DNA from: a virus
Lineage: Duplodnaviria > Caudoviricetes
Reading direction: 5' to 3' (one strand)
IMG/VR virus record: IMGVR_UViG_2913584337_000003
Location: 3,126 to 67,125 of that record
DNA length: 64,000 nt
Part shown: one piece after another, positions 1-64,000 of the stretch
Numbering within the stretch: the first letter of the stretch is position 1
Layout of the letters: each line of letters opens with the position of its first letter
Program-made: the position numbers and the translations under genes
Notes under the pieces: model-generated
What the model saw: only the letters and a program-made list of their open reading frames with translations
What the model was told of the DNA's origin: nothing
The model's database searches: none

Positions 1-112
1 CTGGCAGGGGCGGGCTGTCGTCGTAAAGGTTCAGTCGCGGGATCACGAAAAGCAAACATGGGATAACGTCAGGTATACGATATTGCCGATAAGTGGACTG
101 AAGATGTTCTAA
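1..112 (+). CDS. 3' end of a phage DNA-binding/replication protein (partial)
   Basis: Frame 2 is open from the window edge: WQGRAVVVKVQSRDHEKQTWDNVRYTILPISGLKMF*, TAA at 110-112; followed by short direct repeats. Confidence 0.55.
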   Translation, partial: WQGRAVVVKVQSRDHEKQTWDNVRYTILPISGLKMF

Positions 113-194
113 CCGTCACACGGTAAGCGTCACTCGGCGGACGTCACATAAACAAGAACCATAGTACCAAGAACTATAATAACTAGAACCATAA
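113..194. repeat. short direct repeats, iteron/origin-like
   Basis: CGTCAC x3 with 14-bp period (114, 128, 142), then AGAACYATA x3 with 15-bp period (155, 170, 185). Confidence 0.6.
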
Positions 195-330
195 AGATTG
201 CAGCGCTAACGCACTGCCAACTGCATGAATCATTTACGTAAAGCTCTTATATAAAAGAACGACGAAAAGGTAATGAAAGAGTTGGCGGACGTAAGGACGC
301 AATCACTTGAACTTATAAGGGGTGAAGTAA

Positions 331-672
331 ATGGGGCGTAAAAGTATGTCGCCAAAGGAGTTTTCGCAAATCATACGAAGATGTAAGGCGGCGCCAGGGT
401 TGCGCTATATACAGCCGACAATACACGCCAGGACATACGATATTGTCGCGGTCATATTCTTTACATCGGACGAAATTGTCGAGTTAACCATCACGAATAA
501 CCCGGACGAGAATTTCGTATTGCTCGACGCGGTTAATGAATATTTAGACGGATTGGAGGCGAGTGTTAAAGGCTTAGCGTGGGGGGAGTTCGGAATTTGT
601 CCGTATCGCAAAGTAGGCGAAGAGAGGTACGAAGCTATACACGGAAACCATGAGGAGGGTGATGAGCAGTGA
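331..672 (+). CDS. hypothetical phage protein
   Basis: 113-aa ORF, RBS AAGGGG, overlaps next start. Confidence 0.7.
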   Translation: MGRKSMSPKEFSQIIRRCKAAPGLRYIQPTIHARTYDIVAVIFFTSDEIVELTITNNPDENFVLLDAVNEYLDGLEASVKGLAWGEFGICPYRKVGEERYEAIHGNHEEGDEQ

Positions 673-1031
673 CAGAGGAAGAATTGCAGGCAATACGAGA
701 ACGGGCGGAGAGGGCGACAGTCGGAGATTGGGATTACGATGTAGAAGACGGAGGTATTTCAAACGGAAATTTCATGGTAGCTATGGCAGATTCTAATGCG
801 GAAGGCTACCCGTATATTCGCGCTAAGGAATGTGACTTAGAATTCATCGCAGCAAGCCGGGAAGATATTCCGAAGCTGTTGGCGGAGGTTGAATGGCTTA
901 CTAATCGATTAAATGAAGCGGAGAATCTAATGTCGGAGGCTCACGACTTGCTTGACAATGTTCACTGCTATGAAACGGACGTTTATAACGCGATTAGTAA
1001 ATACTTCAACGATGAGGAGGATGATGAGTAA
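669..1031 (+). CDS. Ead/Ea22-like phage protein
   Basis: Motif LQAIRERAERATVGDW ... EFIAASREDIPKLLAEVE. Confidence 0.65.
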   Translation: MTEEELQAIRERAERATVGDWDYDVEDGGISNGNFMVAMADSNAEGYPYIRAKECDLEFIAASREDIPKLLAEVEWLTNRLNEAENLMSEAHDLLDNVHCYETDVYNAISKYFNDEEDDE

Positions 1032-1450
1032 TGACGCTAACACAAACGGAAATAGACGCGATTCGGGCAAGGACGGAGGCAGCTACGGAGGGGCCTTGGG
1101 AACCGGCGAGTTTAGCTAATGGCTATGTTATCGCGGTAGGGGAGTTTAGCGTAGTCGCGAGTGTTATTGAGTACGACGATAACGGAGATATTCATACCAC
1201 GTTAACGCAAAATCACGAGAATAATCGTCAGTTCATCGCACACGCACGCCAAGATGTGCCGAAGTTGCTTGACGAAATTCAACGGTTAAAAGATATATTA
1301 TTTCTTGAACAGGCCGAATATCTCGAAATGAAACGCAAGAAAAACGAAGCTCTTGCGGAGATTGAGCGGTTAAACGGAATAGTCGAACTCGCGAACAGGG
1401 CTGCCGTCAGTGCTATAGCGATGTTAGGTAAACGGGGTGCTACCGAATGA
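1031..1450 (+). CDS. Ead/Ea22-like phage protein, paralog of 669-1031
   Basis: IDAIRARTEAATEGPW ... QFIAHARQDVPKLLDEI. Confidence 0.65.
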   Translation: MTLTQTEIDAIRARTEAATEGPWEPASLANGYVIAVGEFSVVASVIEYDDNGDIHTTLTQNHENNRQFIAHARQDVPKLLDEIQRLKDILFLEQAEYLEMKRKKNEALAEIERLNGIVELANRAAVSAIAMLGKRGATE

Positions 1451-1875
1451 CTAAGCCGAAACTAGCGTCAGCATCCGACTGGCAAGCGCGGGACATATCG
1501 CAATGGAACGTTCAGACTTTCCTCGCTTATATCACGGAAACCACACGTGAAAAGTACGGCGTAGAGTATTCGCCAGGCGGAGGTGGCTCGAAGCAGGCGC
1601 GGTGGGGGCGTGAGCGCGGCATGTTGAAGAATGCGCAGGGCAAATACGGCAATCGCGTGCTGCGGACGTTCATCGAAATTTGCTGGCGTGAGTATCGCAC
1701 GAGTAAGCCGGAGCTGTATCCGTATCCGAGCGTCACATTCATGATTTCGTACATGGATCGATACTTTTCGGAGGCAGTTTCGCAGGTGGCACGGGAGGCT
1801 AGGCGTGAGAAGGTGGCGGCCGATGCGGAGCAGGAATTAGCGGTTGATGGCGAAGAGTTGACGGATTGGTTCTAA
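1447..1875 (+). CDS. hypothetical phage replication-region protein
   Basis: 142-aa ORF translationally coupled (ATGA overlap). Confidence 0.7.
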   Translation: MTKPKLASASDWQARDISQWNVQTFLAYITETTREKYGVEYSPGGGGSKQARWGRERGMLKNAQGKYGNRVLRTFIEICWREYRTSKPELYPYPSVTFMISYMDRYFSEAVSQVAREARREKVAADAEQELAVDGEELTDWF

Positions 1876-1903
1876 AAACGATAAGAAGGCGGAGGGATGA
1901 CGA

Positions 1904-2698
1904 ATGAAGATCCGAATAATAAAAGCGGGCGTGTCTACGTATTGGTATGCGGATAAGATTGGCGAGGTGTTCGATGTTACCGGAACTGACCACCCGACAC
2001 GTAGCGGATACAGTGTTCGGTACGACGGAGAGTGTAGTAAGTATTATGTTACTTCCGATGATTGCGAAATAGTAAACGAGGAGGCTGACGAAATGGACGT
2101 AATTGAGAAAATGCAGGCGGAAATCACGGAACTGAAGTCGAGGGTGGCTGCGTTGGAAGGCACGAAAGTATCTATACGTGAGGCTGGCGGTAAATCACTT
2201 CTGCCGAAAACACCGCAGCAAATCCGTGACGAAATCGTGGCGAAGGCAAAGGCGGATGTGGCGAGTATCGTCGGCGAGTACGAAGGATTCCGCACAACAA
2301 TTGGAAGATTCAATAATCAATATGTTATCCCGAAGTTTTTCGTCAATAAGGAAAAGCGAGCCGTGACCGCTCTAATATACGGAGGATTCTCGCACGACTT
2401 ACTTTTAAAGGGAATCGCCAAGGCTGACCCGTCCGACTGCTTCAACGCCCACCTAGGTAAGGCAATCGCGTTACGCCGAGCGCTAGGCCTCGAAGTGCCT
2501 GCGGAATACTATAATGCGCCACAGCCGACTGAGGTGCGCGTGGGGGACATAATCAGCCCGATAGATTTGGATAAGCGCGACAAAGTTGTTGGACAGTCAG
2601 TTACCGGACGAAACGAAATCACAGTAGAAAACGCAAGCTACTATTTCGGAATTGGTAAAGCCAAATTCATCGACGACAGCCGGGAGGTGGCGGAATGA
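1904..2698 (+). CDS. hypothetical modular phage protein
   Basis: 264 aa, RBS GGAGGG, motif GIAKADPSDCFNAHLGKAIALRRALG seen in Bacillota phage proteins. Confidence 0.7.
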   Translation: MKIRIIKAGVSTYWYADKIGEVFDVTGTDHPTRSGYSVRYDGECSKYYVTSDDCEIVNEEADEMDVIEKMQAEITELKSRVAALEGTKVSIREAGGKSLLPKTPQQIRDEIVAKAKADVASIVGEYEGFRTTIGRFNNQYVIPKFFVNKEKRAVTALIYGGFSHDLLLKGIAKADPSDCFNAHLGKAIALRRALGLEVPAEYYNAPQPTEVRVGDIISPIDLDKRDKVVGQSVTGRNEITVENASYYFGIGKAKFIDDSREVAE

Positions 2699-2916
2699 CT
2701 AGCGTAAAAGGGATGACTTGGGGCACGCCGGAGTTTACAGCGCTCGCAAAGAAAGCGGAAAGATCAGCACAAGCAGACGGAGAGTTCCGGGAATTGGTTT
2801 CCGATGTATGCAAGGCGGTCGAAACGACGCCCATATCGGACGATTGCCGTTTGAAGGCTCGTTACGAAATTAAATACGCATTCGATTTATACGAATTAGA
2901 CGATATAGACGGATGA
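2695..2916 (+). CDS. hypothetical protein
   Basis: 73 aa, RBS GGAGG, ATGA overlap. Confidence 0.6.
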   Translation: MTSVKGMTWGTPEFTALAKKAERSAQADGEFRELVSDVCKAVETTPISDDCRLKARYEIKYAFDLYELDDIDG

Positions 2917-2930
2917 AGGAGGTTTAACGA

Positions 2931-3734
2931 TTGGAAAAAACGAATAAAAACCGCTGCCTACTCGCCGCCAAATGCCGCGTGGCAGGAACGTCAGAATGTA
3001 CGAATCAATGTTCGGCCTTCATAGCCATGCACGGCTTATCAGGCGCAGGCGGGCGCGTCGGGGCGGCTGGGCTTCCGGCGGACTATCGACTCGTTACGCT
3101 GGCAAATTCGCCGGCCAGGACGGAGCAAGCGAAAATCTACGCTAAGATAAACGATTATGTCGCCACTTTCGATAGGCAATTCGAGGAGGGCACCGAAAGG
3201 ATCAAGTCGCTGTATCTTTTTTCGGAATCGCCCGGCACCGGCAAGACGACGACGGCTGCGGCGATACTCAACGAATGGCTTACGGTTCATTACGTAGGCT
3301 CCTTACAGCGCGGAGTCCAGCCGATGCAAAGGCCGGCGTACTTCTTGGACGTAAATAGCTGGCAGACGGACTACAACAACTTTAATAGACCGAAGGTACC
3401 GGACAACATCGCAGAGCCCGCAGCCAAGCGATTTTACACCGCAATGGAGAACGCAAAACATGCGCCGATGGCCGTACTCGACGATATAGGATTGCGTGAC
3501 TGCACAGACGGATTCAGGGGAGATTTACATGCGATCATTAATCATCGAGTGACGAACGCAAAACCGACGATTTACACATCGAATCTACCTATAAAATACA
3601 TGGATACGAAAGTGGCGACATTGATGCCATATGATTTAATTGACGTATTTGGCGAGGAAAGGCTTGCGGATAGGATGCGCGATCAGTGTGCCGTGCTAAG
3701 TTTCGGCGGCGGAAGTTTTCGCGGACGTAGGTAA
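2931..3734 (+). CDS. DnaC/IstB-like helicase loader ATPase
   Basis: Walker A SPGTGKTT, Walker B VLDDIG, TIYTSN, RLADRM; N-terminal Cys cluster. Confidence 0.85.
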   Translation: MEKTNKNRCLLAAKCRVAGTSECTNQCSAFIAMHGLSGAGGRVGAAGLPADYRLVTLANSPARTEQAKIYAKINDYVATFDRQFEEGTERIKSLYLFSESPGTGKTTTAAAILNEWLTVHYVGSLQRGVQPMQRPAYFLDVNSWQTDYNNFNRPKVPDNIAEPAAKRFYTAMENAKHAPMAVLDDIGLRDCTDGFRGDLHAIINHRVTNAKPTIYTSNLPIKYMDTKVATLMPYDLIDVFGEERLADRMRDQCAVLSFGGGSFRGRR

Positions 3735-3751
3735 CGGAAAATCGAAAAGGG

Positions 3752-4156
3752 GTGGAGACGTTGATGATTAACGTAGAAAATTTGACGAAGGTACACCTAG
3801 CATTTGAAAACTGCGAGGGCATCGATATTCCGGCAGAGGACATTCGTTATTTCCATGCGACTGAGATTACGGCGACCCTACGCTTTAATAATATTCGAAA
3901 GAAATCGCCTATACGAAAAGAACAATATATGGGCGCTGGATACTTCCGAATCATGGTTGCGGATAAGCCGGAATACGCACGCATACTTGCATGGAATGAT
4001 ATTGCGCAAGTTCACGTCTACGATGATAAGGGTAATACTGATTGGTTTTTCGTAAAGTGGGGCGACGACCAGTATAACAACGAATATCAAAAATCACACA
4101 TTTATCGTGGGGAAATCGACGTAACAATTTCGGAGGCCGCCGATGAGAACGATTAA
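3752..4156 (+). CDS. hypothetical protein
   Basis: 134-aa ORF with RBS. Confidence 0.65.
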   Translation: METLMINVENLTKVHLAFENCEGIDIPAEDIRYFHATEITATLRFNNIRKKSPIRKEQYMGAGYFRIMVADKPEYARILAWNDIAQVHVYDDKGNTDWFFVKWGDDQYNNEYQKSHIYRGEIDVTISEAADEND

Positions 4157-4544
4157 GTTTCGGGCGTGGGAAGGCGGAAAGATGTACTACCAAGTACGTT
4201 GCGGAGGAGTATTTGATAGAATGCCAACAGCTCCGACGGTTTGGAACGATGAGGCAGGCGATTGGCTAAATCTAACCGGCCAACCCTATACGAAAGTAAT
4301 GCAATTCACCGGACTATCCGATAAGAACGGCGTTGAGATTTACGAAGGGGATATCGTCTACACGAAAGAGTACGGAGAATGGCCTATGTTAATTAGATGG
4401 CAGGAAGCGTCGGCATCATTCTACTGTCACGATAAATCCGATAATATTGACGAGCATTTAAACATGTTTGCGGCAAAAGGCGGTCGAGTTATCGGAAACA
4501 TCTACGAAAATCCGGAGTTGATTAAGGAGGCTGCCGATGAATAA
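4143..4544 (+). CDS. YopX family protein
   Basis: IKFRAW ... MQFTGLSDKNGVEIYEGDIV ... VIGNIYENPEL. Confidence 0.9.
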   Translation: MRTIKFRAWEGGKMYYQVRCGGVFDRMPTAPTVWNDEAGDWLNLTGQPYTKVMQFTGLSDKNGVEIYEGDIVYTKEYGEWPMLIRWQEASASFYCHDKSDNIDEHLNMFAAKGGRVIGNIYENPELIKEAADE

Positions 4545-4935
4545 GCCGGAGTACACCTTCACGGACCTTGTACACATCGCGGGCTACGGGTCACGCATAT
4601 TTAAAATCGAATCATACCGCGTCGAGCAATGTTTCTCGCCCAGCGAAGAATGGACGGATATTGTGTACGACTTAATCGATACGGAAACGGGGGCTTACGT
4701 TGAGTGTGACGAAGAGGATCTGCGGCTGGCTGGCGGTAGCAGCGTGCGCAAACCCATGGCAAGGGAATTAAGCGGGCAGGCGAGAAAGGATCGTGCGAAG
4801 CGAGTGGATGCGTTGTTGGACGAAATGAATGATGCGAAAGTGATGGTCGAGATGTTTCCGGAGGATGGCGAATTCAAGGCGAAGGTTGAGTATTTGACGA
4901 TTAAGTTGGCTGAGGTTACGGCGGAGTGGACTTAA
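4537..4935 (+). CDS. hypothetical protein (SH3-like N-terminus)
   Basis: 132 aa, YTFTDLVHIAGY ... VDALLDEMND. Confidence 0.65.
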   Translation: MNKPEYTFTDLVHIAGYGSRIFKIESYRVEQCFSPSEEWTDIVYDLIDTETGAYVECDEEDLRLAGGSSVRKPMARELSGQARKDRAKRVDALLDEMNDAKVMVEMFPEDGEFKAKVEYLTIKLAEVTAEWT

Positions 4936-4943
4936 ATTGCGAA
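4920..4943 (+). repeat. putative cassette recombination site A1
   Basis: GGCGGAGTG-GACTTA-AATTGCGAA at a GC-to-AT boundary; right arm matches consensus, left arm degenerate. Confidence 0.5.
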
Positions 4944-4960
4944 GTAAATGAGGTGAGAAA

Positions 4961-5119
4961 ATGCGGATATTTAAAGTTATCAACGAAAATAATTTTTATC
5001 ATGGTAAAGAAGGCATCTTGGTTAGAGAGAATGCTCATGACTTGATTTTAACAATACATGTAGGTGATTGGAATTCAGATTTGCCTTTTGATAAATCAGA
5101 AGTTGAAGAAATTATATAG
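4961..5119 (+). CDS. small AT-rich hypothetical protein (52 aa), cassette gene
   Basis: RBS GAGGTG; MRIFKVINENNFYHGKEGILVRENAHDLILTIHVGDWNSDLPFDKSEVEEII*; not in ORF track. Confidence 0.7.
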   Translation: MRIFKVINENNFYHGKEGILVRENAHDLILTIHVGDWNSDLPFDKSEVEEII

Positions 5120-5120
5120 T

Positions 5121-5144
5121 GTCGCAATTCGAATAAAATACGAC
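5121..5144 (+). repeat. putative cassette recombination site A2
   Basis: GTCGCAATT-CGAATA-AAATACGAC, 7/9 inverted arms, 1 nt after a stop codon. Confidence 0.7.
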
Positions 5145-5190
5145 TTTGACAAAAATGCGTAATAAACAAAGTTCTTGGGAGGGTGTAATA

Positions 5191-5736
5191 ATGGATAAAA
5201 AGTATAAACAAATTGAGTTTTTTGCAGGAAACACTGTAGAACAGGCTGTTAGTGAATTGTTGAGTTATAGAGAGAAAGGGAAATTAGCTTGTGGTGAATT
5301 TAATGGAGTTACATTGTATTCAGATACGGTAACGATGGATTCAGCATATCAAAGGATAACTGGTAAAACGAAAGCAGAATTTGATAAAGAACAACAAGAA
5401 TGGAGAGAAGACTATAAAAGAAAAGAACAGGAACATAAAGAAAGAATCCCGGAGTTATCAAAGGTTTGGAAGGGAAAAGGTAGAGAGATTCTAGCAGAGG
5501 ACAAGTGGAATCTTTGGGATGATATTGTCCCGATTCGGTTGGGTGACTTATATCGCGGTATGGAATTAGGAAATTGCTTGGATATAGTAAAGATTTTAAA
5601 TAACAACGGCACACTTGATGAAGCGAAAGAGGTAATCGAGAATCAAGGTCACTCAGGGATGTCATTCGGATTGGTTTGTGCGATGATCAAAGAATTTTGT
5701 GATAGAGGTAATGAATTCGTTAATTATGTTAAATAA
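5191..5736 (+). CDS. AT-rich hypothetical protein, cassette gene
   Basis: RBS GGAGGG supports ATG 5191; C-terminal GHSGMSF motif. Confidence 0.75.
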   Translation: MDKKYKQIEFFAGNTVEQAVSELLSYREKGKLACGEFNGVTLYSDTVTMDSAYQRITGKTKAEFDKEQQEWREDYKRKEQEHKERIPELSKVWKGKGREILAEDKWNLWDDIVPIRLGDLYRGMELGNCLDIVKILNNNGTLDEAKEVIENQGHSGMSFGLVCAMIKEFCDRGNEFVNYVK

Positions 5737-5740
5737 CTAC

Positions 5741-5765
5741 TGAACAATTCGATTCAAACAGCGCA
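5741..5765 (+). repeat. putative cassette recombination site A3
   Basis: TGAACAATT-CGATTC-AAACAGCGCA (one extra nt), 4 nt after a stop codon. Confidence 0.6.
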
Positions 5766-5830
5766 ATAATCGAAAATAACAGTTGTAAGCTGCCAGCGAA
5801 GAATTATATATTACGAAAGGAGCTGACGCA

Positions 5831-7201
5831 ATGGAATACGGAAATCTTCTATTAAGTAAGGTAATCGACGAAAATAACGTACAGGCGTTAACCAAATATG
5901 GAATCACGGCGAAGGACTTACCGACGGAGGGTGATAGGCAGACCCTCCGTTTCATCACCGACTATGCGGAGGCTAACCGCGGGCAGGCGCCATCGTACGC
6001 CGTAGTTACTGAGGAGTGTCCGACATTTATTTATACACCGCAAGTCGGAGACAGTTACGAGTACATGACGAAGGTAATAAAGGAATATAGCGCGAAGTTG
6101 CAGTTTATGGAGATAATAAATCCGCCAACAAACGCTAAAGGTGGCGATACTCGCTCACTATTCGAAAAGAAATTCGAGGAGCTTGACGGAAATAAATTCA
6201 CCGACTGGTTGATTTCGGAGGCCGAAAGGATTAAAATAAATACGAACACCAGTTCTAAAGTAGGTACGGACATAAAGGCGGACGCATCTTCTTTTCTGGA
6301 CGAATACCGCAAACGTAAATCAGGCGAGTCGTTCAAGGTTTGGCACAGCAAGTTTCCGGCCATTAACGAAGCAACCGGTGGATACCTCAGCGGAAATATG
6401 TATACATGGTACGGTCGTCCAGGCCGCGGTAAATCAATTATCACCTCAGAGGAAGCGATTGAGTCGGCGTTTCAAGGCGCAAATGTGCTCGGATGGATAA
6501 TGGAAATGGCTAAATTCGAATGGATGGCGCGAGCCTACTCGACTATTTCGGCAAGGTCCGGTATTGTTTCCGCTACTATAGACGGAGTAGATTACGAGGC
6601 AGGCTTCGAGAATAAGGCATTATTAATGGGAAGACTATCGGAGGATTTCGAGGCAGGCTTCGAGCAATTCCTAGCGACTATTAACGAAATAGTGCCGGGC
6701 AATATTACTATCCGAGCAGCAGACGACGTAGACTTTTATAGTCGCGGATTGAAGCAATTAGAGGCGGACATCATTCAGACGAAAGCGGACGTAGTTTTAG
6801 TTGATCCGATTTACCTTATGGATTACGAAGCGAATACTTCGAAAGTTGCTGGAGGTGATGTGGCGAACACGTCGAAAAAGATTCGTAGACTAGCCGGATT
6901 AACGAAAACAGTTATTCACATCGTTACACAGGCGGAAGAGGTTCGCGACGATACAGACGAAGAAGGTAATCGCGAGTTAAGACCGCCGAAACGTGCGGAA
7001 ATCAAGAAAACGAAGGCAGTCCTTGAAGATGCTGCGAACACTTTCGGCATAGATACGCTGGACGGCGTCGGCATAATTGAAATTGGCAAAGGCAGGAATG
7101 GCGGAGAAGGTATGCAGGTTGAAGTTCTGTATCTACCTAACATCGGAATCGTTCGCGAAATGGAGACCGGCATGGCCGCTGCGGCTCAATTCGATTTCTA
7201 G
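5831..7201 (+). CDS. DnaB-like replicative helicase
   Basis: Walker A GRPGRGKS, MEM motif, VLVDPIYLM, KGRNGGEG. Confidence 0.9.
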   Translation: MEYGNLLLSKVIDENNVQALTKYGITAKDLPTEGDRQTLRFITDYAEANRGQAPSYAVVTEECPTFIYTPQVGDSYEYMTKVIKEYSAKLQFMEIINPPTNAKGGDTRSLFEKKFEELDGNKFTDWLISEAERIKINTNTSSKVGTDIKADASSFLDEYRKRKSGESFKVWHSKFPAINEATGGYLSGNMYTWYGRPGRGKSIITSEEAIESAFQGANVLGWIMEMAKFEWMARAYSTISARSGIVSATIDGVDYEAGFENKALLMGRLSEDFEAGFEQFLATINEIVPGNITIRAADDVDFYSRGLKQLEADIIQTKADVVLVDPIYLMDYEANTSKVAGGDVANTSKKIRRLAGLTKTVIHIVTQAEEVRDDTDEEGNRELRPPKRAEIKKTKAVLEDAANTFGIDTLDGVGIIEIGKGRNGGEGMQVEVLYLPNIGIVREMETGMAAAAQFDF

Positions 7202-7300
7202 TCAAGTCAATTTATTTCGACAATTTTGTTAAGTAGTACCTTTGGCATTGGTAAGCGAAAACACGGAAATCTATAGTTAAAACGGAGGAGGTTAAATCCG

Positions 7301-8293
7301 ATGGCAGTTGTCAGAATTCACGGACAATCGATAGACGTGGACATCGAAAGCGAGCTACGGGAATTTCAGTGGGAGCGTGCGCGATGGTCGGCCGATAAAT
7401 TAATTTCCGCAAGTCCTTTTCGCTACGATAAATCTCCTTCGTTCTTCGTCACGCTAGACGGTGAATATGCCGGTTGCTGGGGAGATTCCGGAGCATATGA
7501 CGCTGAATGGGCGTCTGGCAACTTCGCCAAGCTGCTCGCCTTTCTGCGAAATGAATCGTATGAGGAGGCGGAAGAGTACCTGATCGAAATGTACGGCGTA
7601 CCCTCGGAGCCTGGCGCCCGGCTAACGTTAAAGCTCCCGAAATTGCAGTTAATTCAGCGTAATAGGCAAACGTTGAAAGAAGACGCACTCTCGCCATATT
7701 CGCCGGAACCTAACGAGTATTTAAGGCGGCGCGGTATTTCAGACGAGGTACAGCGGGCGGCTGGCGTCCACTTTAGCGAAACCGCTCGAGCAATCGTATT
7801 GCCGTGGAGAACGGTGTCGGGAAAACTAGCGAATGTAAAATACCGGAAAACGTACGGCAAGACGTTCTGGTATGCGAAAGGAGCCGAGCCGATTCGGAAT
7901 ATGGTCTACGGGATCGAACGTGCGGCAACGCGGACGGTTCTGTGCGAGGCTGAAATCGATGCGCTGTCGTGGCGGACGGCAGGCTTTGCGGCTATTGCGG
8001 TGGGTGGCGTGGCGTTCAACCGGACCAAGCGAGATTTGATAATCCGAAGTCCCATCGAAGAGTTGATTATTGCGACGGACAACGATAAGGCCGGCGAAAA
8101 GTTGCGGCAGGAAGTCGAAAAGGAAATGCGCGGATATGTACGGACTAGGCAGGCGTATATACAGGACGAGTGCAAGGACGCAAATGAGGCGTTGGTGAAG
8201 TACGGAGTTGAATCGTTGAGGGGAGCGGTGGAAAAGTCTGAAAGACGCAGTAGTTTGTACGTGAATTTACGTACTCGTAGCCTGGGTAAGTGA
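7301..8293 (+). CDS. DNA primase (TOPRIM)
   Basis: YLRRRGI, LCEAEIDALS, IIATDNDKAG, CKDANE. Confidence 0.9.
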   Translation: MAVVRIHGQSIDVDIESELREFQWERARWSADKLISASPFRYDKSPSFFVTLDGEYAGCWGDSGAYDAEWASGNFAKLLAFLRNESYEEAEEYLIEMYGVPSEPGARLTLKLPKLQLIQRNRQTLKEDALSPYSPEPNEYLRRRGISDEVQRAAGVHFSETARAIVLPWRTVSGKLANVKYRKTYGKTFWYAKGAEPIRNMVYGIERAATRTVLCEAEIDALSWRTAGFAAIAVGGVAFNRTKRDLIIRSPIEELIIATDNDKAGEKLRQEVEKEMRGYVRTRQAYIQDECKDANEALVKYGVESLRGAVEKSERRSSLYVNLRTRSLGK

Positions 8294-8313
8294 CGCATTT
8301 CTTACCCGTTCGG

Positions 8314-8541
8314 TTAACGGTCTGCTTCGAGCCATTCGTATAAGTCATCGATTCGACAGTTAAATTCGTCGGCGATGACTTTTGCTGTGGAGACAAGCAT
8401 GATATTACGTAAATTTTCGTAGTCGGAAATCGTTGACTTCGACATGCCGACGCGATCAGCGAGTTGTTGCTGCGTCAGACCGCGCGATTCACGTAATTCT
8501 CGAAGCAAACACCGTTCGACTACAGCAGACGTGGTGCTCAC
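8314..8541 (-). CDS. XRE-family HTH regulator
   Basis: LRELRESRGLTQQQLADRVGMSKSTISDYEN; start uncertain (possibly ACG at 8532). Confidence 0.85.
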   Translation of the reverse strand: MSTTSAVVERCLLRELRESRGLTQQQLADRVGMSKSTISDYENLRNIMLVSTAKVIADEFNCRIDDLYEWLEADR

Positions 8542-8567
8542 CTCATTACGTTATATAATTTTACGTG

Positions 8568-8771
8568 TTACTTTTCGTCAGGGACAATGCGGACAACTTT
8601 ATCAATGGGGACGTTTAAAAATAAGCAAATCTTTTCGACTGTGCTTAGATTAACGTCTTCGTTGCGGTTAATCTTCGCGATGGTTTTCGGGTGGAGGATT
8701 TCGTCCCGCATGTCGCTGATTACCATATCTTTTTCTTCTAATGTTTTTCGTAGTGGGGAAAAATCAATCAT
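8568..8771 (-). CDS. Cro/C1-type HTH regulator
   Basis: MIDFSPLRKTL ... TIAKINRNEDVNLSTVEKICLFLNVPI. Confidence 0.85.
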   Translation of the reverse strand: MIDFSPLRKTLEEKDMVISDMRDEILHPKTIAKINRNEDVNLSTVEKICLFLNVPIDKVVRIVPDEK

Positions 8772-8794
8772 TATTTACACTTCCTTACATATTT

Positions 8795-8826
8795 ATGTGC
8801 ACTTTGGTGAACATTTATGGTACAAT
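8795..8826 (+). promoter_or_regulatory. aimR promoter (extended -10) with overlapping palindromic operator
   Basis: TGgTACAAT at 8818-8826; ATGTGCAC-TTTG-GTGAACAT 7/8 palindrome at 8795-8814. Confidence 0.5.
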
Positions 8827-8884
8827 CCTATTATAACAGAAAAACGGAAAAAAATTACACTGTTTTTTGAAAGGGGCAAAATCA

Positions 8885-10099
8885 GTGCATAGCGTACTTA
8901 CCAAGGTTTTAGATATGATTGAAAGCCGAGATGACTTGAACTTTAACACAGTCGCTGGAATGATTGGATGTACTAAACAAGAACTTTCGAACATGAGGAC
9001 GAATGGGTGTAGCTTTAGAAAATTACTCAGACTATCTTATGTACTAACTCCCGAAAATCAAAAAGAGGTAATGTACGACTGGTGTATGAAATTAAACACT
9101 ACTGAGGCAATCAAACAAGGGTTTGAATACGCTTCAATCACACGAAATAAAAAGCTACTTCATGGCTTGCTTGAAACACACAAAGAGGACAGAGGGGAAC
9201 TTAGTAAGTACGTTGCAGTATATACAGTGTTACTCGATTTTTACAATAACAAAATATCGGCAGGAGACATCTTGGATAGGATAGAAAAAGTTGGAAAAAC
9301 AAAAGGAGAGTTATTGATCCTTGTGGAAATTATTAAGTGTTACAACTATTATTTCGCCGGTAAGTATCACTTAATGTTGGAGACAGCAAAAGAGGCAGAG
9401 AAATCAGTATACAAGCTAGGAAGTCGACAGCAATTCATCAAAGAGTGTTACATACACAGGCTTGCAGAGGTTCTAGGTCACGTTAGTCTTTTGTTAAACG
9501 ACAGAGAAACAGCTAGGTATTATGCAAATTTAATAATTAACGCAGATATTTGCGCGAAAACTGTTTCCGGCGCCTATTATATAGTGGGCATGACGTTCTT
9601 GAACGAGGGTTCTATAAAAGCAGTTGAATACCTTCGTACAAGATACGAAATTGCCTGCACAATCGGAGAGCAGGATATAGAGAGCAATGCTCGACGAGAT
9701 CTCGATTTCGCTAAAATTTACCTTAACATCCAACTAGATGCAGATGCTGATCCGTTACTCCGCAAACTACAAGAGCAAAAGGCAAGCGAATTCGAATTAA
9801 ACACGATAAAGGAGGCGACTTACTGCGAGGGAGATGACGATTTACTAATATTAATACGCGCAGCAGCGAAAAAATCGATTACGAAAATGAATGAATGTAG
9901 AAAGAAGTTTTTCAATGACGCTAAATATTTTTTCGCCAGTCTTGCGGCACAGGAGGTAAAGAACCTGGGCGAGCAATCAGCTATGATCGACGAGTTTATC
10001 GAATTTAAAATTAACACAAAAGGGGATGTTTTATTTGAAGAAAATTTTATTGGCAGTTTTACTAGTTATCACGATGGTGGTTGGACCCTTAGCGCTTAA
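8885..10099 (+). CDS. aimR: arbitrium receptor AimR (RRNPP/TPR family)
   Basis: ~400 aa helical protein with N-terminal HTH, WCMKLNTTEAIKQGFEYA segment, C-terminal KYFFASLAAQEVKNLGE; followed by a secreted pro-peptide gene; GTG 8885 with RBS AAGGGG. Confidence 0.85.
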   Translation: MHSVLTKVLDMIESRDDLNFNTVAGMIGCTKQELSNMRTNGCSFRKLLRLSYVLTPENQKEVMYDWCMKLNTTEAIKQGFEYASITRNKKLLHGLLETHKEDRGELSKYVAVYTVLLDFYNNKISAGDILDRIEKVGKTKGELLILVEIIKCYNYYFAGKYHLMLETAKEAEKSVYKLGSRQQFIKECYIHRLAEVLGHVSLLLNDRETARYYANLIINADICAKTVSGAYYIVGMTFLNEGSIKAVEYLRTRYEIACTIGEQDIESNARRDLDFAKIYLNIQLDADADPLLRKLQEQKASEFELNTIKEATYCEGDDDLLILIRAAAKKSITKMNECRKKFFNDAKYFFASLAAQEVKNLGEQSAMIDEFIEFKINTKGDVLFEENFIGSFTSYHDGGWTLSA

Positions 10100-10154
10100 T
10101 GCTGTAGCAGAAGAATCAGGGCCAGTCGCATTGCCGGAAAAAGTTGGCGGCTGA
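10035..10154 (+). CDS. aimP: arbitrium pro-peptide AimP (39 aa)
   Basis: RBS AGGGG, TTG start, MKKILLAVLLVITMVVGPLALNAVAEESGPVALPEKVGG*: Sec signal peptide plus short C-terminal peptide; overlaps the aimR 3' end; not in ORF track. Confidence 0.85.
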   Translation: MKKILLAVLLVITMVVGPLALNAVAEESGPVALPEKVGG

Positions 10155-10176
10155 TTAAGTTAATATGAAGTAGTAG

Positions 10177-10208
10177 GGCAGCCCGATTTAGCGGGTTGTC
10201 TTTTTTTT
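10177..10208 (+). terminator. rho-independent terminator after aimP
   Basis: GGCAGCCCG-ATTTAG-CGGGTTGTC followed by T8. Confidence 0.85.
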
Positions 10209-10212
10209 ATTT

Positions 10213-10291
10213 ATGTTCGCTGTAGTAAACAAAATATCAAAATTAAAAGTTTATTTACTTTGAACATATTCCCAATCGGACGTGCTATATT
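10213..10291 (+). promoter_or_regulatory. candidate AimR operator and activator-dependent promoter
   Basis: AGTAAA-N24-TTTACT inverted repeat (10224-10259) inside TATGTTC...GAACATA; extended -10 TGcTATATT with no well-spaced -35. Confidence 0.5.
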
Positions 10292-10328
10292 TTTATCAAC
10301 GGCAAAGAAAAATAAAATATATAAAAAG

Positions 10329-10359
10329 TGCGCGAAAATAAAAGCGCGCGCCTATTATA
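10329..10359 (+). promoter_or_regulatory. putative phage-specific promoter, copy 1
   Basis: TGCGCGA-N11-CGCGCCTATTATA, repeated at 23659. Confidence 0.55.
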
Positions 10360-10390
10360 TAGTGAAGCCGAAAACAAGGGAGCGATTAAA

Positions 10391-11011
10391 TTGAATAAAG
10401 ACGCACTAAACAGTCTGGTACTTCGCTACAAACGCGAACGCACTGACGAAATATTCAACGAAATTTACCGCGAGGTATCCGCAAGCTGGCGAAACCTCCA
10501 CACAGTCGGAAAGTCGGTAATGTCGGACGAATCTGAAATACTAGCAACATATGAAGACACGCTGCTAAAGTGCATTGAATTGTTTGACGAAAACAAGGGC
10601 GACTTTGAGCACATGTGGAACAGCTTCATTTGGCGAGAACGACGAGCCATCTACCGCAAGAAAAAACGGCTTTACTATTATGAGGTACCAGAAAGTTCTA
10701 GCGATAACGACGACGACGATTTCAGTTCATTTTTCAACAAAGTCCACGCAGAATTTAACACGGAAGAACTTGCGTTAGGAAAGAAAAAAGCCGATCAGCG
10801 GATGCTAATCGACTCTCTCCTGAACGGTGCGGATGAATCAACGACGGCAATCGTTGAAACATTCCTGGCTCACCCGAAACCCACAGCGACGGCAATCGCG
10901 AAGGAGCTCGGAGTTCACCATTCGAAAGTAATACGCGCATTAAATCGCCTGGCCGGCAAATTTAGTACCAAACAGTTCGGAGATTATCACGACTATTTGA
11001 TTGCGCTTTAA
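10391..11011 (+). CDS. phage sigma-factor-like transcription regulator
   Basis: Region-2-like LLKCIELFDENKGDFEHMW and C-terminal HTH TATAIAKELGVHHSKVIRAL; RBS AAGGGAG supports TTG 10391. Confidence 0.7.
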   Translation: MNKDALNSLVLRYKRERTDEIFNEIYREVSASWRNLHTVGKSVMSDESEILATYEDTLLKCIELFDENKGDFEHMWNSFIWRERRAIYRKKKRLYYYEVPESSSDNDDDDFSSFFNKVHAEFNTEELALGKKKADQRMLIDSLLNGADESTTAIVETFLAHPKPTATAIAKELGVHHSKVIRALNRLAGKFSTKQFGDYHDYLIAL

Positions 11012-11063
11012 TAAATTGAGAACGGTTTGGCACATAGGCATCGCGTCAAATCGTCTCACTCTA

Positions 11064-11092
11064 ATTATAACAACGCATACAGCAATTGTCAT
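11064..11092 (-). promoter_or_regulatory. sigmaA-like promoter pointing antisense to the sigma-like gene
   Basis: ATGACA-17-TATAAT with TGn extension on the minus strand. Confidence 0.6.
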
Positions 11093-11182
11093 TAGTAAGA
11101 TAATTACAGTATTGTTTCAACACTTTTAGTATAATACACGTTTTCAAAGCAAAACGCAACCAAAATCGGAGGGATTTACGAG

Positions 11183-11347
11183 ATGAAACGTAAAAATCGC
11201 CTTAATAGATATTATGCCCTACAATCCGAAATTAAAACGTCTTTTGAGCGACAAATTGAGCGTCTGCAACACGATCCGATTCGCCTTTGCGACGGGGCCA
11301 ACGAAAATATCAGCTTTCGTACTATCAAGGCGGTGCGGCTCGGATGA
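11183..11347 (+). CDS. small hypothetical protein (54 aa)
   Basis: RBS GGAGGG; MKRKNRLNRYYALQSEIK...KAVRLG*. Confidence 0.55.
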   Translation: MKRKNRLNRYYALQSEIKTSFERQIERLQHDPIRLCDGANENISFRTIKAVRLG

Positions 11348-11372
11348 CGACGAAAGCGGTAGGTGAAGCGGA

Positions 11373-11483
11373 ATGAGCGCTCAGGTCGTTAGCCTCAGCG
11401 AAGTGAAGAGGCGGAAGGTAATCGCTCAGTATCGGAAGTTTTACGGAACTGCCAACGAAGTCACACGCAAGGCGACGAAATGA
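11373..11483 (+). CDS. small basic hypothetical protein (36 aa)
   Basis: RBS AGGTGA; MSAQVVSLSEVKRRKVIAQYRKFYGTANEVTRKATK*. Confidence 0.45.
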   Translation: MSAQVVSLSEVKRRKVIAQYRKFYGTANEVTRKATK

Positions 11484-11504
11484 ATCTTTGACATAAGTTG
11501 TGCA
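11481..11504 (+). repeat. putative cassette recombination site B1
   Basis: TGAATCTTT-GACATA-AGTTGTGCA, closely resembles site C1; followed by RBS AAGGAGG. Confidence 0.55.
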
Positions 11505-11523
11505 GTAAGGAGGTAAGCAGGGA

Positions 11524-11703
11524 TTGAATGAATTAGAGAGGTACAAATTAGTTAAATTTTGCGTAATGGCTACATCGGTTATTCGCCGTATTGATATTGA
11601 CAATGTTGATGAGAAAAGATTTTTAAATATGTCGAGTGAAGAACTAACAAAAGAATCTGACAGGCTAGAATATTTATTGAAAAATGATGCACAGTTCGAG
11701 TAA
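11524..11703 (+). CDS. small AT-rich hypothetical protein (59 aa), cassette gene
   Basis: RBS AAGGAGG, TTG start, MNELERYKLVKFCVMATS...LLKNDAQFE*. Confidence 0.65.
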   Translation: MNELERYKLVKFCVMATSVIRRIDIDNVDEKRFLNMSSEELTKESDRLEYLLKNDAQFE

Positions 11704-11711
11704 ATGGCGAC
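11688..11711 (+). repeat. putative cassette recombination site B2
   Basis: TGCACAGTT-CGAGTA-AATGGCGAC overlapping the stop codon. Confidence 0.65.
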
Positions 11712-12200
11712 GCCAAGGCGAATTAATTTTCGCCCGTCCGCCGGAGAGTACGAAGACAGTCGTTAAGTAAATATGTCGCTAGGATGCCGCATAATAGCCG
11801 TTCTAGTATCGATTGTAGAGATTCGTACTTTGCGACGGGCGTGAGAGTTGCCGTAACTTTAAGGCGAATAGCTTGACGCCACTTGTGCCGACAAGGAGTT
11901 GCGGAAACGGACAACCAAGCGCGCTCGGTTTTGGGGCATCGTTGCCTAGCCAGCGGATTGACTCGAAATAAGCTACGAATAGTTGTTAGACGGTCATTCC
12001 GCGCCCGCTAGCGATTACTTACGAGGTGAGAAAGGTTACTCACACGCCGAGTGAACCCCGGCAGAAACCAGCAGACACGCAATTCGGTAGTTTAAGAGAT
12101 GAGGGAAGCTGAGCGCTCAGTGCCGACCCTCCGTAAGTAATCGCTAGCGGGCGCGGGAAGTATCCGGTGTTCGAAAAAAACTACAGGCGAAAGCCGAAAA
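11712..12200 (+). ncRNA. candidate large structured RNA or leader
   Basis: No convincing ORF; long interrupted hairpin 11731-11841; perfect 25-bp inverted repeat 11999-12023/12132-12156; many small hairpins. Confidence 0.5.
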
Positions 12201-12212
12201 GGGGACGATTTA

Positions 12213-13007
12213 ATGACGCAACAATATTCAGCAGGTGCAGACGCTTTATCCGCATTGAACGCAACTAACGAAGGTGGAGGCAGCGGGGCAGAATTCGCCA
12301 GCTTTAAATCCGGAACTTCCTATAAAGTGCGCGTACTAGGGACGGCGGACTTGATTCGCTTCTATAGTTACGGAATCTTTAAGAAGGTCAACTCGTTTGT
12401 CGCGAAGGATCCTTCCGTTAAAAATGCGCGGGGCTTTGCGGAATCAAACTTTACGCCATGGGATTTGGCTTCGAATTACTACTCAGACCTAAAGCGCAAG
12501 GCGGAAGACTCCGGTCAAACTGCGAAAGTCGAGGAGTACAAAGCGGAGGCGGGCAAGTATCGCGCCAAGGAACGATATGCTCTCGGATTCATTGACTTAG
12601 AAACGGGCGAGCCGATCATCGTTGACCTTTCGAAAAAACAGGCGCAAGGAGTACACGCAGTCATCAAGAAATACGAAAAGAAACTTAGCAAGCTGGCGTT
12701 CGAATTAAGCAAGAACGGAAGCAGTACGTCAACAGTCGTAAGCCTATCGCCAGTCATCGACATGGATGAAGACCTAACGGACAAGGAGCGCAAGAATTTC
12801 GCTAAGTATGCCGACAAGGAATTCGACATGGCGTTGTTTAACGGACTACTATTCGAAGCTGACGAAAAGCAGCAAATCGAAAACTTGGTCGCGGCTGGCT
12901 TCGATATTACGCTGATCGGATTGAGTATTGGCGGAGCGGCGACGCAGGCAGACGAAAGTGATGTCGAAATCGGAACGGTAGAAGATGCGCAGGAATTCGA
13001 ATTTTAG
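12213..13007 (+). CDS. phage single-stranded DNA-binding protein (putative)
   Basis: 264 aa, FASFKSGTSYKVRVL, acidic C-terminal tail ending EFEF, position before DNA polymerase. Confidence 0.6.
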   Translation: MTQQYSAGADALSALNATNEGGGSGAEFASFKSGTSYKVRVLGTADLIRFYSYGIFKKVNSFVAKDPSVKNARGFAESNFTPWDLASNYYSDLKRKAEDSGQTAKVEEYKAEAGKYRAKERYALGFIDLETGEPIIVDLSKKQAQGVHAVIKKYEKKLSKLAFELSKNGSSTSTVVSLSPVIDMDEDLTDKERKNFAKYADKEFDMALFNGLLFEADEKQQIENLVAAGFDITLIGLSIGGAATQADESDVEIGTVEDAQEFEF

Positions 13008-13018
13008 GAGGCGGTTAA

Positions 13019-13204
13019 ATGAAAAGATTTCATGCGTTTTTACTGGTATTGAACGTAATTTTAATGATAATTATCGCCACGCTGACGCTAATATTCACAG
13101 TGTTGTCTCTGGGAAGTTACGAGGCTGGGTATAAACTTGACGCCATATTTTACGCAATATGGGTGTTCATACTTATGTACACATGCAAGGAGGGCGCGAA
13201 ATGA
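13019..13204 (+). CDS. small membrane protein
   Basis: Two hydrophobic segments, RBS AGGAGG. Confidence 0.65.
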   Translation: MKRFHAFLLVLNVILMIIIATLTLIFTVLSLGSYEAGYKLDAIFYAIWVFILMYTCKEGAK

Positions 13205-13353
13205 AATTACTAAACTGGATTGCAGCGGTATGTTGGATGGCATTAGCGGCAGGAACGGCGGCAGGATATTTTGAAGCGAGCAACACAATGTCGTTTGTTG
13301 CCTATACTCTTCTATCAATAGTATTCGTGCAAGACGCATTGGAGGCGAACTAA
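13201..13353 (+). CDS. small membrane protein
   Basis: MKLLNWIAAVCWMALAAG..., RBS GGAGGG. Confidence 0.6.
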   Translation: MKLLNWIAAVCWMALAAGTAAGYFEASNTMSFVAYTLLSIVFVQDALEAN

Positions 13354-13751
13354 TGGCGCATGACACAGCGACAAAAGGCCGGCACGCCGAGCTCATCGCA
13401 GTCACCGCCCTGCTGGCGAACGGCTGGACGGTCATGGAGCCGACGGTGCCCGACGCGTTCGACCTGGGGATTACACGCCCGGGTTGGACGGAATTAAAAC
13501 GCGTACAGGTTAAATCGGCGAGGGCTCGCAATAAGGACGGCACGGATTGGATCGTAATCCACGGCGCCAAGAATAACGGCTCGGTATACTCTATGGATGA
13601 GGCGGACTATTTCATCGGAGTTCACGAAGGCGTGGCGTACATGTTCGAGAATCGCGAAATATGCGAGTACTGGGCAAAGCCGGCTGAGCTTAGCGCAAAG
13701 TGGACGAAGCTTGACGCAAGTATCGGAAATCTAAAATTGGGGGCGATTTAA
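13353..13751 (+). CDS. PD-(D/E)XK endonuclease (PDDEXK_5-like)
   Basis: KGRHAELIA ... FDLGI ... RVQVKSA ... ADYFIGV. Confidence 0.75.
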   Translation: MAHDTATKGRHAELIAVTALLANGWTVMEPTVPDAFDLGITRPGWTELKRVQVKSARARNKDGTDWIVIHGAKNNGSVYSMDEADYFIGVHEGVAYMFENREICEYWAKPAELSAKWTKLDASIGNLKLGAI

Positions 13752-13752
13752 T

Positions 13753-14553
13753 ATGGCGAAAATAACTGGCGTTAAAACAGTCGATATGGTTGGCGGAGAA
13801 ATTACGAAGGTGGCGTACGGGGGTGATGAATACGTAAAAGTCGATGGGCCCGCTGTTAAAGGCGATTTAGTATCTATTGTAAAAGCGTGGGGAGGTATTC
13901 CGGCAGGCGAGTTTTACAGCGTAGACCAAGTGACCGGTACTCGGGGCAGGGAATTCGTCTACATCGATGGTTCAGCTAACGGCTATCAATCTAGTGTGCA
14001 ACCGTTCCGTAAAGTCTCCGCCCAGTCAGCACCAGCCATCGAAGAACGAGTGGCTACGTTAGAGAAGCGGGTCGATGCGTTGGAGCCAGCGGAGGAGCCG
14101 TTGAAGGTCGGCGATTATGCGAAAATAGCTGACCACGTGTCCTACGACGGTTATGCGGGAGCAGGGGATATCGTGGAAATTCATAGTAACGTCGGAGGTT
14201 TCTACGATTTCAGAGTCGTTAAGGTATCTGATAAAAGCGACTACACACTATTTGATAGTCGCTCACTAGTCCGTGCAACCGACGAAGAAGTGGCGGAAGC
14301 CAAGGCGAAATTAGAATCTGAAAAGTGGGCGAAGATTGGACGTAAGCCGAACGAGTTTAAGGTGGGCGATATCGTGCGAGTTCTTGACGGATCTGACTCT
14401 TGGCTATCTGACGGAGACATTGGTGAAATAGCGCAAATTGATACTGACGACGTACCTTACCGTGTGAAGACCGCGGAGGTAACTGACAGTAACTGGCTAT
14501 GTGTCGAAGGTATCGAACTAATCACGCCAGTAGAAGCGCGTTTCGACCGCTAA
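13753..14553 (+). CDS. hypothetical protein with repeated SH3/KOW-like modules
   Basis: Repeated KVGD(Y/I)xx(I/V) motifs and a coiled coil. Confidence 0.7.
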   Translation: MAKITGVKTVDMVGGEITKVAYGGDEYVKVDGPAVKGDLVSIVKAWGGIPAGEFYSVDQVTGTRGREFVYIDGSANGYQSSVQPFRKVSAQSAPAIEERVATLEKRVDALEPAEEPLKVGDYAKIADHVSYDGYAGAGDIVEIHSNVGGFYDFRVVKVSDKSDYTLFDSRSLVRATDEEVAEAKAKLESEKWAKIGRKPNEFKVGDIVRVLDGSDSWLSDGDIGEIAQIDTDDVPYRVKTAEVTDSNWLCVEGIELITPVEARFDR

Positions 14554-14744
14554 TGCCTCCGATGATAGACATTTGCGCAAACTGTGACGCACCAATCAAC
14601 GCCGACAAGCGCGTTCTGTACGATGACCACGCCGAGCTACACTTTTGCGACGGTCAATGCTTTCGCGAGTGGGCGGAGGATAAGGGCGCCGAGAAGGTGC
14701 AGGCGTTTTATCGGCGGATGAATGTGCGCGAAGTTATCTACTAA
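14553..14744 (+). CDS. small zinc-finger-like protein
   Basis: CANC ... FCDGQC. Confidence 0.6.
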   Translation: MPPMIDICANCDAPINADKRVLYDDHAELHFCDGQCFREWAEDKGAEKVQAFYRRMNVREVIY

Positions 14745-14763
14745 ATTAATCGGAGGGATTGCG

Positions 14764-14982
14764 ATGACCAATATAGAAAAAGCGCTTTTGATTCTTGCGC
14801 TTGAAAATACGATTCAGAAACAGTTTGATGAGTCTCCATTACCTGATGAGGATATAGCGTTTGTTTCGTCTGTCGTCGATCGATATTACAACGGAGTCGA
14901 GACGGAAGAAGATGCGTTAAACGTAATCGAAGATATGACCGACCTTACGTTGAGCATATTGGCAGAGCTAAAAGCGGAATAG
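14764..14982 (+). CDS. hypothetical protein
   Basis: RBS GGAGGG before ATG 14764. Confidence 0.6.
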   Translation: MTNIEKALLILALENTIQKQFDESPLPDEDIAFVSSVVDRYYNGVETEEDALNVIEDMTDLTLSILAELKAE

Positions 14983-14996
14983 AAAGGCGGTGCAAT

Positions 14997-17174
14997 ATGA
15001 CGCCGAAACTAACGTTAAATATCAAGACGGACACAGGCGCGGCCGAGCGGTTAGCGGGCGCGGTTAAGAAAAAGAAAGCTGCAACGGAAACGGTTGAGGA
15101 TGCTTGGTTGCGAATACTTGCGATGAGTAACAGTGAATCGGAGCAAGCGAAGCTACTCGAAGTGAAAAACGGAATGGATGCGGGGCTGGTAGGCAGAGAG
15201 CCCGCTTCCGTTTCGAAAAGGTTTAGCAAGGCGGAGGCTTTGCGATTATACAAGCAACTGGCGGAAAGTCAGCGCGAGCAAAAACTGGCGGATTTGGTTG
15301 CGAAGACGCCGAGCAATTACGTATTAGTCGACTCCATTCAAAAGTTACACGAGATGAAGCAATATTTCTTACGTGTTGGCGATATAGACACCGAACTAAT
15401 CGCGTTTGACTGTGAAACTTTCGGCGAAGAAAAGGGGGCGCTAGACCCGTGGCGCGGCAACGTTGCGGGATTCTCAGTCTCCACTCGCAAAATGAACTTC
15501 TATGTCCCGTTAAATCATACAGAAAAGACGGGATTCAGCGATACTTTTGCGGTAAATGAGTTAAAAGGAATTCTTGAAAATACTCCGTTAATTATGCACA
15601 ATGCGCCTTTTGACTGTAAGTGGTTTGCGGTGAAGTACGGAGTAAATTTAATTGATACGCTGCACGCTGACACTCGTATTATGGCGATGGCACTCGATGA
15701 AAACCGTGACCACCGACTGAAAAACTTGCTGACCGATTGGCTGAAGAAGCCGAGTGATAATTTTGACGAGTTATTTCCAAACGTTCAGTTTAACGAAGTG
15801 CCCCTCGATGTTGCTCTTCCCTATGCGGCAGGTGATACCGAAAAGACACTCGCTTTATACGATTGGATTATGCGTCATTTAAATACGGATAAGCTAGCGG
15901 GCATTAAGCGCCTGCTATTTGAAGTAGAAATGCCAGTATGTCGCCAGTTTATTAAGTCTGATATTCGCGGAATTAAATTCGACGTAGAACACGCTGCCGA
16001 ACTTGACGCAAAGTTAGCGATTGAGGAAGCGGAATTACTTCGAAAAATAACGGAATTGTTTGGCGAAGAAATTAACGTAAATTCGCCGGCTCAGTTAAGT
16101 AAGAAGTTGTTCGTCGATTTAAAACTAACAGATCACGGAAAAGGCTCGACAAACAGCCGTTTCATTAAGAAGTTAAAACGTGAGCATCCGGTTATTCCGT
16201 TGCTTATCGAGTACAAGGAAATCGGAAAGCTTCGATCATCCTTTACGCAGAAGTTACCGAAGGACGTAAAACACGACGGCAAGATTCATCCTTGGCATAA
16301 TTCATGGGGAGCTGCGACGGGGAGATTCACTTGTAAGAATCCGAATACGCAACAGATACCGGCTAAACGACCGGAGATACGCCACTTATTCTTAACAACC
16401 GGACCTGACCGCGTTCTTGTATCGATTGACTATTCACAAATTGAGCTCCGAGTTCTGGCGCACATGGCGAACGAAACGATACTAATTGAAGCGTTCGAAA
16501 AAGGTCAGGATATTCACTCGACAACGGCAGCATTAATCAGCGGATATACCTACGAAGAAATCGAGGCGAATAAGGACATTGATGGCTCTCCGCATCAAAA
16601 GTACCGGAAGCAAGCGAAGATAGTAAACTTCGGGATTGTCTACGGCATGGGTGCGGGAAAACTCGCTGATACGCTAGAAATATCGAAGAAAGAAGCGCAG
16701 AAAATCATCGACGACTATTTCCGAGGTTATCCCGGAATTAAACGCTACATGGACGAACAGCACGCGAAAGTTATGAAACTCGGATTTGTTACGGATATAT
16801 TCGGGCGAAAGCGCCGATTGCATAACGAAGTGAAGTCGAAAGAGAGATTCCGAGTATTTGGGGCGCAAAGGCAAGCGGGCAACTTTCCGATCCAAGCCAG
16901 CGCTGGTTCAATATTGAAGAAGGCTATTGTCAACTTGCAAAGCGTGTTACCGAAATATGATTCGCACATATTACTTCAGGTTCACGATGAGCTCGTATTT
17001 GATTGTCCGCGAGATATAAAGCCGGAAGCGCTCGACGAAATAAGAACAACGATGGAGCAAGCGGTCAAGTTACTTGTGCCAGTTAGGTGCGACGTGGAAT
17101 TAAACCCTGAGAAATGGCTTGGAAAAGTAAATTACGAGGAGTGGTTTAATGATTATCGTAATGAAGAAGTTTAG
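14997..17174 (+). CDS. family A DNA polymerase with 3'-5' exonuclease domain
   Basis: Exo AFDCET, HNAPFD, YAAGD; motif A DYSQIELRVLAH; motif B RKQAKIVNFGIVYG; motif C QVHDEL. Confidence 0.95.
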   Translation: MTPKLTLNIKTDTGAAERLAGAVKKKKAATETVEDAWLRILAMSNSESEQAKLLEVKNGMDAGLVGREPASVSKRFSKAEALRLYKQLAESQREQKLADLVAKTPSNYVLVDSIQKLHEMKQYFLRVGDIDTELIAFDCETFGEEKGALDPWRGNVAGFSVSTRKMNFYVPLNHTEKTGFSDTFAVNELKGILENTPLIMHNAPFDCKWFAVKYGVNLIDTLHADTRIMAMALDENRDHRLKNLLTDWLKKPSDNFDELFPNVQFNEVPLDVALPYAAGDTEKTLALYDWIMRHLNTDKLAGIKRLLFEVEMPVCRQFIKSDIRGIKFDVEHAAELDAKLAIEEAELLRKITELFGEEINVNSPAQLSKKLFVDLKLTDHGKGSTNSRFIKKLKREHPVIPLLIEYKEIGKLRSSFTQKLPKDVKHDGKIHPWHNSWGAATGRFTCKNPNTQQIPAKRPEIRHLFLTTGPDRVLVSIDYSQIELRVLAHMANETILIEAFEKGQDIHSTTAALISGYTYEEIEANKDIDGSPHQKYRKQAKIVNFGIVYGMGAGKLADTLEISKKEAQKIIDDYFRGYPGIKRYMDEQHAKVMKLGFVTDIFGRKRRLHNEVKSKERFRVFGAQRQAGNFPIQASAGSILKKAIVNLQSVLPKYDSHILLQVHDELVFDCPRDIKPEALDEIRTTMEQAVKLLVPVRCDVELNPEKWLGKVNYEEWFNDYRNEEV

Positions 17175-17421
17175 CAAACCGAATTGCAGACCGTGCCAAG
17201 CCCTAGCGAATTATATTGGTGATATCGACTTATTCAACGTAGGTGCGACGCTAGAAAATATCGACATCAGCGAGCATCCGGAAGTCATCGATCAATACGG
17301 ACTAACATCGGTACCAGTCCTTATCTTTTTCCGCAACGGAGTCGAAGTTCATCGCATCAACGGCTTACGTCCGACCGAGGAAATCATTGACGCAATTGAA
17401 TTCGCAAAGGTGGTGCGCTAA
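17149..17421 (+). CDS. thioredoxin-like protein
   Basis: CRPC active site, SVPVLIFF. Confidence 0.85.
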   Translation: MIIVMKKFSKPNCRPCQALANYIGDIDLFNVGATLENIDISEHPEVIDQYGLTSVPVLIFFRNGVEVHRINGLRPTEEIIDAIEFAKVVR

Positions 17422-17676
17422 ATGGTCGAAGTTTATGAGATTGCTAATATCGAAAAGCATACCGAATTAGCTGAGGCGGATTCAGCAAGGATTGGACGCC
17501 GTTTTTATATCGGAGTATTAGCAGTGGGTTATCGTGCCCTATTACCGCACGTTGACGACGAGGGAAAGGTGTTACTAACTAGCGTTGTGGATTGCGTACT
17601 CGGCAAAGAAGGCGATAACGAAATAATATTCACCACGGTCAATTCGATATACACGCTTCGGAAGGTGGTGCGCTGA
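17422..17676 (+). CDS. hypothetical protein
   Basis: 84 aa, ends TTVNSIYTL; flanked by 13-bp direct repeat AAGGTGGTGCGCT. Confidence 0.65.
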   Translation: MVEVYEIANIEKHTELAEADSARIGRRFYIGVLAVGYRALLPHVDDEGKVLLTSVVDCVLGKEGDNEIIFTTVNSIYTLRKVVR

Positions 17677-17831
17677 TGCTGGCGTTAAAAATCGTTTGCT
17701 GGCTAGTTATACTCGGCAGTGTTTTAGGAGGCGACTGGAAGCCGGAGAATTACTTTTCCAATACGCTAATATTTATCGTATGTATTCTCGTACTAACAGC
17801 GATGTACGTCACGGAATTGGTGGCGAAATGA
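17676..17831 (+). CDS. small membrane protein (51 aa)
   Basis: TGATG coupling; MLALKIVCWLVILGSVLGG...; two hydrophobic segments; not in ORF track. Confidence 0.55.
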   Translation: MLALKIVCWLVILGSVLGGDWKPENYFSNTLIFIVCILVLTAMYVTELVAK

Positions 17832-18031
17832 TTTCGAATGTACTCAACTTTGCGTTAGTCATGGCGATTACGTACTTCACGGTGCCCATCGCCTTGCCCG
17901 GCGCTGACCTGACGCTGAGTCAAAGCGCTGCAATTACGTTGCTGGCGTTCGTGTGGCGGACGTTGCTGTCGCCTGAGCCGCCGAAAGTGTATTTAGTTAA
18001 CGGACAATTAACCGAGGAGGATGCGGAATGA
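17828..18031 (+). CDS. small membrane protein
   Basis: ATGA coupling; MISNVLNFALVMAITYF... Confidence 0.55.
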   Translation: MISNVLNFALVMAITYFTVPIALPGADLTLSQSAAITLLAFVWRTLLSPEPPKVYLVNGQLTEEDAE

Positions 18032-18195
18032 TACGTTTAATAGGGAAGGAATTAACTAACGTTACAGAAATGAATGACGAAATCGAATTAGAGTTCGATA
18101 GCGAGATTGTTGTTAAAATAACCGGAGGATACTGCCAGGAAGTTTTTGCGGAATTATTGCGCAAGAAAGTCACTTACGAGAAATTTAACGATTAA
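18028..18195 (+). CDS. small hypothetical protein (55 aa)
   Basis: RBS GGAGG; MIRLIGKELTNVTEMNDEIELEFD... Confidence 0.6.
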   Translation: MIRLIGKELTNVTEMNDEIELEFDSEIVVKITGGYCQEVFAELLRKKVTYEKFND

Positions 18196-18207
18196 GGAGG
18201 AATCGGA

Positions 18208-18912
18208 ATGAAATCATATGTAGTGCTCGATTTAGAAACGACAGGGCTAGATTACACGAAGGAGCAAATTACGGAGATTGGCGCGATTAAGATTGACTCG
18301 GAATTTAACGAGATTGATAGGTTTCATACGATGGTCGCGCTAGCACCCGGCAAAGAGATTCCGGAATTTATTACGAAACTGACTGGTATCACAGCCGAGC
18401 ATTTAGAAGGAGCGCCGACAGAGCAGTGTTCGCTGGAATTACTTGAAGAATTTATTGGTGATTCGGTAGTCGTTGCTCAAAATGCTCCGTTTGACCTTTC
18501 GTTTATAAGTCGCGGGGGAATAGAACCGAAAAGTTTCATATGTACTCGCGCATTAGCTAGATTCGTAGAACCAGAATTATCGGCGAGTTTAAAAGACGTA
18601 ACCGCACGAAACGGCATCCAATTAAACGGACATCACCGTGCCTTGAATGACGTTGAAGCCACGATCGAAGTGTTAAAACTTTATACGAAAAGGGCGGAAA
18701 GGTGTTGCTACCAAAACATCGTTATAGATGAACCGAGCAGGCCATTAAAGTTTACGCCTAAAAACGCAATCATTCGAACAGTCGGTTATGTCGCGCTGGA
18801 TATCGAAGAGTTAAAGCATATCATTTCGAAATTACACACGGATAATGTGCTGCGATTGAGTTTGGAAGGCGTAGTGAGACGATTGAAAGGAGCGGGTGAC
18901 TTATCGAAATAA
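18208..18912 (+). CDS. DEDDh 3'-5' exonuclease (DnaQ/PolC-exo-like)
   Basis: VVLDLETTG, AQNAPFD, HRALNDV. Confidence 0.9.
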   Translation: MKSYVVLDLETTGLDYTKEQITEIGAIKIDSEFNEIDRFHTMVALAPGKEIPEFITKLTGITAEHLEGAPTEQCSLELLEEFIGDSVVVAQNAPFDLSFISRGGIEPKSFICTRALARFVEPELSASLKDVTARNGIQLNGHHRALNDVEATIEVLKLYTKRAERCCYQNIVIDEPSRPLKFTPKNAIIRTVGYVALDIEELKHIISKLHTDNVLRLSLEGVVRRLKGAGDLSK

Positions 18913-19880
18913 ATATTAACGAAATCGCGCAACAATTTACGCAGGAACTTGACCGCTGGTATTCGCAGCCTGAGTGCTGGGATAACGAATTAGATACGAT
19001 GATTCATCGGTGGTATTCGAACCCACCGACTGTGTGGCCGAAGCGCCCGTATTTCTCACCGTCAAACTCGAAGGCATGTCCGCGTGAGCTATACGTCAAA
19101 GCCAAGCGCGCGAAGAAGGACGCCTTTCCGAAGCAACCGCATCAAGGGCGCTGGCAGGAAATCGGAACAGCTATTGGCGATGTTATTCAACGGACTGTAC
19201 TCGCAATGGAGCGCAATTTGCCCGGATGCCCATTTCGATTCGAGCGTAACGAAGATGGCACGCCACTATTCGAAGATTTTGCGAAACGTAACACGGAAAT
19301 TAACCACAACGGGCAGCGCTTTTACCTGTACGGAACATGCGACGGAATCATGCAGTATGTGAACGAAGATGGCGAGATCGTTCGCGTTGGACTCGAGGTC
19401 AAGTCGAAGCAATCTACGCCGGCTAAGACGTCGCTTTACTCCTTCAAGGAAGCCGAGGAAGGCCACCGAAAGCAATGCGTAGCCTACTCGATTATGTACA
19501 ACGTCGATTATTACATCATTCTTTACGTGAATGCAGCGAAGAAGGCGTGGGTCATGAGCGACGAGGAATACGAAGCGACTCCGGACATTCGAGCGTTTGG
19601 CTTCGAGATTACGGATGCCGATCGTGCGGAATTACTTGATAACTTTGCGGAAATTGCGAAGTGTATTAATACCGACGTCCCTCCGGCACTCGACTTATCG
19701 CGTTGGACATTCAATAACTTCAAGATGGCATGTGCGCAAAGTTTAAGTGACGAAGAGTTTGCGATATTAAAGGCGCAAGTCAAACGAGCGCAACGAAGCG
19801 GTTTACCAGAATGGAAAAAGCAGCAATACGTCGACGCGTTCATGTTCATCCAAGGAGCGCGCGAGAAGGAGGCGAAGTAA
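18903..19880 (+). CDS. PD-(D/E)XK (Cas4/RecB-like) exonuclease
   Basis: FSPS..CPRELY, GTCDG, LEVKSK, QCVAYS; frame extends to ATC 18903 behind RBS AAGGAG. Confidence 0.75.
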   Translation: MEININEIAQQFTQELDRWYSQPECWDNELDTMIHRWYSNPPTVWPKRPYFSPSNSKACPRELYVKAKRAKKDAFPKQPHQGRWQEIGTAIGDVIQRTVLAMERNLPGCPFRFERNEDGTPLFEDFAKRNTEINHNGQRFYLYGTCDGIMQYVNEDGEIVRVGLEVKSKQSTPAKTSLYSFKEAEEGHRKQCVAYSIMYNVDYYIILYVNAAKKAWVMSDEEYEATPDIRAFGFEITDADRAELLDNFAEIAKCINTDVPPALDLSRWTFNNFKMACAQSLSDEEFAILKAQVKRAQRSGLPEWKKQQYVDAFMFIQGAREKEAK

Positions 19881-20077
19881 TGAATAAAGAACTGTACGTG
19901 CTTGGCGTTTTCGATGATGACGGCGATTTAACTGAGTTTGTTCGCAAAGGACGTAATTGGTCTATAAGCGGATATGATTCTATCGGCAGCGCCAAACGTG
20001 GGCTATCGCAGTCAATAAAGTACGGGAGACGCGACATAAGAATCGTCAAAGCAAACGGTTTAGAGGTCGTAGAATGA
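19880..20077 (+). CDS. hypothetical protein
   Basis: RBS AAGGAGG, TAATG coupling. Confidence 0.6.
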   Translation: MNKELYVLGVFDDDGDLTEFVRKGRNWSISGYDSIGSAKRGLSQSIKYGRRDIRIVKANGLEVVE

Positions 20078-20619
20078 GAGTTCTAGCGTTCGACACCTCG
20101 CTTTCATTACCTGGCGTGGCAATCATCGAAGTTAAAAACGGCAAGCCACGTATTATTGCGCTATCACACATCCGAACGGACTCGAAAACTCAATCGCACG
20201 GATTACGTGCCGACATCGTCGAGTCTTGGGCGACATTATTTATCGCTAAGCACATCGGCAAGGGAATCGAGGTCTGTCTGCGTGAAGACTTTAACGGACA
20301 GTCGTCGACGCAAAACTATCCGGTCTTTGCGGCATGGTCTGGAACCGAACGCGCAGCCGATAAATTCGGAATCAAGTTTACGAAATGGACGGAAGAGGCG
20401 AAAGGCGGGCGAAAGAAAACTTCGCTCGGCCCGTCTCCTTCGAAAGTGAAACTGATCATGACCGGTTCAGGCAAGGCGGAAAAAGAAGATGTTGCAGAAT
20501 CTGTACGCAAGTTAACCGGCTACACTGGCGAATTTGCAACGTTTGATGAAAGTGATGCTGCGGCGATTGGGCTTGCGTATCTGATTCGCGAAGGATTAAT
20601 AAAAACGGAGGGATATTGA
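20074..20619 (+). CDS. RuvC-like Holliday junction resolvase
   Basis: VLAFDTSL, PSKVK..TGSGKAEKEDV, DESDAAAIG. Confidence 0.85.
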   Translation: MRVLAFDTSLSLPGVAIIEVKNGKPRIIALSHIRTDSKTQSHGLRADIVESWATLFIAKHIGKGIEVCLREDFNGQSSTQNYPVFAAWSGTERAADKFGIKFTKWTEEAKGGRKKTSLGPSPSKVKLIMTGSGKAEKEDVAESVRKLTGYTGEFATFDESDAAAIGLAYLIREGLIKTEGY

Positions 20620-20945
20620 TGGGATATTACACTAGTTATACTCTTAAAGTACACGAAGGAGAACGTAGAATTCAGGACATTCTTGCGGAAGAATTCGACA
20701 ACGGCGAGTTTGACTTAGAATATATTTTAGATGAAGACGGCAACCCTTACGATTCTTGTAAATGGTACGACCACGAAAAGGATATGCGGTCATTTTCGAA
20801 ACTGTATCCGGACGTCACTTTCGTTCTAAGCGGAGAAGGCGAAGAGGCTGGCGATTTGTGGAAGAAGTATTTCCGCAACGGTAAGATGCACGAATGCTCC
20901 GTATTTATCACTTACGAAGCGTTTGATGAGTCGAAGTTGCGATGA
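20616..20945 (+). CDS. conserved phage hypothetical protein
   Basis: MGYYT ... KWYDHEKDMRSFSKLYP ... GEGEEAGDLW. Confidence 0.75.
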   Translation: MMGYYTSYTLKVHEGERRIQDILAEEFDNGEFDLEYILDEDGNPYDSCKWYDHEKDMRSFSKLYPDVTFVLSGEGEEAGDLWKKYFRNGKMHECSVFITYEAFDESKLR

Positions 20946-21133
20946 CCACCGAAGAAACATATCGAAAGCTACTCGCCGACCTCCAACGGGATCTCACCGA
21001 AATTGAGCACGAAATGGAACGGCTGAAGGGCGCTTACAGGGAGAAAATGGATGAATACTACAAAGTGTCAGCGGGGATTTACGGAATTGAGGCAGAATTG
21101 GACGAATTAAAGCGGATTAAGGGAGCGGATTAA
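20942..21133 (+). CDS. small coiled-coil protein
   Basis: 63 aa, coupled start. Confidence 0.6.
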   Translation: MTTEETYRKLLADLQRDLTEIEHEMERLKGAYREKMDEYYKVSAGIYGIEAELDELKRIKGAD

Positions 21134-23641
21134 GTGACTGTATATACTAACGAATTAAAAGCGGAATTAAACGAGGACATTGCGCAATTCAACCAGGTAT
21201 TTCCGATTACAGACGATATGAACATGGCGTTCAGCGGCGTGTCGCGGCTAATCATGCTCGACCGTTATACGTTTAAGGATACGGAAAAGAAAACGCTAAA
21301 AGTTGGCGACTTCGTAGTGCTGACTGTTAAAACTGATCCGAAGTTTCCGGCGCGAGGCTACGGCTATGTAACCGCAATCGATTGGGCCGAGCGAAAGGTC
21401 AGCGTAAAACTAGACGAGTCATTTGTCGGTGTTCTTGAAGATGCGGAGGAAATTGCGACCGGCATCGTGACTCGCCCATTAGATATTATCGACAAGCCCC
21501 TCGAAATCTATTACGAGCAGATTGCGAAAAGGAATGCGAAAGGGTTGGCCAGCGTTGAGACTGACGAAGCCAAACGTGAGCAAGCAGAGCGCGACTTTTA
21601 CGAAATCTTGGCGTCATTGGACTTCGTGCCGGGCGGGCGTGTTTTATACGGAGCGGGCAGCGATACAGATGTGACTTTTTTCAACTGCTACGTTATGCCA
21701 TATCCGCAAGACAGTCGTGAAGGGATCGGGGAGCACCGCAATAAAGTAATGGAAATAATGTCCAGAGGTGGGGGCGTTGGAACAAACGGATCAACGTTGC
21801 GCCCCAAAAACGCAATCGCTAAAGGCGTCAACGGAAAGTCCAGCGGCTCGGTTTCGTGGCTTGATGACATCGCTAAACTGACGCACTTAGTCGAGCAGGG
21901 CGGTTCGAGGCGCGGCGCCCAGATGATAATGCTTGCGGACTGGCATCCCGATATTGTCGAGTTCATCATTTCGAAAATGCAAAATCCGAGAATTCTTCGC
22001 TTTATTATCGAAACAACAAACGACGAACAGATTCGCAGGCTGGCGCAAGATAAGCTGAAGTTTACGCCTTTGACCCAAGTTGAACGAGAGGTTTATGAGG
22101 AAGCGTTCGAATATTTAAGTATTTCTGACGGGGCTTACTCGTACTTGAAAGCTAAACTATCGGACGGCGGTCGCTACTCCGTCAACAACCCGGACTTCCT
22201 AACCGGAGCCAATATCTCCGTTGCAATCACGAAAGAATTTATGGCAGCGGTCGAAAACGATGCCGAATATGAGCTCCGATTCCCTGACATCGAAAATTAC
22301 AGCGCATACGACAAAGCGCTATACAATGACGCATGGCATAAGCACGGTGACGTTCGCGAATGGGAGGCGCTAGGCTTCGGTATTAAGACTTATCGCACGA
22401 TCAAGGCGAAGGAACTTTGGAACCTAATTAATATTTGCGCAACGTACAGCGCCGAGCCTGGCATCTTCTTTATCGACAATGCGAACGAAAAGACGAACGC
22501 CCAGGCTTACGGCCAAAAAGTAGTTGCAACAAATCCATGCGGTGAACAGCCGCTGGCGCCATACAGCGTCTGCAACCTTGCGGCAGTAAATCTCGCCAAT
22601 ATGGTCGACAAGCAAACGAAGACTGTCGATATTGAGCGCTTAAAGAATACCGTCGAAGTAGGCGTCCGCATGATGGATAACGTTATTGATGCTACTCCGT
22701 ACTTCTTGCCGGAAAACACGAAGCAAGCACTCGGAGAAAGGCGCCTGGGCATGGGCGTCATGGGGCTGCACGATTTACTGATTTATTGCGAAGCTGAATA
22801 CGGAAGCGAGCACGGCAACGAAATCGTCGACCAAGTATTCGAAATTATGGCAACGACTGCCTATGAGACTTCCGTGAAATTAGCGCAGGAAAAAGGCGCA
22901 TTCCCGTTCTTAACCGGCGGCGATTTTCTCGAAAAGCGTGGTAAATTTATTGATTCCGGATATATGCGAGAAATGCCGGAACATATCCGTGACATGGTTT
23001 TGACATACGGCATCCGCAACTCGCATCTATTAACGGTCGCACCGACGGGCAGTACCGGATCAATGGTCGGATGCTCGACCGGACTAGAGCCGTACTTTTC
23101 GTTTAAGTATTACCGCAGCGGGCGCCTCGGCAAGTTTATGGAAGTCAACGCGGAAATCGTGCAAGAGTATCTCGACGCTAATCCGGGCGCCGATCCGAAT
23201 AATTTGCCTGCGTGGTTTGTCAGCGCAATGGAACTGGCGCCAGAGCAGCATGTCGACGTTCAATGTATTATTCAGCGGTGGATCGATTCGTCACTGTCCA
23301 AGACGGTAAATGCTCCGAGGGGATATTCGGTGGAGCAGGTCGAAGCGGTATATCAGCGCCTGTACAAAGGCGGCGCAAAAGGCGGAACAGTATACGTTGA
23401 CGGCTCGCGTGATTCGCAGGTGCTGACGCTGAAAGCCGAGGAAAATACGTTTGACAATTCCGAGCCAGTAGCGACGCACGTTGTCCTAGTGAATACGATC
23501 AATGACGTCAGGTCGACCGATGTGAATGTCGGTAATGAGGTAGGCGATACGTGTCCGGTGTGCAGAAAAGGCGAAGTGATTGATGCGGGGGGATGTACGA
23601 CGTGTAATAATTGCGGCGCTCAGTTAAAATGCGGCTTGTGA
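21134..23641 (+). CDS. nrdJ: class II (adenosylcobalamin-dependent) ribonucleotide reductase
   Basis: FNCYV, RRGAQM, TNPCGEQPL, VAPTGS, C-terminal CPVC/CNNC ribbon; no beta-subunit gene nearby. Confidence 0.9.
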   Translation: MTVYTNELKAELNEDIAQFNQVFPITDDMNMAFSGVSRLIMLDRYTFKDTEKKTLKVGDFVVLTVKTDPKFPARGYGYVTAIDWAERKVSVKLDESFVGVLEDAEEIATGIVTRPLDIIDKPLEIYYEQIAKRNAKGLASVETDEAKREQAERDFYEILASLDFVPGGRVLYGAGSDTDVTFFNCYVMPYPQDSREGIGEHRNKVMEIMSRGGGVGTNGSTLRPKNAIAKGVNGKSSGSVSWLDDIAKLTHLVEQGGSRRGAQMIMLADWHPDIVEFIISKMQNPRILRFIIETTNDEQIRRLAQDKLKFTPLTQVEREVYEEAFEYLSISDGAYSYLKAKLSDGGRYSVNNPDFLTGANISVAITKEFMAAVENDAEYELRFPDIENYSAYDKALYNDAWHKHGDVREWEALGFGIKTYRTIKAKELWNLINICATYSAEPGIFFIDNANEKTNAQAYGQKVVATNPCGEQPLAPYSVCNLAAVNLANMVDKQTKTVDIERLKNTVEVGVRMMDNVIDATPYFLPENTKQALGERRLGMGVMGLHDLLIYCEAEYGSEHGNEIVDQVFEIMATTAYETSVKLAQEKGAFPFLTGGDFLEKRGKFIDSGYMREMPEHIRDMVLTYGIRNSHLLTVAPTGSTGSMVGCSTGLEPYFSFKYYRSGRLGKFMEVNAEIVQEYLDANPGADPNNLPAWFVSAMELAPEQHVDVQCIIQRWIDSSLSKTVNAPRGYSVEQVEAVYQRLYKGGAKGGTVYVDGSRDSQVLTLKAEENTFDNSEPVATHVVLVNTINDVRSTDVNVGNEVGDTCPVCRKGEVIDAGGCTTCNNCGAQLKCGL

Positions 23642-23658
23642 TTATTTAGCGCAACAAC

Positions 23659-23689
23659 TGCGCGACTTTACATTCTCGCGCCTATTATA
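23659..23689 (+). promoter_or_regulatory. putative phage-specific promoter, copy 2
   Basis: TGCGCGA-N11-CGCGCCTATTATA, same motif and spacing as 10329. Confidence 0.55.
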
Positions 23690-23784
23690 AAGTAAGAGGG
23701 CGCCGGCTTAATCGCTGGCGTCCACGACTAATATCTAGTGAGGACGCAAATAATGGCGTCAATCGCATAGAGGAGGCTATACGG

Positions 23785-24501
23785 ATGGGGTATTTCGGAA
23801 TCAGCTCACGTAATTCAGCGCAAAAGGCGGCAATGACCGCGCTCAGCAACGATAAGCCATTTACGTTTTTAACCGGGCCGGCGGGCAGCGGCAAAACGCT
23901 CATCGCGCAGGCAGTCGGCCTGGAACACGTCATTGAGAAACGCAGCAAGCGAAAGCTCATATACACGCGACTTCAAACGCAGGTCGGCATGGATGTCGGC
24001 GCACTGCCCGGCGACCTAAACGAAAAGACGTTCCCGTTCATCGCGCCATTTATGGACAATCTCGAAGTGATGACCGATAAGCCTGGCGAAATCAAGAAGT
24101 ATTTTTCGGAGGGTGACGAAGATAAGCGCAAGATATTCTTCGACTCAATCCAGACGATCCGCGGGCGCTCGCTCAATCATACGTTTTTCCTTGGCGATGA
24201 ATTCCAAAACCTCGACGTCCACACGATGGCAGCAATCGCAACCCGCCCAGGCTTGAACGCCAAATTCGTATTCATGGGCAACTTTTCGCAGATTGATAGT
24301 CCGCGATTGAGGAGCACGAAGACGAACGGGCTATACCAGTTGCTCAACGGATTATACGAACAAGGGGCTACGGAATACTTTGATCACGTTAACTTAACGG
24401 AAACGCAAAGGCATCCGGTGGTTGACGTAGTGGAGTCGATTTTACGTAATCACGAGATGGCGCCGGAGTTTGAGGCGTTGGAAGCGCGAGGCAATCAGTA
24501 G
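23785..24501 (+). CDS. phoH: PhoH-family ATPase
   Basis: GPAGSGKT, LPGDL, RGRSL, DEFQN, QID. Confidence 0.9.
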   Translation: MGYFGISSRNSAQKAAMTALSNDKPFTFLTGPAGSGKTLIAQAVGLEHVIEKRSKRKLIYTRLQTQVGMDVGALPGDLNEKTFPFIAPFMDNLEVMTDKPGEIKKYFSEGDEDKRKIFFDSIQTIRGRSLNHTFFLGDEFQNLDVHTMAAIATRPGLNAKFVFMGNFSQIDSPRLRSTKTNGLYQLLNGLYEQGATEYFDHVNLTETQRHPVVDVVESILRNHEMAPEFEALEARGNQ

Positions 24502-24512
24502 AAAAATACGAA
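24488..24512 (+). repeat. putative cassette recombination site E1
   Basis: GAGGCAATC-AGTAGAA-AAATACGAA (7-nt spacer) overlapping the phoH stop, followed by RBS. Confidence 0.5.
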
Positions 24513-24524
24513 GGAGTGAATTTC

Positions 24525-24683
24525 TTGAAAAAATGGTTTTGGACGACTTTGCTGATAACACTAATCCCTTTGTGGGTTGTGCTGTATTTGATTGGCATGA
24601 TGGGCATGGCATCCTCTTATCTTTGGGAAAATGTTTACCATTCGGTGTACAGACGAGCAGGAAGTCCCCTTGATAAAAAATAG
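24525..24683 (+). CDS. small membrane protein (52 aa), cassette gene
   Basis: RBS AAGGAG, TTG, MKKWFWTTLLITLIPLWVVLYLIGMMGMASSYLWENV...; not in ORF track. Confidence 0.7.
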   Translation: MKKWFWTTLLITLIPLWVVLYLIGMMGMASSYLWENVYHSVYRRAGSPLDKK

Positions 24684-24690
24684 TAGTTAT

Positions 24691-24714
24691 GACGCACTTC
24701 GATCCAACCGCGCA
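24691..24714 (+). repeat. putative cassette recombination site E2
   Basis: GACGCACTT-CGATCC-AACCGCGCA just after the stop codon. Confidence 0.65.
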
Positions 24715-24783
24715 ACTAAAAGGAGGCACACGCCATGCTTAAGAAACATGTAGCCGCCATCGTACTAGAAAGGGGCGCTATCA

Positions 24784-25005
24784 ATGCGTAAATACACGGT
24801 CGGAATAAACGTTAACACAATCGACGAGTTAGTCGGAATGGGCGTAAAAGTCAAGGCATTCCTCACGGACATTGGCGATGGCGACCTCGATTTGCAACTG
24901 ATGGTCAATCCGCACGGCGATCAGTTCGCGGAATCGCATGCAATCGGATTCGTATCAGGCAGTAGCGAACATGACACAGAAGACGATGAAGAAATAGAGG
25001 AATAG
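24784..25005 (+). CDS. hypothetical protein
   Basis: 73 aa, RBS AAGGGG. Confidence 0.6.
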   Translation: MRKYTVGINVNTIDELVGMGVKVKAFLTDIGDGDLDLQLMVNPHGDQFAESHAIGFVSGSSEHDTEDDEEIEE

Positions 25006-25036
25006 GTTCGTAGGGATGACGAAGGAGGAGCCGGAA

Positions 25037-25399
25037 TTGAATAACGATAAATTAACGCAAATGTATGAAATGCAGACGCAATTAGATTCACGAATTAGTG
25101 AGGAACGCGGAATCGACAAAACGACCGACGAATGGGTAGTCGGACTGACTATCGCAATGGAATCGGAAATCGACGAGATACGGCGTGAGGTTAACTGGAA
25201 GTGGTGGAAGAATCCGAGGGAGATCGATAAGGACGCTTTGCAGGGTGAGGTAATCGATTTGTGGCATTTTCTACTTTCGATGTCACGCGTGGTGGGCTTA
25301 GAGGCTGACGATATTCACCGTTTGTATATGGAGAAGAACGCAGAAAATCACGCCAGGCAAGACGGCACAAGCGTTAAAGAAGGATATTCGGCAAAATAA
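25037..25399 (+). CDS. dimeric dUTPase (dUTPase_2 family)
   Basis: EIDE ... NWKWWK ... EVIDLWHFLLS ... KNAENHARQ. Confidence 0.85.
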   Translation: MNNDKLTQMYEMQTQLDSRISEERGIDKTTDEWVVGLTIAMESEIDEIRREVNWKWWKNPREIDKDALQGEVIDLWHFLLSMSRVVGLEADDIHRLYMEKNAENHARQDGTSVKEGYSAK

Positions 25400-25515
25400 A
25401 AAGAGGGGTTTGCTGTTCATGTCTACAGAGTTTCCTAGACACTAGTTGCCCAAAAACGTTTGCAACATAAAACCACCTCCACTGATAATGTACCATAAAT
25501 TACTAGATTCGTAAA
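25393..25515 (-). ncRNA. candidate small RNA or 8-aa micropeptide unit with its own sigmaA promoter
   Basis: TTTACG-17-TACATT (TGn-extended); ~85-nt three-way-junction fold; ORF MLQTFLGN* at 25442-25468 with RBS GGAGG; U-rich 3' end. Confidence 0.5.
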
Positions 25516-25527
25516 GGAGTTTTTATA

Positions 25528-26340
25528 ATGGTGGAAACTAAAATGAACGTCGTACTACTGGCACATACGCAACTAAGCGAGAAGTTTTACGACAGCTTCG
25601 ATATATACGGACACAGTTACGAAGGAAATAAGTTAGACAACACGGGCGCAACTGACGGCCAAGCGGTCGCACTCTCCGCAATCCGCACGTGCTATTCTCC
25701 GGGAAATCCTTCGGAAATCGTCGTAAAGGAAGGCGTCAAGTATTTCGGAGCACGAGCGACCGATGGCAAGGAAGGCACGGAAGCCGACCGCCTGTTCCGT
25801 CAAATAGTGGCGTCCAAACATACGAGTACGTTGGAGCATATCTCGTTCACCTTTGCGATTGAAAGCGTATCTCGCGCATTGTTAGCGCAACTCACACGGC
25901 ATCGTGTAGGTTTTAGCTTTAGCGTACAGAGTCAACGATATGTCCGTTTTGGAAGCGACGATCGTAGTGGCGGATTTGATTATGCCGTACCAGAGACGAT
26001 AAAGAATAGCGCTAAAACGGTTGAATTAGAATTAAACGCCAATACAAAACACAAGTATACCGCGGAAGAATATTTCGAATTATTTATGCAAGAAATTCAA
26101 TCGGTATACGATAAGTTGCGTGAATTAGGCGTACCAGCCGAAGATGCTCGCGCAGTCCTACCGAACGCAGCGGCAACTAATTTAGTCATGACGGCCAACC
26201 TTCGCGCCCTGCTCGACTTCTATGCAAAGAGGCGTGAGGGTCGCGGTGCACAAGGCGAAATATGTTCTCTAGCGGAGGAACTACGCAAGCAAGTCGTAGC
26301 CGTAGAGCCATGGGTCGACCAATTCTTCGAAGGAGCGTGA
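25528..26340 (+). CDS. thyX: FAD-dependent thymidylate synthase
   Basis: HTSTLEH, RHRVGFSFSVQSQRY, EDARAVLP. Confidence 0.95.
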   Translation: MVETKMNVVLLAHTQLSEKFYDSFDIYGHSYEGNKLDNTGATDGQAVALSAIRTCYSPGNPSEIVVKEGVKYFGARATDGKEGTEADRLFRQIVASKHTSTLEHISFTFAIESVSRALLAQLTRHRVGFSFSVQSQRYVRFGSDDRSGGFDYAVPETIKNSAKTVELELNANTKHKYTAEEYFELFMQEIQSVYDKLRELGVPAEDARAVLPNAAATNLVMTANLRALLDFYAKRREGRGAQGEICSLAEELRKQVVAVEPWVDQFFEGA

Positions 26341-26344
26341 TTCT

Positions 26345-26857
26345 ATCGTAATCGCAACGTGGGTACTAGCGCATTATTTACTATTATCGGAATTAGAAGC
26401 CGCAAAGTCTCCGGAGCCCTACGTTATCAAAGTTGGGGAATCGGAGTACGAACGGAGGGTTAAGGCGGAGGTGGCTAAACGTGAGAAAAGACGAGAAGCA
26501 AGGGATGCTCATCTACGCGCTAATACTCGTAGCGATAGAAATGTGGGTAGTAATCAGTGGCTAACGTTCGATGCCACGGCTTACACCGCAGGCCCCGAAT
26601 CAACCGGCAAATCGCCCGGCGACGCAGACTACGGAATCACAGCCAGCGGAAGGCACGTCCGAGAGAATCATACGATTGCCTGTCCGAAATCCATTGCGCT
26701 AGATACTCGCATGGAAATCGAAGGGCTCGGCGTTAGGACGTGCGATGATCGCGGAGGAGCAATAACCGACGGCAGACTCGATATTTACTTTGAGGACGTG
26801 GCAGACGCGAGGGAGTTCGGCAGACGGACGGTCAGGGCGCGGATAATCGAAAATTAG
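26345..26857 (+). CDS. 3D-domain cell-wall protein
   Basis: ATAYT, GITASG, DDRGGAI, LDIYF, FGRRTV; frame extends to ATC 26345 with RBS AAGGAG and a hydrophobic N-terminus. Confidence 0.8.
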   Translation: MVIATWVLAHYLLLSELEAAKSPEPYVIKVGESEYERRVKAEVAKREKRREARDAHLRANTRSDRNVGSNQWLTFDATAYTAGPESTGKSPGDADYGITASGRHVRENHTIACPKSIALDTRMEIEGLGVRTCDDRGGAITDGRLDIYFEDVADAREFGRRTVRARIIEN

Positions 26858-26868
26858 GAGGCGAAAAG

Positions 26869-27180
26869 ATGAGCGAATTAAAGTTCACGGTAGGCTCAAA
26901 TGTTTACAACGTTGTCGAGATTGACGGTCTTATGCGTAAATACGATCTATATGGACAAGTAACGTATAGCGACTGCCGTATCGAGATTGAGCCATCGCTG
27001 GGAGCAACGCGAAAAACAAACGTTATTATACACGAATTATTACACGCATGTCTTTTTGAAGCGGGCTACGACGATCAAGACGAAGAGTTAGTACGTAGGC
27101 TCGGTAATGTGGTGACGCAAGTAATCGGCGACAATTTAGCCACATTCGATAAACTACTCGAAATGGAGGAATCGGAATGA
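26869..27180 (+). CDS. HExxH metallopeptidase-like protein
   Basis: IIHELLHA. Confidence 0.7.
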   Translation: MSELKFTVGSNVYNVVEIDGLMRKYDLYGQVTYSDCRIEIEPSLGATRKTNVIIHELLHACLFEAGYDDQDEELVRRLGNVVTQVIGDNLATFDKLLEMEESE

Positions 27181-27947
27181 CTAAAACACATTTGATTGCT
27201 GACGAGTCGCTTGGCGGAGTTTTGCGGGAGTATATCGAGGTGTATCGTAAGGCGAAAGTTGGTGATTACGCTGTTCAAACTAGTCGCTGGATGGGGAATC
27301 GAGGTAATATCGCTGAAATTACGCGTGTCTGCGATGACGGGAGCGGTGTGACACTTGGTGGGCACCCATTAACTCACGGAGAATATCTCACGTTAGAACC
27401 GACCGACATCGTCCATGTATGGATTACTGTCGGAGACTTAAAGGGATTAGTACGCTACCGACTAGTCGATCGCAAAGCCGAGGTGGGCGAGAAGGTGCTC
27501 GTATACGGTCATGGGGCGTCGTATGTAGACGGTGTTCGTACAGTCAAGAGGACTGCTCAGGACGGTCATATATTTTTCGATAGAGGCGGACGTCGTTCTG
27601 GCGGCTATTATGTACTCATTCCGGTCAACTCCGAGCCCGCCGAACCAACTCCGGACATACACGACATCCTGGCGAACCTAGCCGCGAGAGTACACGACTT
27701 AGAGTCGCAACTACGCGACACGCAAGGCAATGTCGAAAGGCAGGGCGTCGAGATTGAAACCGTAAAACACCTCGCCAAGTCTAACGAAGAGGATATTCGA
27801 CTGCTCGACGAAAGGACACAGCCGAAAATTAACGAATTAACATTAACGTCTCGGATCGACGGAACTACTAAAATAGACGCTAAGTACAGCGGAATACCTA
27901 CTTCGGAAGTGCTCGCAAAAATACTTGACGGAGGTTGGGGGCGATGA
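27177..27947 (+). CDS. hypothetical protein with repeated modules
   Basis: RKAKVGD / RKAEVGE repeats, coiled coil. Confidence 0.7.
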   Translation: MTKTHLIADESLGGVLREYIEVYRKAKVGDYAVQTSRWMGNRGNIAEITRVCDDGSGVTLGGHPLTHGEYLTLEPTDIVHVWITVGDLKGLVRYRLVDRKAEVGEKVLVYGHGASYVDGVRTVKRTAQDGHIFFDRGGRRSGGYYVLIPVNSEPAEPTPDIHDILANLAARVHDLESQLRDTQGNVERQGVEIETVKHLAKSNEEDIRLLDERTQPKINELTLTSRIDGTTKIDAKYSGIPTSEVLAKILDGGWGR

Positions 27948-28525
27948 AGTATCCGATACGTAAAATCGCCCTCGCTGGCGCTGCTCGATCCGGCAAGGAC
28001 ACCATCGCCGACCATCTCGTCGAACGCTACGGATTTGCCCGATTCGCCTTCGCTGACGAAATGAAGCGTCTTCTGCACGAAATATATCGCGACGTGCCCA
28101 AATCGCCAAAGCCTCGCCGAGCCTGTCAGGTATTCGGCGAAGGGTTGCGCAATCTCGACATTCCAGGCGCCCGCCACATTTGGATTAACGCCTGCATGCG
28201 CCAAGTCGACGCCCACATATGGTGGCACAGCGAAGTTGACGAGCGAGGCGCTAACGTAGTGATTACGGACTTACGCACGCCATTGGAATACGAAAGGTTG
28301 CGCGCCGAGGGCTTCACAATCATCCGCATCAAGGCTCCGTCAGCGTTGCGGATTGCCCGAGCGCAACAGGCTGGAGATGCCTTTTCGCTGGAAGACTTGA
28401 CGCACGAGACGGAGAGCTACGTTGATACCTTCGACGCAGAGTACGAGATTATTAATGACGGTACATTGGACGATTTATATACGCAGGTTGACGAAGTTAT
28501 TGCGAAAATTAAGGAGGCGGAGTGA
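27944..28525 (+). CDS. deoxynucleoside monophosphate kinase
   Basis: GAARSGKDT, FAFAD, VVITDLR, HETE, IINDGT. Confidence 0.85.
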   Translation: MKYPIRKIALAGAARSGKDTIADHLVERYGFARFAFADEMKRLLHEIYRDVPKSPKPRRACQVFGEGLRNLDIPGARHIWINACMRQVDAHIWWHSEVDERGANVVITDLRTPLEYERLRAEGFTIIRIKAPSALRIARAQQAGDAFSLEDLTHETESYVDTFDAEYEIINDGTLDDLYTQVDEVIAKIKEAE

Positions 28526-29035
28526 ATGGGTTTATTACTTTTTGGAATATTAGCGGCTATCGTTGCGACAACCTTATTGGGAATGACGGCCGGTGCGGAT
28601 GATTTCGTCGAATGGTTATTGTCGGTGGTTTTAGGGCTATGTATCGGGGCAGGTTCGTTAGCAATCGGAATCATACCCGCCTTTGTGGCTTCAACAACTC
28701 CGGCTAATCCGATTGAGGTGGAAATCTACGCAATAAAAGACAACAGCGAGGTGCAAGGACAATTCTCACTAGGTTATGGCAGTGTAGACGAAGAGCAGTA
28801 CTATTACTACGTCACGGAAAGTAATGATGGCTTCAAGAAAATCGCGAAGGCTGAAGTTGACAATTCAGCATTAAAAGAAGAGTCAATCGACAATCCATAC
28901 GTAGTAGTTTACGAAAATAAGTTTGATTCAGCATTCATGCGATTTATGTACGGAGATTACAACGGATCGAACACGTATGAATTCCACGTACCGAATAATA
29001 CAATTACGACGGATTACAACGTCGATTTAGAGTAG
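28526..29035 (+). CDS. membrane-anchored hypothetical protein
   Basis: Two N-terminal transmembrane segments; GQFSLGYGSVD. Confidence 0.75.
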   Translation: MGLLLFGILAAIVATTLLGMTAGADDFVEWLLSVVLGLCIGAGSLAIGIIPAFVASTTPANPIEVEIYAIKDNSEVQGQFSLGYGSVDEEQYYYYVTESNDGFKKIAKAEVDNSALKEESIDNPYVVVYENKFDSAFMRFMYGDYNGSNTYEFHVPNNTITTDYNVDLE

Positions 29036-29049
29036 AGGAGGCGGAGTGA

Positions 29050-29343
29050 TTGAGTAGTTTCGATATAACCGACATAATTTTGGAAGTGGTCGTAAACGAA
29101 GGATTTGACATAGAGCCGGAGAGTTACGTGAGTTCGTTTAAACACGCTCAGAGCGGAAAGGAGCTCGTAAATTTCGAAATGGTTGGCTCGTGGCTTTGTG
29201 ATATTGAATACGAAGTTCGATTTCCGAGGGAACCAGGGAAGTACCGCATGAAAGCGGAGTACAACGATACTACCGGAATACTCGAAAGTATTTACGACAT
29301 TGAATTAATAGGGAAAACGGAGGAAAACGACGGGATAAAGTAG
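29050..29343 (+). CDS. hypothetical protein
   Basis: 97 aa, RBS AGGAGG. Confidence 0.6.
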   Translation: MSSFDITDIILEVVVNEGFDIEPESYVSSFKHAQSGKELVNFEMVGSWLCDIEYEVRFPREPGKYRMKAEYNDTTGILESIYDIELIGKTEENDGIK

Positions 29344-29363
29344 GCAATTATCCCGCAGTCCTT

Positions 29364-29771
29364 TTACGTTAAGTCATCGGCGCCCTTAAATCCGGCTAGG
29401 CTAAACGCAAAACTCCCTTCCGGTAGGTTAGCGTCCGAAAAGTCCTTGCCAGCATACGTAAATCGTAACGGAAGTTCATTGCGGTTGAGGCCCAACGTCC
29501 TAATAAACGGCTTGGCGTTACCATAGCGTCGTTTGTCAAATCGGAATGGTTTCGTATCAACAGCACGTACTATATCCGGACGGGCGACAATCAAGCGCAT
29601 GTTGGCGTGGTCGTATCCGACGTACAGACGCATCGGGCAGTCGGCGCCGAGCAATTTGCACACGCCAGAGGAAAGGTACAGGCGCTGCTGAGAATCTACG
29701 GTGATGTACGGCTGGTCGGCTTCGGTTTCGTACGAAATCCAGGCGAAGCCCTTCGGTTCTTTTTTAGGCAT
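29364..29771 (-). CDS. hypothetical protein, counter-oriented with own promoter
   Basis: 135 aa, RBS AAGGAG; YITVDSQQRLYLS resembles an AbrB-like fold (weak). Confidence 0.7.
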   Translation of the reverse strand: MPKKEPKGFAWISYETEADQPYITVDSQQRLYLSSGVCKLLGADCPMRLYVGYDHANMRLIVARPDIVRAVDTKPFRFDKRRYGNAKPFIRTLGLNRNELPLRFTYAGKDFSDANLPEGSFAFSLAGFKGADDLT

Positions 29772-29802
29772 GGCGGATAGCTCCTTCGGGTTCTTTTCCT
29801 AT

Positions 29803-29831
29803 AGTATACGAAGGTTTAACGAAATTATCAA
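29803..29831 (-). promoter_or_regulatory. sigmaA promoter
   Basis: TTGATA-17-TATACT. Confidence 0.7.
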
Positions 29832-29866
29832 GGCAAGGCGAAGAAAAGCGAAATGGAGGCGGAAGA

Positions 29867-30871
29867 ATGGAAAAGAAATTACTTGGCGAATTGGAATTAA
29901 ATCGAATTTATCAGCGCGATTGTATCGAAGGAATGCGACTGATTCCGGACGATAGCGTCAATTTAATCGTGATTGATCCGCCCTATAATATCGGGAAGGA
30001 CTCGCGGTGGGACAAATGGAAGTCAGTCGAAGGGTACGTCGATTTTATGAGTACGGTATTTAAAGAGTGTGAGCGTGTACTAAAGCCAAATGGGTCGTTC
30101 TACTTCTTCCATAATGATATGGTGCAGGTTCGTAAATTAATGGACGCAATTGACGACGAGACTTCTTTCGTATATAAAAATTTCATCCTATGGAATAAGC
30201 GTTACAACGGAAGCCCTCGCAAATACTACTTTGACAACGTAATTAAAACAGAGTCCAGTCGAAGTTACCGACCACTGACAGAGTACTGCTTATTCTATAC
30301 ATTTCAGAAAGAACTTACAGACGTTACACACGATGTAAATAAATTTGAGAGTCTTCGAAGTTACTTCAGAGAATTTCTAGCTGCGTTAGGGATTACGAAA
30401 AAGGCTCTGATGGAAAATGTTGGTCAACGAGCAGACCATTGCTTCCGTTGTAGTTCGAGCCAGTGGGATTTACCTACACAAGAAACATATGAATCATTGT
30501 TGGAGCTTCCGCGCGATAATTCATTTGTAGCAGTGTCGTACGCAGAATTGACGGGTATCTACGAAGGGATGCGTCAGCAATACGAGAGTGAACGTTACAC
30601 CTATAACCACCAAAAAACACATCACGACGTATGGGATTATGAGGTGGCGCCTAAACTCGGGCACTGCACACCTAAGCCTTTGGATCTTATAGAAAATATT
30701 ATACTCCATTCGTCAAATCCAGGTGACGTAGTACTTGATTGCTTCATGGGCAGCGGAACCACAGCGGTAGCCTCCGCCCGAACAGGACGTAACTTTATCG
30801 GGTTTGAACGCGAGCCGGAATACGTAGAAATCACAAACAAACGCCTTGACAACGAACTGGAGGCGAACTGA
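29867..30871 (+). CDS. orphan DNA methyltransferase (N6A/N4C, beta class)
   Basis: DPPY motif IV before FMGSGTT motif I; HCTPKP. Confidence 0.9.
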   Translation: MEKKLLGELELNRIYQRDCIEGMRLIPDDSVNLIVIDPPYNIGKDSRWDKWKSVEGYVDFMSTVFKECERVLKPNGSFYFFHNDMVQVRKLMDAIDDETSFVYKNFILWNKRYNGSPRKYYFDNVIKTESSRSYRPLTEYCLFYTFQKELTDVTHDVNKFESLRSYFREFLAALGITKKALMENVGQRADHCFRCSSSQWDLPTQETYESLLELPRDNSFVAVSYAELTGIYEGMRQQYESERYTYNHQKTHHDVWDYEVAPKLGHCTPKPLDLIENIILHSSNPGDVVLDCFMGSGTTAVASARTGRNFIGFEREPEYVEITNKRLDNELEAN

Positions 30872-31269
30872 TGGGCGCAGTAAAACGGGATATGCACATA
30901 GGCGAACGACGCCTAGCCGAACGTTATGCACTCGACAGTACAGCGGGTGTCAAACTATTACTTTCGGAGTACCACGCTTTGATAGGTAGGCAGTATCAAG
31001 GCGACTATGACGCGGTTGTTCTATTAACCGACATGGCTACGGCAATAGATCAGGCAGGCTTAACGGACCGGCAGCGTCAGGCACTCACGCTAGTCTACGT
31101 GGATGACCTAACGCAGGCTAAGGCGGGCGAGGCGATGGGCGGACTGGCGAAGGACGCCGTTAATCATTTACTCGACAGGGCAATCGAAGCAATATCGGAG
31201 GTTTATTGGTATTGGTCAAGGCATGACGAAGGATATACGATTTTATCGACGAAAGGGGAATCGGAATGA
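30871..31269 (+). CDS. sigma-70 region 4-like DNA-binding protein
   Basis: LTDRQRQALTLVYVDDLTQAKAGEAMG HTH. Confidence 0.75.
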   Translation: MGAVKRDMHIGERRLAERYALDSTAGVKLLLSEYHALIGRQYQGDYDAVVLLTDMATAIDQAGLTDRQRQALTLVYVDDLTQAKAGEAMGGLAKDAVNHLLDRAIEAISEVYWYWSRHDEGYTILSTKGESE

Positions 31270-31532
31270 TTAAGGGATTATCGAAATATCAGTCGCAAAT
31301 AGTTTCCGCATTAAGAGAGGACGGCGTTTATCTTTGGACGAATGAGGGTCCCGGATATCGCGCATGGATTGGTGATAAAAACGGAGTAATCATCAATTAT
31401 GTGCGGGTTCGCTCGGCTGAAGCGCTCGTAAATACAGGCGTGATTAAATTTGTAGACGGTAATTATCGCCAAGGATTATTCAAATATACGTTAAAGGTGG
31501 CGGAATATTACAACAGGAAAGAGGCGGAATAA
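31266..31532 (+). CDS. hypothetical protein
   Basis: 88 aa, coupled start. Confidence 0.6.
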   Translation: MIKGLSKYQSQIVSALREDGVYLWTNEGPGYRAWIGDKNGVIINYVRVRSAEALVNTGVIKFVDGNYRQGLFKYTLKVAEYYNRKEAE

Positions 31533-31735
31533 TGGGCGAACAAGCTTACGTAAATACTGACCGTGAAATTTGGCGTGAAACTAAAGACGATTATTATGCG
31601 CCGAGTATTCACGTAACGGCCGACGGTAAAATCGGGATAGATATTGGCGGATATGTCTTCGTAAAAGATGTGCGCGATTGGCATAAATTAGCGGATAAGT
31701 GCAGCTGTTACGAGAAAGCATTGGAGGCGGAGTAA
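31532..31735 (+). CDS. hypothetical protein
   Basis: 67 aa, coupled start. Confidence 0.65.
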   Translation: MGEQAYVNTDREIWRETKDDYYAPSIHVTADGKIGIDIGGYVFVKDVRDWHKLADKCSCYEKALEAE

Positions 31736-32217
31736 TGGCGGACTATAAAACGAAACTACACGAAGCAATAACGGAATTACAACAAGCGACCAAGCGCGGT
31801 GAAATGCCGCGAGAGGTTCGCATAGTTAAAATCGAGGCGCTGGTCGAGGATTACTTCGCAAAGGCTGGCGAAATGCCGGACAGCACGGCGTTGGAGCGGT
31901 TGGCTGATTTGTGTTTGCATGAGGAGTTGACGGACACTAACGAGCACAAAATATCGCAGACTGAATATCCGTTTTTGAGCGAGCGCCAGTTTGATCGCCG
32001 TGATAATCGTGAGGTTAAATCAACGACTGGTATGGACGGAAATGCTGCGGATGGCCAAAAGCACGGCGTGCCGACGCGGAGAAAACGAACTGATTATGAA
32101 AATAGATTCGTAGATAAGAAGTCCCGAATTCGTAATAAGGAACGGAAACATAGGTACGTAGAGTTTACGAAAGTACAGCCGGTTGTTGTCTACAAATTAG
32201 GCGACAGCCGCGCTTAA
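31735..32217 (+). CDS. conserved phage hypothetical protein
   Basis: LERLADLCLHEELTD...EYPFLSERQ; RBS GGAGG, TAATG coupling. Confidence 0.75.
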   Translation: MADYKTKLHEAITELQQATKRGEMPREVRIVKIEALVEDYFAKAGEMPDSTALERLADLCLHEELTDTNEHKISQTEYPFLSERQFDRRDNREVKSTTGMDGNAADGQKHGVPTRRKRTDYENRFVDKKSRIRNKERKHRYVEFTKVQPVVVYKLGDSRA

Positions 32218-32228
32218 TAGAGAATGGA

Positions 32229-32399
32229 CATCAACTTTTACGCTGTTTTGTGTTCTTACGTTAAGAGTGGCATCAACAATGGGCGCCTCAGTTGTGTATA
32301 CGTTAAGAGGGGGCAAAACGTCAACTTTTCGGAACTAGTACGGACTGTAGGATGAAGAGACGTCAACTTTTGGCACGTTTCGTATCTATGTCTTAAGAA
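32229..32399 (+). repeat. four tandem bipartite repeats (candidate late promoters or operator array)
   Basis: CRTCAAC-N21-(TACGT)TAAGAG-like units at 32229, 32271, 32319, 32361. Confidence 0.65.
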
Positions 32400-32430
32400 G
32401 AAACGATTTCGCGGGCGCTTCGGCGCTTGC

Positions 32431-32454
32431 TGAATAACTGACAAAAAATCTGCA
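32431..32454 (+). repeat. putative cassette recombination site C1
   Basis: TGAATAACT-GACAAA-AAATCTGCA at a GC-to-AT boundary, directly after a TTCG hairpin. Confidence 0.55.
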
Positions 32455-32473
32455 TTAAAAAGGAGAAAGAAAA

Positions 32474-32686
32474 ATGAATAAAAATCAAATTGAAGCAATG
32501 AAAGAATCATTAAAAATTCAAGGTTATAGTGGCAATTGGAATTATGACGAGTACATGTTCGGAATATATAACGGTATGGAATTGATGGTAGCAATTGCAG
32601 AAAACAGAGAACCTGTCTACAAAGAAAAACCTAAGAGATGGCTGAAAGATAGAAAAGTTGATTCCAAACCAATCAGTATGTCTTAG
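32474..32686 (+). CDS. AT-rich hypothetical protein, cassette gene
   Basis: 70 aa, RBS AAGGAG, GNWNYDEYMFGIYNGMEL. Confidence 0.75.
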   Translation: MNKNQIEAMKESLKIQGYSGNWNYDEYMFGIYNGMELMVAIAENREPVYKEKPKRWLKDRKVDSKPISMS

Positions 32687-32703
32687 TCCGATTCTAAAGC
32701 GCA
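32680..32703 (+). repeat. putative cassette recombination site C2
   Basis: GTCTTAGTC-CGATTC-TAAAGCGCA overlapping the stop; same spacer as A3. Confidence 0.55.
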
Positions 32704-32722
32704 ATAAAAGGAGGAACAAACA

Positions 32723-32872
32723 ATGAAGTGTGAACATCATTACGAAGTTTGTTGTTATAATTCTTCAATTGTAATTGCAGAATGCACCAAATGCGGTGAC
32801 GAAAAGGAATACGACTTTGATGATTATTTTTTGAATTATGGATTCCCTACTCTTTCAGATGAAATAGAATAG
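32723..32872 (+). CDS. small Cys/His-rich protein (49 aa), cassette gene
   Basis: RBS AAGGAGG; MKCEHHYEVCCYNSSIVIAECTKCGDEKE...; not in ORF track. Confidence 0.7.
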   Translation: MKCEHHYEVCCYNSSIVIAECTKCGDEKEYDFDDYFLNYGFPTLSDEIE

Positions 32873-32873
32873 T

Positions 32874-32897
32874 ACACCAGTTAGAACAAATTACGAA
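32874..32897 (+). repeat. putative cassette recombination site C3
   Basis: ACACCAGTT-AGAACA-AATTACGAA, 1 nt after the stop. Confidence 0.7.
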
Positions 32898-32914
32898 GGA
32901 AAGGGCGGTTTGAA

Positions 32915-33040
32915 ATGCATGATACTCTTTATTTTCAGGTGAAAAGATTAAAAAGACACTTAAATATTGTATTAGGTAGGATGGGAATTTTTAAAATCGC
33001 AGAATGGACTATTAGAAAGCTATCAAGAATTATTAAGTAA
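32915..33040 (+). CDS. small basic amphipathic protein (41 aa), cassette gene
   Basis: MHDTLYFQVKRLKRHLNIVLGRMGIFKIAEWTIRKLSRIIK*; not in ORF track. Confidence 0.6.
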   Translation: MHDTLYFQVKRLKRHLNIVLGRMGIFKIAEWTIRKLSRIIK

Positions 33041-33064
33041 TACACACTTATGTGGAAATGTGCA
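33041..33064 (+). repeat. putative cassette recombination site C4
   Basis: TACACACTT-ATGTGG-AAATGTGCA, 7/9 inverted arms, abuts the stop. Confidence 0.65.
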
Positions 33065-33109
33065 ATTGCAAACGTTGGAAAAGTCATATTCAAGAAAGGA
33101 GAATTAAAA

Positions 33110-33394
33110 ATGACAGTACACGGTTTTATGGAAGATTGGGATGGAGAAATTGTACTAAGTGATATTCATAACTTTAAAGATGAAAATGACTTCTCTGAAC
33201 AAGCTGAAAAATATGTTAAGGAAACAAGAGGATATAGAGTGCCATTATTTCCTCCTGTTGTTATGGATATTGTGTACAACGGTGAAAACGAAGAATGTTG
33301 GTCAAGCAAAAATTATGCCCTAAAAACAGGCTTTGAAGGAGAAATAATTACGGTTTATAGGTCGACTTTAGATTATGACAATGCAGAAGGGTAA
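33110..33394 (+). CDS. AT-rich acidic hypothetical protein, cassette gene
   Basis: RBS AAGGAG supports ATG 33110. Confidence 0.7.
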   Translation: MTVHGFMEDWDGEIVLSDIHNFKDENDFSEQAEKYVKETRGYRVPLFPPVVMDIVYNGENEECWSSKNYALKTGFEGEIITVYRSTLDYDNAEG

Positions 33395-33418
33395 TTCGCA
33401 CTTCGAACAAATTACGAA
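33395..33418 (+). repeat. putative cassette recombination site C5
   Basis: TTCGCACTT-CGAACA-AATTACGAA, 7/9 inverted arms, abuts the stop; last 14 nt identical to C3. Confidence 0.75.
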
Positions 33419-33426
33419 ACAACCAC

Positions 33427-33447
33427 GCTCGCTTCGGCGGGCTTTTT
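33427..33447 (+). terminator. rho-independent terminator
   Basis: GCTCGC-TTCG-GCGGGC-TTTTT. Confidence 0.75.
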
Positions 33448-33474
33448 AATTTTAAACGAAAAGGAGACGTTGGA

Positions 33475-33726
33475 GTGAATAAAGAGATTGCTAATTTAAT
33501 TATGGATTATGTGGCCGTTAGGGTAAACTTCAAATCAGTTAACAACGATAACATCGACAAGGTTGCTGGGAGGATATCAATCGAGTTTTGTAAAACGTAT
33601 AGTCCGCGGAAAAACTGGGGTGTGTCTCGAAAGGATATAAAAGCATTAATTATCGATATATTCCGCGCTGTTATGGAGGGTAGGCTGGTATTTGTTTTCG
33701 ACGAGGAGTGTGACGAAAATGAATAA
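33475..33726 (+). CDS. hypothetical protein
   Basis: 83 aa, RBS AAGGAG. Confidence 0.6.
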   Translation: MNKEIANLIMDYVAVRVNFKSVNNDNIDKVAGRISIEFCKTYSPRKNWGVSRKDIKALIIDIFRAVMEGRLVFVFDEECDENE

Positions 33727-34582
33727 GCGCCAACTAAACGAAAGCCTATCCAAACTAGTAAGCGGAGCGCCGCGAGGATCAATTACGCGCACCAACGGCA
33801 ATTATGGACGTGATGAAACCGGCAAGCCTTTCTTTATTCAATCAGTAGAGCAACGCGAAACAGTTAAGCGAATAATGAAGCAAAAAGGGGAAGGGCGCAA
33901 GGAGTCGTTCTTCTTCAGCGTAATCGAACGCATGCACTACGTTGCCAACGCACTTACACCGGCTCAATGCGGGTATCTGCTCGTATTAACTAGTCACGTC
34001 AATTGGAACGGACTCCTTGTACGATCCGAAAAGGACTCAACGCCATTAACGCCTGCCGAAATGCAAAAGGCGCTCAACCTTCCGAAATCCAAGCGCTCGA
34101 CCTTTACAGACTTCCTGGACGCTTGCTTAAACCACGGAATCATTAAAAAGAAAGACGACGGCTACTACGTCGAGAAAGGCTTTCATTTCCGAGGCAGAAC
34201 GGAAGGCGAGCGAGTGGTCCGCACCTATATTACGCAACTACGCGAAATGTATAAAGATGTCAGCGCTCACGATGTCGGGCTGCTTTACCGGCTGATTCCG
34301 TATATTCACGTTGACTCGAATATCCTTTGCGAAAACCCTAACGAAAAGGACGCGAGGGCAGTCGTAAAGCACAACCGTAAGTCACTGGCTGAAGCAATCG
34401 GAGTGACCCCGCAAGTTATATCAAGGGCAACAACGAGAATGATTTACGACGGGAAGTCGGTATTTGCGAAAGTGACGACGGCGACTGACGGCACGTTTTA
34501 TATGTTGAATCCGTCGATATTCCGCAGGGCTGACCGTGATGATTACGACGCAACAACGCGAGGGATATTCGGACTCCAATAA
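33719..34582 (+). CDS. plasmid-type replication initiator-like protein (tandem winged HTH)
   Basis: Two related HTH halves; GLLYRLIPYIH...YMLNPSIF resembles Bacillota Rep proteins; followed by iterons. Confidence 0.6.
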   Translation: MNKRQLNESLSKLVSGAPRGSITRTNGNYGRDETGKPFFIQSVEQRETVKRIMKQKGEGRKESFFFSVIERMHYVANALTPAQCGYLLVLTSHVNWNGLLVRSEKDSTPLTPAEMQKALNLPKSKRSTFTDFLDACLNHGIIKKKDDGYYVEKGFHFRGRTEGERVVRTYITQLREMYKDVSAHDVGLLYRLIPYIHVDSNILCENPNEKDARAVVKHNRKSLAEAIGVTPQVISRATTRMIYDGKSVFAKVTTATDGTFYMLNPSIFRRADRDDYDATTRGIFGLQ

Positions 34583-34720
34583 AAGTGTGTTTTCATTCGG
34601 ACACTTTCGCCTAAAAGTGTGTTTTCATTCGGACATCCGAAAAGTGGCTTCGAGCCTACAGCCGCAAGGGATACAGCCGTTTTTGGCTCGGGATTATATA
34701 TATTATATATATATAAATAC
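34580..34720. repeat. iterons plus AT-rich unwinding element (candidate origin)
   Basis: TAAAAGTGTGTTTTCATTCGGACA x2 (34580, 34612; 32-bp period) then a TA-rich run at ~34693-34719. Confidence 0.7.
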
Positions 34721-34987
34721 ACTACCCTGCGCCTTCATTCCTAAAGAACAGTCATTCGGCGCCATGATTATTTATTCTTTTAAATACCGACGTTAAAGGA
34801 TATGACAATATGGTAGGACGGCTCGCTTTTTGGGCCGGACTACAAGGTCTTGAAGTCGTAAGACTTCTCGCTAATCACTGCGTACATATATTCGTCAACA
34901 TTTACGCTGTTTCGCGGTATATAGTACGAAGAGATAATCGGACAATAGCGGACACCGAGTCCGACTAATCAAACGGAGGCGATAACG

Positions 34988-35377
34988 ATGGCAAAACGTA
35001 TACTCAACGAAAAACAATGGGCGGCTATTACGATATTATCGCAGCCTAAACGCGCAGGCATGACGTATGAGGAAGTGGCGAAAGAGGTAGGCGTTGCTAA
35101 GTCGACACTATTCGAGTGGAAGAAGCTGGACGAATTTAACGACGCTATCAAGAACGCAGTGGTGCGCAATACGACCGACAGGCTGCCGGACATGTTCGAT
35201 TCTATGATCGATAACATTATCGAGACAGGCAATGCGGCGGCTTTCCGCACAGTCGTACAGCTGCACGGCATGTTGACGGAGAAGGTCGAGGTAGCTAGCA
35301 AGGGGGATGCGGCAGATATCGACAGCATGAGGGCGGAGATTGAACGGATACGTGGCGGTGAGCGGTCCGATACGTAG
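34988..35377 (+). CDS. terminase small subunit (HTH type)
   Basis: LNEKQ..., EEVAKEVGVAKSTLFEWKK, GMLTEKVEV; position upstream of TerL. Confidence 0.75.
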   Translation: MAKRILNEKQWAAITILSQPKRAGMTYEEVAKEVGVAKSTLFEWKKLDEFNDAIKNAVVRNTTDRLPDMFDSMIDNIIETGNAAAFRTVVQLHGMLTEKVEVASKGDAADIDSMRAEIERIRGGERSDT

Positions 35378-35654
35378 ATAGTGCGGACATATAGTAGAAG
35401 GAACACGGAATAGCGTGCGGTAGGTGTGGCGTCTATGTCGGACTTCGGTAGCGTAAGGGTCTCGGATTACCTGCACGAGGCTCCTGGCGGACACACGCCC
35501 GGAACGCTTTGAGCCTGCGCTAGAATATGCACGATTGTATGCAGTCGAGGCGGATTCATACGGCATGCTGAACGTTGTTGTATCGCTGTTCTTACGATGC
35601 ATAAACTTAGCAGCGTTCATTGAGCGCCGTTAACGTTGGTGTAAAGCGATTCTT

Positions 35655-35683
35655 AATGTAACACAATGCGTTCGAGTTACTTA
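35655..35683. promoter_or_regulatory. candidate res-like site for the adjacent tyrosine recombinase
   Basis: TGTAACACAA-TGCGT-TCGAGTTACT imperfect inverted repeat; half-site AATGTAACA recurs at the recombinase promoter (36797-36805, minus). Confidence 0.4.
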
Positions 35684-35819
35684 TGTTATACAACGTTATG
35701 AATGCGCCATACATTGGCGGAAACCCCCCAAAGGGCTACCGTCAGATGTGCGTTTTCTAACCAACGACAAATCGGCGTACAAAATTTTCGCTTTGGCTTT
35801 AACGGAAGGAGGAAAACGT

Positions 35820-36002
35820 ATGCTAACGGCCGTACTTATCGTCAGTCTCGTCTATTTTACGGTAGGAATCATCGTAACATCTACGTTAAATTTCATTTAC
35901 GTTGATCCGGCGTATAGATTGAACAGTATTCGCGAAAGTATCCCAGTAGTTGTCGGATGGCCTTTGGTGCTATACGTATTCTGGGCGTTTACTCGAGGTT
36001 AA
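35820..36002 (+). CDS. small membrane protein
   Basis: RBS AAGGAGG, two hydrophobic segments. Confidence 0.6.
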   Translation: MLTAVLIVSLVYFTVGIIVTSTLNFIYVDPAYRLNSIRESIPVVVGWPLVLYVFWAFTRG

Positions 36003-36056
36003 AGCGCACGCCATACGAAAAAACCTCCGTCAATTAAGCGGAGGCTCTTCGTATTT

Positions 36057-36581
36057 TTACAAGCAAAGTGTTTCGTAAGTCTCATCGATTGTCCCTTGTG
36101 TGATCCCGATATATTTCAAGGTGTCGCGCTCGGTCGCGTGGTTTAACATACGCATGACCTGCGCAATGTCGCCGGTCTTCTTATATGTATGAAAGCCGGC
36201 TGTCTTCCTCAGCGAATGGCAGCCGATTTCAATATTAACGCCAGCACGATTGGCGGCTGCGTTCAACAAACGGTAAGCCTGCACACGACTAATCGCCTTG
36301 CCACCTTTTCGCGAAGGGAACAACGGCCCATCAGCCGGCGCTAACTCGTTAATAGCTTTGCGAGCAACGGCGTTAATCTTAATACGCTTAGACTTGCCGG
36401 TCTTGCCTTCATGTAGCGTAATATAATCGCCAGCAACATCGGTGGCAGTTAACGTAAGCAAGTCGCTAATCCTTAGCGCCGTATTAATGCCTAGCGTAAA
36501 TAGTAGGAGGTCGCGCCCGTGCATCGCCTTTTTCATACGGCTAATGTCGCGGATTGATTTAATCGGTTGGACTTCGTTCAC
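36057..36581 (-). CDS. short tyrosine recombinase (catalytic domain only)
   Basis: ALRISD (R), KTGK (K), HSLRK (HxxR), LNH (H), LKYIG (Y); 174 aa with no arm-binding domain. Confidence 0.9.
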   Translation of the reverse strand: MNEVQPIKSIRDISRMKKAMHGRDLLLFTLGINTALRISDLLTLTATDVAGDYITLHEGKTGKSKRIKINAVARKAINELAPADGPLFPSRKGGKAISRVQAYRLLNAAANRAGVNIEIGCHSLRKTAGFHTYKKTGDIAQVMRMLNHATERDTLKYIGITQGTIDETYETLCL

Positions 36582-36769
36582 GCTAAATCGCCTAAGTCCT
36601 CTACGAATTCTTTAAGCATTCTCACTTCGGCTTGCAGTACGTGCAATTGGATTGTTTCATTCGGAGCCATTTCGTAATCTAGGTTATTTTCTTTAGCTTG
36701 TAATTTTGAAAGTAGCGCTTCTTTTCGGCTCAACTTACTTTTATAGAATTCTAACGTTTCGTTAATCAT
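36578..36769 (-). CDS. small coiled-coil protein co-transcribed with the recombinase
   Basis: MINETLEFYKSK... 63 aa; RBS AAGGAG; stop overlaps the recombinase start. Confidence 0.65.
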   Translation of the reverse strand: MINETLEFYKSKLSRKEALLSKLQAKENNLDYEMAPNETIQLHVLQAEVRMLKEFVEDLGDLA

Positions 36770-36806
36770 TTTCGAATACAACTCCTTCAAATGTTTTGTT
36801 ACATTC

Positions 36807-36835
36807 ATAATAAACGATACATAAACGAAAGTCAA
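36807..36835 (-). promoter_or_regulatory. sigmaA promoter of the recombinase operon
   Basis: TTGACT-17-TATTAT. Confidence 0.7.
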
Positions 36836-37030
36836 ACGTAATCTAACGATATTTATGGACCACAGCGTCCAGCGCAACTGAGCGCAGTGTTACGGGGAAG
36901 ATTCGCAGTTTTGACCTGGAATTGAGCCGGTTAATAACCGAGCAAATGGGGCAAATCACAAACGATGTGGTTAATCGTTTTACATAGCGTCGATTTCTGG
37001 CGCAAATAAAACGAAAAGGAGGCGATTATT

Positions 37031-38791
37031 ATCGCATGGTTCGGTAACAGGTGGGTCGAGTCAGCAGAACGTGCTGATATAATCGCCACCTACCGAGAAT
37101 ATAAAGAGGCGCTTGACGCAAAGTATCCGGACGTAGGCGAAATGGATGCTGATACAATGGCGGACTACCTGGCGGCTTGTAAGGAATTGGCGAGGCTTGA
37201 ACGGATTCACCGTTGCGAGCGCGACCTGCTCGAATTTTCCATCGAATATTTTTCGGAGGCCAAGAATCCCGGCAACGCAGGTAACTGGGAAGGGTTTGAC
37301 GTAACCAATCGCGAAGATGCGGCGGAGTTCCATAAGGAAATTTGCGAAATAATGAACGAAGTATCGACGACGAAGCCAAACGCTAAGACTGCAGTAGCCG
37401 TAGCGAGGTCGCATGGTAAGTCGACGTATTTAACTAAGGCGTTCCCGTTACACGAAACAGTTTACCGCAAACGTAAATACATTATCATTATTTCGGAAAC
37501 TCCTTCCGTATCAGGACCGAACTTAGAGTGGTTGGCGACGCAGTTAAAGTTCAACGAGAAGCTACGCGCCGACTTTGGCCCGTTACTTTCGATAAAGCAA
37601 CAAGAAAATCCGAAAGATAATAGTGCGGAGTTCATAACATGGGAACCACGCGGAGAGCAAAAACGACAATTAACGAAGATTGAAGCAGCCTCGACAGGTC
37701 AAGCGCTTCGTGGACGAAATTGGAATGGTTCTCGTCCGGATTTAATTACGTGTGATGACTTAGAGGACGCAAAGACTAATGCGGCTACTCCGGAGCAACG
37801 AACTAAACTACGTGATTGGTTCAGTTCTGTCGTAATGCCTCTCGGTGACCCAAAGGGCGAGAAGACAGCCTTCGTGATAATGGGCACTACTGTTCACTAT
37901 GACAGCTTATTAATGAACATCTTATATAAGCGGTCTGACTTCGAAACGCGCGTATATAGGGCGATAATAAATCCGCCTGAACGCGGTGACTTATGGGAAC
38001 AGTGTCGCGAAATATATATCGAACGCGAGAATCCTAACAGACGTATCGACGCCGAGGCTTTCTATAAAGAGAATTTCGACGAAATGAATAACGGCGTAAA
38101 GGTATTATGGTCGGAGTTTCAGTCTATTTGGAAGCTAATGACTTGGCGATGGGACAACGGAAGCAAAGCCTTTAACACGGAGTATCAGAATAATCCGATA
38201 GACGAAGAAAACATGGTATTTAATCCGGAAACCTTTACGTATTGGGACGACAATGAACCGGACAAACAATTTCCGCATAATCAATACACGATTTCAATGG
38301 GCGTCGATTTCGCCCTCGGAAAAGAACGTGGAGATTACTCAGCAGTAACCGTAGTTGCGAAGCATAAGGAAAGTGGCGCAATTTACGTAGCGGATTCGTA
38401 TGCGGAGCGTATTCACCCGGATGAGTTTATGAAGGCTATAACGAAATTAACGATTAAATGGCAACCTGACGTAATTGGCGCGGAAAGCGTGGCTGCGCAG
38501 GAGTTCTTCGTAGATAAATTGAAAGAAGCGTTACAGTTCGCAGGCTATCCGGCACACAATCGCGTAAAGAAGGTTTACCAAAGATCACGGAAAGAATTGC
38601 GTATTGAGTCAATGATGCCAGACATAGAGTCGAAAAAGATTCGGTTCTGCCGTAAGCATCGCATTATGCTCGAACAGTTTGAGCGCTACGGGCAAGGCGA
38701 ACACGATGACGCCATTGACAGCCTCGAAATTTCGATAAGCTCAATAAAGAGAGCGAAACGACAATTACAAGATAAGCCGTCATGGTTATAA
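37031..38791 (+). CDS. terminase large subunit
   Basis: ARSHGKST, RPDLITCDDLED, GVDFALG, HDDAID; frame open to ATC 37031 behind RBS AAGGAGG. Confidence 0.9.
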   Translation: MAWFGNRWVESAERADIIATYREYKEALDAKYPDVGEMDADTMADYLAACKELARLERIHRCERDLLEFSIEYFSEAKNPGNAGNWEGFDVTNREDAAEFHKEICEIMNEVSTTKPNAKTAVAVARSHGKSTYLTKAFPLHETVYRKRKYIIIISETPSVSGPNLEWLATQLKFNEKLRADFGPLLSIKQQENPKDNSAEFITWEPRGEQKRQLTKIEAASTGQALRGRNWNGSRPDLITCDDLEDAKTNAATPEQRTKLRDWFSSVVMPLGDPKGEKTAFVIMGTTVHYDSLLMNILYKRSDFETRVYRAIINPPERGDLWEQCREIYIERENPNRRIDAEAFYKENFDEMNNGVKVLWSEFQSIWKLMTWRWDNGSKAFNTEYQNNPIDEENMVFNPETFTYWDDNEPDKQFPHNQYTISMGVDFALGKERGDYSAVTVVAKHKESGAIYVADSYAERIHPDEFMKAITKLTIKWQPDVIGAESVAAQEFFVDKLKEALQFAGYPAHNRVKKVYQRSRKELRIESMMPDIESKKIRFCRKHRIMLEQFERYGQGEHDDAIDSLEISISSIKRAKRQLQDKPSWL

Positions 38792-38807
38792 CTTAATAAT
38801 TTTTACT

Positions 38808-38887
38808 GACCGAATAGGAACGGAAGTCATGAGCCGTTCTGATAAGCGCATATCTCGGTGCGCTTTCGGTCTTTTTTAATGCCGAGA
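38808..38887 (+). promoter_or_regulatory. structured cis-regulatory RNA/terminator upstream of the HNH gene
   Basis: GACCGA/TCGGTC closing stem plus T6, inner stems GAACGG/CCGTTC and AAGCGCA/TGCGCTT, loop TCTCGG complementary to downstream CCGAGA. Confidence 0.6.
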
Positions 38888-38909
38888 AATCACAACGAGG
38901 AGTGGTTTT

Positions 38910-39680
38910 ATGCGAAAAGCGCACAACCGAATAGATTTACCTGCGAAGGAAATAGCAGAGAAATACAATTCCGGTATGACCGCAGAGGCTATCGGAAAAC
39001 ATTACGACGTAGCCAAGAAAACGATACTTACGCGATTAAAAGAGGAAGGTATTACGCGAAGACAGCAACCAAGTTATAACGTAGATTCTGAATGGTTACG
39101 CATAGAGTACGTAGATAAAAAACGTAGCACACGCGATATAGCGGAGGAAGTCGGCTGTAGTAGTAAACACATAGCGAAGCAATTGCATAAACACGCCATA
39201 CCAATACGCAAACATTGCGGGGCTCCTGAGTTCACTAAGCAAGAGCGCGTCAATAAGTGGGCGAAACCCTTAGACGAGCACCCGTTATGGAAGGGCGGAG
39301 TAACGAGCCTAAATGAACACTTACGTACTGCGACATTTGAATGGCGTATGGAGTGTTTACAAAGTACGAGGTTTACGTGTGTAGTTACCGGCATGCGTCA
39401 TAAAAATTTAGACGTGCATCATACGAAGGCGTTTAACGAAATACGTGACGAATCTATAGCGGAACTTGGTCTACTGAAGCATAAGAAAGTTTCGGACTAC
39501 ACCGTCGAAGAAATCGCATCTTTATTCGAATTAATAAAGCAAAAACACGAAAATATTAAAGGCTATCCGATAGGGCGATCGCTGCATAAGGAGTTTCATA
39601 AGCAATACGGAGTACACGCCACAGAGTCAGACTTTGAGGAATTTATACGAAACTATAACGAAAAGGAGGCGGTAGTTTGA
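38910..39680 (+). CDS. HNH-like endonuclease with tandem N-terminal HTH repeats
   Basis: Two HTH repeats; WKGG, FTCVVTG..LDVHH ... LHKEFHKQYG. Confidence 0.7.
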   Translation: MRKAHNRIDLPAKEIAEKYNSGMTAEAIGKHYDVAKKTILTRLKEEGITRRQQPSYNVDSEWLRIEYVDKKRSTRDIAEEVGCSSKHIAKQLHKHAIPIRKHCGAPEFTKQERVNKWAKPLDEHPLWKGGVTSLNEHLRTATFEWRMECLQSTRFTCVVTGMRHKNLDVHHTKAFNEIRDESIAELGLLKHKKVSDYTVEEIASLFELIKQKHENIKGYPIGRSLHKEFHKQYGVHATESDFEEFIRNYNEKEAVV

Positions 39681-40612
39681 CGGAACTTCTAAATAAAGTA
39701 ACGCAAGGCGACTGCCTCGAAGTGAGTAAGCGTATAGAAAGCGGTAGCGTTGACTTAATACTAACGGACTTACCCTACGGTACGATGAACGGCGCAATGC
39801 TTGACGGTTGGGGAGGAAATAAAACTTCCTGGGATTTTGCGATTGACCCGAAAGACGTTTACGCAATAGCTAACCGTATTCTACGCAAGAACGGAAAAAT
39901 GGTCTTATTCAGCCAAGAACCTTACACTAGTAGGCTTATAAACGAAGCCACTCCTAATGTACCGTTTTCATACCGTATGGTGTGGGAGAAAGATCACTTC
40001 GCTAATAGTTTAATCGCTAAAAAAGCGCCTGTCAGTTACTACGAGGACATACTCGTATTTAGTAAAACGCATGACATAGAAGGAGTACATCCCTTAAGAT
40101 CATACTTTACGCACGTGTTGGAGTATATTGGGCTGACGTTAAAACAGATAAACGATACGCTAGGTCATCGCAGAGCGGAGCACACCTTTTACGTCACAAG
40201 CACGCAGTACGGTCTATGTACCGAAAGGACTTACGACGAGTTAATTAACGTGTTCAATATCAACAAAATGGACGGATTTAAAACATACACCGAGTTACGA
40301 GAAATAGATAAGCGATTCGACAGTGTGTTCAATCTTTGGGAAGGCGGAAAGTATAAGAGTAACATCCTAAGATATAAAAAGGATTACGACGGATACCATC
40401 CGACGCAAAAACCTGTACTACTGCTCGAAGATTTAATAAAAACGTTCAGCAATGAGGGCGACACGGTAGTAGATTTAACGGCAGGTAGCGGAAGTACAGT
40501 GGTCGCGGCGATTAATACCTGTCGTAATTTTATCGGAATCGAACGCGAATCAGATTACGTCGACATAGCAAATAAACGCATACAAGAAGCGAGAAAGGAG
40601 GCGCTAATGTGA
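39677..40612 (+). CDS. orphan DNA methyltransferase (beta class)
   Basis: DLPY, HPTQKP, DLTAGSGST. Confidence 0.9.
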   Translation: MTELLNKVTQGDCLEVSKRIESGSVDLILTDLPYGTMNGAMLDGWGGNKTSWDFAIDPKDVYAIANRILRKNGKMVLFSQEPYTSRLINEATPNVPFSYRMVWEKDHFANSLIAKKAPVSYYEDILVFSKTHDIEGVHPLRSYFTHVLEYIGLTLKQINDTLGHRRAEHTFYVTSTQYGLCTERTYDELINVFNINKMDGFKTYTELREIDKRFDSVFNLWEGGKYKSNILRYKKDYDGYHPTQKPVLLLEDLIKTFSNEGDTVVDLTAGSGSTVVAAINTCRNFIGIERESDYVDIANKRIQEARKEALM

Positions 40613-42153
40613 CGATATTTTACGAAGGCGGTCAGTTTCCGCCGGAAGCAGACATCGAACGTATCGCAAAATACAAGCGAATGAAAAAGTATTATGACGG
40701 AAAGCAGTGGGAAGTTTACGATCGAGTTCGCGCATTACTTGACGGAACGCCACAACAAGTACAACTAGACCGACTATATATCGCGATAAATCTCGCTAGA
40801 ATCCTGGTAATGAAACCGGCCGACATGCTCGTTGGTGACCGTCCGATTTACGAAGCAGGCAAGCCAGACGATTCGCCGGAACAAAAGGCGCTAAATAAGT
40901 ACGTAGAGGAGAACGATTTAAATACGATTATTTACGAAAGTACAACGGCTAACGGATATCGCGGCGATTCTTTTATTAAAGTTCGCTATGGTAGACGCCA
41001 AGACTTATCGGAGGTTCAAAGCGTATTATCGCCGGAAGCATTCGCTCAGTATATCGCAGACATTTCGATGGAGCCGATTATCGAACATGTAAACGCTGAG
41101 ACAGTTTTTCCGGAAACAGCGGACGGTAACGTTAAGCAATTTAAGGCGGTAAATATCGCTACAATCGAATGGGTCGAGACCCGTAAAACAGAGATTCCGT
41201 TCTTGAACGTTGAGCGACATGTGCCAGGATTTATTATTTATGAACGCTATCGTTTACACCAGCTCCCGGAAGTCGGAGTCAACAATCAGTTTGGCGTTCC
41301 TATTACGCTATACACGATTGGCGAAAAGGTAGCGACAGGCCGCAAAACCGATGTCGTGGCGACAGGGCTTCCTCATATTCCGGTATTCCATATTCCGTAC
41401 ACGTCGGTAGATGACGATTGGCAAGGCGGAGGATTTATCGAAACCATCGCGAGCGCATTGCACGCGTTAGAGGATTGCGTAACGGCGCTATCTTATATTC
41501 TGCAGAAGCACGCTGATCCGACTTTTTACGGCCCAGATATTGAGGGACCGATGGCGAATAGCACTAGTTTCGGCGGTAAATATATACCTATTACGAAAGA
41601 AGACGCAACGCCTGGGGCAGTTACGTGGAACGGTCAGCTTGATTCCGTATTCAAGGAAATGGACTTCTTGCTTTCGTATATTTTCCAAATGAGCGAAACG
41701 CCGCAATGGCTATTCGGAACAACAGTAAGTGGCGGCAACTCCGGCGGGACAGGAACGAGCCATACGGATAGTGGTTCGATTAAAGCGCGATTCTTGCCGA
41801 TATTGAGCAAGGTGAAAAGAATCCGCAATCACTATGATAAAGCGATTAGAGATGCACTATGGACGTGCTACTTATTCGATAAGGAGTTCGGAGAATATTC
41901 CGGAGAAGACGTATATCCTACGGTTATTTGGAAAGATGGCCTTCCGAAGAATCTCAAAGAAGAAGCGGAAATAGCGCAACTTCGTACTGGAGGAAAACCT
42001 ACGCTAGACGTACAGTCAGCTATCAAGTCGCTTGACGAAGTAGACGACGACAAGGCCACGGAAATCACGCGACGTATTGAGAAAGATGAAAAGGCGGCGA
42101 TTGGCACGGTCGATGCTTCGATATTTAACGTGGACAAAGGGATTGGTGCGTAA
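40609..42153 (+). CDS. portal protein (SPP1 gp6-like)
   Basis: 514 aa, YYDGKQ, position after TerL. Confidence 0.8.
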   Translation: MTIFYEGGQFPPEADIERIAKYKRMKKYYDGKQWEVYDRVRALLDGTPQQVQLDRLYIAINLARILVMKPADMLVGDRPIYEAGKPDDSPEQKALNKYVEENDLNTIIYESTTANGYRGDSFIKVRYGRRQDLSEVQSVLSPEAFAQYIADISMEPIIEHVNAETVFPETADGNVKQFKAVNIATIEWVETRKTEIPFLNVERHVPGFIIYERYRLHQLPEVGVNNQFGVPITLYTIGEKVATGRKTDVVATGLPHIPVFHIPYTSVDDDWQGGGFIETIASALHALEDCVTALSYILQKHADPTFYGPDIEGPMANSTSFGGKYIPITKEDATPGAVTWNGQLDSVFKEMDFLLSYIFQMSETPQWLFGTTVSGGNSGGTGTSHTDSGSIKARFLPILSKVKRIRNHYDKAIRDALWTCYLFDKEFGEYSGEDVYPTVIWKDGLPKNLKEEAEIAQLRTGGKPTLDVQSAIKSLDEVDDDKATEITRRIEKDEKAAIGTVDASIFNVDKGIGA

Positions 42154-43028
42154 TGGCCAATGAATTTCGCGAGCCACCTCGCCCCAATTACGACTACGAT
42201 GTGCGAAAGCTAGTCAGCGCCTACGAGCGTGCATTGACGAATATCCAAGCGCAACTTAATTCGCTAATGCTTTCGGATTTCGAACGTGCCTCAATACTGG
42301 CGGTACAGGCACACATAGCGGCAACGTTGAAAGAGCTAAACGGATTCACGGCGGAGTGGACTGGCGAAGCGCTAACGAAAGCTGTCACGCAAGGTTCGGC
42401 TGACGCAATCTATGCGCTAGGGCTTGCGTCGACACTGCAGGAAGCGACTAATATCGTCAAGTTTAATCGTATGAACAAGGAACTTGTCAAGGCAGCCATT
42501 GCCGACACGCAAGCGGATTTACTCGCGGTGACTCAAAACGTAGAACGCCGAACGCGAGCGGCAGTCCGTACAGCAACGTCGGAAATGATGCGTGCTCATA
42601 TGGCGCAAGGTGTGAGTGGTACGGCTACACTACGCCGAGATTTGACGAAAAGAATACGAAAGCAACTCGGAGATGCGGCGGACACGTCGATAATCGATGC
42701 GAGCGGGGGCCGTTGGAAGTTGGCAAAGTATACGGATATGTTAGTGCGGACTAAGATGATGGAGGCGCACAAGGAATCGACGATTAACGAGGCGGTAGGA
42801 CGCGATGTTCAATACGGAGTGATTTCGAGGCACGGCGCGAAGGATGCTTGCCGAAATTGGGAAGGCAAAATCGTGAAGCTGACGCCTGATGCGCCAGGCA
42901 ATTATCCTTACATCGGAAATCTACCGAGGAACGAGATATTTCATCCCCGATGTGCCCATGTAGTATCACCTGTGCGTAGGCCCGACCGATTACCAGACGA
43001 TTTAAAGAAACTTAATAACGTTAACTAG
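42153..43028 (+). CDS. minor capsid / head morphogenesis protein
   Basis: DASGGRW, ISRHGAKDAC, FHPRCAH. Confidence 0.8.
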   Translation: MANEFREPPRPNYDYDVRKLVSAYERALTNIQAQLNSLMLSDFERASILAVQAHIAATLKELNGFTAEWTGEALTKAVTQGSADAIYALGLASTLQEATNIVKFNRMNKELVKAAIADTQADLLAVTQNVERRTRAAVRTATSEMMRAHMAQGVSGTATLRRDLTKRIRKQLGDAADTSIIDASGGRWKLAKYTDMLVRTKMMEAHKESTINEAVGRDVQYGVISRHGAKDACRNWEGKIVKLTPDAPGNYPYIGNLPRNEIFHPRCAHVVSPVRRPDRLPDDLKKLNNVN

Positions 43029-43137
43029 CGCTTGGCTTTTATAGTCGGCGTCTTTTTTATGCCTTACGAAACGGCGTTAAACTTTCGGCTGAAAAAATCT
43101 ATGGTCCACGTATGACCTTAAACGCGGAGGTACGAAA

Positions 43138-43845
43138 ATGGAACAACGCAAATTATTACGTTTAGACTTACAACACTTCGCAGGTGAAGATCCAACGGAG
43201 CCAGTAGAACCAACAGAACCACCGGCCGCGCCTAAGGAACCAACACCAGCACCGAAAACATTTACGCAAGAAGAACTAGATAAAATTGTAGCTGACCGTA
43301 TTGCACGCGAGAAAAAGAAACTCGACAAGTATGCGGACTACGACGAAATCAAAACGAAGGCGAGCGAGTATGAAAAGCAACTCGAAGAAAAACGCCTTGC
43401 CGAACTTAGCGAAAAAGAACGCTTAGCAGAAATCGCGAAAAAATTCGAGGCAGAAAAATCGGCACTATCGGCTGAACTCGAGGCCACTCGCGAAAGTATG
43501 AAAGCGGAAAAAATCCGCACGGAATTTATTAAGGTTGCTACGAGCAATCAAGTCGCCTATATCGATGACGCATTCAGCCTCGCAGATTTATCGGCCGTGA
43601 CAATCGACGAGGACGGAAAAGTAGTCGGAATGGATGACGCGATTAAGGCGCTCGTTGACAATAAACCGTTTTTGCTTGCGAAGAAACAACCGACAGCTAT
43701 CGGAGAGCCGACGAACGGAACTCCAGAGCGCACCGACAAGACAGCCGAGCAGTTGCTACACGATGCTGCGGAAAAAGCACGTAAGAGCGGACGTATTGAG
43801 GATAAGATGGCCTACGCAACTCTGAAGGCCGAACTGAACAAGTAG
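43138..43845 (+). CDS. capsid scaffolding protein
   Basis: LRLDLQHFAG N-terminal motif, KTFTQEELD, coiled coil. Confidence 0.85.
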   Translation: MEQRKLLRLDLQHFAGEDPTEPVEPTEPPAAPKEPTPAPKTFTQEELDKIVADRIAREKKKLDKYADYDEIKTKASEYEKQLEEKRLAELSEKERLAEIAKKFEAEKSALSAELEATRESMKAEKIRTEFIKVATSNQVAYIDDAFSLADLSAVTIDEDGKVVGMDDAIKALVDNKPFLLAKKQPTAIGEPTNGTPERTDKTAEQLLHDAAEKARKSGRIEDKMAYATLKAELNK

Positions 43846-43917
43846 TATGGACGCTGTCAAAAAATTGACGCGTCTTTTTTAGTACAAAAAAACAAACACT
43901 CAGGAGGAAATTATAAA

Positions 43918-45006
43918 ATGGCTAAAATTTATGATGCGAGTTTAATCGGCAAAAAACAATCGGTAGTAGATGAGATTCTATTGCTTAACCAACACCAAAC
44001 CCCACTACTTAACATGTTAGGATTCGCTGCACCAGTTACGCAAACTACTCACCAATGGTTCGAAGATGAAATGTATGCTGACGAATCTACTGTAGCAGGC
44101 GCTAAGCTTGTATCCGATACTGCTGTTGTAGTTGCAGACGTAGAGCCATTCCGCGTAGGCCACGTTGTTAAAATCGGCGAAGAATTACTGTTAGTTACTG
44201 CTATTACCACGGGAACTAAAACATTAACTGTTACGCGCGGTTATGCTGGAACTACTGCCGCTGCAATCGCTGACGCTGCTAAAATCGAAGTACAATTCGT
44301 AGAAGGTGCAGAAGGATCAGACGTACGTGGAGCTCGATACAAAGCACGTGTTGCTAAGTCTAACAAAACGCAAATTTTTGACGACTCTGTTGAAATCTCC
44401 GGTACTGCACAAGCCGTTCAACAGTACGGAATTGGCGATCTTTACGAGTACGAAAAACAAAAGAAACAAGTTGAGCTTGCGTTGCAATTAGAAAAAGCGC
44501 TTATCAACGGCGTTCAATATGAAAACGGTCAAATCCGCCAAATGAAAGGTGTTCGTCAGTTCATTCAAACTAATGTCACTAACGTTGCTGGCGCGATTTC
44601 ACTTGACGCTATCACGAACCTTGGTCAATCAATCTACGAAGCTGGCGGATTCGCTACTGGCGGAAACTACAAAGTAATCGTAGGCGCGAAACAAAAACGT
44701 AAATTGTCTGCGCTTGATACAAACAAAGTACAAATCAGCCGTTCTGAAAATTCTCGTGGTGAAGTAGTTGATACGCTTGTAAATGACTTCGGTCAATTTG
44801 AAATTGCGTTGAACAACAACCTGGCTGCTGACGAGTTACTTTTCGTTGATGCTAACCGTATGGCTATTCGTCCATTAGTTGGTCGCGAATTCTTTCACAA
44901 ATACATGGGTGAAAAAGGCGATTACACAGTCGGTATGCTTGTTGGCGAGTACACGCTTGAATTCCAACAAGAAAAAGCTCATGGACGTCTTAAAGGACTT
45001 AACTAA
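43918..45006 (+). CDS. major capsid protein (DUF5309/SU10-like)
   Basis: TPLL, HQWFED, NKTQIF, GEYTLE; highly expressed codon usage; follows scaffold. Confidence 0.85.
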   Translation: MAKIYDASLIGKKQSVVDEILLLNQHQTPLLNMLGFAAPVTQTTHQWFEDEMYADESTVAGAKLVSDTAVVVADVEPFRVGHVVKIGEELLLVTAITTGTKTLTVTRGYAGTTAAAIADAAKIEVQFVEGAEGSDVRGARYKARVAKSNKTQIFDDSVEISGTAQAVQQYGIGDLYEYEKQKKQVELALQLEKALINGVQYENGQIRQMKGVRQFIQTNVTNVAGAISLDAITNLGQSIYEAGGFATGGNYKVIVGAKQKRKLSALDTNKVQISRSENSRGEVVDTLVNDFGQFEIALNNNLAADELLFVDANRMAIRPLVGREFFHKYMGEKGDYTVGMLVGEYTLEFQQEKAHGRLKGLN

Positions 45007-45018
45007 TTCAAACTAACG

Positions 45019-45042
45019 GCTCGCAGGTTTCTGCGGGCTTTT
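45019..45042 (+). terminator. rho-independent terminator after the major capsid gene
   Basis: GCTCGCAG-GTTT-CTGCGGGC-TTTT. Confidence 0.7.
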
Positions 45043-45062
45043 CTAATTAGGCGGTGAAGTAC

Positions 45063-45287
45063 ATGGCAGAATTTAAATCGCAATATAAAGAGCTCGGCTT
45101 TTACGTAGATGGCGAATTTAAGAAGTTTAACGACGGTCGCTACGCTACTGAGGACGAAGCAACGATCGAAGTGTTATCGAATATCTCAGACGCACAGCGC
45201 GTCGCAGAGGCGAAAGCCGAACCAAAAGCGGAGGAAACGCCGAAGCCGAAACCTAAAGCTCCTGCGAAGAAAACCTCCGGAAAATAA
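45063..45287 (+). CDS. small head-associated hypothetical protein
   Basis: Position after capsid gene; Lys/Pro-rich tail. Confidence 0.6.
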   Translation: MAEFKSQYKELGFYVDGEFKKFNDGRYATEDEATIEVLSNISDAQRVAEAKAEPKAEETPKPKPKAPAKKTSGK

Positions 45288-45299
45288 GGAGGCGATTTT

Positions 45300-45686
45300 A
45301 TGGAGTGGGATTTATTAGTGGCAACGGAATACATCAAGCTTAACACGCTAGACAACGAGGACTTTATTGACGGGGACGATACACGCAAGACAGCGTTATT
45401 AAACGTAGCAAGCCGCACACTCACACGAAAATTCAGCGGACTAACGATTCCGAACGAAGCCGTTTACCTTTTCGGCGCAGTGTTGGCGAGCGCATATAAC
45501 GATACTAATAAACTTCAGCAGCAAGGGGTCGCGGGCTTCTCGATAAAGGGCATCTCGTTTACATTTAAGGATTGGGCGAAGAAAGGACTCGACGCGCTAG
45601 TCCCACCGGAAGTAATCGACATCATCAACGAAGAGAACGGCGTGGAATTATCGACAGGACGCGTCATGAAATGGACGGTGTTGTAA
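45300..45686 (+). CDS. head-tail adaptor
   Basis: ATEYI..., GVAGFSIKGISFTF; position. Confidence 0.7.
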   Translation: MEWDLLVATEYIKLNTLDNEDFIDGDDTRKTALLNVASRTLTRKFSGLTIPNEAVYLFGAVLASAYNDTNKLQQQGVAGFSIKGISFTFKDWAKKGLDALVPPEVIDIINEENGVELSTGRVMKWTVL

Positions 45687-45687
45687 C

Positions 45688-46005
45688 ATGGCGATGATTC
45701 CAATGAAGCAATCCGTAACTATTCAGCGTAAAGGCGAGCCGGACGAGTGGGGCGAAGGTGGCGTACCGACTAGTTTCACGTTAAAATGTCGCGTAGATGA
45801 GCGCACGCAAGTCGTACAAAATCAGCTAGGCGACGAAGTGGTCAGCGGAATGGAAATCCTGTTCAACAAATTCCCGGACGTACGTTATGACGACGTAATC
45901 GAATATACAAACGAATTAGGCGTGACGATCAGACGTACTCCGATAAAGATTGAACCGGTCCGCATGATTAACGGAAAGCCAACGCTAACGGCGGTGCATT
46001 TGTAA
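45688..46005 (+). CDS. head closure / stopper protein
   Basis: DEWGE, NQLGDEVVS; position. Confidence 0.65.
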   Translation: MAMIPMKQSVTIQRKGEPDEWGEGGVPTSFTLKCRVDERTQVVQNQLGDEVVSGMEILFNKFPDVRYDDVIEYTNELGVTIRRTPIKIEPVRMINGKPTLTAVHL

Positions 46006-46406
46006 TGGCGAAGGACTTCGATCTAGACCTCGGACCACTACGCAATTTAATCGCAAAGTCGCCGGACGCAGCAGGGCGCGGGGCTAAGCAGGCACTAGAC
46101 GATATAAAGGACGATTGGGTTCGAGAGGCTCGCGACATTGCTCCGTTAGATACCGGCAATTTACGTCGGCAAATAGCGGGTGAAGTTGAAGGGCAGGAGC
46201 TCAATTCGAAGGTTATCGTTACGGCGAATGCTGCGCAAAAAGGATTCAACTACGGCTACTACATCCACGAAGAGAACGCCGGAGGCAAGTCGCTTAGGAC
46301 GTCAGGCACGGTTAAGAAATTCTTAGACGAATCGGCGGACGAGGCAAAATGGCAGCGGTGGCTCGAAGAGGAAATAGAGAACGAACTTAAGAAGGCGGGG
46401 TGGTAG
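46005..46406 (+). CDS. HK97 gp10-like tail completion protein
   Basis: APLDTGNLRR, NYGYYIHE. Confidence 0.8.
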   Translation: MAKDFDLDLGPLRNLIAKSPDAAGRGAKQALDDIKDDWVREARDIAPLDTGNLRRQIAGEVEGQELNSKVIVTANAAQKGFNYGYYIHEENAGGKSLRTSGTVKKFLDESADEAKWQRWLEEEIENELKKAGW

Positions 46407-46870
46407 GTTTGGCGGACATTAAAACGGAGGTTCAAAGTATTCGCGATTTTGTTGCGCCTGAGCTGCCGGGCGCCACGTTTAAGTTGCAGAATATGCCGGA
46501 CACATACAAGGCGGCTGAGCTGGTGATTGAGCTTGTCGGAAGTAAGGCGGGTACAGAAACAGCGTCCAGTTACCGCATTGACCAGACGTATCAACTAGTA
46601 TACTTCGGAACTAGCAAGCTCGACTGCTTGACTAAAATGCAGGCGATCGAACGCTTGCTGAACGACAAGCAAATGATTCCGTTAGGGGCTCGGTACTTAC
46701 GTATCGGGTCTTTTTCGTTATCGCAATCGTTCAAGACGGAAACGACGGGCGTGTTCGCAGTAATTGGAATGTTAGAGGCGGAGATTCGCGAAACACGGAC
46801 GTATGTCGCTTATGAACCAATTAACAACCTAGAAACAGACACAACAGTATTTACGGAGGAGGACGAGTAA
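46400..46870 (+). CDS. tail terminator protein (putative)
   Basis: 156 aa directly before the sheath gene. Confidence 0.6.
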   Translation: MVGLADIKTEVQSIRDFVAPELPGATFKLQNMPDTYKAAELVIELVGSKAGTETASSYRIDQTYQLVYFGTSKLDCLTKMQAIERLLNDKQMIPLGARYLRIGSFSLSQSFKTETTGVFAVIGMLEAEIRETRTYVAYEPINNLETDTTVFTEEDE

Positions 46871-47920
46871 ATGGCAATTAATCAATGGGACCCGGCGAAC
46901 CCCCCGATTCGCCCAGGCTTATATACGAATTTCGTAAATGCGGCTGAGGGACAAATCACAGGAGGCGCACGTGGTATCGTAGCAATCCCGTTAAACACGT
47001 ATACGGGAGGAACAGCTACAGCTAAAACATTTTACACGGTGAGCGACGAAACGGGTGCGGCGGAACTATTCGGTGCAGCGAACATTCAGTCGATTAAATT
47101 CGCATTACAAGGCGGCGCGAAAGAGGTACTTGTCTACACGATGCCAGCAACGCCAGCAACTGCGGACTACGTAGATATGCGCAACGCATTCGAAGCACGA
47201 CCATTCAACGTGTTTGTATTCGACGGAGAGCCAAGCGCAACCGAACGAACTAATACGGTGGCGTGGGTGGTCGCAAACCGAACAGAACGCAAGCATTTCA
47301 TGTTCGTTACGGGCGGCACAGCGGCAGACGACGCTAACCCAGCGACAGGAAATACTCGCTCAGCGGCGTTACTTGACGATTATGTAGTAAATCTTATCAC
47401 AGGCGTATCTATCGATGGGACTGATTATTCAAGCGGAAAGTATGCGGCTCATATCGCAGGCTTAATCGCAGGTACGGCAATCAATCGCTCCATCACGTTT
47501 ACAGAAGTAGCGGTCGATGATGTGACGAAACGCTTACGTAATAGCGAAATCATTACGGCACTCGAAGCAGGCTCGCTGGTGCTCGTCAATGACGGCGAAA
47601 AAGTTAAGATCGAGCAAGGTATTACAACAGCTAAGACGAAGATTCGCTCAACTCGCTCACGCCAAGCAGTTGCAACGGACGTCGAAAAGACGGCTCGCGA
47701 TAACTACATCGGCAAGCTAGACAATAATGAAGACGGACAGGTAGCGTTGATTAACGCAATCAAAGCGTACCTCGAAACGCTCGAAGCGAGTAACGTGCTG
47801 ACGGACATCGTGGTCGAACTAGACACACAGAATCCTAGCGTTGGCGACACCGTTTTCTTAACGATTGCTTATCGCGAAATTGATTCGATGGAGCGGATTT
47901 TCTTAACAATTAACGTTTAA
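46871..47920 (+). CDS. contractile tail sheath protein (XkdK-like)
   Basis: RPGLYTNF, ARGIVAIP, YIGKLDNNEDGQ, DSMERIF. Confidence 0.9.
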   Translation: MAINQWDPANPPIRPGLYTNFVNAAEGQITGGARGIVAIPLNTYTGGTATAKTFYTVSDETGAAELFGAANIQSIKFALQGGAKEVLVYTMPATPATADYVDMRNAFEARPFNVFVFDGEPSATERTNTVAWVVANRTERKHFMFVTGGTAADDANPATGNTRSAALLDDYVVNLITGVSIDGTDYSSGKYAAHIAGLIAGTAINRSITFTEVAVDDVTKRLRNSEIITALEAGSLVLVNDGEKVKIEQGITTAKTKIRSTRSRQAVATDVEKTARDNYIGKLDNNEDGQVALINAIKAYLETLEASNVLTDIVVELDTQNPSVGDTVFLTIAYREIDSMERIFLTINV

Positions 47921-47948
47921 TAAACGAAAGAAGGACGGTGAATAACGG

Positions 47949-48374
47949 ATGGTATTAGATGCAACGAAAACGTTGAACGGCAGCTTCGGGAAAATGTACT
48001 CGGCCGATGGTGAATGGCTTACTAACGTAACACAAGCGGAAGCAAACGGAGAAATCGGTAAAGAGGAAGTCATGCGTGCAGGTACGCGTGTAACCGGCCA
48101 TAAAGTCGTAAGTATTACTTATTCCGGCACAATGACGGGGTATAAGATTACTGCAAAACTAGCGAAACAAATTGCACAAGTCAAAAACGATTCAAAAGGT
48201 TCATTTGTTACGGAGCTAGTGATGAAACTCGATGATCCGGAAAATCACGAAGGCAAAACACATGTACGTATCAAAGGCGTACAGTTCGATAATATTCCGA
48301 TTTTATCTTACGAGGTTGGTAGTTTGGTAACGGAAGAAACTCCGTTCACATTCTCGGATTTCGAATATCTGTAA
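47949..48374 (+). CDS. tail tube protein (XkdM-like)
   Basis: NGSFG, KLDDPE, EETPFTF. Confidence 0.9.
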   Translation: MVLDATKTLNGSFGKMYSADGEWLTNVTQAEANGEIGKEEVMRAGTRVTGHKVVSITYSGTMTGYKITAKLAKQIAQVKNDSKGSFVTELVMKLDDPENHEGKTHVRIKGVQFDNIPILSYEVGSLVTEETPFTFSDFEYL

Positions 48375-48439
48375 AACACTGGCGGGCGTAAAAATCCCGC
48401 CTTTAAATCTAACAATTAGTTTATGAAGGGGTGACGTAA

Positions 48440-48832
48440 ATGAGCGACGCATTAAAAGCGTTATTGGCTTCGGATTTGAATATCGAAAAGAACGTCCACA
48501 TTAAACGACTTGGCGTGGATTTTATCGTAAAGGCGTTAACCGACGAAACTCTCGAAGAGGCTCGCGAAGAAGCGACGCACTTTGTCGGAAAAGGTGCTAA
48601 GCAAAAGAAGGAAGTCGACACAAGGATGCTCGGCGGATTACTTATATCAAAGGCTTGCGTTGAGCCCGACTTTAACCACGTGGAACTAATCAAAGCGAAG
48701 GGCGCAAAGGACGCGGCTGACGTCGTAACTAAAACGTTATTGCCTGGAGAAATCGAAAAGCTTCAGATGGCGATCCTCGAACTTAGTGGTTTTGAGGACG
48801 ATGAAGAGGAAATCGAAGAAGTAAAAAACTAA
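48440..48832 (+). CDS. tail assembly chaperone (XkdN-like)
   Basis: LLPGE, LSGF, ends EVKN on slippery A AAA AAC. Confidence 0.85.
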   Translation: MSDALKALLASDLNIEKNVHIKRLGVDFIVKALTDETLEEAREEATHFVGKGAKQKKEVDTRMLGGLLISKACVEPDFNHVELIKAKGAKDAADVVTKTLLPGEIEKLQMAILELSGFEDDEEEIEEVKN

Positions 48833-49008
48833 TACTGGCGGGTGGCGAACCATACTTACTACACGAAATTTTCCAACGCCACGGAATCCCGCCTGACGAA
48901 GTTTACCAAAAGCCTTGGCGACACCGCAAGTTCATGTACGCGTCAATGGAACTCGTACTTGAAGAGGAAGCAAAAGAACGAAATAAGGCGGAAGGGAGGA
49001 CGAAATAA
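48823..49008 (+). CDS. -1 frameshift extension of the tail assembly chaperone
   Basis: A AAA AAC at 48823-48829; -1 frame open to TAA 49008 (KLILAGGEPYLLHEIF...FMYASMEL...). Confidence 0.75.
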   Translation, partial: KKLILAGGEPYLLHEIFQRHGIPPDEVYQKPWRHRKFMYASMELVLEEEAKERNKAEGRTK

Positions 49009-50579
49009 TGGCGTTTGATTTAAGAGCGATACTTCGGTTGGACGATAAGTTTTCCGACCCGATGCGGAAGATCACCCGCCAAACAGCGCGAACAGAAAAG
49101 GCAATGGATACGCTCGCTAGGTCGACAACCAAGGCGGAAACTTCTGCAAATAGGGCCGGTCGCTCATTTGACAAGATGGGCGGAGGTATCGGCTCAGTTA
49201 CGAAAGGACTAGGCATGTTAACGGGAGCACTTGCCGGCGTGGCTGCCGGATATGCGGCGGTTGAAGGCGCAAAGAAAGTCTTCGAAGCTACCGTGCTTGA
49301 GGCGGCGAAATTCGAGCAGTCTAACGTAATCATCGGCGCAATGTTTGACGATAAAAAGCTAGCGAAACAGTATACGGATATGGTCGACCGACTTTCAGTT
49401 CAATCTCCGATACTTGATTCGCAAACAGTTTACGGAAACTCAAAATCGTTCATTACGCTGAGTAAGAATACGAAGGAACTCGAAAAAATGTGGAAGATAA
49501 CCGAACGACTTGCGGCCATAGATCCGGGGCAAGGGATTGAAGGCGCGGTGTTTTCATTGCGTGAATTATTTAGTGGCGACGCCCTCTCGATTATTGACCG
49601 GTTTGAAATGCCACGGAAGATAATGAACGAAATCAAGAGTCTACCGTTAGAACAGCAGCTTGTTAAGCTCGATGAATACTTTAACAAAATCGGCATGACT
49701 ACGAAACTAGTCGACGATATGGGCGGAACGACGATCGGATTATGGGCGCGAGTTCGCGAACAATTTGCGTTATTGTTACGCGACATGGGTGCGCCGTCGC
49801 TCGAAGTTATCAGCGGATTCTTATCGAATTTAATCGCAAAACTTGAAGGTGGAGACTTTTCAAAAGCCGCAAACGTTGGCGCTAAAATCATTAAAAATAT
49901 CCTTACCGGTCTAACAAACGGAGCCACGTCGCTAATCAACTGGTTCACTGCGTTATCTAATTCCGAAGAGTGGAAGAAAAAGACCACTTTGAGCGCAAAA
50001 GTTGAATGGATAATAACGGATTTATTCGCGAAATTCCAGTCGTGGCTTGATGGCGGCGGTCGCGAAAAGATTCAGAAAGCCGGAGAAGTGGCGGTGCAAA
50101 TCTTAGGTACAGCGTTGTCTTCGTCACAGGGTCCGATCATTGAAGCTGGTGTAAAAATCGGCACAGCTATCGGAAAAGGCGTAATTGACGGCGCCATTAA
50201 ATACGTAAAAGACAACGGTTGGAAAATCGCCAATCTCAACCCGACGAACGCTGTCGGTAGTTATAGCGGTAAGCTCGGTAAAAAAGCCGTTGGTTGGGTG
50301 AAAGATAAAACGTCACGTTGGTTCGGCGGAGAAAGTTCGCACAATGGCGGACTTGACCGCGTACCTTACAACGGTTACAGCGCCCGTTTGCACAAGGACG
50401 AGGCGGTACTAACTCGCGGAGAGGCAGCGGAATACCGTGCGCAAAAGCAAGGCAAAGGCGTAGGCAATACGTATCAATTTAACGTAACGATTGGCGGTGG
50501 TTCGACAGAGCAACAAGCGGAGCAACTCTTCGACATATTCGTTAAGAAAGTCGAACAAGCGGGAGGTGCAGGTGCATAA
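49008..50579 (+). CDS. tape measure protein
   Basis: 523 aa, Ala/Gly-rich helical, after the chaperone; HNGGLDRVPYNGYSARLHKDE. Confidence 0.85.
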   Translation: MAFDLRAILRLDDKFSDPMRKITRQTARTEKAMDTLARSTTKAETSANRAGRSFDKMGGGIGSVTKGLGMLTGALAGVAAGYAAVEGAKKVFEATVLEAAKFEQSNVIIGAMFDDKKLAKQYTDMVDRLSVQSPILDSQTVYGNSKSFITLSKNTKELEKMWKITERLAAIDPGQGIEGAVFSLRELFSGDALSIIDRFEMPRKIMNEIKSLPLEQQLVKLDEYFNKIGMTTKLVDDMGGTTIGLWARVREQFALLLRDMGAPSLEVISGFLSNLIAKLEGGDFSKAANVGAKIIKNILTGLTNGATSLINWFTALSNSEEWKKKTTLSAKVEWIITDLFAKFQSWLDGGGREKIQKAGEVAVQILGTALSSSQGPIIEAGVKIGTAIGKGVIDGAIKYVKDNGWKIANLNPTNAVGSYSGKLGKKAVGWVKDKTSRWFGGESSHNGGLDRVPYNGYSARLHKDEAVLTRGEAAEYRAQKQGKGVGNTYQFNVTIGGGSTEQQAEQLFDIFVKKVEQAGGAGA

Positions 50580-51235
50580 TGGCGGTAGAATTCTGGCTTA
50601 TTAGTGGTAAAGAACGACTGCGCCTGCCCGTCAATCCTACGGCGAATGCTTATGACTCTCCGTTCGATTACGAAGATATCGAAGTTGAAGGACTCGGCGA
50701 GGTAACGAATATCAAACTACGGGGCTTGCGCCCATTTACGATACAAACATTTTGGCCGAAGCATTATAATCCGACATACTGCGGCTATAGAGGATTCATT
50801 TCCCCTACCGCCTTCGTCGCTAAAATCGAAAGTTGGCGTAACCGTCGGCAACCGATTCAGTACGTAGTTACTGGCGCTGGCGGCGTTAATCTCCCCGTAA
50901 CCATACGCGACTTTCAAATCGAAGCTGAACGTGCCGGCTCGCCCGGTGACATTTATTTTACGTTGGCGTTAAAGGAATGGCGCGAGGTTAGAGTCGAAAG
51001 GGTAACGGTTGCTAAACCGAAGCCTAAGCCGAAGCCACGTCCTCCTAAGCCGAAGCCAGTCCCGAAGAAGATATACGTTGTGAAGAAAGGTGACTGCCTG
51101 TGGAATATCGCGAAGAAGCCTTCCGTTTACGGCGACGCAACAAAATGGCGCAAGATTTACAACGCGAATAAGAAGTTAATCGGCAAGAATCCGAACTTGA
51201 TTTATCCGGGGCAAAAGTTGGTGATACCAAAATGA
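50579..51235 (+). CDS. LysM-domain tail/baseplate protein (XkdP-like)
   Basis: LPVNP, YVVKKGDCLWNIAK, NPNLIYPGQKL. Confidence 0.9.
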   Translation: MAVEFWLISGKERLRLPVNPTANAYDSPFDYEDIEVEGLGEVTNIKLRGLRPFTIQTFWPKHYNPTYCGYRGFISPTAFVAKIESWRNRRQPIQYVVTGAGGVNLPVTIRDFQIEAERAGSPGDIYFTLALKEWREVRVERVTVAKPKPKPKPRPPKPKPVPKKIYVVKKGDCLWNIAKKPSVYGDATKWRKIYNANKKLIGKNPNLIYPGQKLVIPK

Positions 51236-52647
51236 GCGTTTCTCTTCGGTATTACTCAAGCTCTGACACCTACGTTAAATTAACGGAGTTAGTCACTTCG
51301 GTAAATTGGTCAGGGGAAACAACGCAGGCCAGCCGTTCGTGCAAGGTGTCGATGAGCAATACGACAAACGGCACGACGAAGGCGGTTAATATCGAGGTCG
51401 GGAAGGACGTTCGGCTTTACGTAGATGGAGACGAAATCTTTCGCGGCGTTATCTTCAATACTGAAATAGCCAGCGACGGCTCCTTTTCGTTTACGGCGTA
51501 CGACTATAACTATTACCTTACGAAAAATATGGACTCGATGAAGTTCGTTAAGCAGAAGGCTTCACAAATCATTCGCACTATCTGCAGTAAGTATGGAATC
51601 AGTGCGGGCACGATCGACGACACAGGCTACGTTATTCCTAAATTAATTCTGCGCGATAAAACTTTATACGACATGATTATGATAGCCTTGACGGAAACTC
51701 GAAAGAAAACCGGCAAGGTTTTTATGCTTGGAAACGAAAAAGGAAAGTTAGTTTTACGCGAGAGAAAGTCGCAGGTAAAGCGCTTGATTATAAAGGACGG
51801 CTCGAACTTACTTAGCGCCAGTTACTCGGAATCTATTGAAGACTTACGCAACTCCGTTCGTATCACAGGGAAGAGCGGCGAGGAATCGAAAGGTGTCACG
51901 GTCAGCGATTCGGCGTCCACTAAGAAATACGGACTGATGCGCGAGAAGGAGCACGAAAGCGAGAAGTCAGTCGCTCAACTTATGCCGATTGCCAACGCTT
52001 TACTGAAGGAACTCAACAAAGTAGCGAGGGAGTCTAACATAGATGCTCTCGGCGAGAAGTCAATTATCTCCGGCAAAATGGTGCAAGTCAGCGAGAAAAT
52101 GACGGGCATCAGCGGAGGATTTTACGTTATTACCGACTCGCATACGTTCGAGCCTAACGGACTCCATTCGATGAGCATTACCGTATCGAAAACATTGGAA
52201 TTAAACGAGCTAGAATATGAGCCACCTGAAGAACCGGAGAAGACTATGGCAAGCGGCGGCGCCTCAAATGACAAGGCAACCGACGTAGTTAACCTAGCGC
52301 GTAGCTTTAAGGGGAAAGTTCGTTATGTATTCGGCGGAAAGAGTATTGCAAACGGTACGGGCGATTGTTCCGGGTTTACTTACTACGTATTCAAGAAAGC
52401 AACTGGTAAAGACATCGGCCACGGCACGTCGGCACAGATACGAAAAGGAAAGCAAGTTTCGAAGGCAAGCGCTCAGGCGGGCGATTTAGTGTTCTTCCAA
52501 GGTACGTATCGTTCCGGAGTTTCCCACGTTGGTATCGTAACGCGTCCAGGATTTTGCGTAAGCTTAGCTTCGTCTGGATGCCAGGAACACAGCTATACGA
52601 CAGGTTACTGGGCTGGTCACTACATGGAGATACGGAGGGTGATTTAA
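51232..52647 (+). CDS. baseplate hub (XkdQ-like) fused to an NlpC/P60 peptidase
   Basis: XkdQ-like N-terminus; YVFGG, DCSGF, GDLVFF, SHVGI. Confidence 0.85.
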   Translation: MSVSLRYYSSSDTYVKLTELVTSVNWSGETTQASRSCKVSMSNTTNGTTKAVNIEVGKDVRLYVDGDEIFRGVIFNTEIASDGSFSFTAYDYNYYLTKNMDSMKFVKQKASQIIRTICSKYGISAGTIDDTGYVIPKLILRDKTLYDMIMIALTETRKKTGKVFMLGNEKGKLVLRERKSQVKRLIIKDGSNLLSASYSESIEDLRNSVRITGKSGEESKGVTVSDSASTKKYGLMREKEHESEKSVAQLMPIANALLKELNKVARESNIDALGEKSIISGKMVQVSEKMTGISGGFYVITDSHTFEPNGLHSMSITVSKTLELNELEYEPPEEPEKTMASGGASNDKATDVVNLARSFKGKVRYVFGGKSIANGTGDCSGFTYYVFKKATGKDIGHGTSAQIRKGKQVSKASAQAGDLVFFQGTYRSGVSHVGIVTRPGFCVSLASSGCQEHSYTTGYWAGHYMEIRRVI

Positions 52648-52649
52648 CG

Positions 52650-52931
52650 ATGGATAAACGCATAGGACTCGAAGGTTCATCGGCATCGAAGTTCGTCCAA
52701 CTAATCCGCCAACACGGACATAACAAGGATGTCACCATCGAACTAGGCGAAGTGTTGGCGCCTATGCCTAACCTTAAGCTTCGCGTCGGGACTGATGAGA
52801 TTGACCTCGACATGGACGACTTAATCGTATCGCAGACGGCGGCCAACGGCGGTCTTTCGGTAGGGGATCGCGTTATCATCATAGGAGACGACGATTCGCA
52901 ATTATATTTCGTAATAGATAAGGCGGTGTAA
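52650..52931 (+). CDS. XkdR/DUF2577-like baseplate protein
   Basis: LSVGDRVII ... YFVIDK. Confidence 0.75.
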   Translation: MDKRIGLEGSSASKFVQLIRQHGHNKDVTIELGEVLAPMPNLKLRVGTDEIDLDMDDLIVSQTAANGGLSVGDRVIIIGDDDSQLYFVIDKAV

Positions 52932-52933
52932 AT

Positions 52934-53374
52934 ATGGCGTTTATTCCCGAAAATTACTCAGATGCTTTAGACGAAGCAATCCTGGCGGAAGAGGAAGCGG
53001 AGATAGTCGTTGAGCCGTCGAAAACGTGGGCGATTGATTTCGAAAATGGCACCATCGGAAAGTTTATAGATGGGGGAGAATCTTTGCGGCAGTTCATCCG
53101 GAAGGCTATTTTAACGGAGCGGTCAAGGTTCGCCATTTATTCGGACGACTACGGATGTGAATTAAACGAGCTAATCGGCGACGACGAAATTACAGAGGAG
53201 TTGCTCGACGCAGAGGTTCCTCGGATAGTTAGCGAGGCACTTGTTTATGACGACCGAATTGACGATGTGCAGACGACGTTTACACGGGATGGCGACAAGT
53301 TGTTCATTACCGTTACGGTGATTCCCGCGGATAACGACGTTGTAATAACGGAGGAGGTGGAAGTAAATGTATGA
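52934..53374 (+). CDS. XkdS/DUF2634-like baseplate wedge protein
   Basis: TERSRFAIYSDDYGCE, EALVYDDRI. Confidence 0.85.
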   Translation: MAFIPENYSDALDEAILAEEEAEIVVEPSKTWAIDFENGTIGKFIDGGESLRQFIRKAILTERSRFAIYSDDYGCELNELIGDDEITEELLDAEVPRIVSEALVYDDRIDDVQTTFTRDGDKLFITVTVIPADNDVVITEEVEVNV

Positions 53375-54422
53375 ATATAAAACGCCAGAAGCGATACTCG
53401 AGGCGATGCTTGAGGACGTTGACGATTCGATCGATAAGCGGGAGGGATCGGTCGCTTACGACTTGCTTTACCCGTCTGCAATCGAGCTATCGTTGGCATA
53501 CGTCGAGTTGGACGCAGTTATGATGCTAGCCTTCGCGGAAACAACAGAAGGGCAATGGCTCGACTTACGTGCAGGCGAATTCGGTGTAACGCGAAAAGCA
53601 GCAGCCAAGTCGGAAGGGATCGTCACGTTAACCGGACCTGAAGGCACAATCGTTCCCGTAGATACGCTACTTATGACGGACGATGAGGAGCCTGTCTATT
53701 TCCTAACGAAGGACGAAGTTGTCCTTACGGGAGGAATGGCTACAGTTACGGCAGAGTCGCAAGATGGCGGGGAAGACGGAAACATATTGGCGGGTCGAAT
53801 TACTTCGTTAGCTCCAGGAGATTTATCCGGAGTGGTTATGGCAACAAACGCTTTAGCCTTTAGCGGAGGGGCTGACGCAGAGTCTGACAAAGAATTACTT
53901 GGGCGCCTAAAGGATCGCGTGCAGAAGCCGGCTACCAGTGGAAACGCTAATCATTATTTGCAATGGGCGAGGGAAGTCGTCGGAGTAAGTGATGCGAAGG
54001 TTTATCCATTATGGGCCGGACCTGGTACGGTGAAAGTCGTCCTACTAAGCTCGGACAGAAAAGCGCCGAATCAAACGATCATCAACGCAGCAACTACGTA
54101 TATCGAATCGCAGCGTCCTTTCGGGGCAGCAGTAACCGTCACAGGCGTGGTCGAGGTTCCGATTAACGTTACGGCAACGCTGACGCTGCAGGCTGGCGGA
54201 GACATCTTGGCAGTTAAAGCGGAATTCGAAACGGCGTTAGACGAGTATCTTGAAGGTTTAGCGTTTAGGGATACCATCGTAAGGTACTCACGGATTGCGA
54301 ATCTGCTGCTCGACATTCCGGACGTGCTTGACTACAGCGGACTTACTATAAACGGGGGCACGGCTAACATCGCCATTCCAGACGGGCAGGTTGCCATTAA
54401 CGGGACGGTGACTTTAACGTGA
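53367..54422 (+). CDS. baseplate J protein (XkdT-like)
   Basis: DKREGS, GGADAESD, SGNANHY, GPGTVKV. Confidence 0.9.
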   Translation: MYEYKTPEAILEAMLEDVDDSIDKREGSVAYDLLYPSAIELSLAYVELDAVMMLAFAETTEGQWLDLRAGEFGVTRKAAAKSEGIVTLTGPEGTIVPVDTLLMTDDEEPVYFLTKDEVVLTGGMATVTAESQDGGEDGNILAGRITSLAPGDLSGVVMATNALAFSGGADAESDKELLGRLKDRVQKPATSGNANHYLQWAREVVGVSDAKVYPLWAGPGTVKVVLLSSDRKAPNQTIINAATTYIESQRPFGAAVTVTGVVEVPINVTATLTLQAGGDILAVKAEFETALDEYLEGLAFRDTIVRYSRIANLLLDIPDVLDYSGLTINGGTANIAIPDGQVAINGTVTLT

Positions 54423-55081
54423 ATACTACTCGCGATATAAAGCGTGCCATGTTCGACTATCTGCCTAAGTATTACGAAGAACTTCGCGAATCTGAAGCGA
54501 TTATAAACGCGAAAGCAGCCGCTTATCTTCGCCTAATGTACGATATTGACGACGTAATGGAGCAAATGTTCATCGATAAGGCATCTTGGGGGTTAGCGCT
54601 CTGGGAGAAATTGCTCGGCATTAAGATCGGTGCTAGTCATTCCGTATGGAAGGTGCTCGAAGACATCCGTCCGGTGTTCGAGGAAATTGAGGAGATGGAC
54701 TGGACCAGCTTCGAGGATACGTTTGTTGTAGATCGCTCCGGAAGACGGTCGACTATCAAATCGAGAATACGCGGATTTGGCTCGGTCAATGTGGCGCTAT
54801 TGAAAAGCGTTTGTGAATCGTACGTTGGCGGAGAGGTAGAAGTCAGCGAGTCTCCTGACGCCCACAAAGTTACGATTAAATTCATTGATTCGCGCGGAAT
54901 CCCTTCGAATATAGACGATTTAAAAGCGGCGGTGGCAGAGATTATGCCCGCGCATTTGGTCGTGGAATATACGTATCGTTACCTTTCGTGGGATGAATAC
55001 GATGCTTTCTCATGGGCGTGGGATACGTTGGACGCTAAACAATTTACTCACGATCAGCTCGAAGTTTATAAACCAGAATAA
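54419..55081 (+). CDS. XkdU/YmfQ (DUF2313)-like baseplate protein
   Basis: YLPKYY, ASWGLALWEKLLGI, PAHL. Confidence 0.85.
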   Translation: MNTTRDIKRAMFDYLPKYYEELRESEAIINAKAAAYLRLMYDIDDVMEQMFIDKASWGLALWEKLLGIKIGASHSVWKVLEDIRPVFEEIEEMDWTSFEDTFVVDRSGRRSTIKSRIRGFGSVNVALLKSVCESYVGGEVEVSESPDAHKVTIKFIDSRGIPSNIDDLKAAVAEIMPAHLVVEYTYRYLSWDEYDAFSWAWDTLDAKQFTHDQLEVYKPE

Positions 55082-55097
55082 ATCGGGAGGTGGCTAC

Positions 55098-56000
55098 ATG
55101 CCAGAATATACGCCGCGGATAGGATTACCGAAGCCGTTAGGAAATGAAAATGTATCGCGAGCGAATCATAACGCCCTTGTCGATAAGATTGACGAACAAG
55201 TCGGCACGCATTTAGAAAACATGAGCAATCCGCACGGAGTAACGGCAGAGCAAATCGGAGCTGTTCGGATGCCGGGGGCTGATGGATTATTACGCCTCGG
55301 TCAAATAGTATTATCCGACGACGTGCTACCGAAAAGTGCGGTGGAGAAGTTTATATTTGTCAGCACAACAGGGAACGATTCGACTGGTGACGGCACGAAA
55401 GCGAAGCCATATAAAACAATACAGCGTGCGGTTGACGTTATTCCAAATACACACATGAACGCTTATACAATCGCCTGCGCTGCGGGGAGTTATTCGGAAG
55501 AGGTGCTAATTAAAGGGCTCATTGGTGGCAGCGTGAAAATCCAATTGGACGGAATAGCGCCGTCAGCAAGGGACGGCGTAACGGGATTAAACGTGCTATC
55601 AATACTAGTCGAAGACTGTATGTGCTATGTCCGAATCAACGACGTTGACTTTTATAATTCTTCTACTATTTCACGTTCTTCAGTCCTTCGGTTCACTCGT
55701 AGCATGTACGGAGTTGCTAGCAACTGTCGTTTTGACGGAGATGCCAAGGTTAATAATAAATACTCCATTTTTTATGATGCCTCGAAAGGGCACGTTTATA
55801 CAAGCTACTTCACAGCCCAATTTACGTGTATGTGTGCACAATTCGGTTCGCAGGTTGTTTGGTCTGATACTAATGCGCACGGACCGACGAAGAGTGATTT
55901 CGGCCTGAGCGTATCTTCTTCAATTGTCCACAAAACTGGCGCTCTAAACCTTAACGCCACGACGCTCGAAACTACAGTTAGCGGAGGGGTTATCTACTAA
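55098..56000 (+). CDS. tail fibre protein 1 (beta-helix-like)
   Basis: NPHGVTAEQIGA, VSTTGNDSTGDGTKAKPYKTIQRAV. Confidence 0.75.
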   Translation: MPEYTPRIGLPKPLGNENVSRANHNALVDKIDEQVGTHLENMSNPHGVTAEQIGAVRMPGADGLLRLGQIVLSDDVLPKSAVEKFIFVSTTGNDSTGDGTKAKPYKTIQRAVDVIPNTHMNAYTIACAAGSYSEEVLIKGLIGGSVKIQLDGIAPSARDGVTGLNVLSILVEDCMCYVRINDVDFYNSSTISRSSVLRFTRSMYGVASNCRFDGDAKVNNKYSIFYDASKGHVYTSYFTAQFTCMCAQFGSQVVWSDTNAHGPTKSDFGLSVSSSIVHKTGALNLNATTLETTVSGGVIY

Positions 56001-56269
56001 TGGGAGAAATAATCTTAGCAGGCGATCGTATCACGGTTGATAAACTCGTTAAAAAGGCTAACAGTTTGACAGGCTACTTAAACGGAATCGAAAGGGTAAG
56101 TTTGAAAGGGATCGACTGGGATACGTTCAAAGTAACGTGGACTGGCGTAGAGCCTACGGAGGAAGCCGAGGTATCTATCGAATTTCTTCAGCAAGAGAAC
56201 GGGGAATTGAAGGCGCGACTCGATGTCGTTGAAGATGCGCTAATCACCCTTATGGATAGCGCTAAGTAA
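56000..56269 (+). CDS. tail fibre accessory/chaperone (putative)
   Basis: 89 aa with C-terminal coiled coil, coupled to the fibre gene. Confidence 0.55.
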   Translation: MGEIILAGDRITVDKLVKKANSLTGYLNGIERVSLKGIDWDTFKVTWTGVEPTEEAEVSIEFLQQENGELKARLDVVEDALITLMDSAK

Positions 56270-56340
56270 CGAAAAGCAGAAGGTATAGAGAAGGCGTTCC
56301 TTATTGAACCGGAATAGGGCGCAAAAAGGGAGCGGATTAT

Positions 56341-58311
56341 ATGAGTAGCGAAAAGACACCGAATTTAGGATTGCACAAATGGAAGTCGACGGATTACGTG
56401 CAGATGGTCGAGTTTAACGAGAATTTCGTGAAGCTTGACGAGAAGTCTGCGGAGGTTACCGAGAATTTCGCGAAGTTTGACGAGAAGACAGCAGAGTTCA
56501 ACGAGCAGTTAGCAGAAACAACGACAGGGCTTTCATTCATTCCAGCGCAGAATGTGGTTTTAAGTACGACAGCAGCGGGTGACCCTCGTTTTCTTGACAA
56601 TATCGGGGATGGATACCTCTATGGAAGTAACTCGCGTTCGTTATACCGAGCTACCTCCGAAAACGGTCCATGGACGTTAGTTAAAGCTTTTACTGTAAAT
56701 GACGCTATAAACGGCATACGTATGTTAGGCGACGGAGAAGTCTTGCTGATACGTTCGACAGATGGGTTATGGAAATCTACAGGGTGGGCAACTAATCCAC
56801 TTACAGCTACGTGGACGCAGGTGCTAGTCACTAACGGAAGAACAACTCAGTTTAGTATAGACGTTGATAAAGCTTCTGGATGGGTTTCAGCTACAACATA
56901 TATAAATGGAGATATGACAAACTCGCGATATGTTTGGTTATCGAGAAATAACGGAGTTACATTTACGCAGATATTTGACATGCTGGACTTTGAGCCAACT
57001 ATAGACAAATCGCACGCTCACATGCATCTTGCGGTATTAGATCCGTATTGGAATGCTGTCACACCGCGGATATGGATTAGTTATCACAAAACTGCGGATG
57101 ACCCGACAAATACTGCTGATCCTTTAAAACGAATTAAATACTCTGATGATGGGGGTCAAACGTGGGTTAGCTTTTCAAATTCGGGGTATCAGCCAGTGGT
57201 AGGAATAGCGACACCTGAAGGTATGCTCTTTGGTTCTGATGAAGATACCGTCGGAGTTTATGTTGTGAGGCGAACAGCAAACCCTGCAGATATGAAGTAC
57301 GAGCTTTTTTATGCAATTAGAGAAAATATAGACGGTATTTTCGGATGGGCAACTAAGGCGATCAAGGGTGCAAATGGAGCTTATCATATTGCTTTTAGAT
57401 CAAGTGTTGCGGGCTATCCTGGTCGTGTTATTACAAGTGATGGAAAGCGAATTGTGGAGACTTTAAAAATAACTCCTGCAACGCCAAATGATTCCGTAGA
57501 CCTTGTTGATATTGTTGAGTATAAAGGAAGGATTTTGGCAAACTATTACAATACATTTACTGGAGCAGGGACAGCCTACAAAATGATAGCAGATGTACCT
57601 GTTCGTGGAGTGCCTACATTTACGTCAGTAGGAGCATTAGAGGGTGGCATTGCGGGGCCATTAGCTACTTCAGCAGGTATAAAATCTAAAGCTGATATGC
57701 GCGGTACTGCAATAGGCTCCAATAGTTATGCTGCATTACGAGGGACAGTTTTGGGCGAACAGTCGAGTGCCGGTGCAGAAGGGGTGGCGATTGGATCAGT
57801 TGCAATAGTCACAGGAAATGGGACTTCAATAGGAAAATCAGCAACTGCCGAAACCGGTGTGTCAATAGGGCGAAATAGTAGTTCAGCCAGCGATGGTACT
57901 TCTGTGGGACCGTCAGCGAAATCGATAGCGGAATCAGTTGCGCTAGGGTCTTTTGCAGATGCGTCAGCCTCTCAAACAACAGCCATCGGTCGGTTAGCGG
58001 CAGCGAACAATGCTAATGCCGTTGCAATTGGGGCACTGGCTAATGCAAACGCCCCAGGTTCTGTTGCTATTGGGAGAAATGCTAAATCGTCGCATGACTT
58101 TTCTGTAGCGCTTGGGTATGGGGTTCAAACAACAGCGCCCAATCAGTTCAAAATCGGAAATAAACATATTGAACTAGACGTAATATCAAACCCATCAACG
58201 TTCCCTGTAAACGGACTAAGGTTCTTCGCAAGAAAAAATACTTCAGGAAAAGTAGAGTTGTGTGTACTGTTCCCGTCAGGATCTCCGGCAGTCGTTGCAA
58301 CAGAACCTTAA
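56341..58311 (+). CDS. tail fibre / receptor-binding protein 2 (BNR propeller plus YadA-head-like repeats)
   Basis: N-terminal KTPNLGLHKW anchor, Asp-box SRNNGVTF/YSDDGGQTW, repeated xAIGxxAxA. Confidence 0.8.
   Translation: MSSEKTPNLGLHKWKSTDYVQMVEFNENFVKLDEKSAEVTENFAKFDEKTAEFNEQLAETTTGLSFIPAQNVVLSTTAAGDPRFLDNIGDGYLYGSNSRSLYRATSENGPWTLVKAFTVNDAINGIRMLGDGEVLLIRSTDGLWKSTGWATNPLTATWTQVLVTNGRTTQFSIDVDKASGWVSATTYINGDMTNSRYVWLSRNNGVTFTQIFDMLDFEPTIDKSHAHMHLAVLDPYWNAVTPRIWISYHKTADDPTNTADPLKRIKYSDDGGQTWVSFSNSGYQPVVGIATPEGMLFGSDEDTVGVYVVRRTANPADMKYELFYAIRENIDGIFGWATKAIKGANGAYHIAFRSSVAGYPGRVITSDGKRIVETLKITPATPNDSVDLVDIVEYKGRILANYYNTFTGAGTAYKMIADVPVRGVPTFTSVGALEGGIAGPLATSAGIKSKADMRGTAIGSNSYAALRGTVLGEQSSAGAEGVAIGSVAIVTGNGTSIGKSATAETGVSIGRNSSSASDGTSVGPSAKSIAESVALGSFADASASQTTAIGRLAAANNANAVAIGALANANAPGSVAIGRNAKSSHDFSVALGYGVQTTAPNQFKIGNKHIELDVISNPSTFPVNGLRFFARKNTSGKVELCVLFPSGSPAVVATEP
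56502..56525 (+). repeat. putative cassette recombination site D1 (in frame inside the fibre gene)
   Basis: CGAGCAGTT-AGCAGA-AACAACGAC encoding EQLAETT at the anchor/variable-domain junction. Confidence 0.6.
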
Positions 58312-58398
58312 TTCAAAAATTTTGAGTTACTTGTAGAATTTTCAAGTCTATTGTTTTAAGATTAATATATCCTTAACACTAGATTGTGAGGTTTTGCA

Positions 58399-59448
58399 TT
58401 GAGCAACCTAGGAAGATTGAATGAATTAGACGCGCTGAGAGGGTTAGCTGCGCTTGCGGTAGTTTTATATCACTATACAACAAGATATGAGGCCCTTTTT
58501 GGACATGCAAAGACCTCATATTTTGGCTTTAATTATGGTAATTTAGGTGTAAATCTGTTTTTCATGATCAGTGGGTTTGTTATTTTCATGACAATTACCA
58601 GGACGAATAATGTAACTGATTTTGCTAAGAAAAGGATTATAAGATTATATCCATCATATATCGTAGCGGTTATAATCACTTTTGTTGCAGTAAAGCTTTA
58701 TGATTTAGGCGGTAGAGGAGTAACTTTGTTTGATGGTGTTTTTAATCTGACAATGCTTCAAGGGTTTTTACCTGGCGTCATAGACCACGTTGATGGTGCT
58801 TACTGGAGCTTAAAAGTGGAGCTGACCTTCTATATTATTATTGGAGTTATTCTGTTTTTTGGTTTAAAGCAACGAGTGTATTTACTTTCGATATTGTGGT
58901 TAATTAGCACATCGATATTTCAAGTTTTAGATGCGCTTACTGGAGGCTATATAATTACTAAAGCGTTAGTTTTTTACTCTATTGCTGATTATGCTCACTT
59001 GTTTATCGCAGGGATAATGTTTTATTTATTAAAAACTAAAAATCAACTAAAATATCATTTGTTAATTGGTCTTTGTTTAATCTATGAATTCGCGCTCAAT
59101 GACTTGAAAGCAAGTTTATTTGTAACAATGTTTTTCGGTGTTTTCTATCTCTTGATAAATAGCAAGTTGTCACTACTTAATAATAAAGTCCTAACGTTTT
59201 TAGGAGCTATTTCATATAGTTTATATCTGATTCACCAAAACATTGGTTATATCATTATCAATTTCTTAGAGAAAAACGGTATGGTTCAAGAATTTTATTT
59301 GATAATACCTGTAAGTGTATCTATCATCTTAGCAACATTAATTACTTACTATATAGAAAAACCAGCAATAAGGATATTCAAGAATCGAATGCAAAAAAGG
59401 AAAACACTGAAGCTGAAAAAGGATGGGTTATCTGCTAAATCATCATAG
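58399..59448 (+). CDS. acyltransferase family 3 (OafA/YrhL-like) membrane protein
   Basis: LDALRGLA, GVNLFFMISGF, RIIRLYP, WSLKVE, SYSLYLIH; very AT-rich. Confidence 0.9.
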   Translation: MSNLGRLNELDALRGLAALAVVLYHYTTRYEALFGHAKTSYFGFNYGNLGVNLFFMISGFVIFMTITRTNNVTDFAKKRIIRLYPSYIVAVIITFVAVKLYDLGGRGVTLFDGVFNLTMLQGFLPGVIDHVDGAYWSLKVELTFYIIIGVILFFGLKQRVYLLSILWLISTSIFQVLDALTGGYIITKALVFYSIADYAHLFIAGIMFYLLKTKNQLKYHLLIGLCLIYEFALNDLKASLFVTMFFGVFYLLINSKLSLLNNKVLTFLGAISYSLYLIHQNIGYIIINFLEKNGMVQEFYLIIPVSVSIILATLITYYIEKPAIRIFKNRMQKRKTLKLKKDGLSAKSS

Positions 59449-59465
59449 TTGGAATAAACTACGCA
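59442..59465 (+). repeat. putative cassette recombination site D2
   Basis: ATCATAGTT-GGAATA-AACTACGCA overlapping the acyltransferase stop, at the AT-to-GC boundary. Confidence 0.65.
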
Positions 59466-59489
59466 GTAGTTAGACACGCACCACAACGC

Positions 59490-59518
59490 AAGGCGGCCGC
59501 CATTCGGTCGCCTTTTTT
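59490..59518 (+). terminator. rho-independent terminator
   Basis: AAGGCGGCCG-CCATT-CGGTCGCCTT-TTTT. Confidence 0.8.
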
Positions 59519-59561
59519 GCGTGGATAAAAACGCCACATCATCGGGGGGAGGGGCGCAGTA

Positions 59562-59816
59562 ATGGCGGAACCAATCAGCCGAGACATCGCGGAAATTCGC
59601 GAGTGGCTTGTTCGTATTGACACGAAGATGGACTATATGAACGAAGTAAAACATACGGCAGAGGAAGCGAAAGTATTAGCGGAAGAAGCGAAACAAATTG
59701 CGACTGAAGCACGCGAGGACATTCGCGACATGAAGGCTAATACGAAGTGGGTTTGGGGCGTAATTTTAACCGTTGTCGGTTTGCTTATTACGGTTGGCAT
59801 AGCGGTTTTTCGATAA
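59562..59816 (+). CDS. XhlA-like lysis protein
   Basis: EWLVRIDTK coiled coil plus C-terminal transmembrane segment after KWVW. Confidence 0.75.
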   Translation: MAEPISRDIAEIREWLVRIDTKMDYMNEVKHTAEEAKVLAEEAKQIATEAREDIRDMKANTKWVWGVILTVVGLLITVGIAVFR

Positions 59817-59908
59817 GCCAGTCGGCGGACGCACTCGCTCGCTGGACACGTTCGAAATTGCGGCGCCGACCTTAGTTTTAATAATAATCGAAAAGGGGCG
59901 GATTATCA

Positions 59909-60616
59909 ATGTCAGACAAATGTATTAACGACGCTGGGCATGGCGGCACAGATCCAGGAGCGTGTGCAAACGGAATCAAGGAAAAGGAATACAGCCTAGA
60001 AGCTGCACTGTATGTGAACAAGCGCTTGAATGAGCATGGAATTACCTCGGGGCTCACTAGGCCTGGAGATGAGACGCTTGACTCCGGACCGAGGACAAAA
60101 CGTGTGCGCGATTCAAATGCCGAGTTTGGAATAAGCCATCACTTTAATGCTGGTGGTGGAGCTGGGGCCGAATTTATCCACTCAATCTTTTCTGATGGAG
60201 AGTTTGGTAAACTCTTGGCCGAAGAGTTCAAAAAGGCCGGATATCCAGTAAGAAGAACTTTCAGTAGGCAAGGTAATAACGGAAAAGATTATTACTTCAT
60301 GCACAGGGAAACAGGCAGATGCAACATGACGATTGTCGAATATGATTTTGTAGATGGTCCTAATGCAGACAAGTTAAAAGACAAGGCTTACCGGCATGGT
60401 ATGTATGAATGTGTAGTAAAGGCTGTATGCCGGCATGAAGGCGTTAAGTATTACCCAATCAAGCCGCAAGCATCAAAGCCAAAGCCAAATACTAAACCGG
60501 AAAAAGTATGGTACGACGTTGTGATTGGCGGCTTTGATCAACACGAAATTGACGGGGCATTTGCGGCGACAAAGAAGGCTTTTCCGCATTGGCACATGGA
60601 AAAACGTAAACAATAA
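59909..60616 (+). CDS. endolysin, N-acetylmuramoyl-L-alanine amidase (Amidase_3)
   Basis: DAGHGGTDPGA, EKE, SHHFNAG, IVEYDFVD. Confidence 0.9.
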   Translation: MSDKCINDAGHGGTDPGACANGIKEKEYSLEAALYVNKRLNEHGITSGLTRPGDETLDSGPRTKRVRDSNAEFGISHHFNAGGGAGAEFIHSIFSDGEFGKLLAEEFKKAGYPVRRTFSRQGNNGKDYYFMHRETGRCNMTIVEYDFVDGPNADKLKDKAYRHGMYECVVKAVCRHEGVKYYPIKPQASKPKPNTKPEKVWYDVVIGGFDQHEIDGAFAATKKAFPHWHMEKRKQ

Positions 60617-60630
60617 AGGAGGGATTAATT

Positions 60631-60819
60631 ATGGAACGGTTTAGAAACTACGGATTGTGGCTCGCATTGGCAGCGCTTGGCGGACTTATTTTAAACGACG
60701 CTGGCCTGGTTGCGCCTGACAAATACGAACAGTACGTCGATATGATTTTCGCTGTCCTGGTGGCGGCGGGAGTCATCAGTAATCCGTCGCAAGGTAAAGG
60801 CTTTAAGGACGACAAATAA
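60631..60819 (+). CDS. holin
   Basis: RFRNYGLW, two transmembrane segments, GVISNPSQGKGF. Confidence 0.85.
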   Translation: MERFRNYGLWLALAALGGLILNDAGLVAPDKYEQYVDMIFAVLVAAGVISNPSQGKGFKDDK

Positions 60820-60835
60820 ACAAACGCCTCGGCCA

Positions 60836-61228
60836 TTACGGTCGGGGCGCATTTTTTACGTCATCAATATAACGATTAATTGCCGCCAAATCGTCCGAAT
60901 AAGAGTCGTCTTCTCCTTCGATTTTTACATCGTAATACAGCGACATTACACTTGTAGCCAACAGCGCAGCAGTCACATCGTTTTTGCCTTCGAAGCTACT
61001 ATCCTTACCATATAACGCCTCGTACTCGTCGGCTGCATCTTCTAGCGAAGCGTCGACAACATCGCCGCCGGCGTGCGTCTGCTCAACCTTCGCGACAAAT
61101 TCTTCCGTATCATTCACGAATGCGCCAGCGTCATATTTGACGTTATACTTCGGTGTCTCTGTTTTCGCACTACATCCCGCCAGTAAAATCGCCACTAACA
61201 ACAGCACTATAAACCGTTTAGCTCCCAC
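60836..61228 (-). CDS. lipoprotein
   Basis: Signal peptide with lipobox LAGC. Confidence 0.8.
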   Translation of the reverse strand: MGAKRFIVLLLVAILLAGCSAKTETPKYNVKYDAGAFVNDTEEFVAKVEQTHAGGDVVDASLEDAADEYEALYGKDSSFEGKNDVTAALLATSVMSLYYDVKIEGEDDSYSDDLAAINRYIDDVKNAPRP

Positions 61229-61301
61229 GTGTATTCCTCCCCTTTTTGTTTACTACGGAAGTGTATGCGAAAAGATTCGCCAAAAATTCCTAAAACCCTT
61301 T

Positions 61302-61526
61302 TTACATATCGAAAAACTTGTTTGCGTCCACGTCATACCCCATCGCCTTCAACGCCCGCTCAATCCGCACCCATGTCGCTATCTTTGGCGTATAGCCTTT
61401 TTCACCACACAAGCGCGTCAGTGTCATGGCGCTCACCTTTGCCCGTCTTGCTACTTCCGCCTGGGTTATTCCGTTGCGGTCGAGCCAACGCCCGAACTCA
61501 CTGCGCGGCTTCCCTAATCCGAACAT
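61302..61526 (-). CDS. XRE-family HTH regulator
   Basis: MFGLGKPRSEFGRWLD ... ITQAEVARRAKVS. Confidence 0.85.
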   Translation of the reverse strand: MFGLGKPRSEFGRWLDRNGITQAEVARRAKVSAMTLTRLCGEKGYTPKIATWVRIERALKAMGYDVDANKFFDM

Positions 61527-61554
61527 TCTACGTCACCTCTGCTTTTTTATCCGC

Positions 61555-61627
61555 AGTTTGTCCGAAAATAACATTTTTTAAACGTGCGCAAAATTTGTGA
61601 ATAGTGGACGTGCTGACCGTCATACCT
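61555..61627. promoter_or_regulatory. divergent sporulation-sigma-like promoters
   Basis: Minus: GTTTA-15-GGACAAACT (sigmaF-like, 61555-61583); plus: GAATA-17-CATACCT (sigmaG-like, 61599-61627). Confidence 0.45.
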
Positions 61628-61761
61628 TTTACTATTCCGAATAAATTTCCTCGGCGGAACATCGGTCGGAACAACGCAAATCCAACTATGGCGGCGCTTG
61701 GCGCCCATTTCGACCGTACTGTCCGTGCGGGACTATCTTACGATATAAAGGGGTGGCGACT

Positions 61762-63075
61762 ATGCTTTTCGAAATCGTTTCATCGCTCGCAGTAGGCGGC
61801 TTGGTCGGTGCGGTGCACGTCCATCAGCGAGGGCTTGTCGGAAATGATACGCAAGCTATCGTCCGGATTGCAGCCAACGCCGGCTTGACCGCAAAGGACG
61901 GCACAAATATTCGCATTCATCGACGGACGACTAGGCGCGACTATTCCGAATATGCGTTCCAATTGCCGCAAGGCTTGTCGGCGCAACAGTTTCGCGACAA
62001 ACTTGACCGATTCCAGGACGGCTTGAACGCAAAGAAGCGCCTGCTGGATGTATCGCTTGCGGATATAAAGCGCATTGACTGGCGGGGTGACATCGGTGAC
62101 CAGCTTCGGAAATTACTTCGCAAAAGTAAAAACATCCGAAAAGAGGTCGAAATCAGCTTCGACGGCATGCTCATTTTTCGCGTCTATAACGAAGCGCTCA
62201 CCGAATACCTGGCGTTTGATGAGGCGATGTTGGCGCAATGTCGCGGCTGGGAAATTCCGCTTGGTCAGGCGCGAGGCGGCTTCGTTCGTCACGACACGGA
62301 ACTCGGTCACATGGTCGTTGCCGGCGCTACCAGATACGGTAAATCGGTGTTCCTGAAGAACGTCATCACGTCGCTAATTGCACGCAAGCCGGAAGATGTT
62401 CGCCTAACACTTATCGACTTAAAGGGCGGGCTTACCTTCGCGCGTTATCAGAGCGCGCAGCAGGTCGCTACAGTGGCGATAGACGTAGCTGAGACTCTTA
62501 CTACCCTGATACGTTTAGACGCTGAAATGACGGCAAAGCAAGCGAAATACTTGGCGCAAGGATACGAGGACGTTAGAGAAGCGGGCGACACCGGGCGCCA
62601 CTTTATCCTCGTTGACGAAGCGGCACAACTGGCGAGCAAAGGCGTCACAGATAGCGAGGAAAAGAAGATGCGGATAGAATGCGAACGGATACTCGCCAGG
62701 ATTGCGCAGGTGGGCGCCGGCTTAGGCTATCGGCTGATATTTTGCACACAGTACCCTACCGCTGACACTTTGCCGCGACAAATCAAACAGAACGCCGACA
62801 CGCGCGTTTGCTTCCGGCTTCAGACGGCGATAGCGAGCCAAGTTGTACTAGACGAGGATGGCGCCGAAGCGTTGCCGAAAGTGCGGGGTCGAGCGATATA
62901 CCTGACGCCCGACGGTAAGCAAATCGTCCAGACGCCGTTCATCGAGAACGAATATATCGAGCGCACCATAGCGCCTCACAAACGGAAGGAGCGAGCGAAA
63001 CATGAAAGCGACACTTGCGAAAAAGCAACGCCACGAAAGCATACTCTTATCGTTGAAAAAACTCGGCTATCTTAG
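61762..63075 (+). CDS. FtsK/SpoIIIE-family ATPase
   Basis: HMVVAGATRYGKS, IDLKGG, LVDEAA, CTQYP; N-terminal hydrophobic segment. Confidence 0.9.
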   Translation: MLFEIVSSLAVGGLVGAVHVHQRGLVGNDTQAIVRIAANAGLTAKDGTNIRIHRRTTRRDYSEYAFQLPQGLSAQQFRDKLDRFQDGLNAKKRLLDVSLADIKRIDWRGDIGDQLRKLLRKSKNIRKEVEISFDGMLIFRVYNEALTEYLAFDEAMLAQCRGWEIPLGQARGGFVRHDTELGHMVVAGATRYGKSVFLKNVITSLIARKPEDVRLTLIDLKGGLTFARYQSAQQVATVAIDVAETLTTLIRLDAEMTAKQAKYLAQGYEDVREAGDTGRHFILVDEAAQLASKGVTDSEEKKMRIECERILARIAQVGAGLGYRLIFCTQYPTADTLPRQIKQNADTRVCFRLQTAIASQVVLDEDGAEALPKVRGRAIYLTPDGKQIVQTPFIENEYIERTIAPHKRKERAKHESDTCEKATPRKHTLIVEKTRLS

Positions 63076-63592
63076 TCGGTCGCAGATACAGCGCCTGCAT
63101 CGGTTGAAGAGTGACCGCAATGCTAATCGGGTGCTGGCCGGCATGGGCGAATATTTGTCGTCGGCCCGACTTGGCGAAAAGATTTATTACCTGAACGCTG
63201 CTGGCCGAGAACAAGTCGGCTGTGACCATCCGTTGAAGCGGTCGGGCCAAATTGAACACTGTGTGATGAGAAACGACGTATATATCGCTCGCGGCTGTCC
63301 AACGACCTGGCAAGCGGAAGTTAAACTGATGGTGCCTGGCGAAGTCAGCGTTATTGCTGACGCTCTATATTCGATGGGCGGCGTTTACCACATCATCGAG
63401 GTAGATAATACGCAAAAGATGGCGGCTAACCGTGCGAAGATGGGAAGGTACCGTACGCTCATTGCCCTGGGCGTATTCGAAAAGCCACCGAAGTTTATCT
63501 GGCTGACCACGACGGAGTATCGGCGGCGCCAGCTTGCGAAGTTATGCGAAAATCTGAACGCTTATATTTATACGGTGAGCGACATAAAATAG
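63002..63592 (+). CDS. replication-relaxation family protein
   Basis: N-terminal winged HTH (YLSRSQIQRLH), ADAL...IIEVDNTQ...KMGRY. Confidence 0.8.
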   Translation: MKATLAKKQRHESILLSLKKLGYLSRSQIQRLHRLKSDRNANRVLAGMGEYLSSARLGEKIYYLNAAGREQVGCDHPLKRSGQIEHCVMRNDVYIARGCPTTWQAEVKLMVPGEVSVIADALYSMGGVYHIIEVDNTQKMAANRAKMGRYRTLIALGVFEKPPKFIWLTTTEYRRRQLAKLCENLNAYIYTVSDIK

Positions 63593-63604
63593 GAGGCGAT
63601 TGGT

Positions 63605-64000
63605 GTGGCGAAGATTAAACGGGTGGGTACGATAAGTGAATTTATGCGGGGCGAGACGAATGCTCCTAGGCGGTCAGGAACGGCTGTCAAAGCGGCGGTA
63701 GGCATTGGTATAGCGTTGGTATCACTTACGTTTGGCGACGTGTCATTGGCGGCTGCGGGCGCTGTAGATGCGGCGGTGACAGCGAAGGTAGTTACGATGT
63801 TTACGCCACTCGTCGATTTGGTGCGTGCGCTATCTTATCCGATCAGCCTCGTGATGATGCTGGGTGGTGGTCTATCCGTCATGATTGGGCTGAGCGAGCG
63901 TGGATTTTCGATGATACAGCGGGCGGGCCTCGGCTACGTGCTTGTTCAGATGCTTCCGATACTAATGGATCTACTTGTCGAGATTACAAAAGCGCTATAG
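63605..64000 (+). CDS. membrane protein, TrbC/VirB2 pilin-like (putative)
   Basis: Signal-like segment then two hydrophobic helices, IQRAGLGYVLVQ. Confidence 0.55.
   Translation: MAKIKRVGTISEFMRGETNAPRRSGTAVKAAVGIGIALVSLTFGDVSLAAAGAVDAAVTAKVVTMFTPLVDLVRALSYPISLVMMLGGGLSVMIGLSERGFSMIQRAGLGYVLVQMLPILMDLLVEITKAL

What the first reader, a model, noticed from the sequence alone, without database searches (positions are those of the whole stretch)
4920..59465. Family of 14 co-oriented 9-6-9 sites bracketing accessory genes: candidate integron-like cassette system in a phage
Seen: 14 degenerate sites (left arm-spacer-right arm): 4920 GGCGGAGTG-GACTTA-AATTGCGAA; 5121 GTCGCAATT-CGAATA-AAATACGAC; 5741 TGAACAATT-CGATTC-AAACAGCGCA; 11481 TGAATCTTT-GACATA-AGTTGTGCA; 11688 TGCACAGTT-CGAGTA-AATGGCGAC; 24488 GAGGCAATC-AGTAGAA-AAATACGAA; 24691 GACGCACTT-CGATCC-AACCGCGCA; 32431 TGAATAACT-GACAAA-AAATCTGCA; 32680 GTCTTAGTC-CGATTC-TAAAGCGCA; 32874 ACACCAGTT-AGAACA-AATTACGAA; 33041 TACACACTT-ATGTGG-AAATGTGCA; 33395 TTCGCACTT-CGAACA-AATTACGAA; 56502 CGAGCAGTT-AGCAGA-AACAACGAC; 59442 ATCATAGTT-GGAATA-AACTACGCA. 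Twelve overlap or sit within 7 nt of a stop codon, and most are followed closely by an RBS. They delimit AT-rich ORFs inside a more GC-rich backbone. In three loci the first site has spacer GACWWA; in four the last has CGANNN. Known: imperfect inverted arms around a 6-8 bp spacer is the architecture of tyrosine-recombinase core sites (dif, loxP), and promoterless single-gene units are the hallmark of integron cassettes. Inference: these are recombination sites through which genes are captured, stacked and swapped. I do not recognise the site as attC or dif, and the recombinase is not established.
Basis: partly seen in the sequence, partly recalled or inferred. Interest (0 to 1): 0.92.

Follow-up and report, generated by a model that had tools for sequence, protein, structure and literature searches.

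The report
Gene-junction motif bounding phage accessory genes
A short conserved DNA motif sits just after the stop codons of imported, AT-rich accessory genes in a temperate phage of a Bacillus-like host and its relatives, marking where such genes are swapped, but it does not behave like an integron recombination site.

Summary
The motif family is real, but smaller and more lopsided than described. Seven of the 14 sites (5121, 11688, 24691, 32680, 32874, 33395, 59442) fit one strand-specific 24-nt motif, nnCRCAnTTCGAAyAAAttRCGAa. Five (4920, 5741, 11481, 24488, 32431) are half-sites or variants. Site 33041 is doubtful and 56502 is part of a coding repeat.

Three other AT-rich ORF runs lack it. 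Related phages carry different AT-rich ORFs at the same hotspots, ending in the same motif. A second, unrelated prophage in the same genome has five copies and shares one 96%-identical cassette whose left breakpoint lies at the motif.

Evidence against an integron-like system:
- no hairpin and no covariation between the arms
- variable spacers
- no recombinase shared by the motif-bearing phages
- empty alleles keep no site

Best reading: a cassette-end junction element, probably a protein-recognition site. It serves as a seam, and perhaps an insulator, for modular gene exchange. It works like the PeSL linkers of T4-type phages but is built differently. Earlier notes of this scan describe analogous junction motifs in other phages. 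The binding factor and the reaction are unknown.

The parts
33395..33418 (+). Strongest 3-prime-type junction motif. It starts right after the stop of the last ORF of the four-ORF island.
   Evidence: Rank 1 with the external PWM at 30.5 bits. An orthologous motif-plus-terminator block is 89% identical over 56 nt in G002.
33427..33442 (+). Intrinsic terminator hairpin followed by a T-run, 8 nt after the motif.
   Evidence: Conserved in G002 and G003.
5121..5144 (+). Strong 3-prime-type motif, 1 nt after the stop of the 52-aa ORF.
   Evidence: Rank 2 at 27.2 bits; position.
11688..11711 (+). Strong 3-prime-type motif. The stop codon of the 59-aa ORF lies inside it.
   Evidence: Rank 3 at 24.5 bits.
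24691..24714 (+). Strong 3-prime-type motif, 7 nt after the stop of a 52-aa membrane-like ORF and 5 nt before an SD sequence.
   Evidence: Rank 4 at 23.4 bits.
59442..59465 (+). Strong 3-prime-type motif overlapping the stop of the acyltransferase gene.
   Evidence: Rank 5 at 22.9 bits. G001 has a motif at the same pre-holin position, after a different 396-aa ORF of GC 0.27.
59490..59514 (+). Intrinsic terminator, 24 nt after motif 59442 and upstream of the holin gene.
   Evidence: A counterpart is present in G001.
32874..32897 (+). 3-prime-type motif with A in place of the conserved C at position 10. It is the left edge of the cassette shared with contig C7.
   Evidence: 22.8 bits with the window-trained PWM; rank 17-18 with the external PWM; alignment.
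32680..32703 (+). Moderate 3-prime-type motif overlapping the stop of the 70-aa ORF.
   Evidence: 13-15 bits; rank 7-8 without ever being a training site.
5741..5765 (+). Variant motif with a right half one nt longer. It closes the pre-helicase island.
   Evidence: Low on the 24-nt PWM (rank about 40). 9 of 70 relatives have a hit of at least 14 bits at this orthologous pre-helicase position. Rank 4 with the 5-prime-type PWM.
4920..4943 (+). 5-prime-type junction half-site: the backbone gene's stop lies in the 'spacer', followed by the right arm and an RBS.
   Evidence: Rank 1 with the PWM from six relatives' orthologous junctions. The string ACTTAAATTGCG is shared with L068.
11481..11504 (+). 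5-prime-type junction, moderately supported.
   Evidence: Rank 7 with the 5-prime-type PWM. It begins with the TGA of a 36-codon ORF.
24488..24512 (+). Right-arm-only half-site: the PhoH stop, then AAAAATACGAA and an SD sequence.
   Evidence: Read directly. Not supported by either PWM.
32431..32454 (+). Weak 5-prime-type junction in front of the four-ORF island.
   Evidence: Rank 16 with the 5-prime PWM and rank about 215 with the 3-prime PWM. No gene stop lies nearby.
33041..33064 (+). Doubtful site. Both arms fit the consensus but the conserved CGA of the spacer is missing.
   Evidence: Rank about 125. It lies inside the segment shared with C7, not at its edge.
4961..5736 (+). Island A: 52-aa and 181-aa AT-rich ORFs (GC 0.30 and 0.36) between a backbone gene and the DnaB-like helicase.
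   Evidence: No homologue in 5 full relatives or in 70 helicase loci.
11524..11703 (+). Island B: 59-aa ORF, GC 0.31.
24525..24683 (+). Island C: 52-aa ORF, GC 0.41.
32474..33394 (+). Island D: four ORFs of 70, 49, 41 and 94 aa (GC 0.27-0.34), each with an SD sequence.
58399..59448 (+). Island E: Acyl_transf_3 O-acetyltransferase (GC 0.32), built like a moron with promoter-like hexamers at 58312-58339.

Best explanation
The motif is a cassette-end junction element. It is a roughly 24-nt, strand-specific, unstructured sequence, nnCRCAnTTCGAAyAAAttRCGAa. It travels with imported AT-rich accessory genes and sits 0-7 nt after, or over, their stop codon. A related half-motif, GAYnTAAAttGCGAc(a)TAA, precedes the RBS of the first gene of an island.

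Invariant and free positions alternate with an 11-nt period (CA, TTCGA, AA, CG). That pattern points to recognition by a protein, not to plain homology or a hairpin.

Most likely mode of action (inferred): the copies provide short portable homology between otherwise unrelated phages. Accessory genes are gained, lost and exchanged at these seams by homologous or short-homology recombination, not by a dedicated integrase. At the same time the element may insulate backbone genes (helicase, late genes, holin) from the inserted gene, because it is often paired with a terminator.

Shown: the motif's reality, its position, its strand bias, its presence at variable hotspots in relatives, and one recent transfer ending at it.

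Inferred: the recombination role, the binding protein, and the insulation.
For: Non-random and strand-specific:
- The pattern occurs 6 (+) and 0 (-) times in the window, against 6 in the other 4.17 Mb.
- 7 hits exceed 14 bits, against 0.39 expected.
- In 768 kb of relatives' loci there are 15 + and 5 - hits above 14 bits.

Stop-linked and AT-linked:
- Across the window, five relatives and the C7 prophage, a motif of at least 12 bits sits at the stop of 15 of 58 AT-rich ORFs, against 4 of 546 other ORFs. The odds ratio is 47 and Fisher p is 2.6e-13. The genomes are kin and the PWM was partly trained on these sites.
- Of the 30 sites of at least 16 bits, most follow an ORF of 39 aa or more with GC 0.27-0.42 in loci of GC 0.39-0.52.

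Variable hotspots:
- 9 of 70 helicase loci have the motif within 110 nt upstream of the helicase, behind unrelated AT-rich ORFs.
- G002 and G003 have it, with the same terminator, at the end of different islands at locus D.
- G001 has it before the holin, after a different ORF.

It travels with cassettes:
- The unrelated C7 prophage has five copies, all after small AT-rich ORFs.
- Of 22 relatives of that prophage type, only its 100% twin L106 has strong copies; L111 has weak ones.

Recent exchange:
- A 210-nt segment carrying a 41-aa ORF is 96% identical between C1 and C7. It occurs in no other of 269 genomes of the family.
- 3 of its 8 mismatches fall in the first 19 nt, which is the motif part. 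That places the left breakpoint at the motif's right edge.
- In the L016/L026 comparison, homology begins inside the motif. In the G002/window comparison, homology is confined to the motif plus terminator.

Not a hairpin.
Against: - Only one recent transfer is documented. Its right breakpoint lies 50 nt after the stop, 26 nt beyond the doubtful site 33041, not at a strong motif.
- Motif-bearing cassettes are almost all ORFans. Among 272 AT-rich ORFs, 23 bear a motif, and only one cross-genome family includes a motif-bearing member. Movement of individual cassettes at the motif is therefore barely sampled.
- 43 of 58 AT-rich ORFs lack the motif. Three AT-rich runs in the window have none.
- Empty alleles show that islands sit at a stop|SD junction with no motif in the target. 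Whole islands could also be exchanged through flanking backbone homology, without needing the motif.
- Position-specific conservation implies a binding factor. I could not identify one: no candidate protein is shared by the window, G001-G003 and the C7 prophage.
- No single-strand-annealing recombinase was recognised among the 30 proteins scanned against PHROGs for function.
Confidence: 0.5

Rival explanations
1. Purely regulatory DNA site: an orientation-dependent roadblock or operator, like a stoperator. A phage or host protein binds it to stop transcription from lysogen-expressed accessory genes running into replication, late and lysis genes. On this reading the link to gene exchange is incidental.
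For: - The motif is asymmetric, co-oriented with transcription, and sits at stop codons in short intergenic gaps.
- Invariant positions show an 11-nt periodicity.
- It is paired with terminators in front of the holin and of the late region.
- The motif-plus-terminator block is more conserved than the flanking genes.
- The anatomy matches the description of stoperators quoted in PMC3203893 (passages).
Against: - No copy lies near the candidate immunity genes, the HTH ORFs at 8568-8771(-) and 61302-61526(-) (hit lists).
- The same consensus occurs in an unrelated co-resident prophage and in relatives with 53-79% identical helicases, with no shared regulator found.
- 12 of the 30 sites of at least 16 bits are followed within 8 nt by the RBS of the next gene of the same operon, where a block would silence needed genes.
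Confidence: 0.22
2. True site-specific recombination sites. Cassettes are cut and joined inside the 6-nt spacer by a tyrosine recombinase: the 174-aa phage enzyme, a host Xer-type enzyme, or an unknown one.
For: - At consensus level the arms are inverted repeats (CRCAnTT / AAnTRCG) around an asymmetric spacer. First-junction sites look like hybrids with only the right arm.
- The cassettes are compact RBS-ORF-site units.
- The 174-aa protein keeps R, K, HxxR, H and Y, by my reading, and matches PF00589 at 1e-18.
- The L007 island is flanked by an exact 11-nt direct repeat that includes the right arm.
Against: - PF00589 is absent from motif-bearing G002 and G003 and present in motif-less G005.
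- Spacers differ between sites: CGAATA, CGAGTA, CGATCC, CGATTC, AGAACA, CGAACA, GGAATA.
- Empty alleles keep no site.
- Not every cassette junction has a site.
- The one dated transfer is not bounded by two sites.
- There is no folding and no covariation, so the site is not attC-like.
Confidence: 0.1
3. An mRNA element read as single-stranded RNA. It could be a translational operator just upstream of the next SD, or a processing or stability signal at the 3-prime end of accessory messages.
For: - The motif is strictly on the sense strand.
- Its right arm ends 0-8 nt before an SD in 12 of the 30 sites of at least 16 bits.
- It lacks secondary structure.
- The closest precedent in anatomy is the SAS/ESAS of cluster K mycobacteriophages (PMC3203893, passages).
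Against: - In at least four sites the motif is followed by a terminator and no gene. In four relatives it is followed by a promoter-like stretch (my reading).
- Nearly all genes are on one strand, so sense-strand bias does not separate RNA from DNA readings.
- No Rfam family matched.
Confidence: 0.08
4. Binding site of the host sporulation regulator Spo0A, as tandem 0A-like boxes. This would tie accessory-gene read-through to the host's sporulation state.
For: - The motif reads as two CGAA-ending boxes in tandem (nTTCGAA yAAA TTRCGAA).
- The host's own abrB leader carries TGTCGAA AAA TGACGAA.
- Spo0A binds tandem, imperfect boxes in Bacillus phages (PMC2731898, passages).
- A host factor would explain the same motif in unrelated phages.
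Against: - The G of TGTCGAA is present in 0 of 29 first boxes and 3 of 29 second boxes (column counts).
- The boxes are 4 nt apart, not 3.
- Sites lie after genes, not at promoters or origins.
Confidence: 0.05
5. Chance resemblance picked out by eye among many intergenic A-rich sequences.
For: Four to five of the 14 sites (24488, 32431, 33041, 56502, and partly 11481) score at chance level on the main PWM. All PWMs descend from sites chosen by eye.
Against: Enrichment over the host genome and over shuffles. Untrained hits lie at stop codons in a second prophage and in relatives from other samples.
Confidence: 0.02

Closest known systems
PeSLs (promoter-early stem-loops), the mobile regulatory cassettes of T4-type phages (Arbiol et al. 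2010, PMC2839356, abstract read; Comeau et al. 2014, PMC4122927, search listing only)
   Same: Short repeated intergenic elements concentrated in variable regions full of small non-essential ORFs. Differences between related phages map to them. Exchange is driven by homology between copies, not by an integrase.
   Different: PeSLs are a sigma-70 promoter plus a terminator stem-loop. This motif has neither. It sits after the stop codon and shows position-specific conservation, as a protein site does. Mini-circles have not been looked for here.
Stoperators of cluster A mycobacteriophages (L5 repressor sites). My own knowledge, plus the one-sentence mention in PMC3203893 seen.
   Same: Asymmetric, one orientation relative to transcription, many copies, in short intergenic gaps at stop and start codons.
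   Different: Stoperators share their sequence with the operator at the early lytic promoter and are specific to one immunity group. Here no copy lies at the candidate switch regions, and the same consensus occurs in an unrelated prophage.
Start-associated sequences and extended SAS of cluster K mycobacteriophages (Pope et al. 2011, PMC3203893, passages)
   Same: A repeated asymmetric motif in the non-structural half of the genome, in one orientation, next to gene boundaries, sometimes overlapped by the upstream stop codon. ESAS are imperfect inverted repeats with a spacer. Their function is unknown.
   Different: SAS contain the SD and always precede a start codon. This motif is tied to the upstream stop and can be followed by a terminator or a promoter.
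Integron attC sites and gene cassettes
   Same: Compact, co-oriented, mostly promoterless ORF-plus-3-prime-site units that differ between relatives.
   Different: No IntI, no attI, no folded imperfect palindrome, and no site left in empty alleles.
SPBRE / MrpR of SPbeta (Kohm et al. 2023, PMC10516654, passages)
   Same: A repeated intergenic element in a temperate Bacillus phage, bound by a protein with a tyrosine-recombinase fold. It shows that 'recombinase-like site' and 'operator' can coincide.
   Different: SPBRE lies in promoter regions of about 10 genes. Here the motif follows stop codons, and the small recombinase-like protein is absent from two motif-bearing relatives.
Conserved boundary ('linker') sequences at module junctions of lambdoid phages (recalled; no paper opened)
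   Same: The idea that short conserved junction sequences guide modular exchange.
   Different: Those are mostly gene-end homologies without a defined repeated consensus.

Membership tests
Integron (IntI / attI / attC) | Adjacent IntI-type tyrosine recombinase | tested here: not met
   The only PF00589 protein is a 174-aa catalytic-domain-only ORF at 36057-36581(-), far from the arrays. The family is absent from motif-bearing G002 and G003.
Integron (IntI / attI / attC) | attC is an imperfect palindrome that folds as a single strand | tested here: not met
   There is no excess of complementary arm pairs over shuffles at any of 9 pairs in 29 sites. The fold z-scores of 7 sites run from -0.36 to +1.11.
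Integron (IntI / attI / attC) | A primary site (attI) remains when no cassette is present | tested here: not met
   L012 has stop-11 nt-ATG. L037-L039 have overlapping stop and start. Neither has a PWM hit above 5 bits.
Integron (IntI / attI / attC) | Co-oriented, compact, promoterless single-ORF cassettes | tested here: inconclusive
   An SD follows most sites and the ORFs are compact. However, island E has its own promoter-like hexamers and terminator, and several junctions in relatives lack a site.
Tyrosine-recombinase core site (dif / loxP type) | Two inverted binding arms around a 6-8 bp overlap that is identical in partner sites | tested here: not met
   The arms are inverted repeats at consensus level only. 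The overlap differs in 7 of 7 strong sites beyond a shared CGA.
Tyrosine-recombinase core site (dif / loxP type) | A cognate recombinase acting on the site | not testable with these tools
   No enzyme co-occurs with the motif. Host Xer enzymes could not be assayed. The host dif sequence was not compared.
PeSL cassettes of T4-type phages | Sigma-70-type early promoter within the element | tested here: not met
   No promoter-like hexamer pair coincides with the motifs, apart from a 9-of-12 match at 5741.
PeSL cassettes of T4-type phages | Stem-loop terminator within the element | tested here: not met
   The motif itself does not fold. Separate terminators follow 33395 and 59442.
PeSL cassettes of T4-type phages | Copies flank non-essential ORFs in variable regions, and differences between relatives map to them | tested here: met
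PeSL cassettes of T4-type phages | Recombination between copies yields mini-circles | not testable with these tools
   Only assembled contigs of two runs were available, and they show no joints.
Stoperators (cluster A mycobacteriophages) | Asymmetric site, one orientation relative to transcription, in short intergenic gaps at stop or start codons | tested here: met
Stoperators (cluster A mycobacteriophages) | Same sequence as the repressor's operator at the early lytic promoter; bound by the phage repressor | tested here: inconclusive
   No hit of at least 12 bits lies near the HTH genes at 8568-8771 or 61302-61526. Binding could not be tested.
Spo0A tandem 0A boxes | Two TGTCGAA-like boxes 3 bp apart | tested here: not met
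   G at box position 2 occurs in 0 of 29 first boxes and 3 of 29 second boxes, and the spacing is 4 bp. The consensus is from PMC2731898.

The most novel reading that the evidence does not exclude
The motif is the recognition site of a still unidentified, possibly host-encoded, protein that actively cuts, joins or templates the exchange of single-gene cassettes among unrelated temperate phages of Bacillaceae-type hosts. That would be a phage gene-cassette system with a linear, unfolded cassette-end site and no integron integrase.
Probability: 0.12. Interest if true: 0.85.

Novelty: new variant of a known kind. Interest (0 to 1): 0.5.

Why it matters
Phage accessory genes, including lysogenic-conversion and probable host-takeover or anti-defence genes, turn over very fast. 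How single genes enter tightly packed operons without breaking them is poorly understood.

A defined 24-nt cassette-end element would give a concrete, testable handle on that process in Gram-positive temperate phages. It is shared by relatives and by an unrelated co-resident prophage, and it is the edge of a recent inter-prophage transfer. It also offers a practical marker for finding accessory-gene islands.

It joins a growing set of junction motifs, such as PeSLs and those noted elsewhere in this scan. Together these suggest that 'built-in seams' are a general feature of phage genomes. If a dedicated protein recognises the site, this would be a new recombination or insulation system.

Tried and rejected
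Searches that led nowhere:
- Megablast of two window stretches against 50,697 phage records found no match. Distant blastn found only small patches.
- An exact scan of IMG/VR for CANTTCGAAYAAATTRCGA gave one hit, in a 64%-GC contig with no second copy. I judged it chance.
- The pattern CANTYCGANNNAANNNCGMA across 269 genomes of the host's family gave 0-4 hits per genome. By eye this resembles the reversed-pattern control of 0-3, though I did not sum the columns. The motif is therefore not a host-chromosome element. The genus holds only 2 species.
- Homologues of cassette ORFs in named phages are distant (40-52% aa) and gave no breakpoints. Their junctions carry a different motif.
- Rfam at gathering score matched nothing at the sites.
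- Pfam found nothing in 8 of the 9 cassette proteins.
- In locus D relatives L100 and L101 (82% identical neighbouring gene), no motif of at least 9 bits was found.

Sequencing runs:
- No RNA holder is listed. The only holders are two sets of Logan contigs that may be the source assembly.
- Laid on 4801-24800, they are identical to the window with no joints.

Tests with negative results:
- A hairpin or attC-like fold is rejected.
- Target-site duplication is not general. Only the L007 island has an exact 11-nt flanking repeat; I compared the other islands by eye.

Not tested, or considered from memory only:
- Resemblances to the B. subtilis dif site, the LexA box, the PurBox, Ter/RTP sites and 16S rRNA helix 45 were considered from memory only. 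Some were dropped and none was tested. The rRNA contig reads N.
- I looked for a phage protein shared by all motif-bearing genomes and found none.
- Structure prediction, complex prediction, the protein-database searches and the metagenome and genome-contig scans were not used.
- Paper searches listed no description of this motif. They cover only the held open-access library, and supplements were not opened.

Full report
Setting

The window is the reverse strand of contig C1 (67,207 bp, GC 46.7%) of a 4.24-Mb, 79-contig genome with GC 43%. Nearly all genes run on the + strand.

Its gene content is that of a temperate siphovirus-like phage:
- DnaC-like loader, DnaB-like helicase, primase, DNA polymerase, RuvC-like resolvase, ribonucleotide reductase, PhoH, thymidylate synthase, methyltransferases and sigma-like proteins
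- a holin
- a 509-aa ORF just left of the window, conserved at 66-67% in four relatives; I take it to be the integrase, but I did not annotate it

No close relative is in the named phage collection.

Noticed in passing
window 12016-12139 (+): Match to the skipping-rope RNA family (RF02924; 50.9 bits, gathering score 36.7). It lies in the long non-coding stretch between motif 11688 and the gene at 12213.
   Followed up: no
window 32231-32398 (+): Four spaced units of TCAAC(TTTT/AATG) followed about 21 nt later by TTAAGA(G/A), just upstream of the four-ORF island. They are candidate promoters for one of the phage's sigma-like proteins (10391-11011, 30871-31269).
   Followed up: no
window 9545-9585, 10323-10363, 23653-23693 (+): Three copies of TGCGCG...CGCGCC TATTATA(T/A)AGT, a GC-rich inverted pair abutting a -10-like box. 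The contig pieces also fit two places here. Possibly operator-promoter units.
   Followed up: no
window 36057-36581 (-): A 174-aa tyrosine recombinase consisting of the catalytic domain only, with R, K, HxxR, H and Y visible. Orthologues are in G001 (86%) and G005 (48%), and a 40% paralogue is on host contig C22. Its substrate is unknown. It is not linked to the motif.
   Followed up: partly
G000 contig C23, about 8975 (- strand): The host abrB leader carries tandem Spo0A boxes, TGTCGAA AAA TGACGAA. They resemble the phage motif apart from two G-to-T differences and one extra spacer base.
   Followed up: partly
L003 (SPbetaL8), L004 (Tavor_SA), L005 (vB_BcoS-136): Junctions between small genes in these unrelated Bacillus phages carry a different A/T-rich motif (TAAAAT..(T)GATTTTAT type) between stop and SD. 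This matches junction palindromes noted earlier in this scan.
   Followed up: no
window 56410-56514 (+): Four tandem 21-nt (7-codon) repeats near the start of the 656-aa putative fibre gene. This is the source of the false site 56502.
   Followed up: partly
window 53129-53152 (- strand): The single strong antisense PWM hit (19-22 bits), inside the tail-region gene 52934-53374. Probably chance. Its conservation in relatives was not checked.
   Followed up: no
window 21617-23454 and 59890-60616: The phage ribonucleotide-reductase gene has a 69%-identical copy on host contig C17. The 235-aa ORF after the holin has 75-77%-identical copies on C9 and C39.
   Followed up: no
G000 contigs C27:555 and C45:3877: Further motif-like sites directly after TAA stop codons on small contigs (18.7 and 13.2 bits). 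They may mark more prophage remnants carrying such cassettes.
   Followed up: no
contig C1 ends (outside the window): Both ends of C1 overlap other contigs (C57, C11) by exactly 34 nt. These look like assembly-graph links, so whether the phage is integrated or extrachromosomal is not settled.
   Followed up: no

Follow-up and report, generated by a model that had tools for sequence, protein, structure and literature searches.

Four unrelated small genes, probably stacked by recombination, occupy a hypervariable slot in a probably temperate Bacillales myophage

Integrons are recognized by IntI, attI, attC, and Pc. The IntI gene adjoins the cassettes and is divergent from them, and each cassette boundary has an attC site, an imperfect inverted repeat with RYYYAAC and GTTRRRY cores. 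The concept of the moron, or hypervariable accessory-gene slot, reportedly goes back to Juhala/Hendrix-type work; a moron has its own promoter and its own terminator and is expressed autonomously from the prophage. Stoperators are bound by the phage immunity repressor, and elongation is halted there. According to the portions available to us of PMC2839356 and PMC4122927, PeSLs combine a strong sigma-70-like promoter with a stem-loop terminator and occur in hyperplastic regions of T4-type phages. The SAS/ESAS motifs of Cluster K mycobacteriophages are placed just upstream of start codons in the available part of PMC3203893, and relaxed homologous recombination between phages and resident prophages is described in the accessible text of PMC3945230.

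The locus described here carries four short genes and five junction sites (C1 to C5). We consider it likely (probability roughly 0.7) that the array is a recombination-built stack of four unrelated accessory genes, occupying a hypervariable slot in a Bacillales myophage that is probably temperate. As in mobile integrons, apparently promoterless genes with their own Shine-Dalgarno (SD) sequences are stacked behind a candidate common promoter region and the content varies, but the array lacks IntI, attC structure or core, and attI. As with morons, genes of foreign composition separate two backbone genes that adjoin each other in relatives (six of 11 have an empty slot). Unlike morons, the array has no promoter of its own and its terminator is that of the backbone, as judged by pattern scans only. 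Its four unrelated genes also form a stack preceded by phage-type promoter-like units, within a stretch that relatives without cargo have as a short leader. The array alone is ordinary phage mosaicism, in which small accessory genes gather in a permissive slot. What is new is that C2, C3, and C5 belong to a stop-linked motif of ~20 nt that recurs in another prophage and marks a module edge.

The array and its slot

The window (the whole 64,000-nt stretch of DNA analyzed) belongs to a probably temperate Bacillales (Bacillus-type) myophage of ~67 kb. The phage encodes replication, structural, and packaging genes, as well as an AimR-like regulator and a tyrosine recombinase. On one side of the slot is a sigma-factor module, on the other a conserved DNA-binding gene with the terminase genes after it. 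Its left flank (30871..32217, + strand) consists of the phage sigma factor (30871-31269, +), two small ORFs, and a conserved phrog_13088 gene (31735-32217). On the right flank (33475..34582, +) an 83-aa ORF (33475-33726) overlaps the start of the DNA-binding gene (33719-34582, phrog_9501).

The array contains, in order, a fourfold repeat block, a UUCG hairpin, four ORFs, and a terminator. The GC content is 34% (32362-33602) compared with 47% for the whole window, 13 points below the backbone. We confirmed the four predicted short ORFs with ribosome binding sites, all on the + strand and 70, 49, 41, and 94 aa long; each has a GGAG-type SD 8-9 nt upstream of its start, weaker for ORF3. A sequence-pattern scan agreed with the original prediction that the ORFs lack obvious promoters of their own, as no sigma-70-like promoter was found on the + strand inside the array. 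Across 31500-35200 the scan gave a single + strand terminator, 33427-33442 with a T-run after it. Without an internal promoter or terminator, a single transcript from an upstream promoter is plausible, and the four genes are most likely co-transcribed, with a predicted stop at 33448.

Upstream of the array, the fourfold repeat block of the original prediction is real and comprises four tandem promoter-like units (U1-U4, 32224..32407, +). Their CRTCAACWWTK cores start at 32229, 32271, 32319, and 32361, a spacing of 42, 48, and 42 nt, and 17-18 nt past each core comes a TATAC-like hexamer, with (T)AAGAG after it. A fifth unit (U5, 34888-34939, +) is found ~50 nt upstream of the terS start codon at 34988. 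The core has six matches in the window versus 0.62 expected, a count reached in 0 of 100 shuffles. U1-U4 and the unit before terS are all intergenic and oriented like the genes. Similar units occur at the same place in relatives, two in L009 and one in L008. The block looks like a set of putative tandem phage-type promoters. The 42/48/42 spacing is also compatible with phased sites for a DNA-binding protein.

Folding also bore out the predicted TTCG hairpin, a GC-rich UUCG-loop structure without a U-run (32411..32431, +; -17.8 kcal/mol, z -2.41). Equally good folding was seen in 4 of 200 shuffles, and the terminator scan did not call it; it may be a 5' leader or stabilizer hairpin. The intrinsic terminator (33427..33448, +) does close the array as predicted, but it is not part of the cargo: the cargo-free relative L008 has a homologous hairpin and T-run followed by GCGAAAAGGGGACG, which assigns the terminator to the phage backbone. 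Tripp and Halcyone likewise have a terminator directly upstream of the corresponding gene pair. Both hairpins contain the word CGCTTCGGCG, but we rejected a target duplication, since within 1.5 kb a 10-mer match is at chance level; other 10-mer families are also present in the region. No Rfam family was found in 31500-35200 at E <= 1.

The content of the slot was compared in the 11 relatives whose retrieved DNA covered phrog_9501 together with a left-flank gene, either the sigma factor or phrog_13088. The original prediction had proposed a comparison across related phages, and the content does differ. The slot is empty (14 to ~260 nt) in 268TH002, phi18-2, L008, L009, L015, and L016 (6/11), C7Cdelta has a 349-nt spacer only, and other cargo is present in Tripp, Halcyone, L014, and L018 (4/11). 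The Tripp cargo includes a HicB-like antitoxin, preceded by a gene that we read as HicA-like, and the L014 cargo includes a tRNA-Trp. The cargo of Tripp and of Halcyone has its own sigma-A-type promoter and terminator. Cargo-free relatives have promoter-like units and a short leader alone at the slot, in L008 with a terminator as well. Searches of 21 loci turned up no homologue of ORF1-ORF4. A phage megablast with 31000-35000 as query gave no match, and a genus-level DNA search found nothing beyond the genome's own two copies. Across 401 genomes sampled at the order level, the closest relative of the flank gene was 56% identical. The nearest relatives found reach 56-61% protein identity at most, too distant to observe directly how single genes were gained or lost step by step.

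Each of the four ORFs has homologues in different phages, none of them next to one another, in line with the expectation that they are independent modules. They were never found together elsewhere and thus are not an invariant block. ORF1 (70 aa, 32474-32686, +) matches phrog_23796 (E 1.5e-13), and tblastn gave matches of 40-48% identity in 21 phage records, 19 from Bacillus phages. SPO1-like phages are among these, the SPO1 match being to the C-terminal part of gp34.22. ORF2 (49 aa, 32723-32872, +) has a weak match to phrog_7696 (E 8.7e-4) and is rich in cysteine (C3, C10, C11, C21, C24); from the Cys pattern alone, it may be a small zinc-binding protein. Bacillus phage SPbetaL8 has a 49-aa CDS with 76.7% nucleotide identity to 32722-32871; this match stops at the ends of ORF2, with unrelated flanks. 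For ORF3 (41 aa, 32915-33040, +), a basic small protein, exhaustive phmmer found five proteins at E <= 1e-3, three of which are homologues of 40-48 aa with 47-53% identity; homologues are present on two IMG/VR contigs.

ORF4 (94 aa, 33110-33394, +) is an acidic alpha/beta protein that matches phrog_30136 (E 1.6e-24). The start of the 94-aa form is the one common to its homologues, and an upstream ATG at 33050 is AGG in the second genomic copy. The search for ORF4 found 13 proteins, the named ones from Bacillaceae. Homologues in Tavor_SA, vB_BcoS-136, and Metabacillus have other small ORFs as neighbors, and ORF4 as a single query in IMG/VR gave no confirmed homologue. The AlphaFold model is confident (pLDDT 90.7). 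No fold match was found in PDB by Foldseek (best E 0.6), in BFVD (best E 0.9), or with VIA-align wide (best Z 4.9, rmsd 2.7 over 52 residues), searches that exclude no family. In the Protein Atlas the best scores for ORF4 and ORF1 were 0.80-0.82, to unnamed clusters and with no lead. None of the four ORFs had a Pfam or NCBIfam match, and PADLOC was likewise negative for them and their neighbors.

A short motif linked to stop codons

Three of the junctions (C2, C3, and C5) carry members of one loose motif family of ~20 nt, here called the element, which starts just after stop codons. The five alternating sites of the original prediction hold to this extent; they are not five copies of one site, as C1 and C4 are outside the family. 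At C2 a variant copy (TAGTCCGATTCTAAAGCGCA, 32684..32706, +, 18.9 bits) overlaps the ORF1 stop codon. The copy at C3 (CAGTTAGAACAAATTACGAA, 32878..32897, +) lies 5 nt past the stop of ORF2, and the copy at C5 (CACTTCGAACAAATTACGAA, 33399..33418, +) lies 4 nt past the stop of ORF4. The common sequence reported for C3 and C5 is present, with 14 exact bases and 18/20 matches overall. An exact repeat of that length appeared in 10 of 1000 dinucleotide shuffles of the region, and in pairwise site comparison C3-C5 alone beat all shuffles (0/300). The likeness of C1 to C2 and to C4 is the SD stretch. No RNA structure was found at C2, C3, or C4 (z +0.9, +1.3, +0.5). As a separate junction word, AGTCCGATTC was dropped (8 in the genome versus 8.1 expected) and is kept within the aligned variant element.

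Copies also occur outside the array. The copy at 5125..5144 (+) lies 5 nt past the stop of a 52-aa AT-rich ORF (4961-5119), with a partial copy at 4927-4943 on the other side of the same ORF, and a variant copy at 5745-5768 follows a 196-aa ORF. Another (24695..24714, +) lies 11 nt past the stop of a 55-aa membrane-like ORF (24516-24683) and is followed by an SD. The copy at 59446..59465 (+) overlaps the stop of an AT-rich O-acetyltransferase gene (58399-59448), with a terminator-like hairpin after it. One more, at 11692, is in the intergenic gap between two minus-strand ORFs, in an AT-rich stretch adjoining the AimR-like and HTH genes.

Seven of the eight listed window copies, and all five in a second prophage of the same genome (the C7 prophage), begin -3 to +11 nt from the stop of a co-oriented ORF; this list was partly compiled by eye (5745, 32684). 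Of the 12 stop-associated copies, 8 have a gap of 4-5 nt to the stop, and all eight listed window copies are on the gene strand. Distances to the following start are 1, 17, 19, or more nt where there is one, and terminators follow two copies.

With up to three mismatches, the element core has 13 matches, compared with 1.6 by dinucleotide shuffles, 0.68 by 500 permuted motifs, and 2.0-2.2 by Markov models of orders 3-5; no control reached 13. Per 64 kb, the phage contig has 13.3 matches and the genome as a whole 1.15, and the element is ~5-fold enriched in the phage. Seven of the 13 core matches are inside ORFs, on either strand and without stop association. The motif is low in information, with 24 matches at a PWM score of at least 14 bits versus 18 in a reversed-genome control. 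In IMG/VR the exact 17-mer core is at chance level (10 stretches), and one of the 10 is in homologous context, in a provirus like the C7 prophage. Upstream of the Metabacillus ORF4 homologue is an 11-nt half-match to the element.

A module common to two prophages

The ORF3 module (32881..33090, +; 210 bp), which includes the element, the SD, ORF3, and 50 nt past its stop, is 96% identical to G000:C7:154884-155093. The C7 copy belongs to a different, unrelated prophage in the same genome, where it lies between a 142-aa regulator-like ORF, read as ArpU-like, and terS. Among the ORF homologues examined, the element is kept solely in this 96% copy. The left edge of the module is the element, within a short patch of diverged homology (14/17), and genes further upstream differ between the two phages. 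The right edge is abrupt and falls immediately ahead of the SD of the next gene. It has no element and no homology, so at least that crossover was not element-mediated.

Relaxed recombination, as presented in the available text of PMC3945230, resembles what we see in two respects: a near-identical 210-bp module is present in two otherwise unrelated phages within one genome, and one module edge lies in short diverged homology (14/17). It differs, as far as that text goes, in that the other edge here has no homology.

The module is not predicted to be an sRNA or type I toxin locus. Its RNA is unstructured (z +2.1), as are both strands, no SD precedes the ORF on the minus strand, and homologues of ORF3 exist at the protein level. 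We also discarded the idea that the element is an integral part of the ORF3 gene, as it is absent upstream of homologues with 46% and 40% identity.

How the array and the element may have arisen

We propose that the cargo genes came piecemeal, by recombination with other Bacillaceae phages, and that the ORF3 module would reflect a recent exchange with the second prophage of the same cell. The AT-rich genes would thereby have been placed between four tandem promoter-like units and the backbone terminator. If the phage's own sigma factor reads the units as promoters, the cargo would be made in lytic development rather than from a silent prophage. The position of the cargo, inside a promoter-to-terminator leader directly ahead of a conserved regulator-like gene, suggests that it should follow the late/middle programme of the phage. 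Such expression, and not expression from the prophage, would narrow the likely roles to host takeover or counter-defence while the phage infects; the anti-defence function suggested in the original prediction is pure conjecture. The element would most likely have served as a short homology patch for exchange, and may in addition act as a regulatory signal.

The original prediction instead read the locus as integron-like, with a site-specific recombinase inserting promoterless cassettes at attC-like sites behind a common promoter. Promoterless genes with their own SDs behind promoter-like units, a variable locus, a motif common to three junctions, and a tyrosine recombinase gene in the same genome region all fit this. 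On both strands of 32200-33500, however, there is no GTTRRRY or RYYYAAC core and no attC-type pair, and the inner junctions form no hairpin (z +0.5 to +1.3). The sole tyrosine recombinase (174 aa, 36057-36581, minus strand) is a generic one and scores 31.5 bits against TIGR02249 (integron integrase), for which the cutoff is 265. Its gene sits 2.6 kb downstream, on the far side of terS, is not transcribed divergently from the array, and has no adjoining element copy. The element also follows ordinary genes outside any array. Flanking sites, which the prediction expected at homologues elsewhere, are absent for ORF1, ORF2, ORF4, and the distant ORF3 homologues, so the integron-like reading fails on a point it had itself named, and we regard it as highly improbable. 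We give equally little credence to the four ORFs being an old, vertically inherited operon of the phage lineage, or not real genes. Tight packing on the strand of the backbone would agree with that, as would a word-based protein search in which ORF2 found itself and ORF3 found itself and a 95% copy. Against it, none of the 11 relatives whose slot could be read has the ORFs, their GC content is 13 points under the backbone, and all four have homologues elsewhere.

The main alternative for the element, which we hold to be possible though on balance doubtful, is a regulatory signal: either a protein-binding site where elongation is blocked or tuned, in the manner of stoperators, or an RNA signal for processing or for re-initiation at the gene that follows. 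Its place at the edge of an exchanged module would then be a by-product of its intergenic position. The element is strand-specific and at a near-fixed distance from the stop, it also follows ordinary genes that are not AT-rich (e.g., 24695), loose copies are enriched phage-wide and inside genes too, and the 11692 copy is in an intergenic gap near AimR-like and HTH genes. Oriented intergenic regulatory motifs are described for mycobacteriophages in the available parts of PMC9283540 and PMC3203893. Cluster A stoperators likewise have many asymmetric, transcription-oriented copies genome-wide, mostly intergenic; the element differs from them in having no linked repressor and in occurring in an unrelated prophage of the same host. 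SAS, as far as described in PMC3203893, are similarly short motifs in one orientation, repeated across the phage genome in short intergenic gaps, but the fixed distance of the element is to the upstream stop (-3 to +11 nt) and not to the next start. Candidate regulators, named by family only, are an Xre-like HTH protein (8314-8541), the AimR-like protein (8867-10099), and phrog_9501, and no binding protein was identified. A regulatory role also sits poorly with a core that is weakly palindromic (TTCG-N9-CGAA) and folds poorly as RNA, with relatives that are at control level for the element (one has four loose forward copies), and with distant ORF3 homologues that lack it.

It is unlikely that element-to-element recombination routinely excises and inserts cassettes, possibly as mini-circles, and so rebuilds the array in the manner of PeSLs. 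In the portions of PMC2839356 and PMC4122927 available to us, which give the T4-type precedent, small ORFans in a variable region likewise have a short repeated motif between them, and recombination at PeSLs shuffles the modules. C3 and C5 are direct repeats (18/20) flanking ORF3-ORF4, the 52-aa ORF at 4961-5119 lies between a partial and a full copy, and the common module begins at an element. By comparison with those accounts, the element is ~20 nt, tied to stops, in a Bacillales phage, and neither promoter nor terminator. In an end-point test of the PeSL type, one edge of the module common to the C7 prophage is at the element and the other is not. Among sequencing runs, the locus was found in two DNA sets, both contigs, and in no RNA set; all sampled words were present in the DNA sets, and no variant without an element-bounded segment was found. 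We are similarly skeptical that the element is the crossover site of a cassette-exchange mechanism common to unrelated phages of one host. Were it so, element-bounded genes (ORF3-ORF4; the 52-aa ORF at 4961-5119) would move between co-resident phages by recombination of one element copy with another, and the array would be a "phage cassette stack" that is integron-like in outcome, with oriented homology patches and a phage recombinase replacing IntI and attC.

As a recombination patch, the element would be a Gram-positive counterpart to PeSLs and a handle on how small ORFans move between phages; as a regulatory site, it would represent a new "stop-associated" class of signal. Separately, the resemblance of the end of the phrog_13088 gene to C5, at 18 of 23 positions (family D3), was set aside as a short two-copy match.

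Composition of the four-gene array

The four small genes of the original prediction are present as described, all on the + strand and each with an SD sequence before it: ORF1 (32474-32686, 70 aa), ORF2 (32723-32872, 49 aa), ORF3 (32915-33040, 41 aa), and ORF4 (33110-33394, 94 aa). They occupy an island (32362-33602) of 34% GC, vs 47% in the window, which is the second-longest AT-rich island of the window. The five sites said to alternate with them (C1 to C5, at 32431, 32680, 32874, 33041, and 33395) do not form one family. Only the pair C3 and C5 shows likeness above chance (0/300 shuffles as good), and the likeness of C1 to C2 and to C4 is confined to the SD stretch.

Integrons have an IntI gene and attC sites, and their cassettes keep attC sites wherever they are found. 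No GTTRRRY or RYYYAAC cores occur on either strand of 32200-33500, RNA folding of spacers C2, C3, and C4 is no better than that of shuffles (z +0.87, +1.34, and +0.48), and the tyrosine recombinase, whose gene is located beyond terS, scores 31.5 bits against an integron-integrase model with a cutoff of 265. We therefore place the array outside the integron family, and the integron-like mechanism proposed for it is unsupported.

The genes have separate affinities. ORF1 (phrog_23796, E 1.5e-13) has matches in 21 phage records, of which 19 are Bacillus, mostly SPO1-like; its counterpart in SPO1 is the C-terminal part of gp34.22. ORF2 matched only itself in a word-based protein search and has 76.7% nucleotide identity to a 49-aa CDS of phage SPbetaL8, in a match (32722-32871) that follows the ORF limits nearly exactly and has unrelated flanks. 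ORF3 has no assigned PHROG; exhaustive phmmer searches found three homologues of 40-48 aa (47-53% identity, N-terminal half conserved), and relatives on two IMG/VR contigs show 46% and 40% identity. ORF4 (phrog_30136, E 1.6e-24) is related to 13 proteins; where these are named, they come from Bacillaceae genomes. It is also encoded by phages Tavor_SA and vB_BcoS-136; the Metabacillus homologue stands among a run of other small ORFs. The predicted fold of ORF4 is confident (pLDDT 90.7, pTM 0.79), and structure searches with it gave no convincing match. Among the loci examined, no homologues of the four genes are neighbors of one another. With homologues scattered and not adjacent in those loci, no sigma-70-like promoter or terminator inside the array, and promoter-like units upstream, the sequence supports the idea of modular genes that would share a promoter. 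Were expression part of the lytic program, this would point to host takeover or counter-defense roles for the four proteins.

A variable slot with upstream units and a terminator

The array fills a slot between a phrog_13088 gene (31735-32217) and a gene pair made up of an 83-aa ORF and a DNA-binding phrog_9501 gene (33719-34582). Phage records with relatives of the flanking genes fall into two groups, the Halcyonevirus phages of Paenibacillus larvae and four Bacillus phages. At the best place, phrog_13088 shows 37-44% identity, and phrog_9501 shows 37-41% in the relatives compared here and 24-28% in weaker matches. Closer phrog_9501 relatives (58-61%) are on two IMG/VR contigs, and more distant ones are found in 21 of 400 other sampled genomes of the same order (best 56%).

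We compared 21 loci and scored the 11 that hold phrog_9501 and a left-flank gene (phrog_13088 or a sigma factor); the other 10 (L017 and L019-L027) have phrog_9501 alone within 1.5 kb. The slot is empty in 268TH002, phi18-2, L015, L016, L009, and L008 (14, 65, 88, 167, 228, and about 190-260 nt), and in C7Cdelta a 349-nt spacer leads to a conserved small ORF. Tripp has its own TTGACG-17-TATAAT promoter, a 77-aa ORF (putative HicA-like), and a HicB-like gene; Halcyone has two small ORFs with a promoter similar to that of Tripp ahead of them. L014 carries ORFs of 107, 57, and 114 aa and a tRNA-Trp, and L018 a 175-aa ORF. Homologues of ORF1-ORF4 are absent from all 21 loci. The tRNA-Trp (CCA) gene of L014 (G374:C2) lies at 2765-2839, within the slot. 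A tRNA-like stretch with the T-arm GGTTCGATTCC is also seen near a small-ORF array in the second prophage of the same genome, on contig C7 (L007 2090-2160); ARAGORN makes no call there. In L008 (4092-4706) and L016 (552-1223), a single ORF of 204-223 aa combines a phrog_13088-like N-terminus with a stretch resembling sigma region 4; the two genes, separate in the window phage, may be fused or rearranged in these relatives.

Upstream of the array are four tandem units (32224-32407) with the core CRTCAACWWTK, each followed after 17-18 nt by a TATAC-like hexamer and then (T)AAGAG. The core occurs six times in the window vs 0.62 expected; the other copies are about 95 nt before terS, in a unit very like unit 1 over its first 25 nt, and at 11601 on the minus strand. 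Similar units directly follow the phrog_13088-like gene in the cargo-free loci L009 (two) and L008 (one). From their sequence, we infer that the units may be promoters read by the phage's own sigma factor; alternatively, they could be phased protein-binding sites. The terminator that closes the array (33427-33448) has a homologue immediately ahead of phrog_9501 in L008, which lacks cargo; the likeness takes in the hairpin, the T-run, and the GCGAAAAGGGGACG that follows. Tripp and Halcyone have a terminator at the same place. Units and terminator in cargo-free relatives indicate an ancestral order that ran from promoter-like unit(s) through a short leader and a terminator to a regulator-like gene; the cargo genes were inserted into the leader. 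Because the array has no internal signals of either kind, the simplest reading is that a single transcript would start at the units and end at 33448.

The best explanation of the array is that recombination assembled it as a stack of accessory genes in a slot that is both permissive and promoter-proximal. It is of the same kind as the mosaicism of phage morons and hyperplastic regions, and has no promoter or terminator of its own. In the window phage (33427-33474) and in three relatives (L008, L001, and L002), the phrog_9501 gene pair comes directly after a terminator, so expression of this conserved DNA-binding gene may depend on regulated read-through.

A shared ORF3 module and a stop-associated element

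Positions 32881-33090 are 96% identical to 154884-155093 of contig C7, in a different and more AT-rich prophage. There the neighbors are a 142-aa regulator-like ORF (putative ArpU-like) and a 39-aa ORF upstream, and a 58-aa ORF and terS downstream, an arrangement matched on an IMG/VR provirus contig. The shared stretch holds the C3 motif, the SD of ORF3, ORF3, and 50 nt past its stop. To its left the two prophages have different genes; at the 17-nt motif 14/17 positions agree, the following 70 nt are identical, and the right edge is abrupt, just ahead of the SD of the next gene. This is direct evidence that two phages of the same host, unrelated in other respects, recently exchanged a single small gene. 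This clean exchange is one of two main grounds for interest, which is moderate; the other is the element that the two phages have in common.

The 17-mer TTCGAAYAAATTRCGAA, the core of the C3/C5 repeat, matches the window 13 times when as many as 3 mismatches are allowed (11 without the two defining copies), six intergenic and seven within ORFs on either strand. The controls give 1.6 in dinucleotide shuffles, 0.68 for 500 permuted motifs, and 2.0-2.2 with Markov models (orders 3-5), and none reaches 13; density is 13.3 per 64 kb on the phage contig vs 1.15 genome-wide. Alignment of the intergenic copies and two look-alikes added by eye (C2 and 5745) gave a family of about 20 nt, yAnTyCGAwynAAnnnrCGmA. 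A PWM and an nhmmer profile made from this alignment found further copies at 24695 in the window and at 145902 and 151484 of C7. Five new PWM matches of at least 18 bits occur in the whole genome, three of them in the two phage regions; the motif is weak, with 24 matches of at least 14 bits vs 18 in a reversed-genome control.

In 7/8 listed window copies and 5/5 C7 copies, the element starts between -3 and +11 nt from the stop codon of a preceding co-oriented ORF, usually with a gap of 4-5 nt; the next start is at no set distance, and after the C5 and 59446 copies terminators, not starts, come next. The AT-rich cargo genes followed by the element are ORF1, ORF2, ORF4, an O-acetyltransferase gene, and, in the 4900-5884 island, ORFs of 52 and 196 aa; an ordinary small gene (24516-24683) is followed by it too. 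In the phage's relatives the element is not above control level, save four loose forward copies in one, and it is absent from distant ORF3 homologues.

The element is real. It fits a short homology patch for relaxed homologous recombination between co-resident phages (a process covered in PMC3945230), because it marks where the exchanged module starts on the left and brackets ORF3-ORF4 and the 52-aa ORF; PeSL (PMC2839356 and PMC4122927) is a precedent. A regulatory signal fits equally well, because strand and distance from stop codons are fixed; comparable published signals are stoperators (PMC9283540) and, in Cluster K mycobacteriophages, start-associated sequences (PMC3203893). Searches of the literature on these analogous systems gave no published account of the motif.

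Other features of the phage genome

The window corresponds to positions 30-64029 of contig C1 (67,207 bp), read on the reverse strand; the contig is part of a 4.24 Mb genome of 43% GC. PHROG scans identify a complete tailed phage, with a replication set (helicase loader, DnaB-like helicase, primase, DNA polymerase, ribonucleotide reductase, and thymidylate synthase), two DNA methyltransferases, a small sigma factor (30871-31269), terS (34988-35377), terL, and portal, head, sheath, baseplate, and endolysin genes. A short tyrosine recombinase (36057-36581, minus strand; 174 aa, catalytic domain only, phrog_216, E 4.8e-50), an AimR-like regulator (8867-10099, PF22871, E 6e-28), and an Xre-like HTH gene together point to a temperate lifestyle. 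No terminal overlap of the contig was seen; an FtsK/SpoIIIE-like gene (61753-63075, phrog_1358, E 3.4e-99) is near its end. The phage may be integrated, linear, or a plasmid-prophage.

A 99-aa ORF with no family match overlaps and precedes the recombinase (together 36057-36877, minus strand, between terS and terL), and the two may represent an integrase gene that has been split or frameshifted. Between phrog_9501 and terS (34585-34720), AAAAGTGTGTTTTCATTCGGACA occurs twice as a direct repeat, with the TA-rich run tatatatattatatatatataaata after it; this stretch may be a packaging or replication site. An arbitrium-like pair is found at 8867-10154, where a 42-aa ORF (10026-10154) overlaps the end of the AimR-like gene; it has an apparent signal peptide and the C-terminus ...PEKVGG, a make-up typical of AimP pro-peptides, and is a putative AimP. 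The O-acetyltransferase gene (58399-59448, phrog_3333), inside an AT-rich island (58215-59492, 33% GC), is a candidate surface-modifying conversion gene, and at its end are a copy of the element and a terminator-like hairpin.
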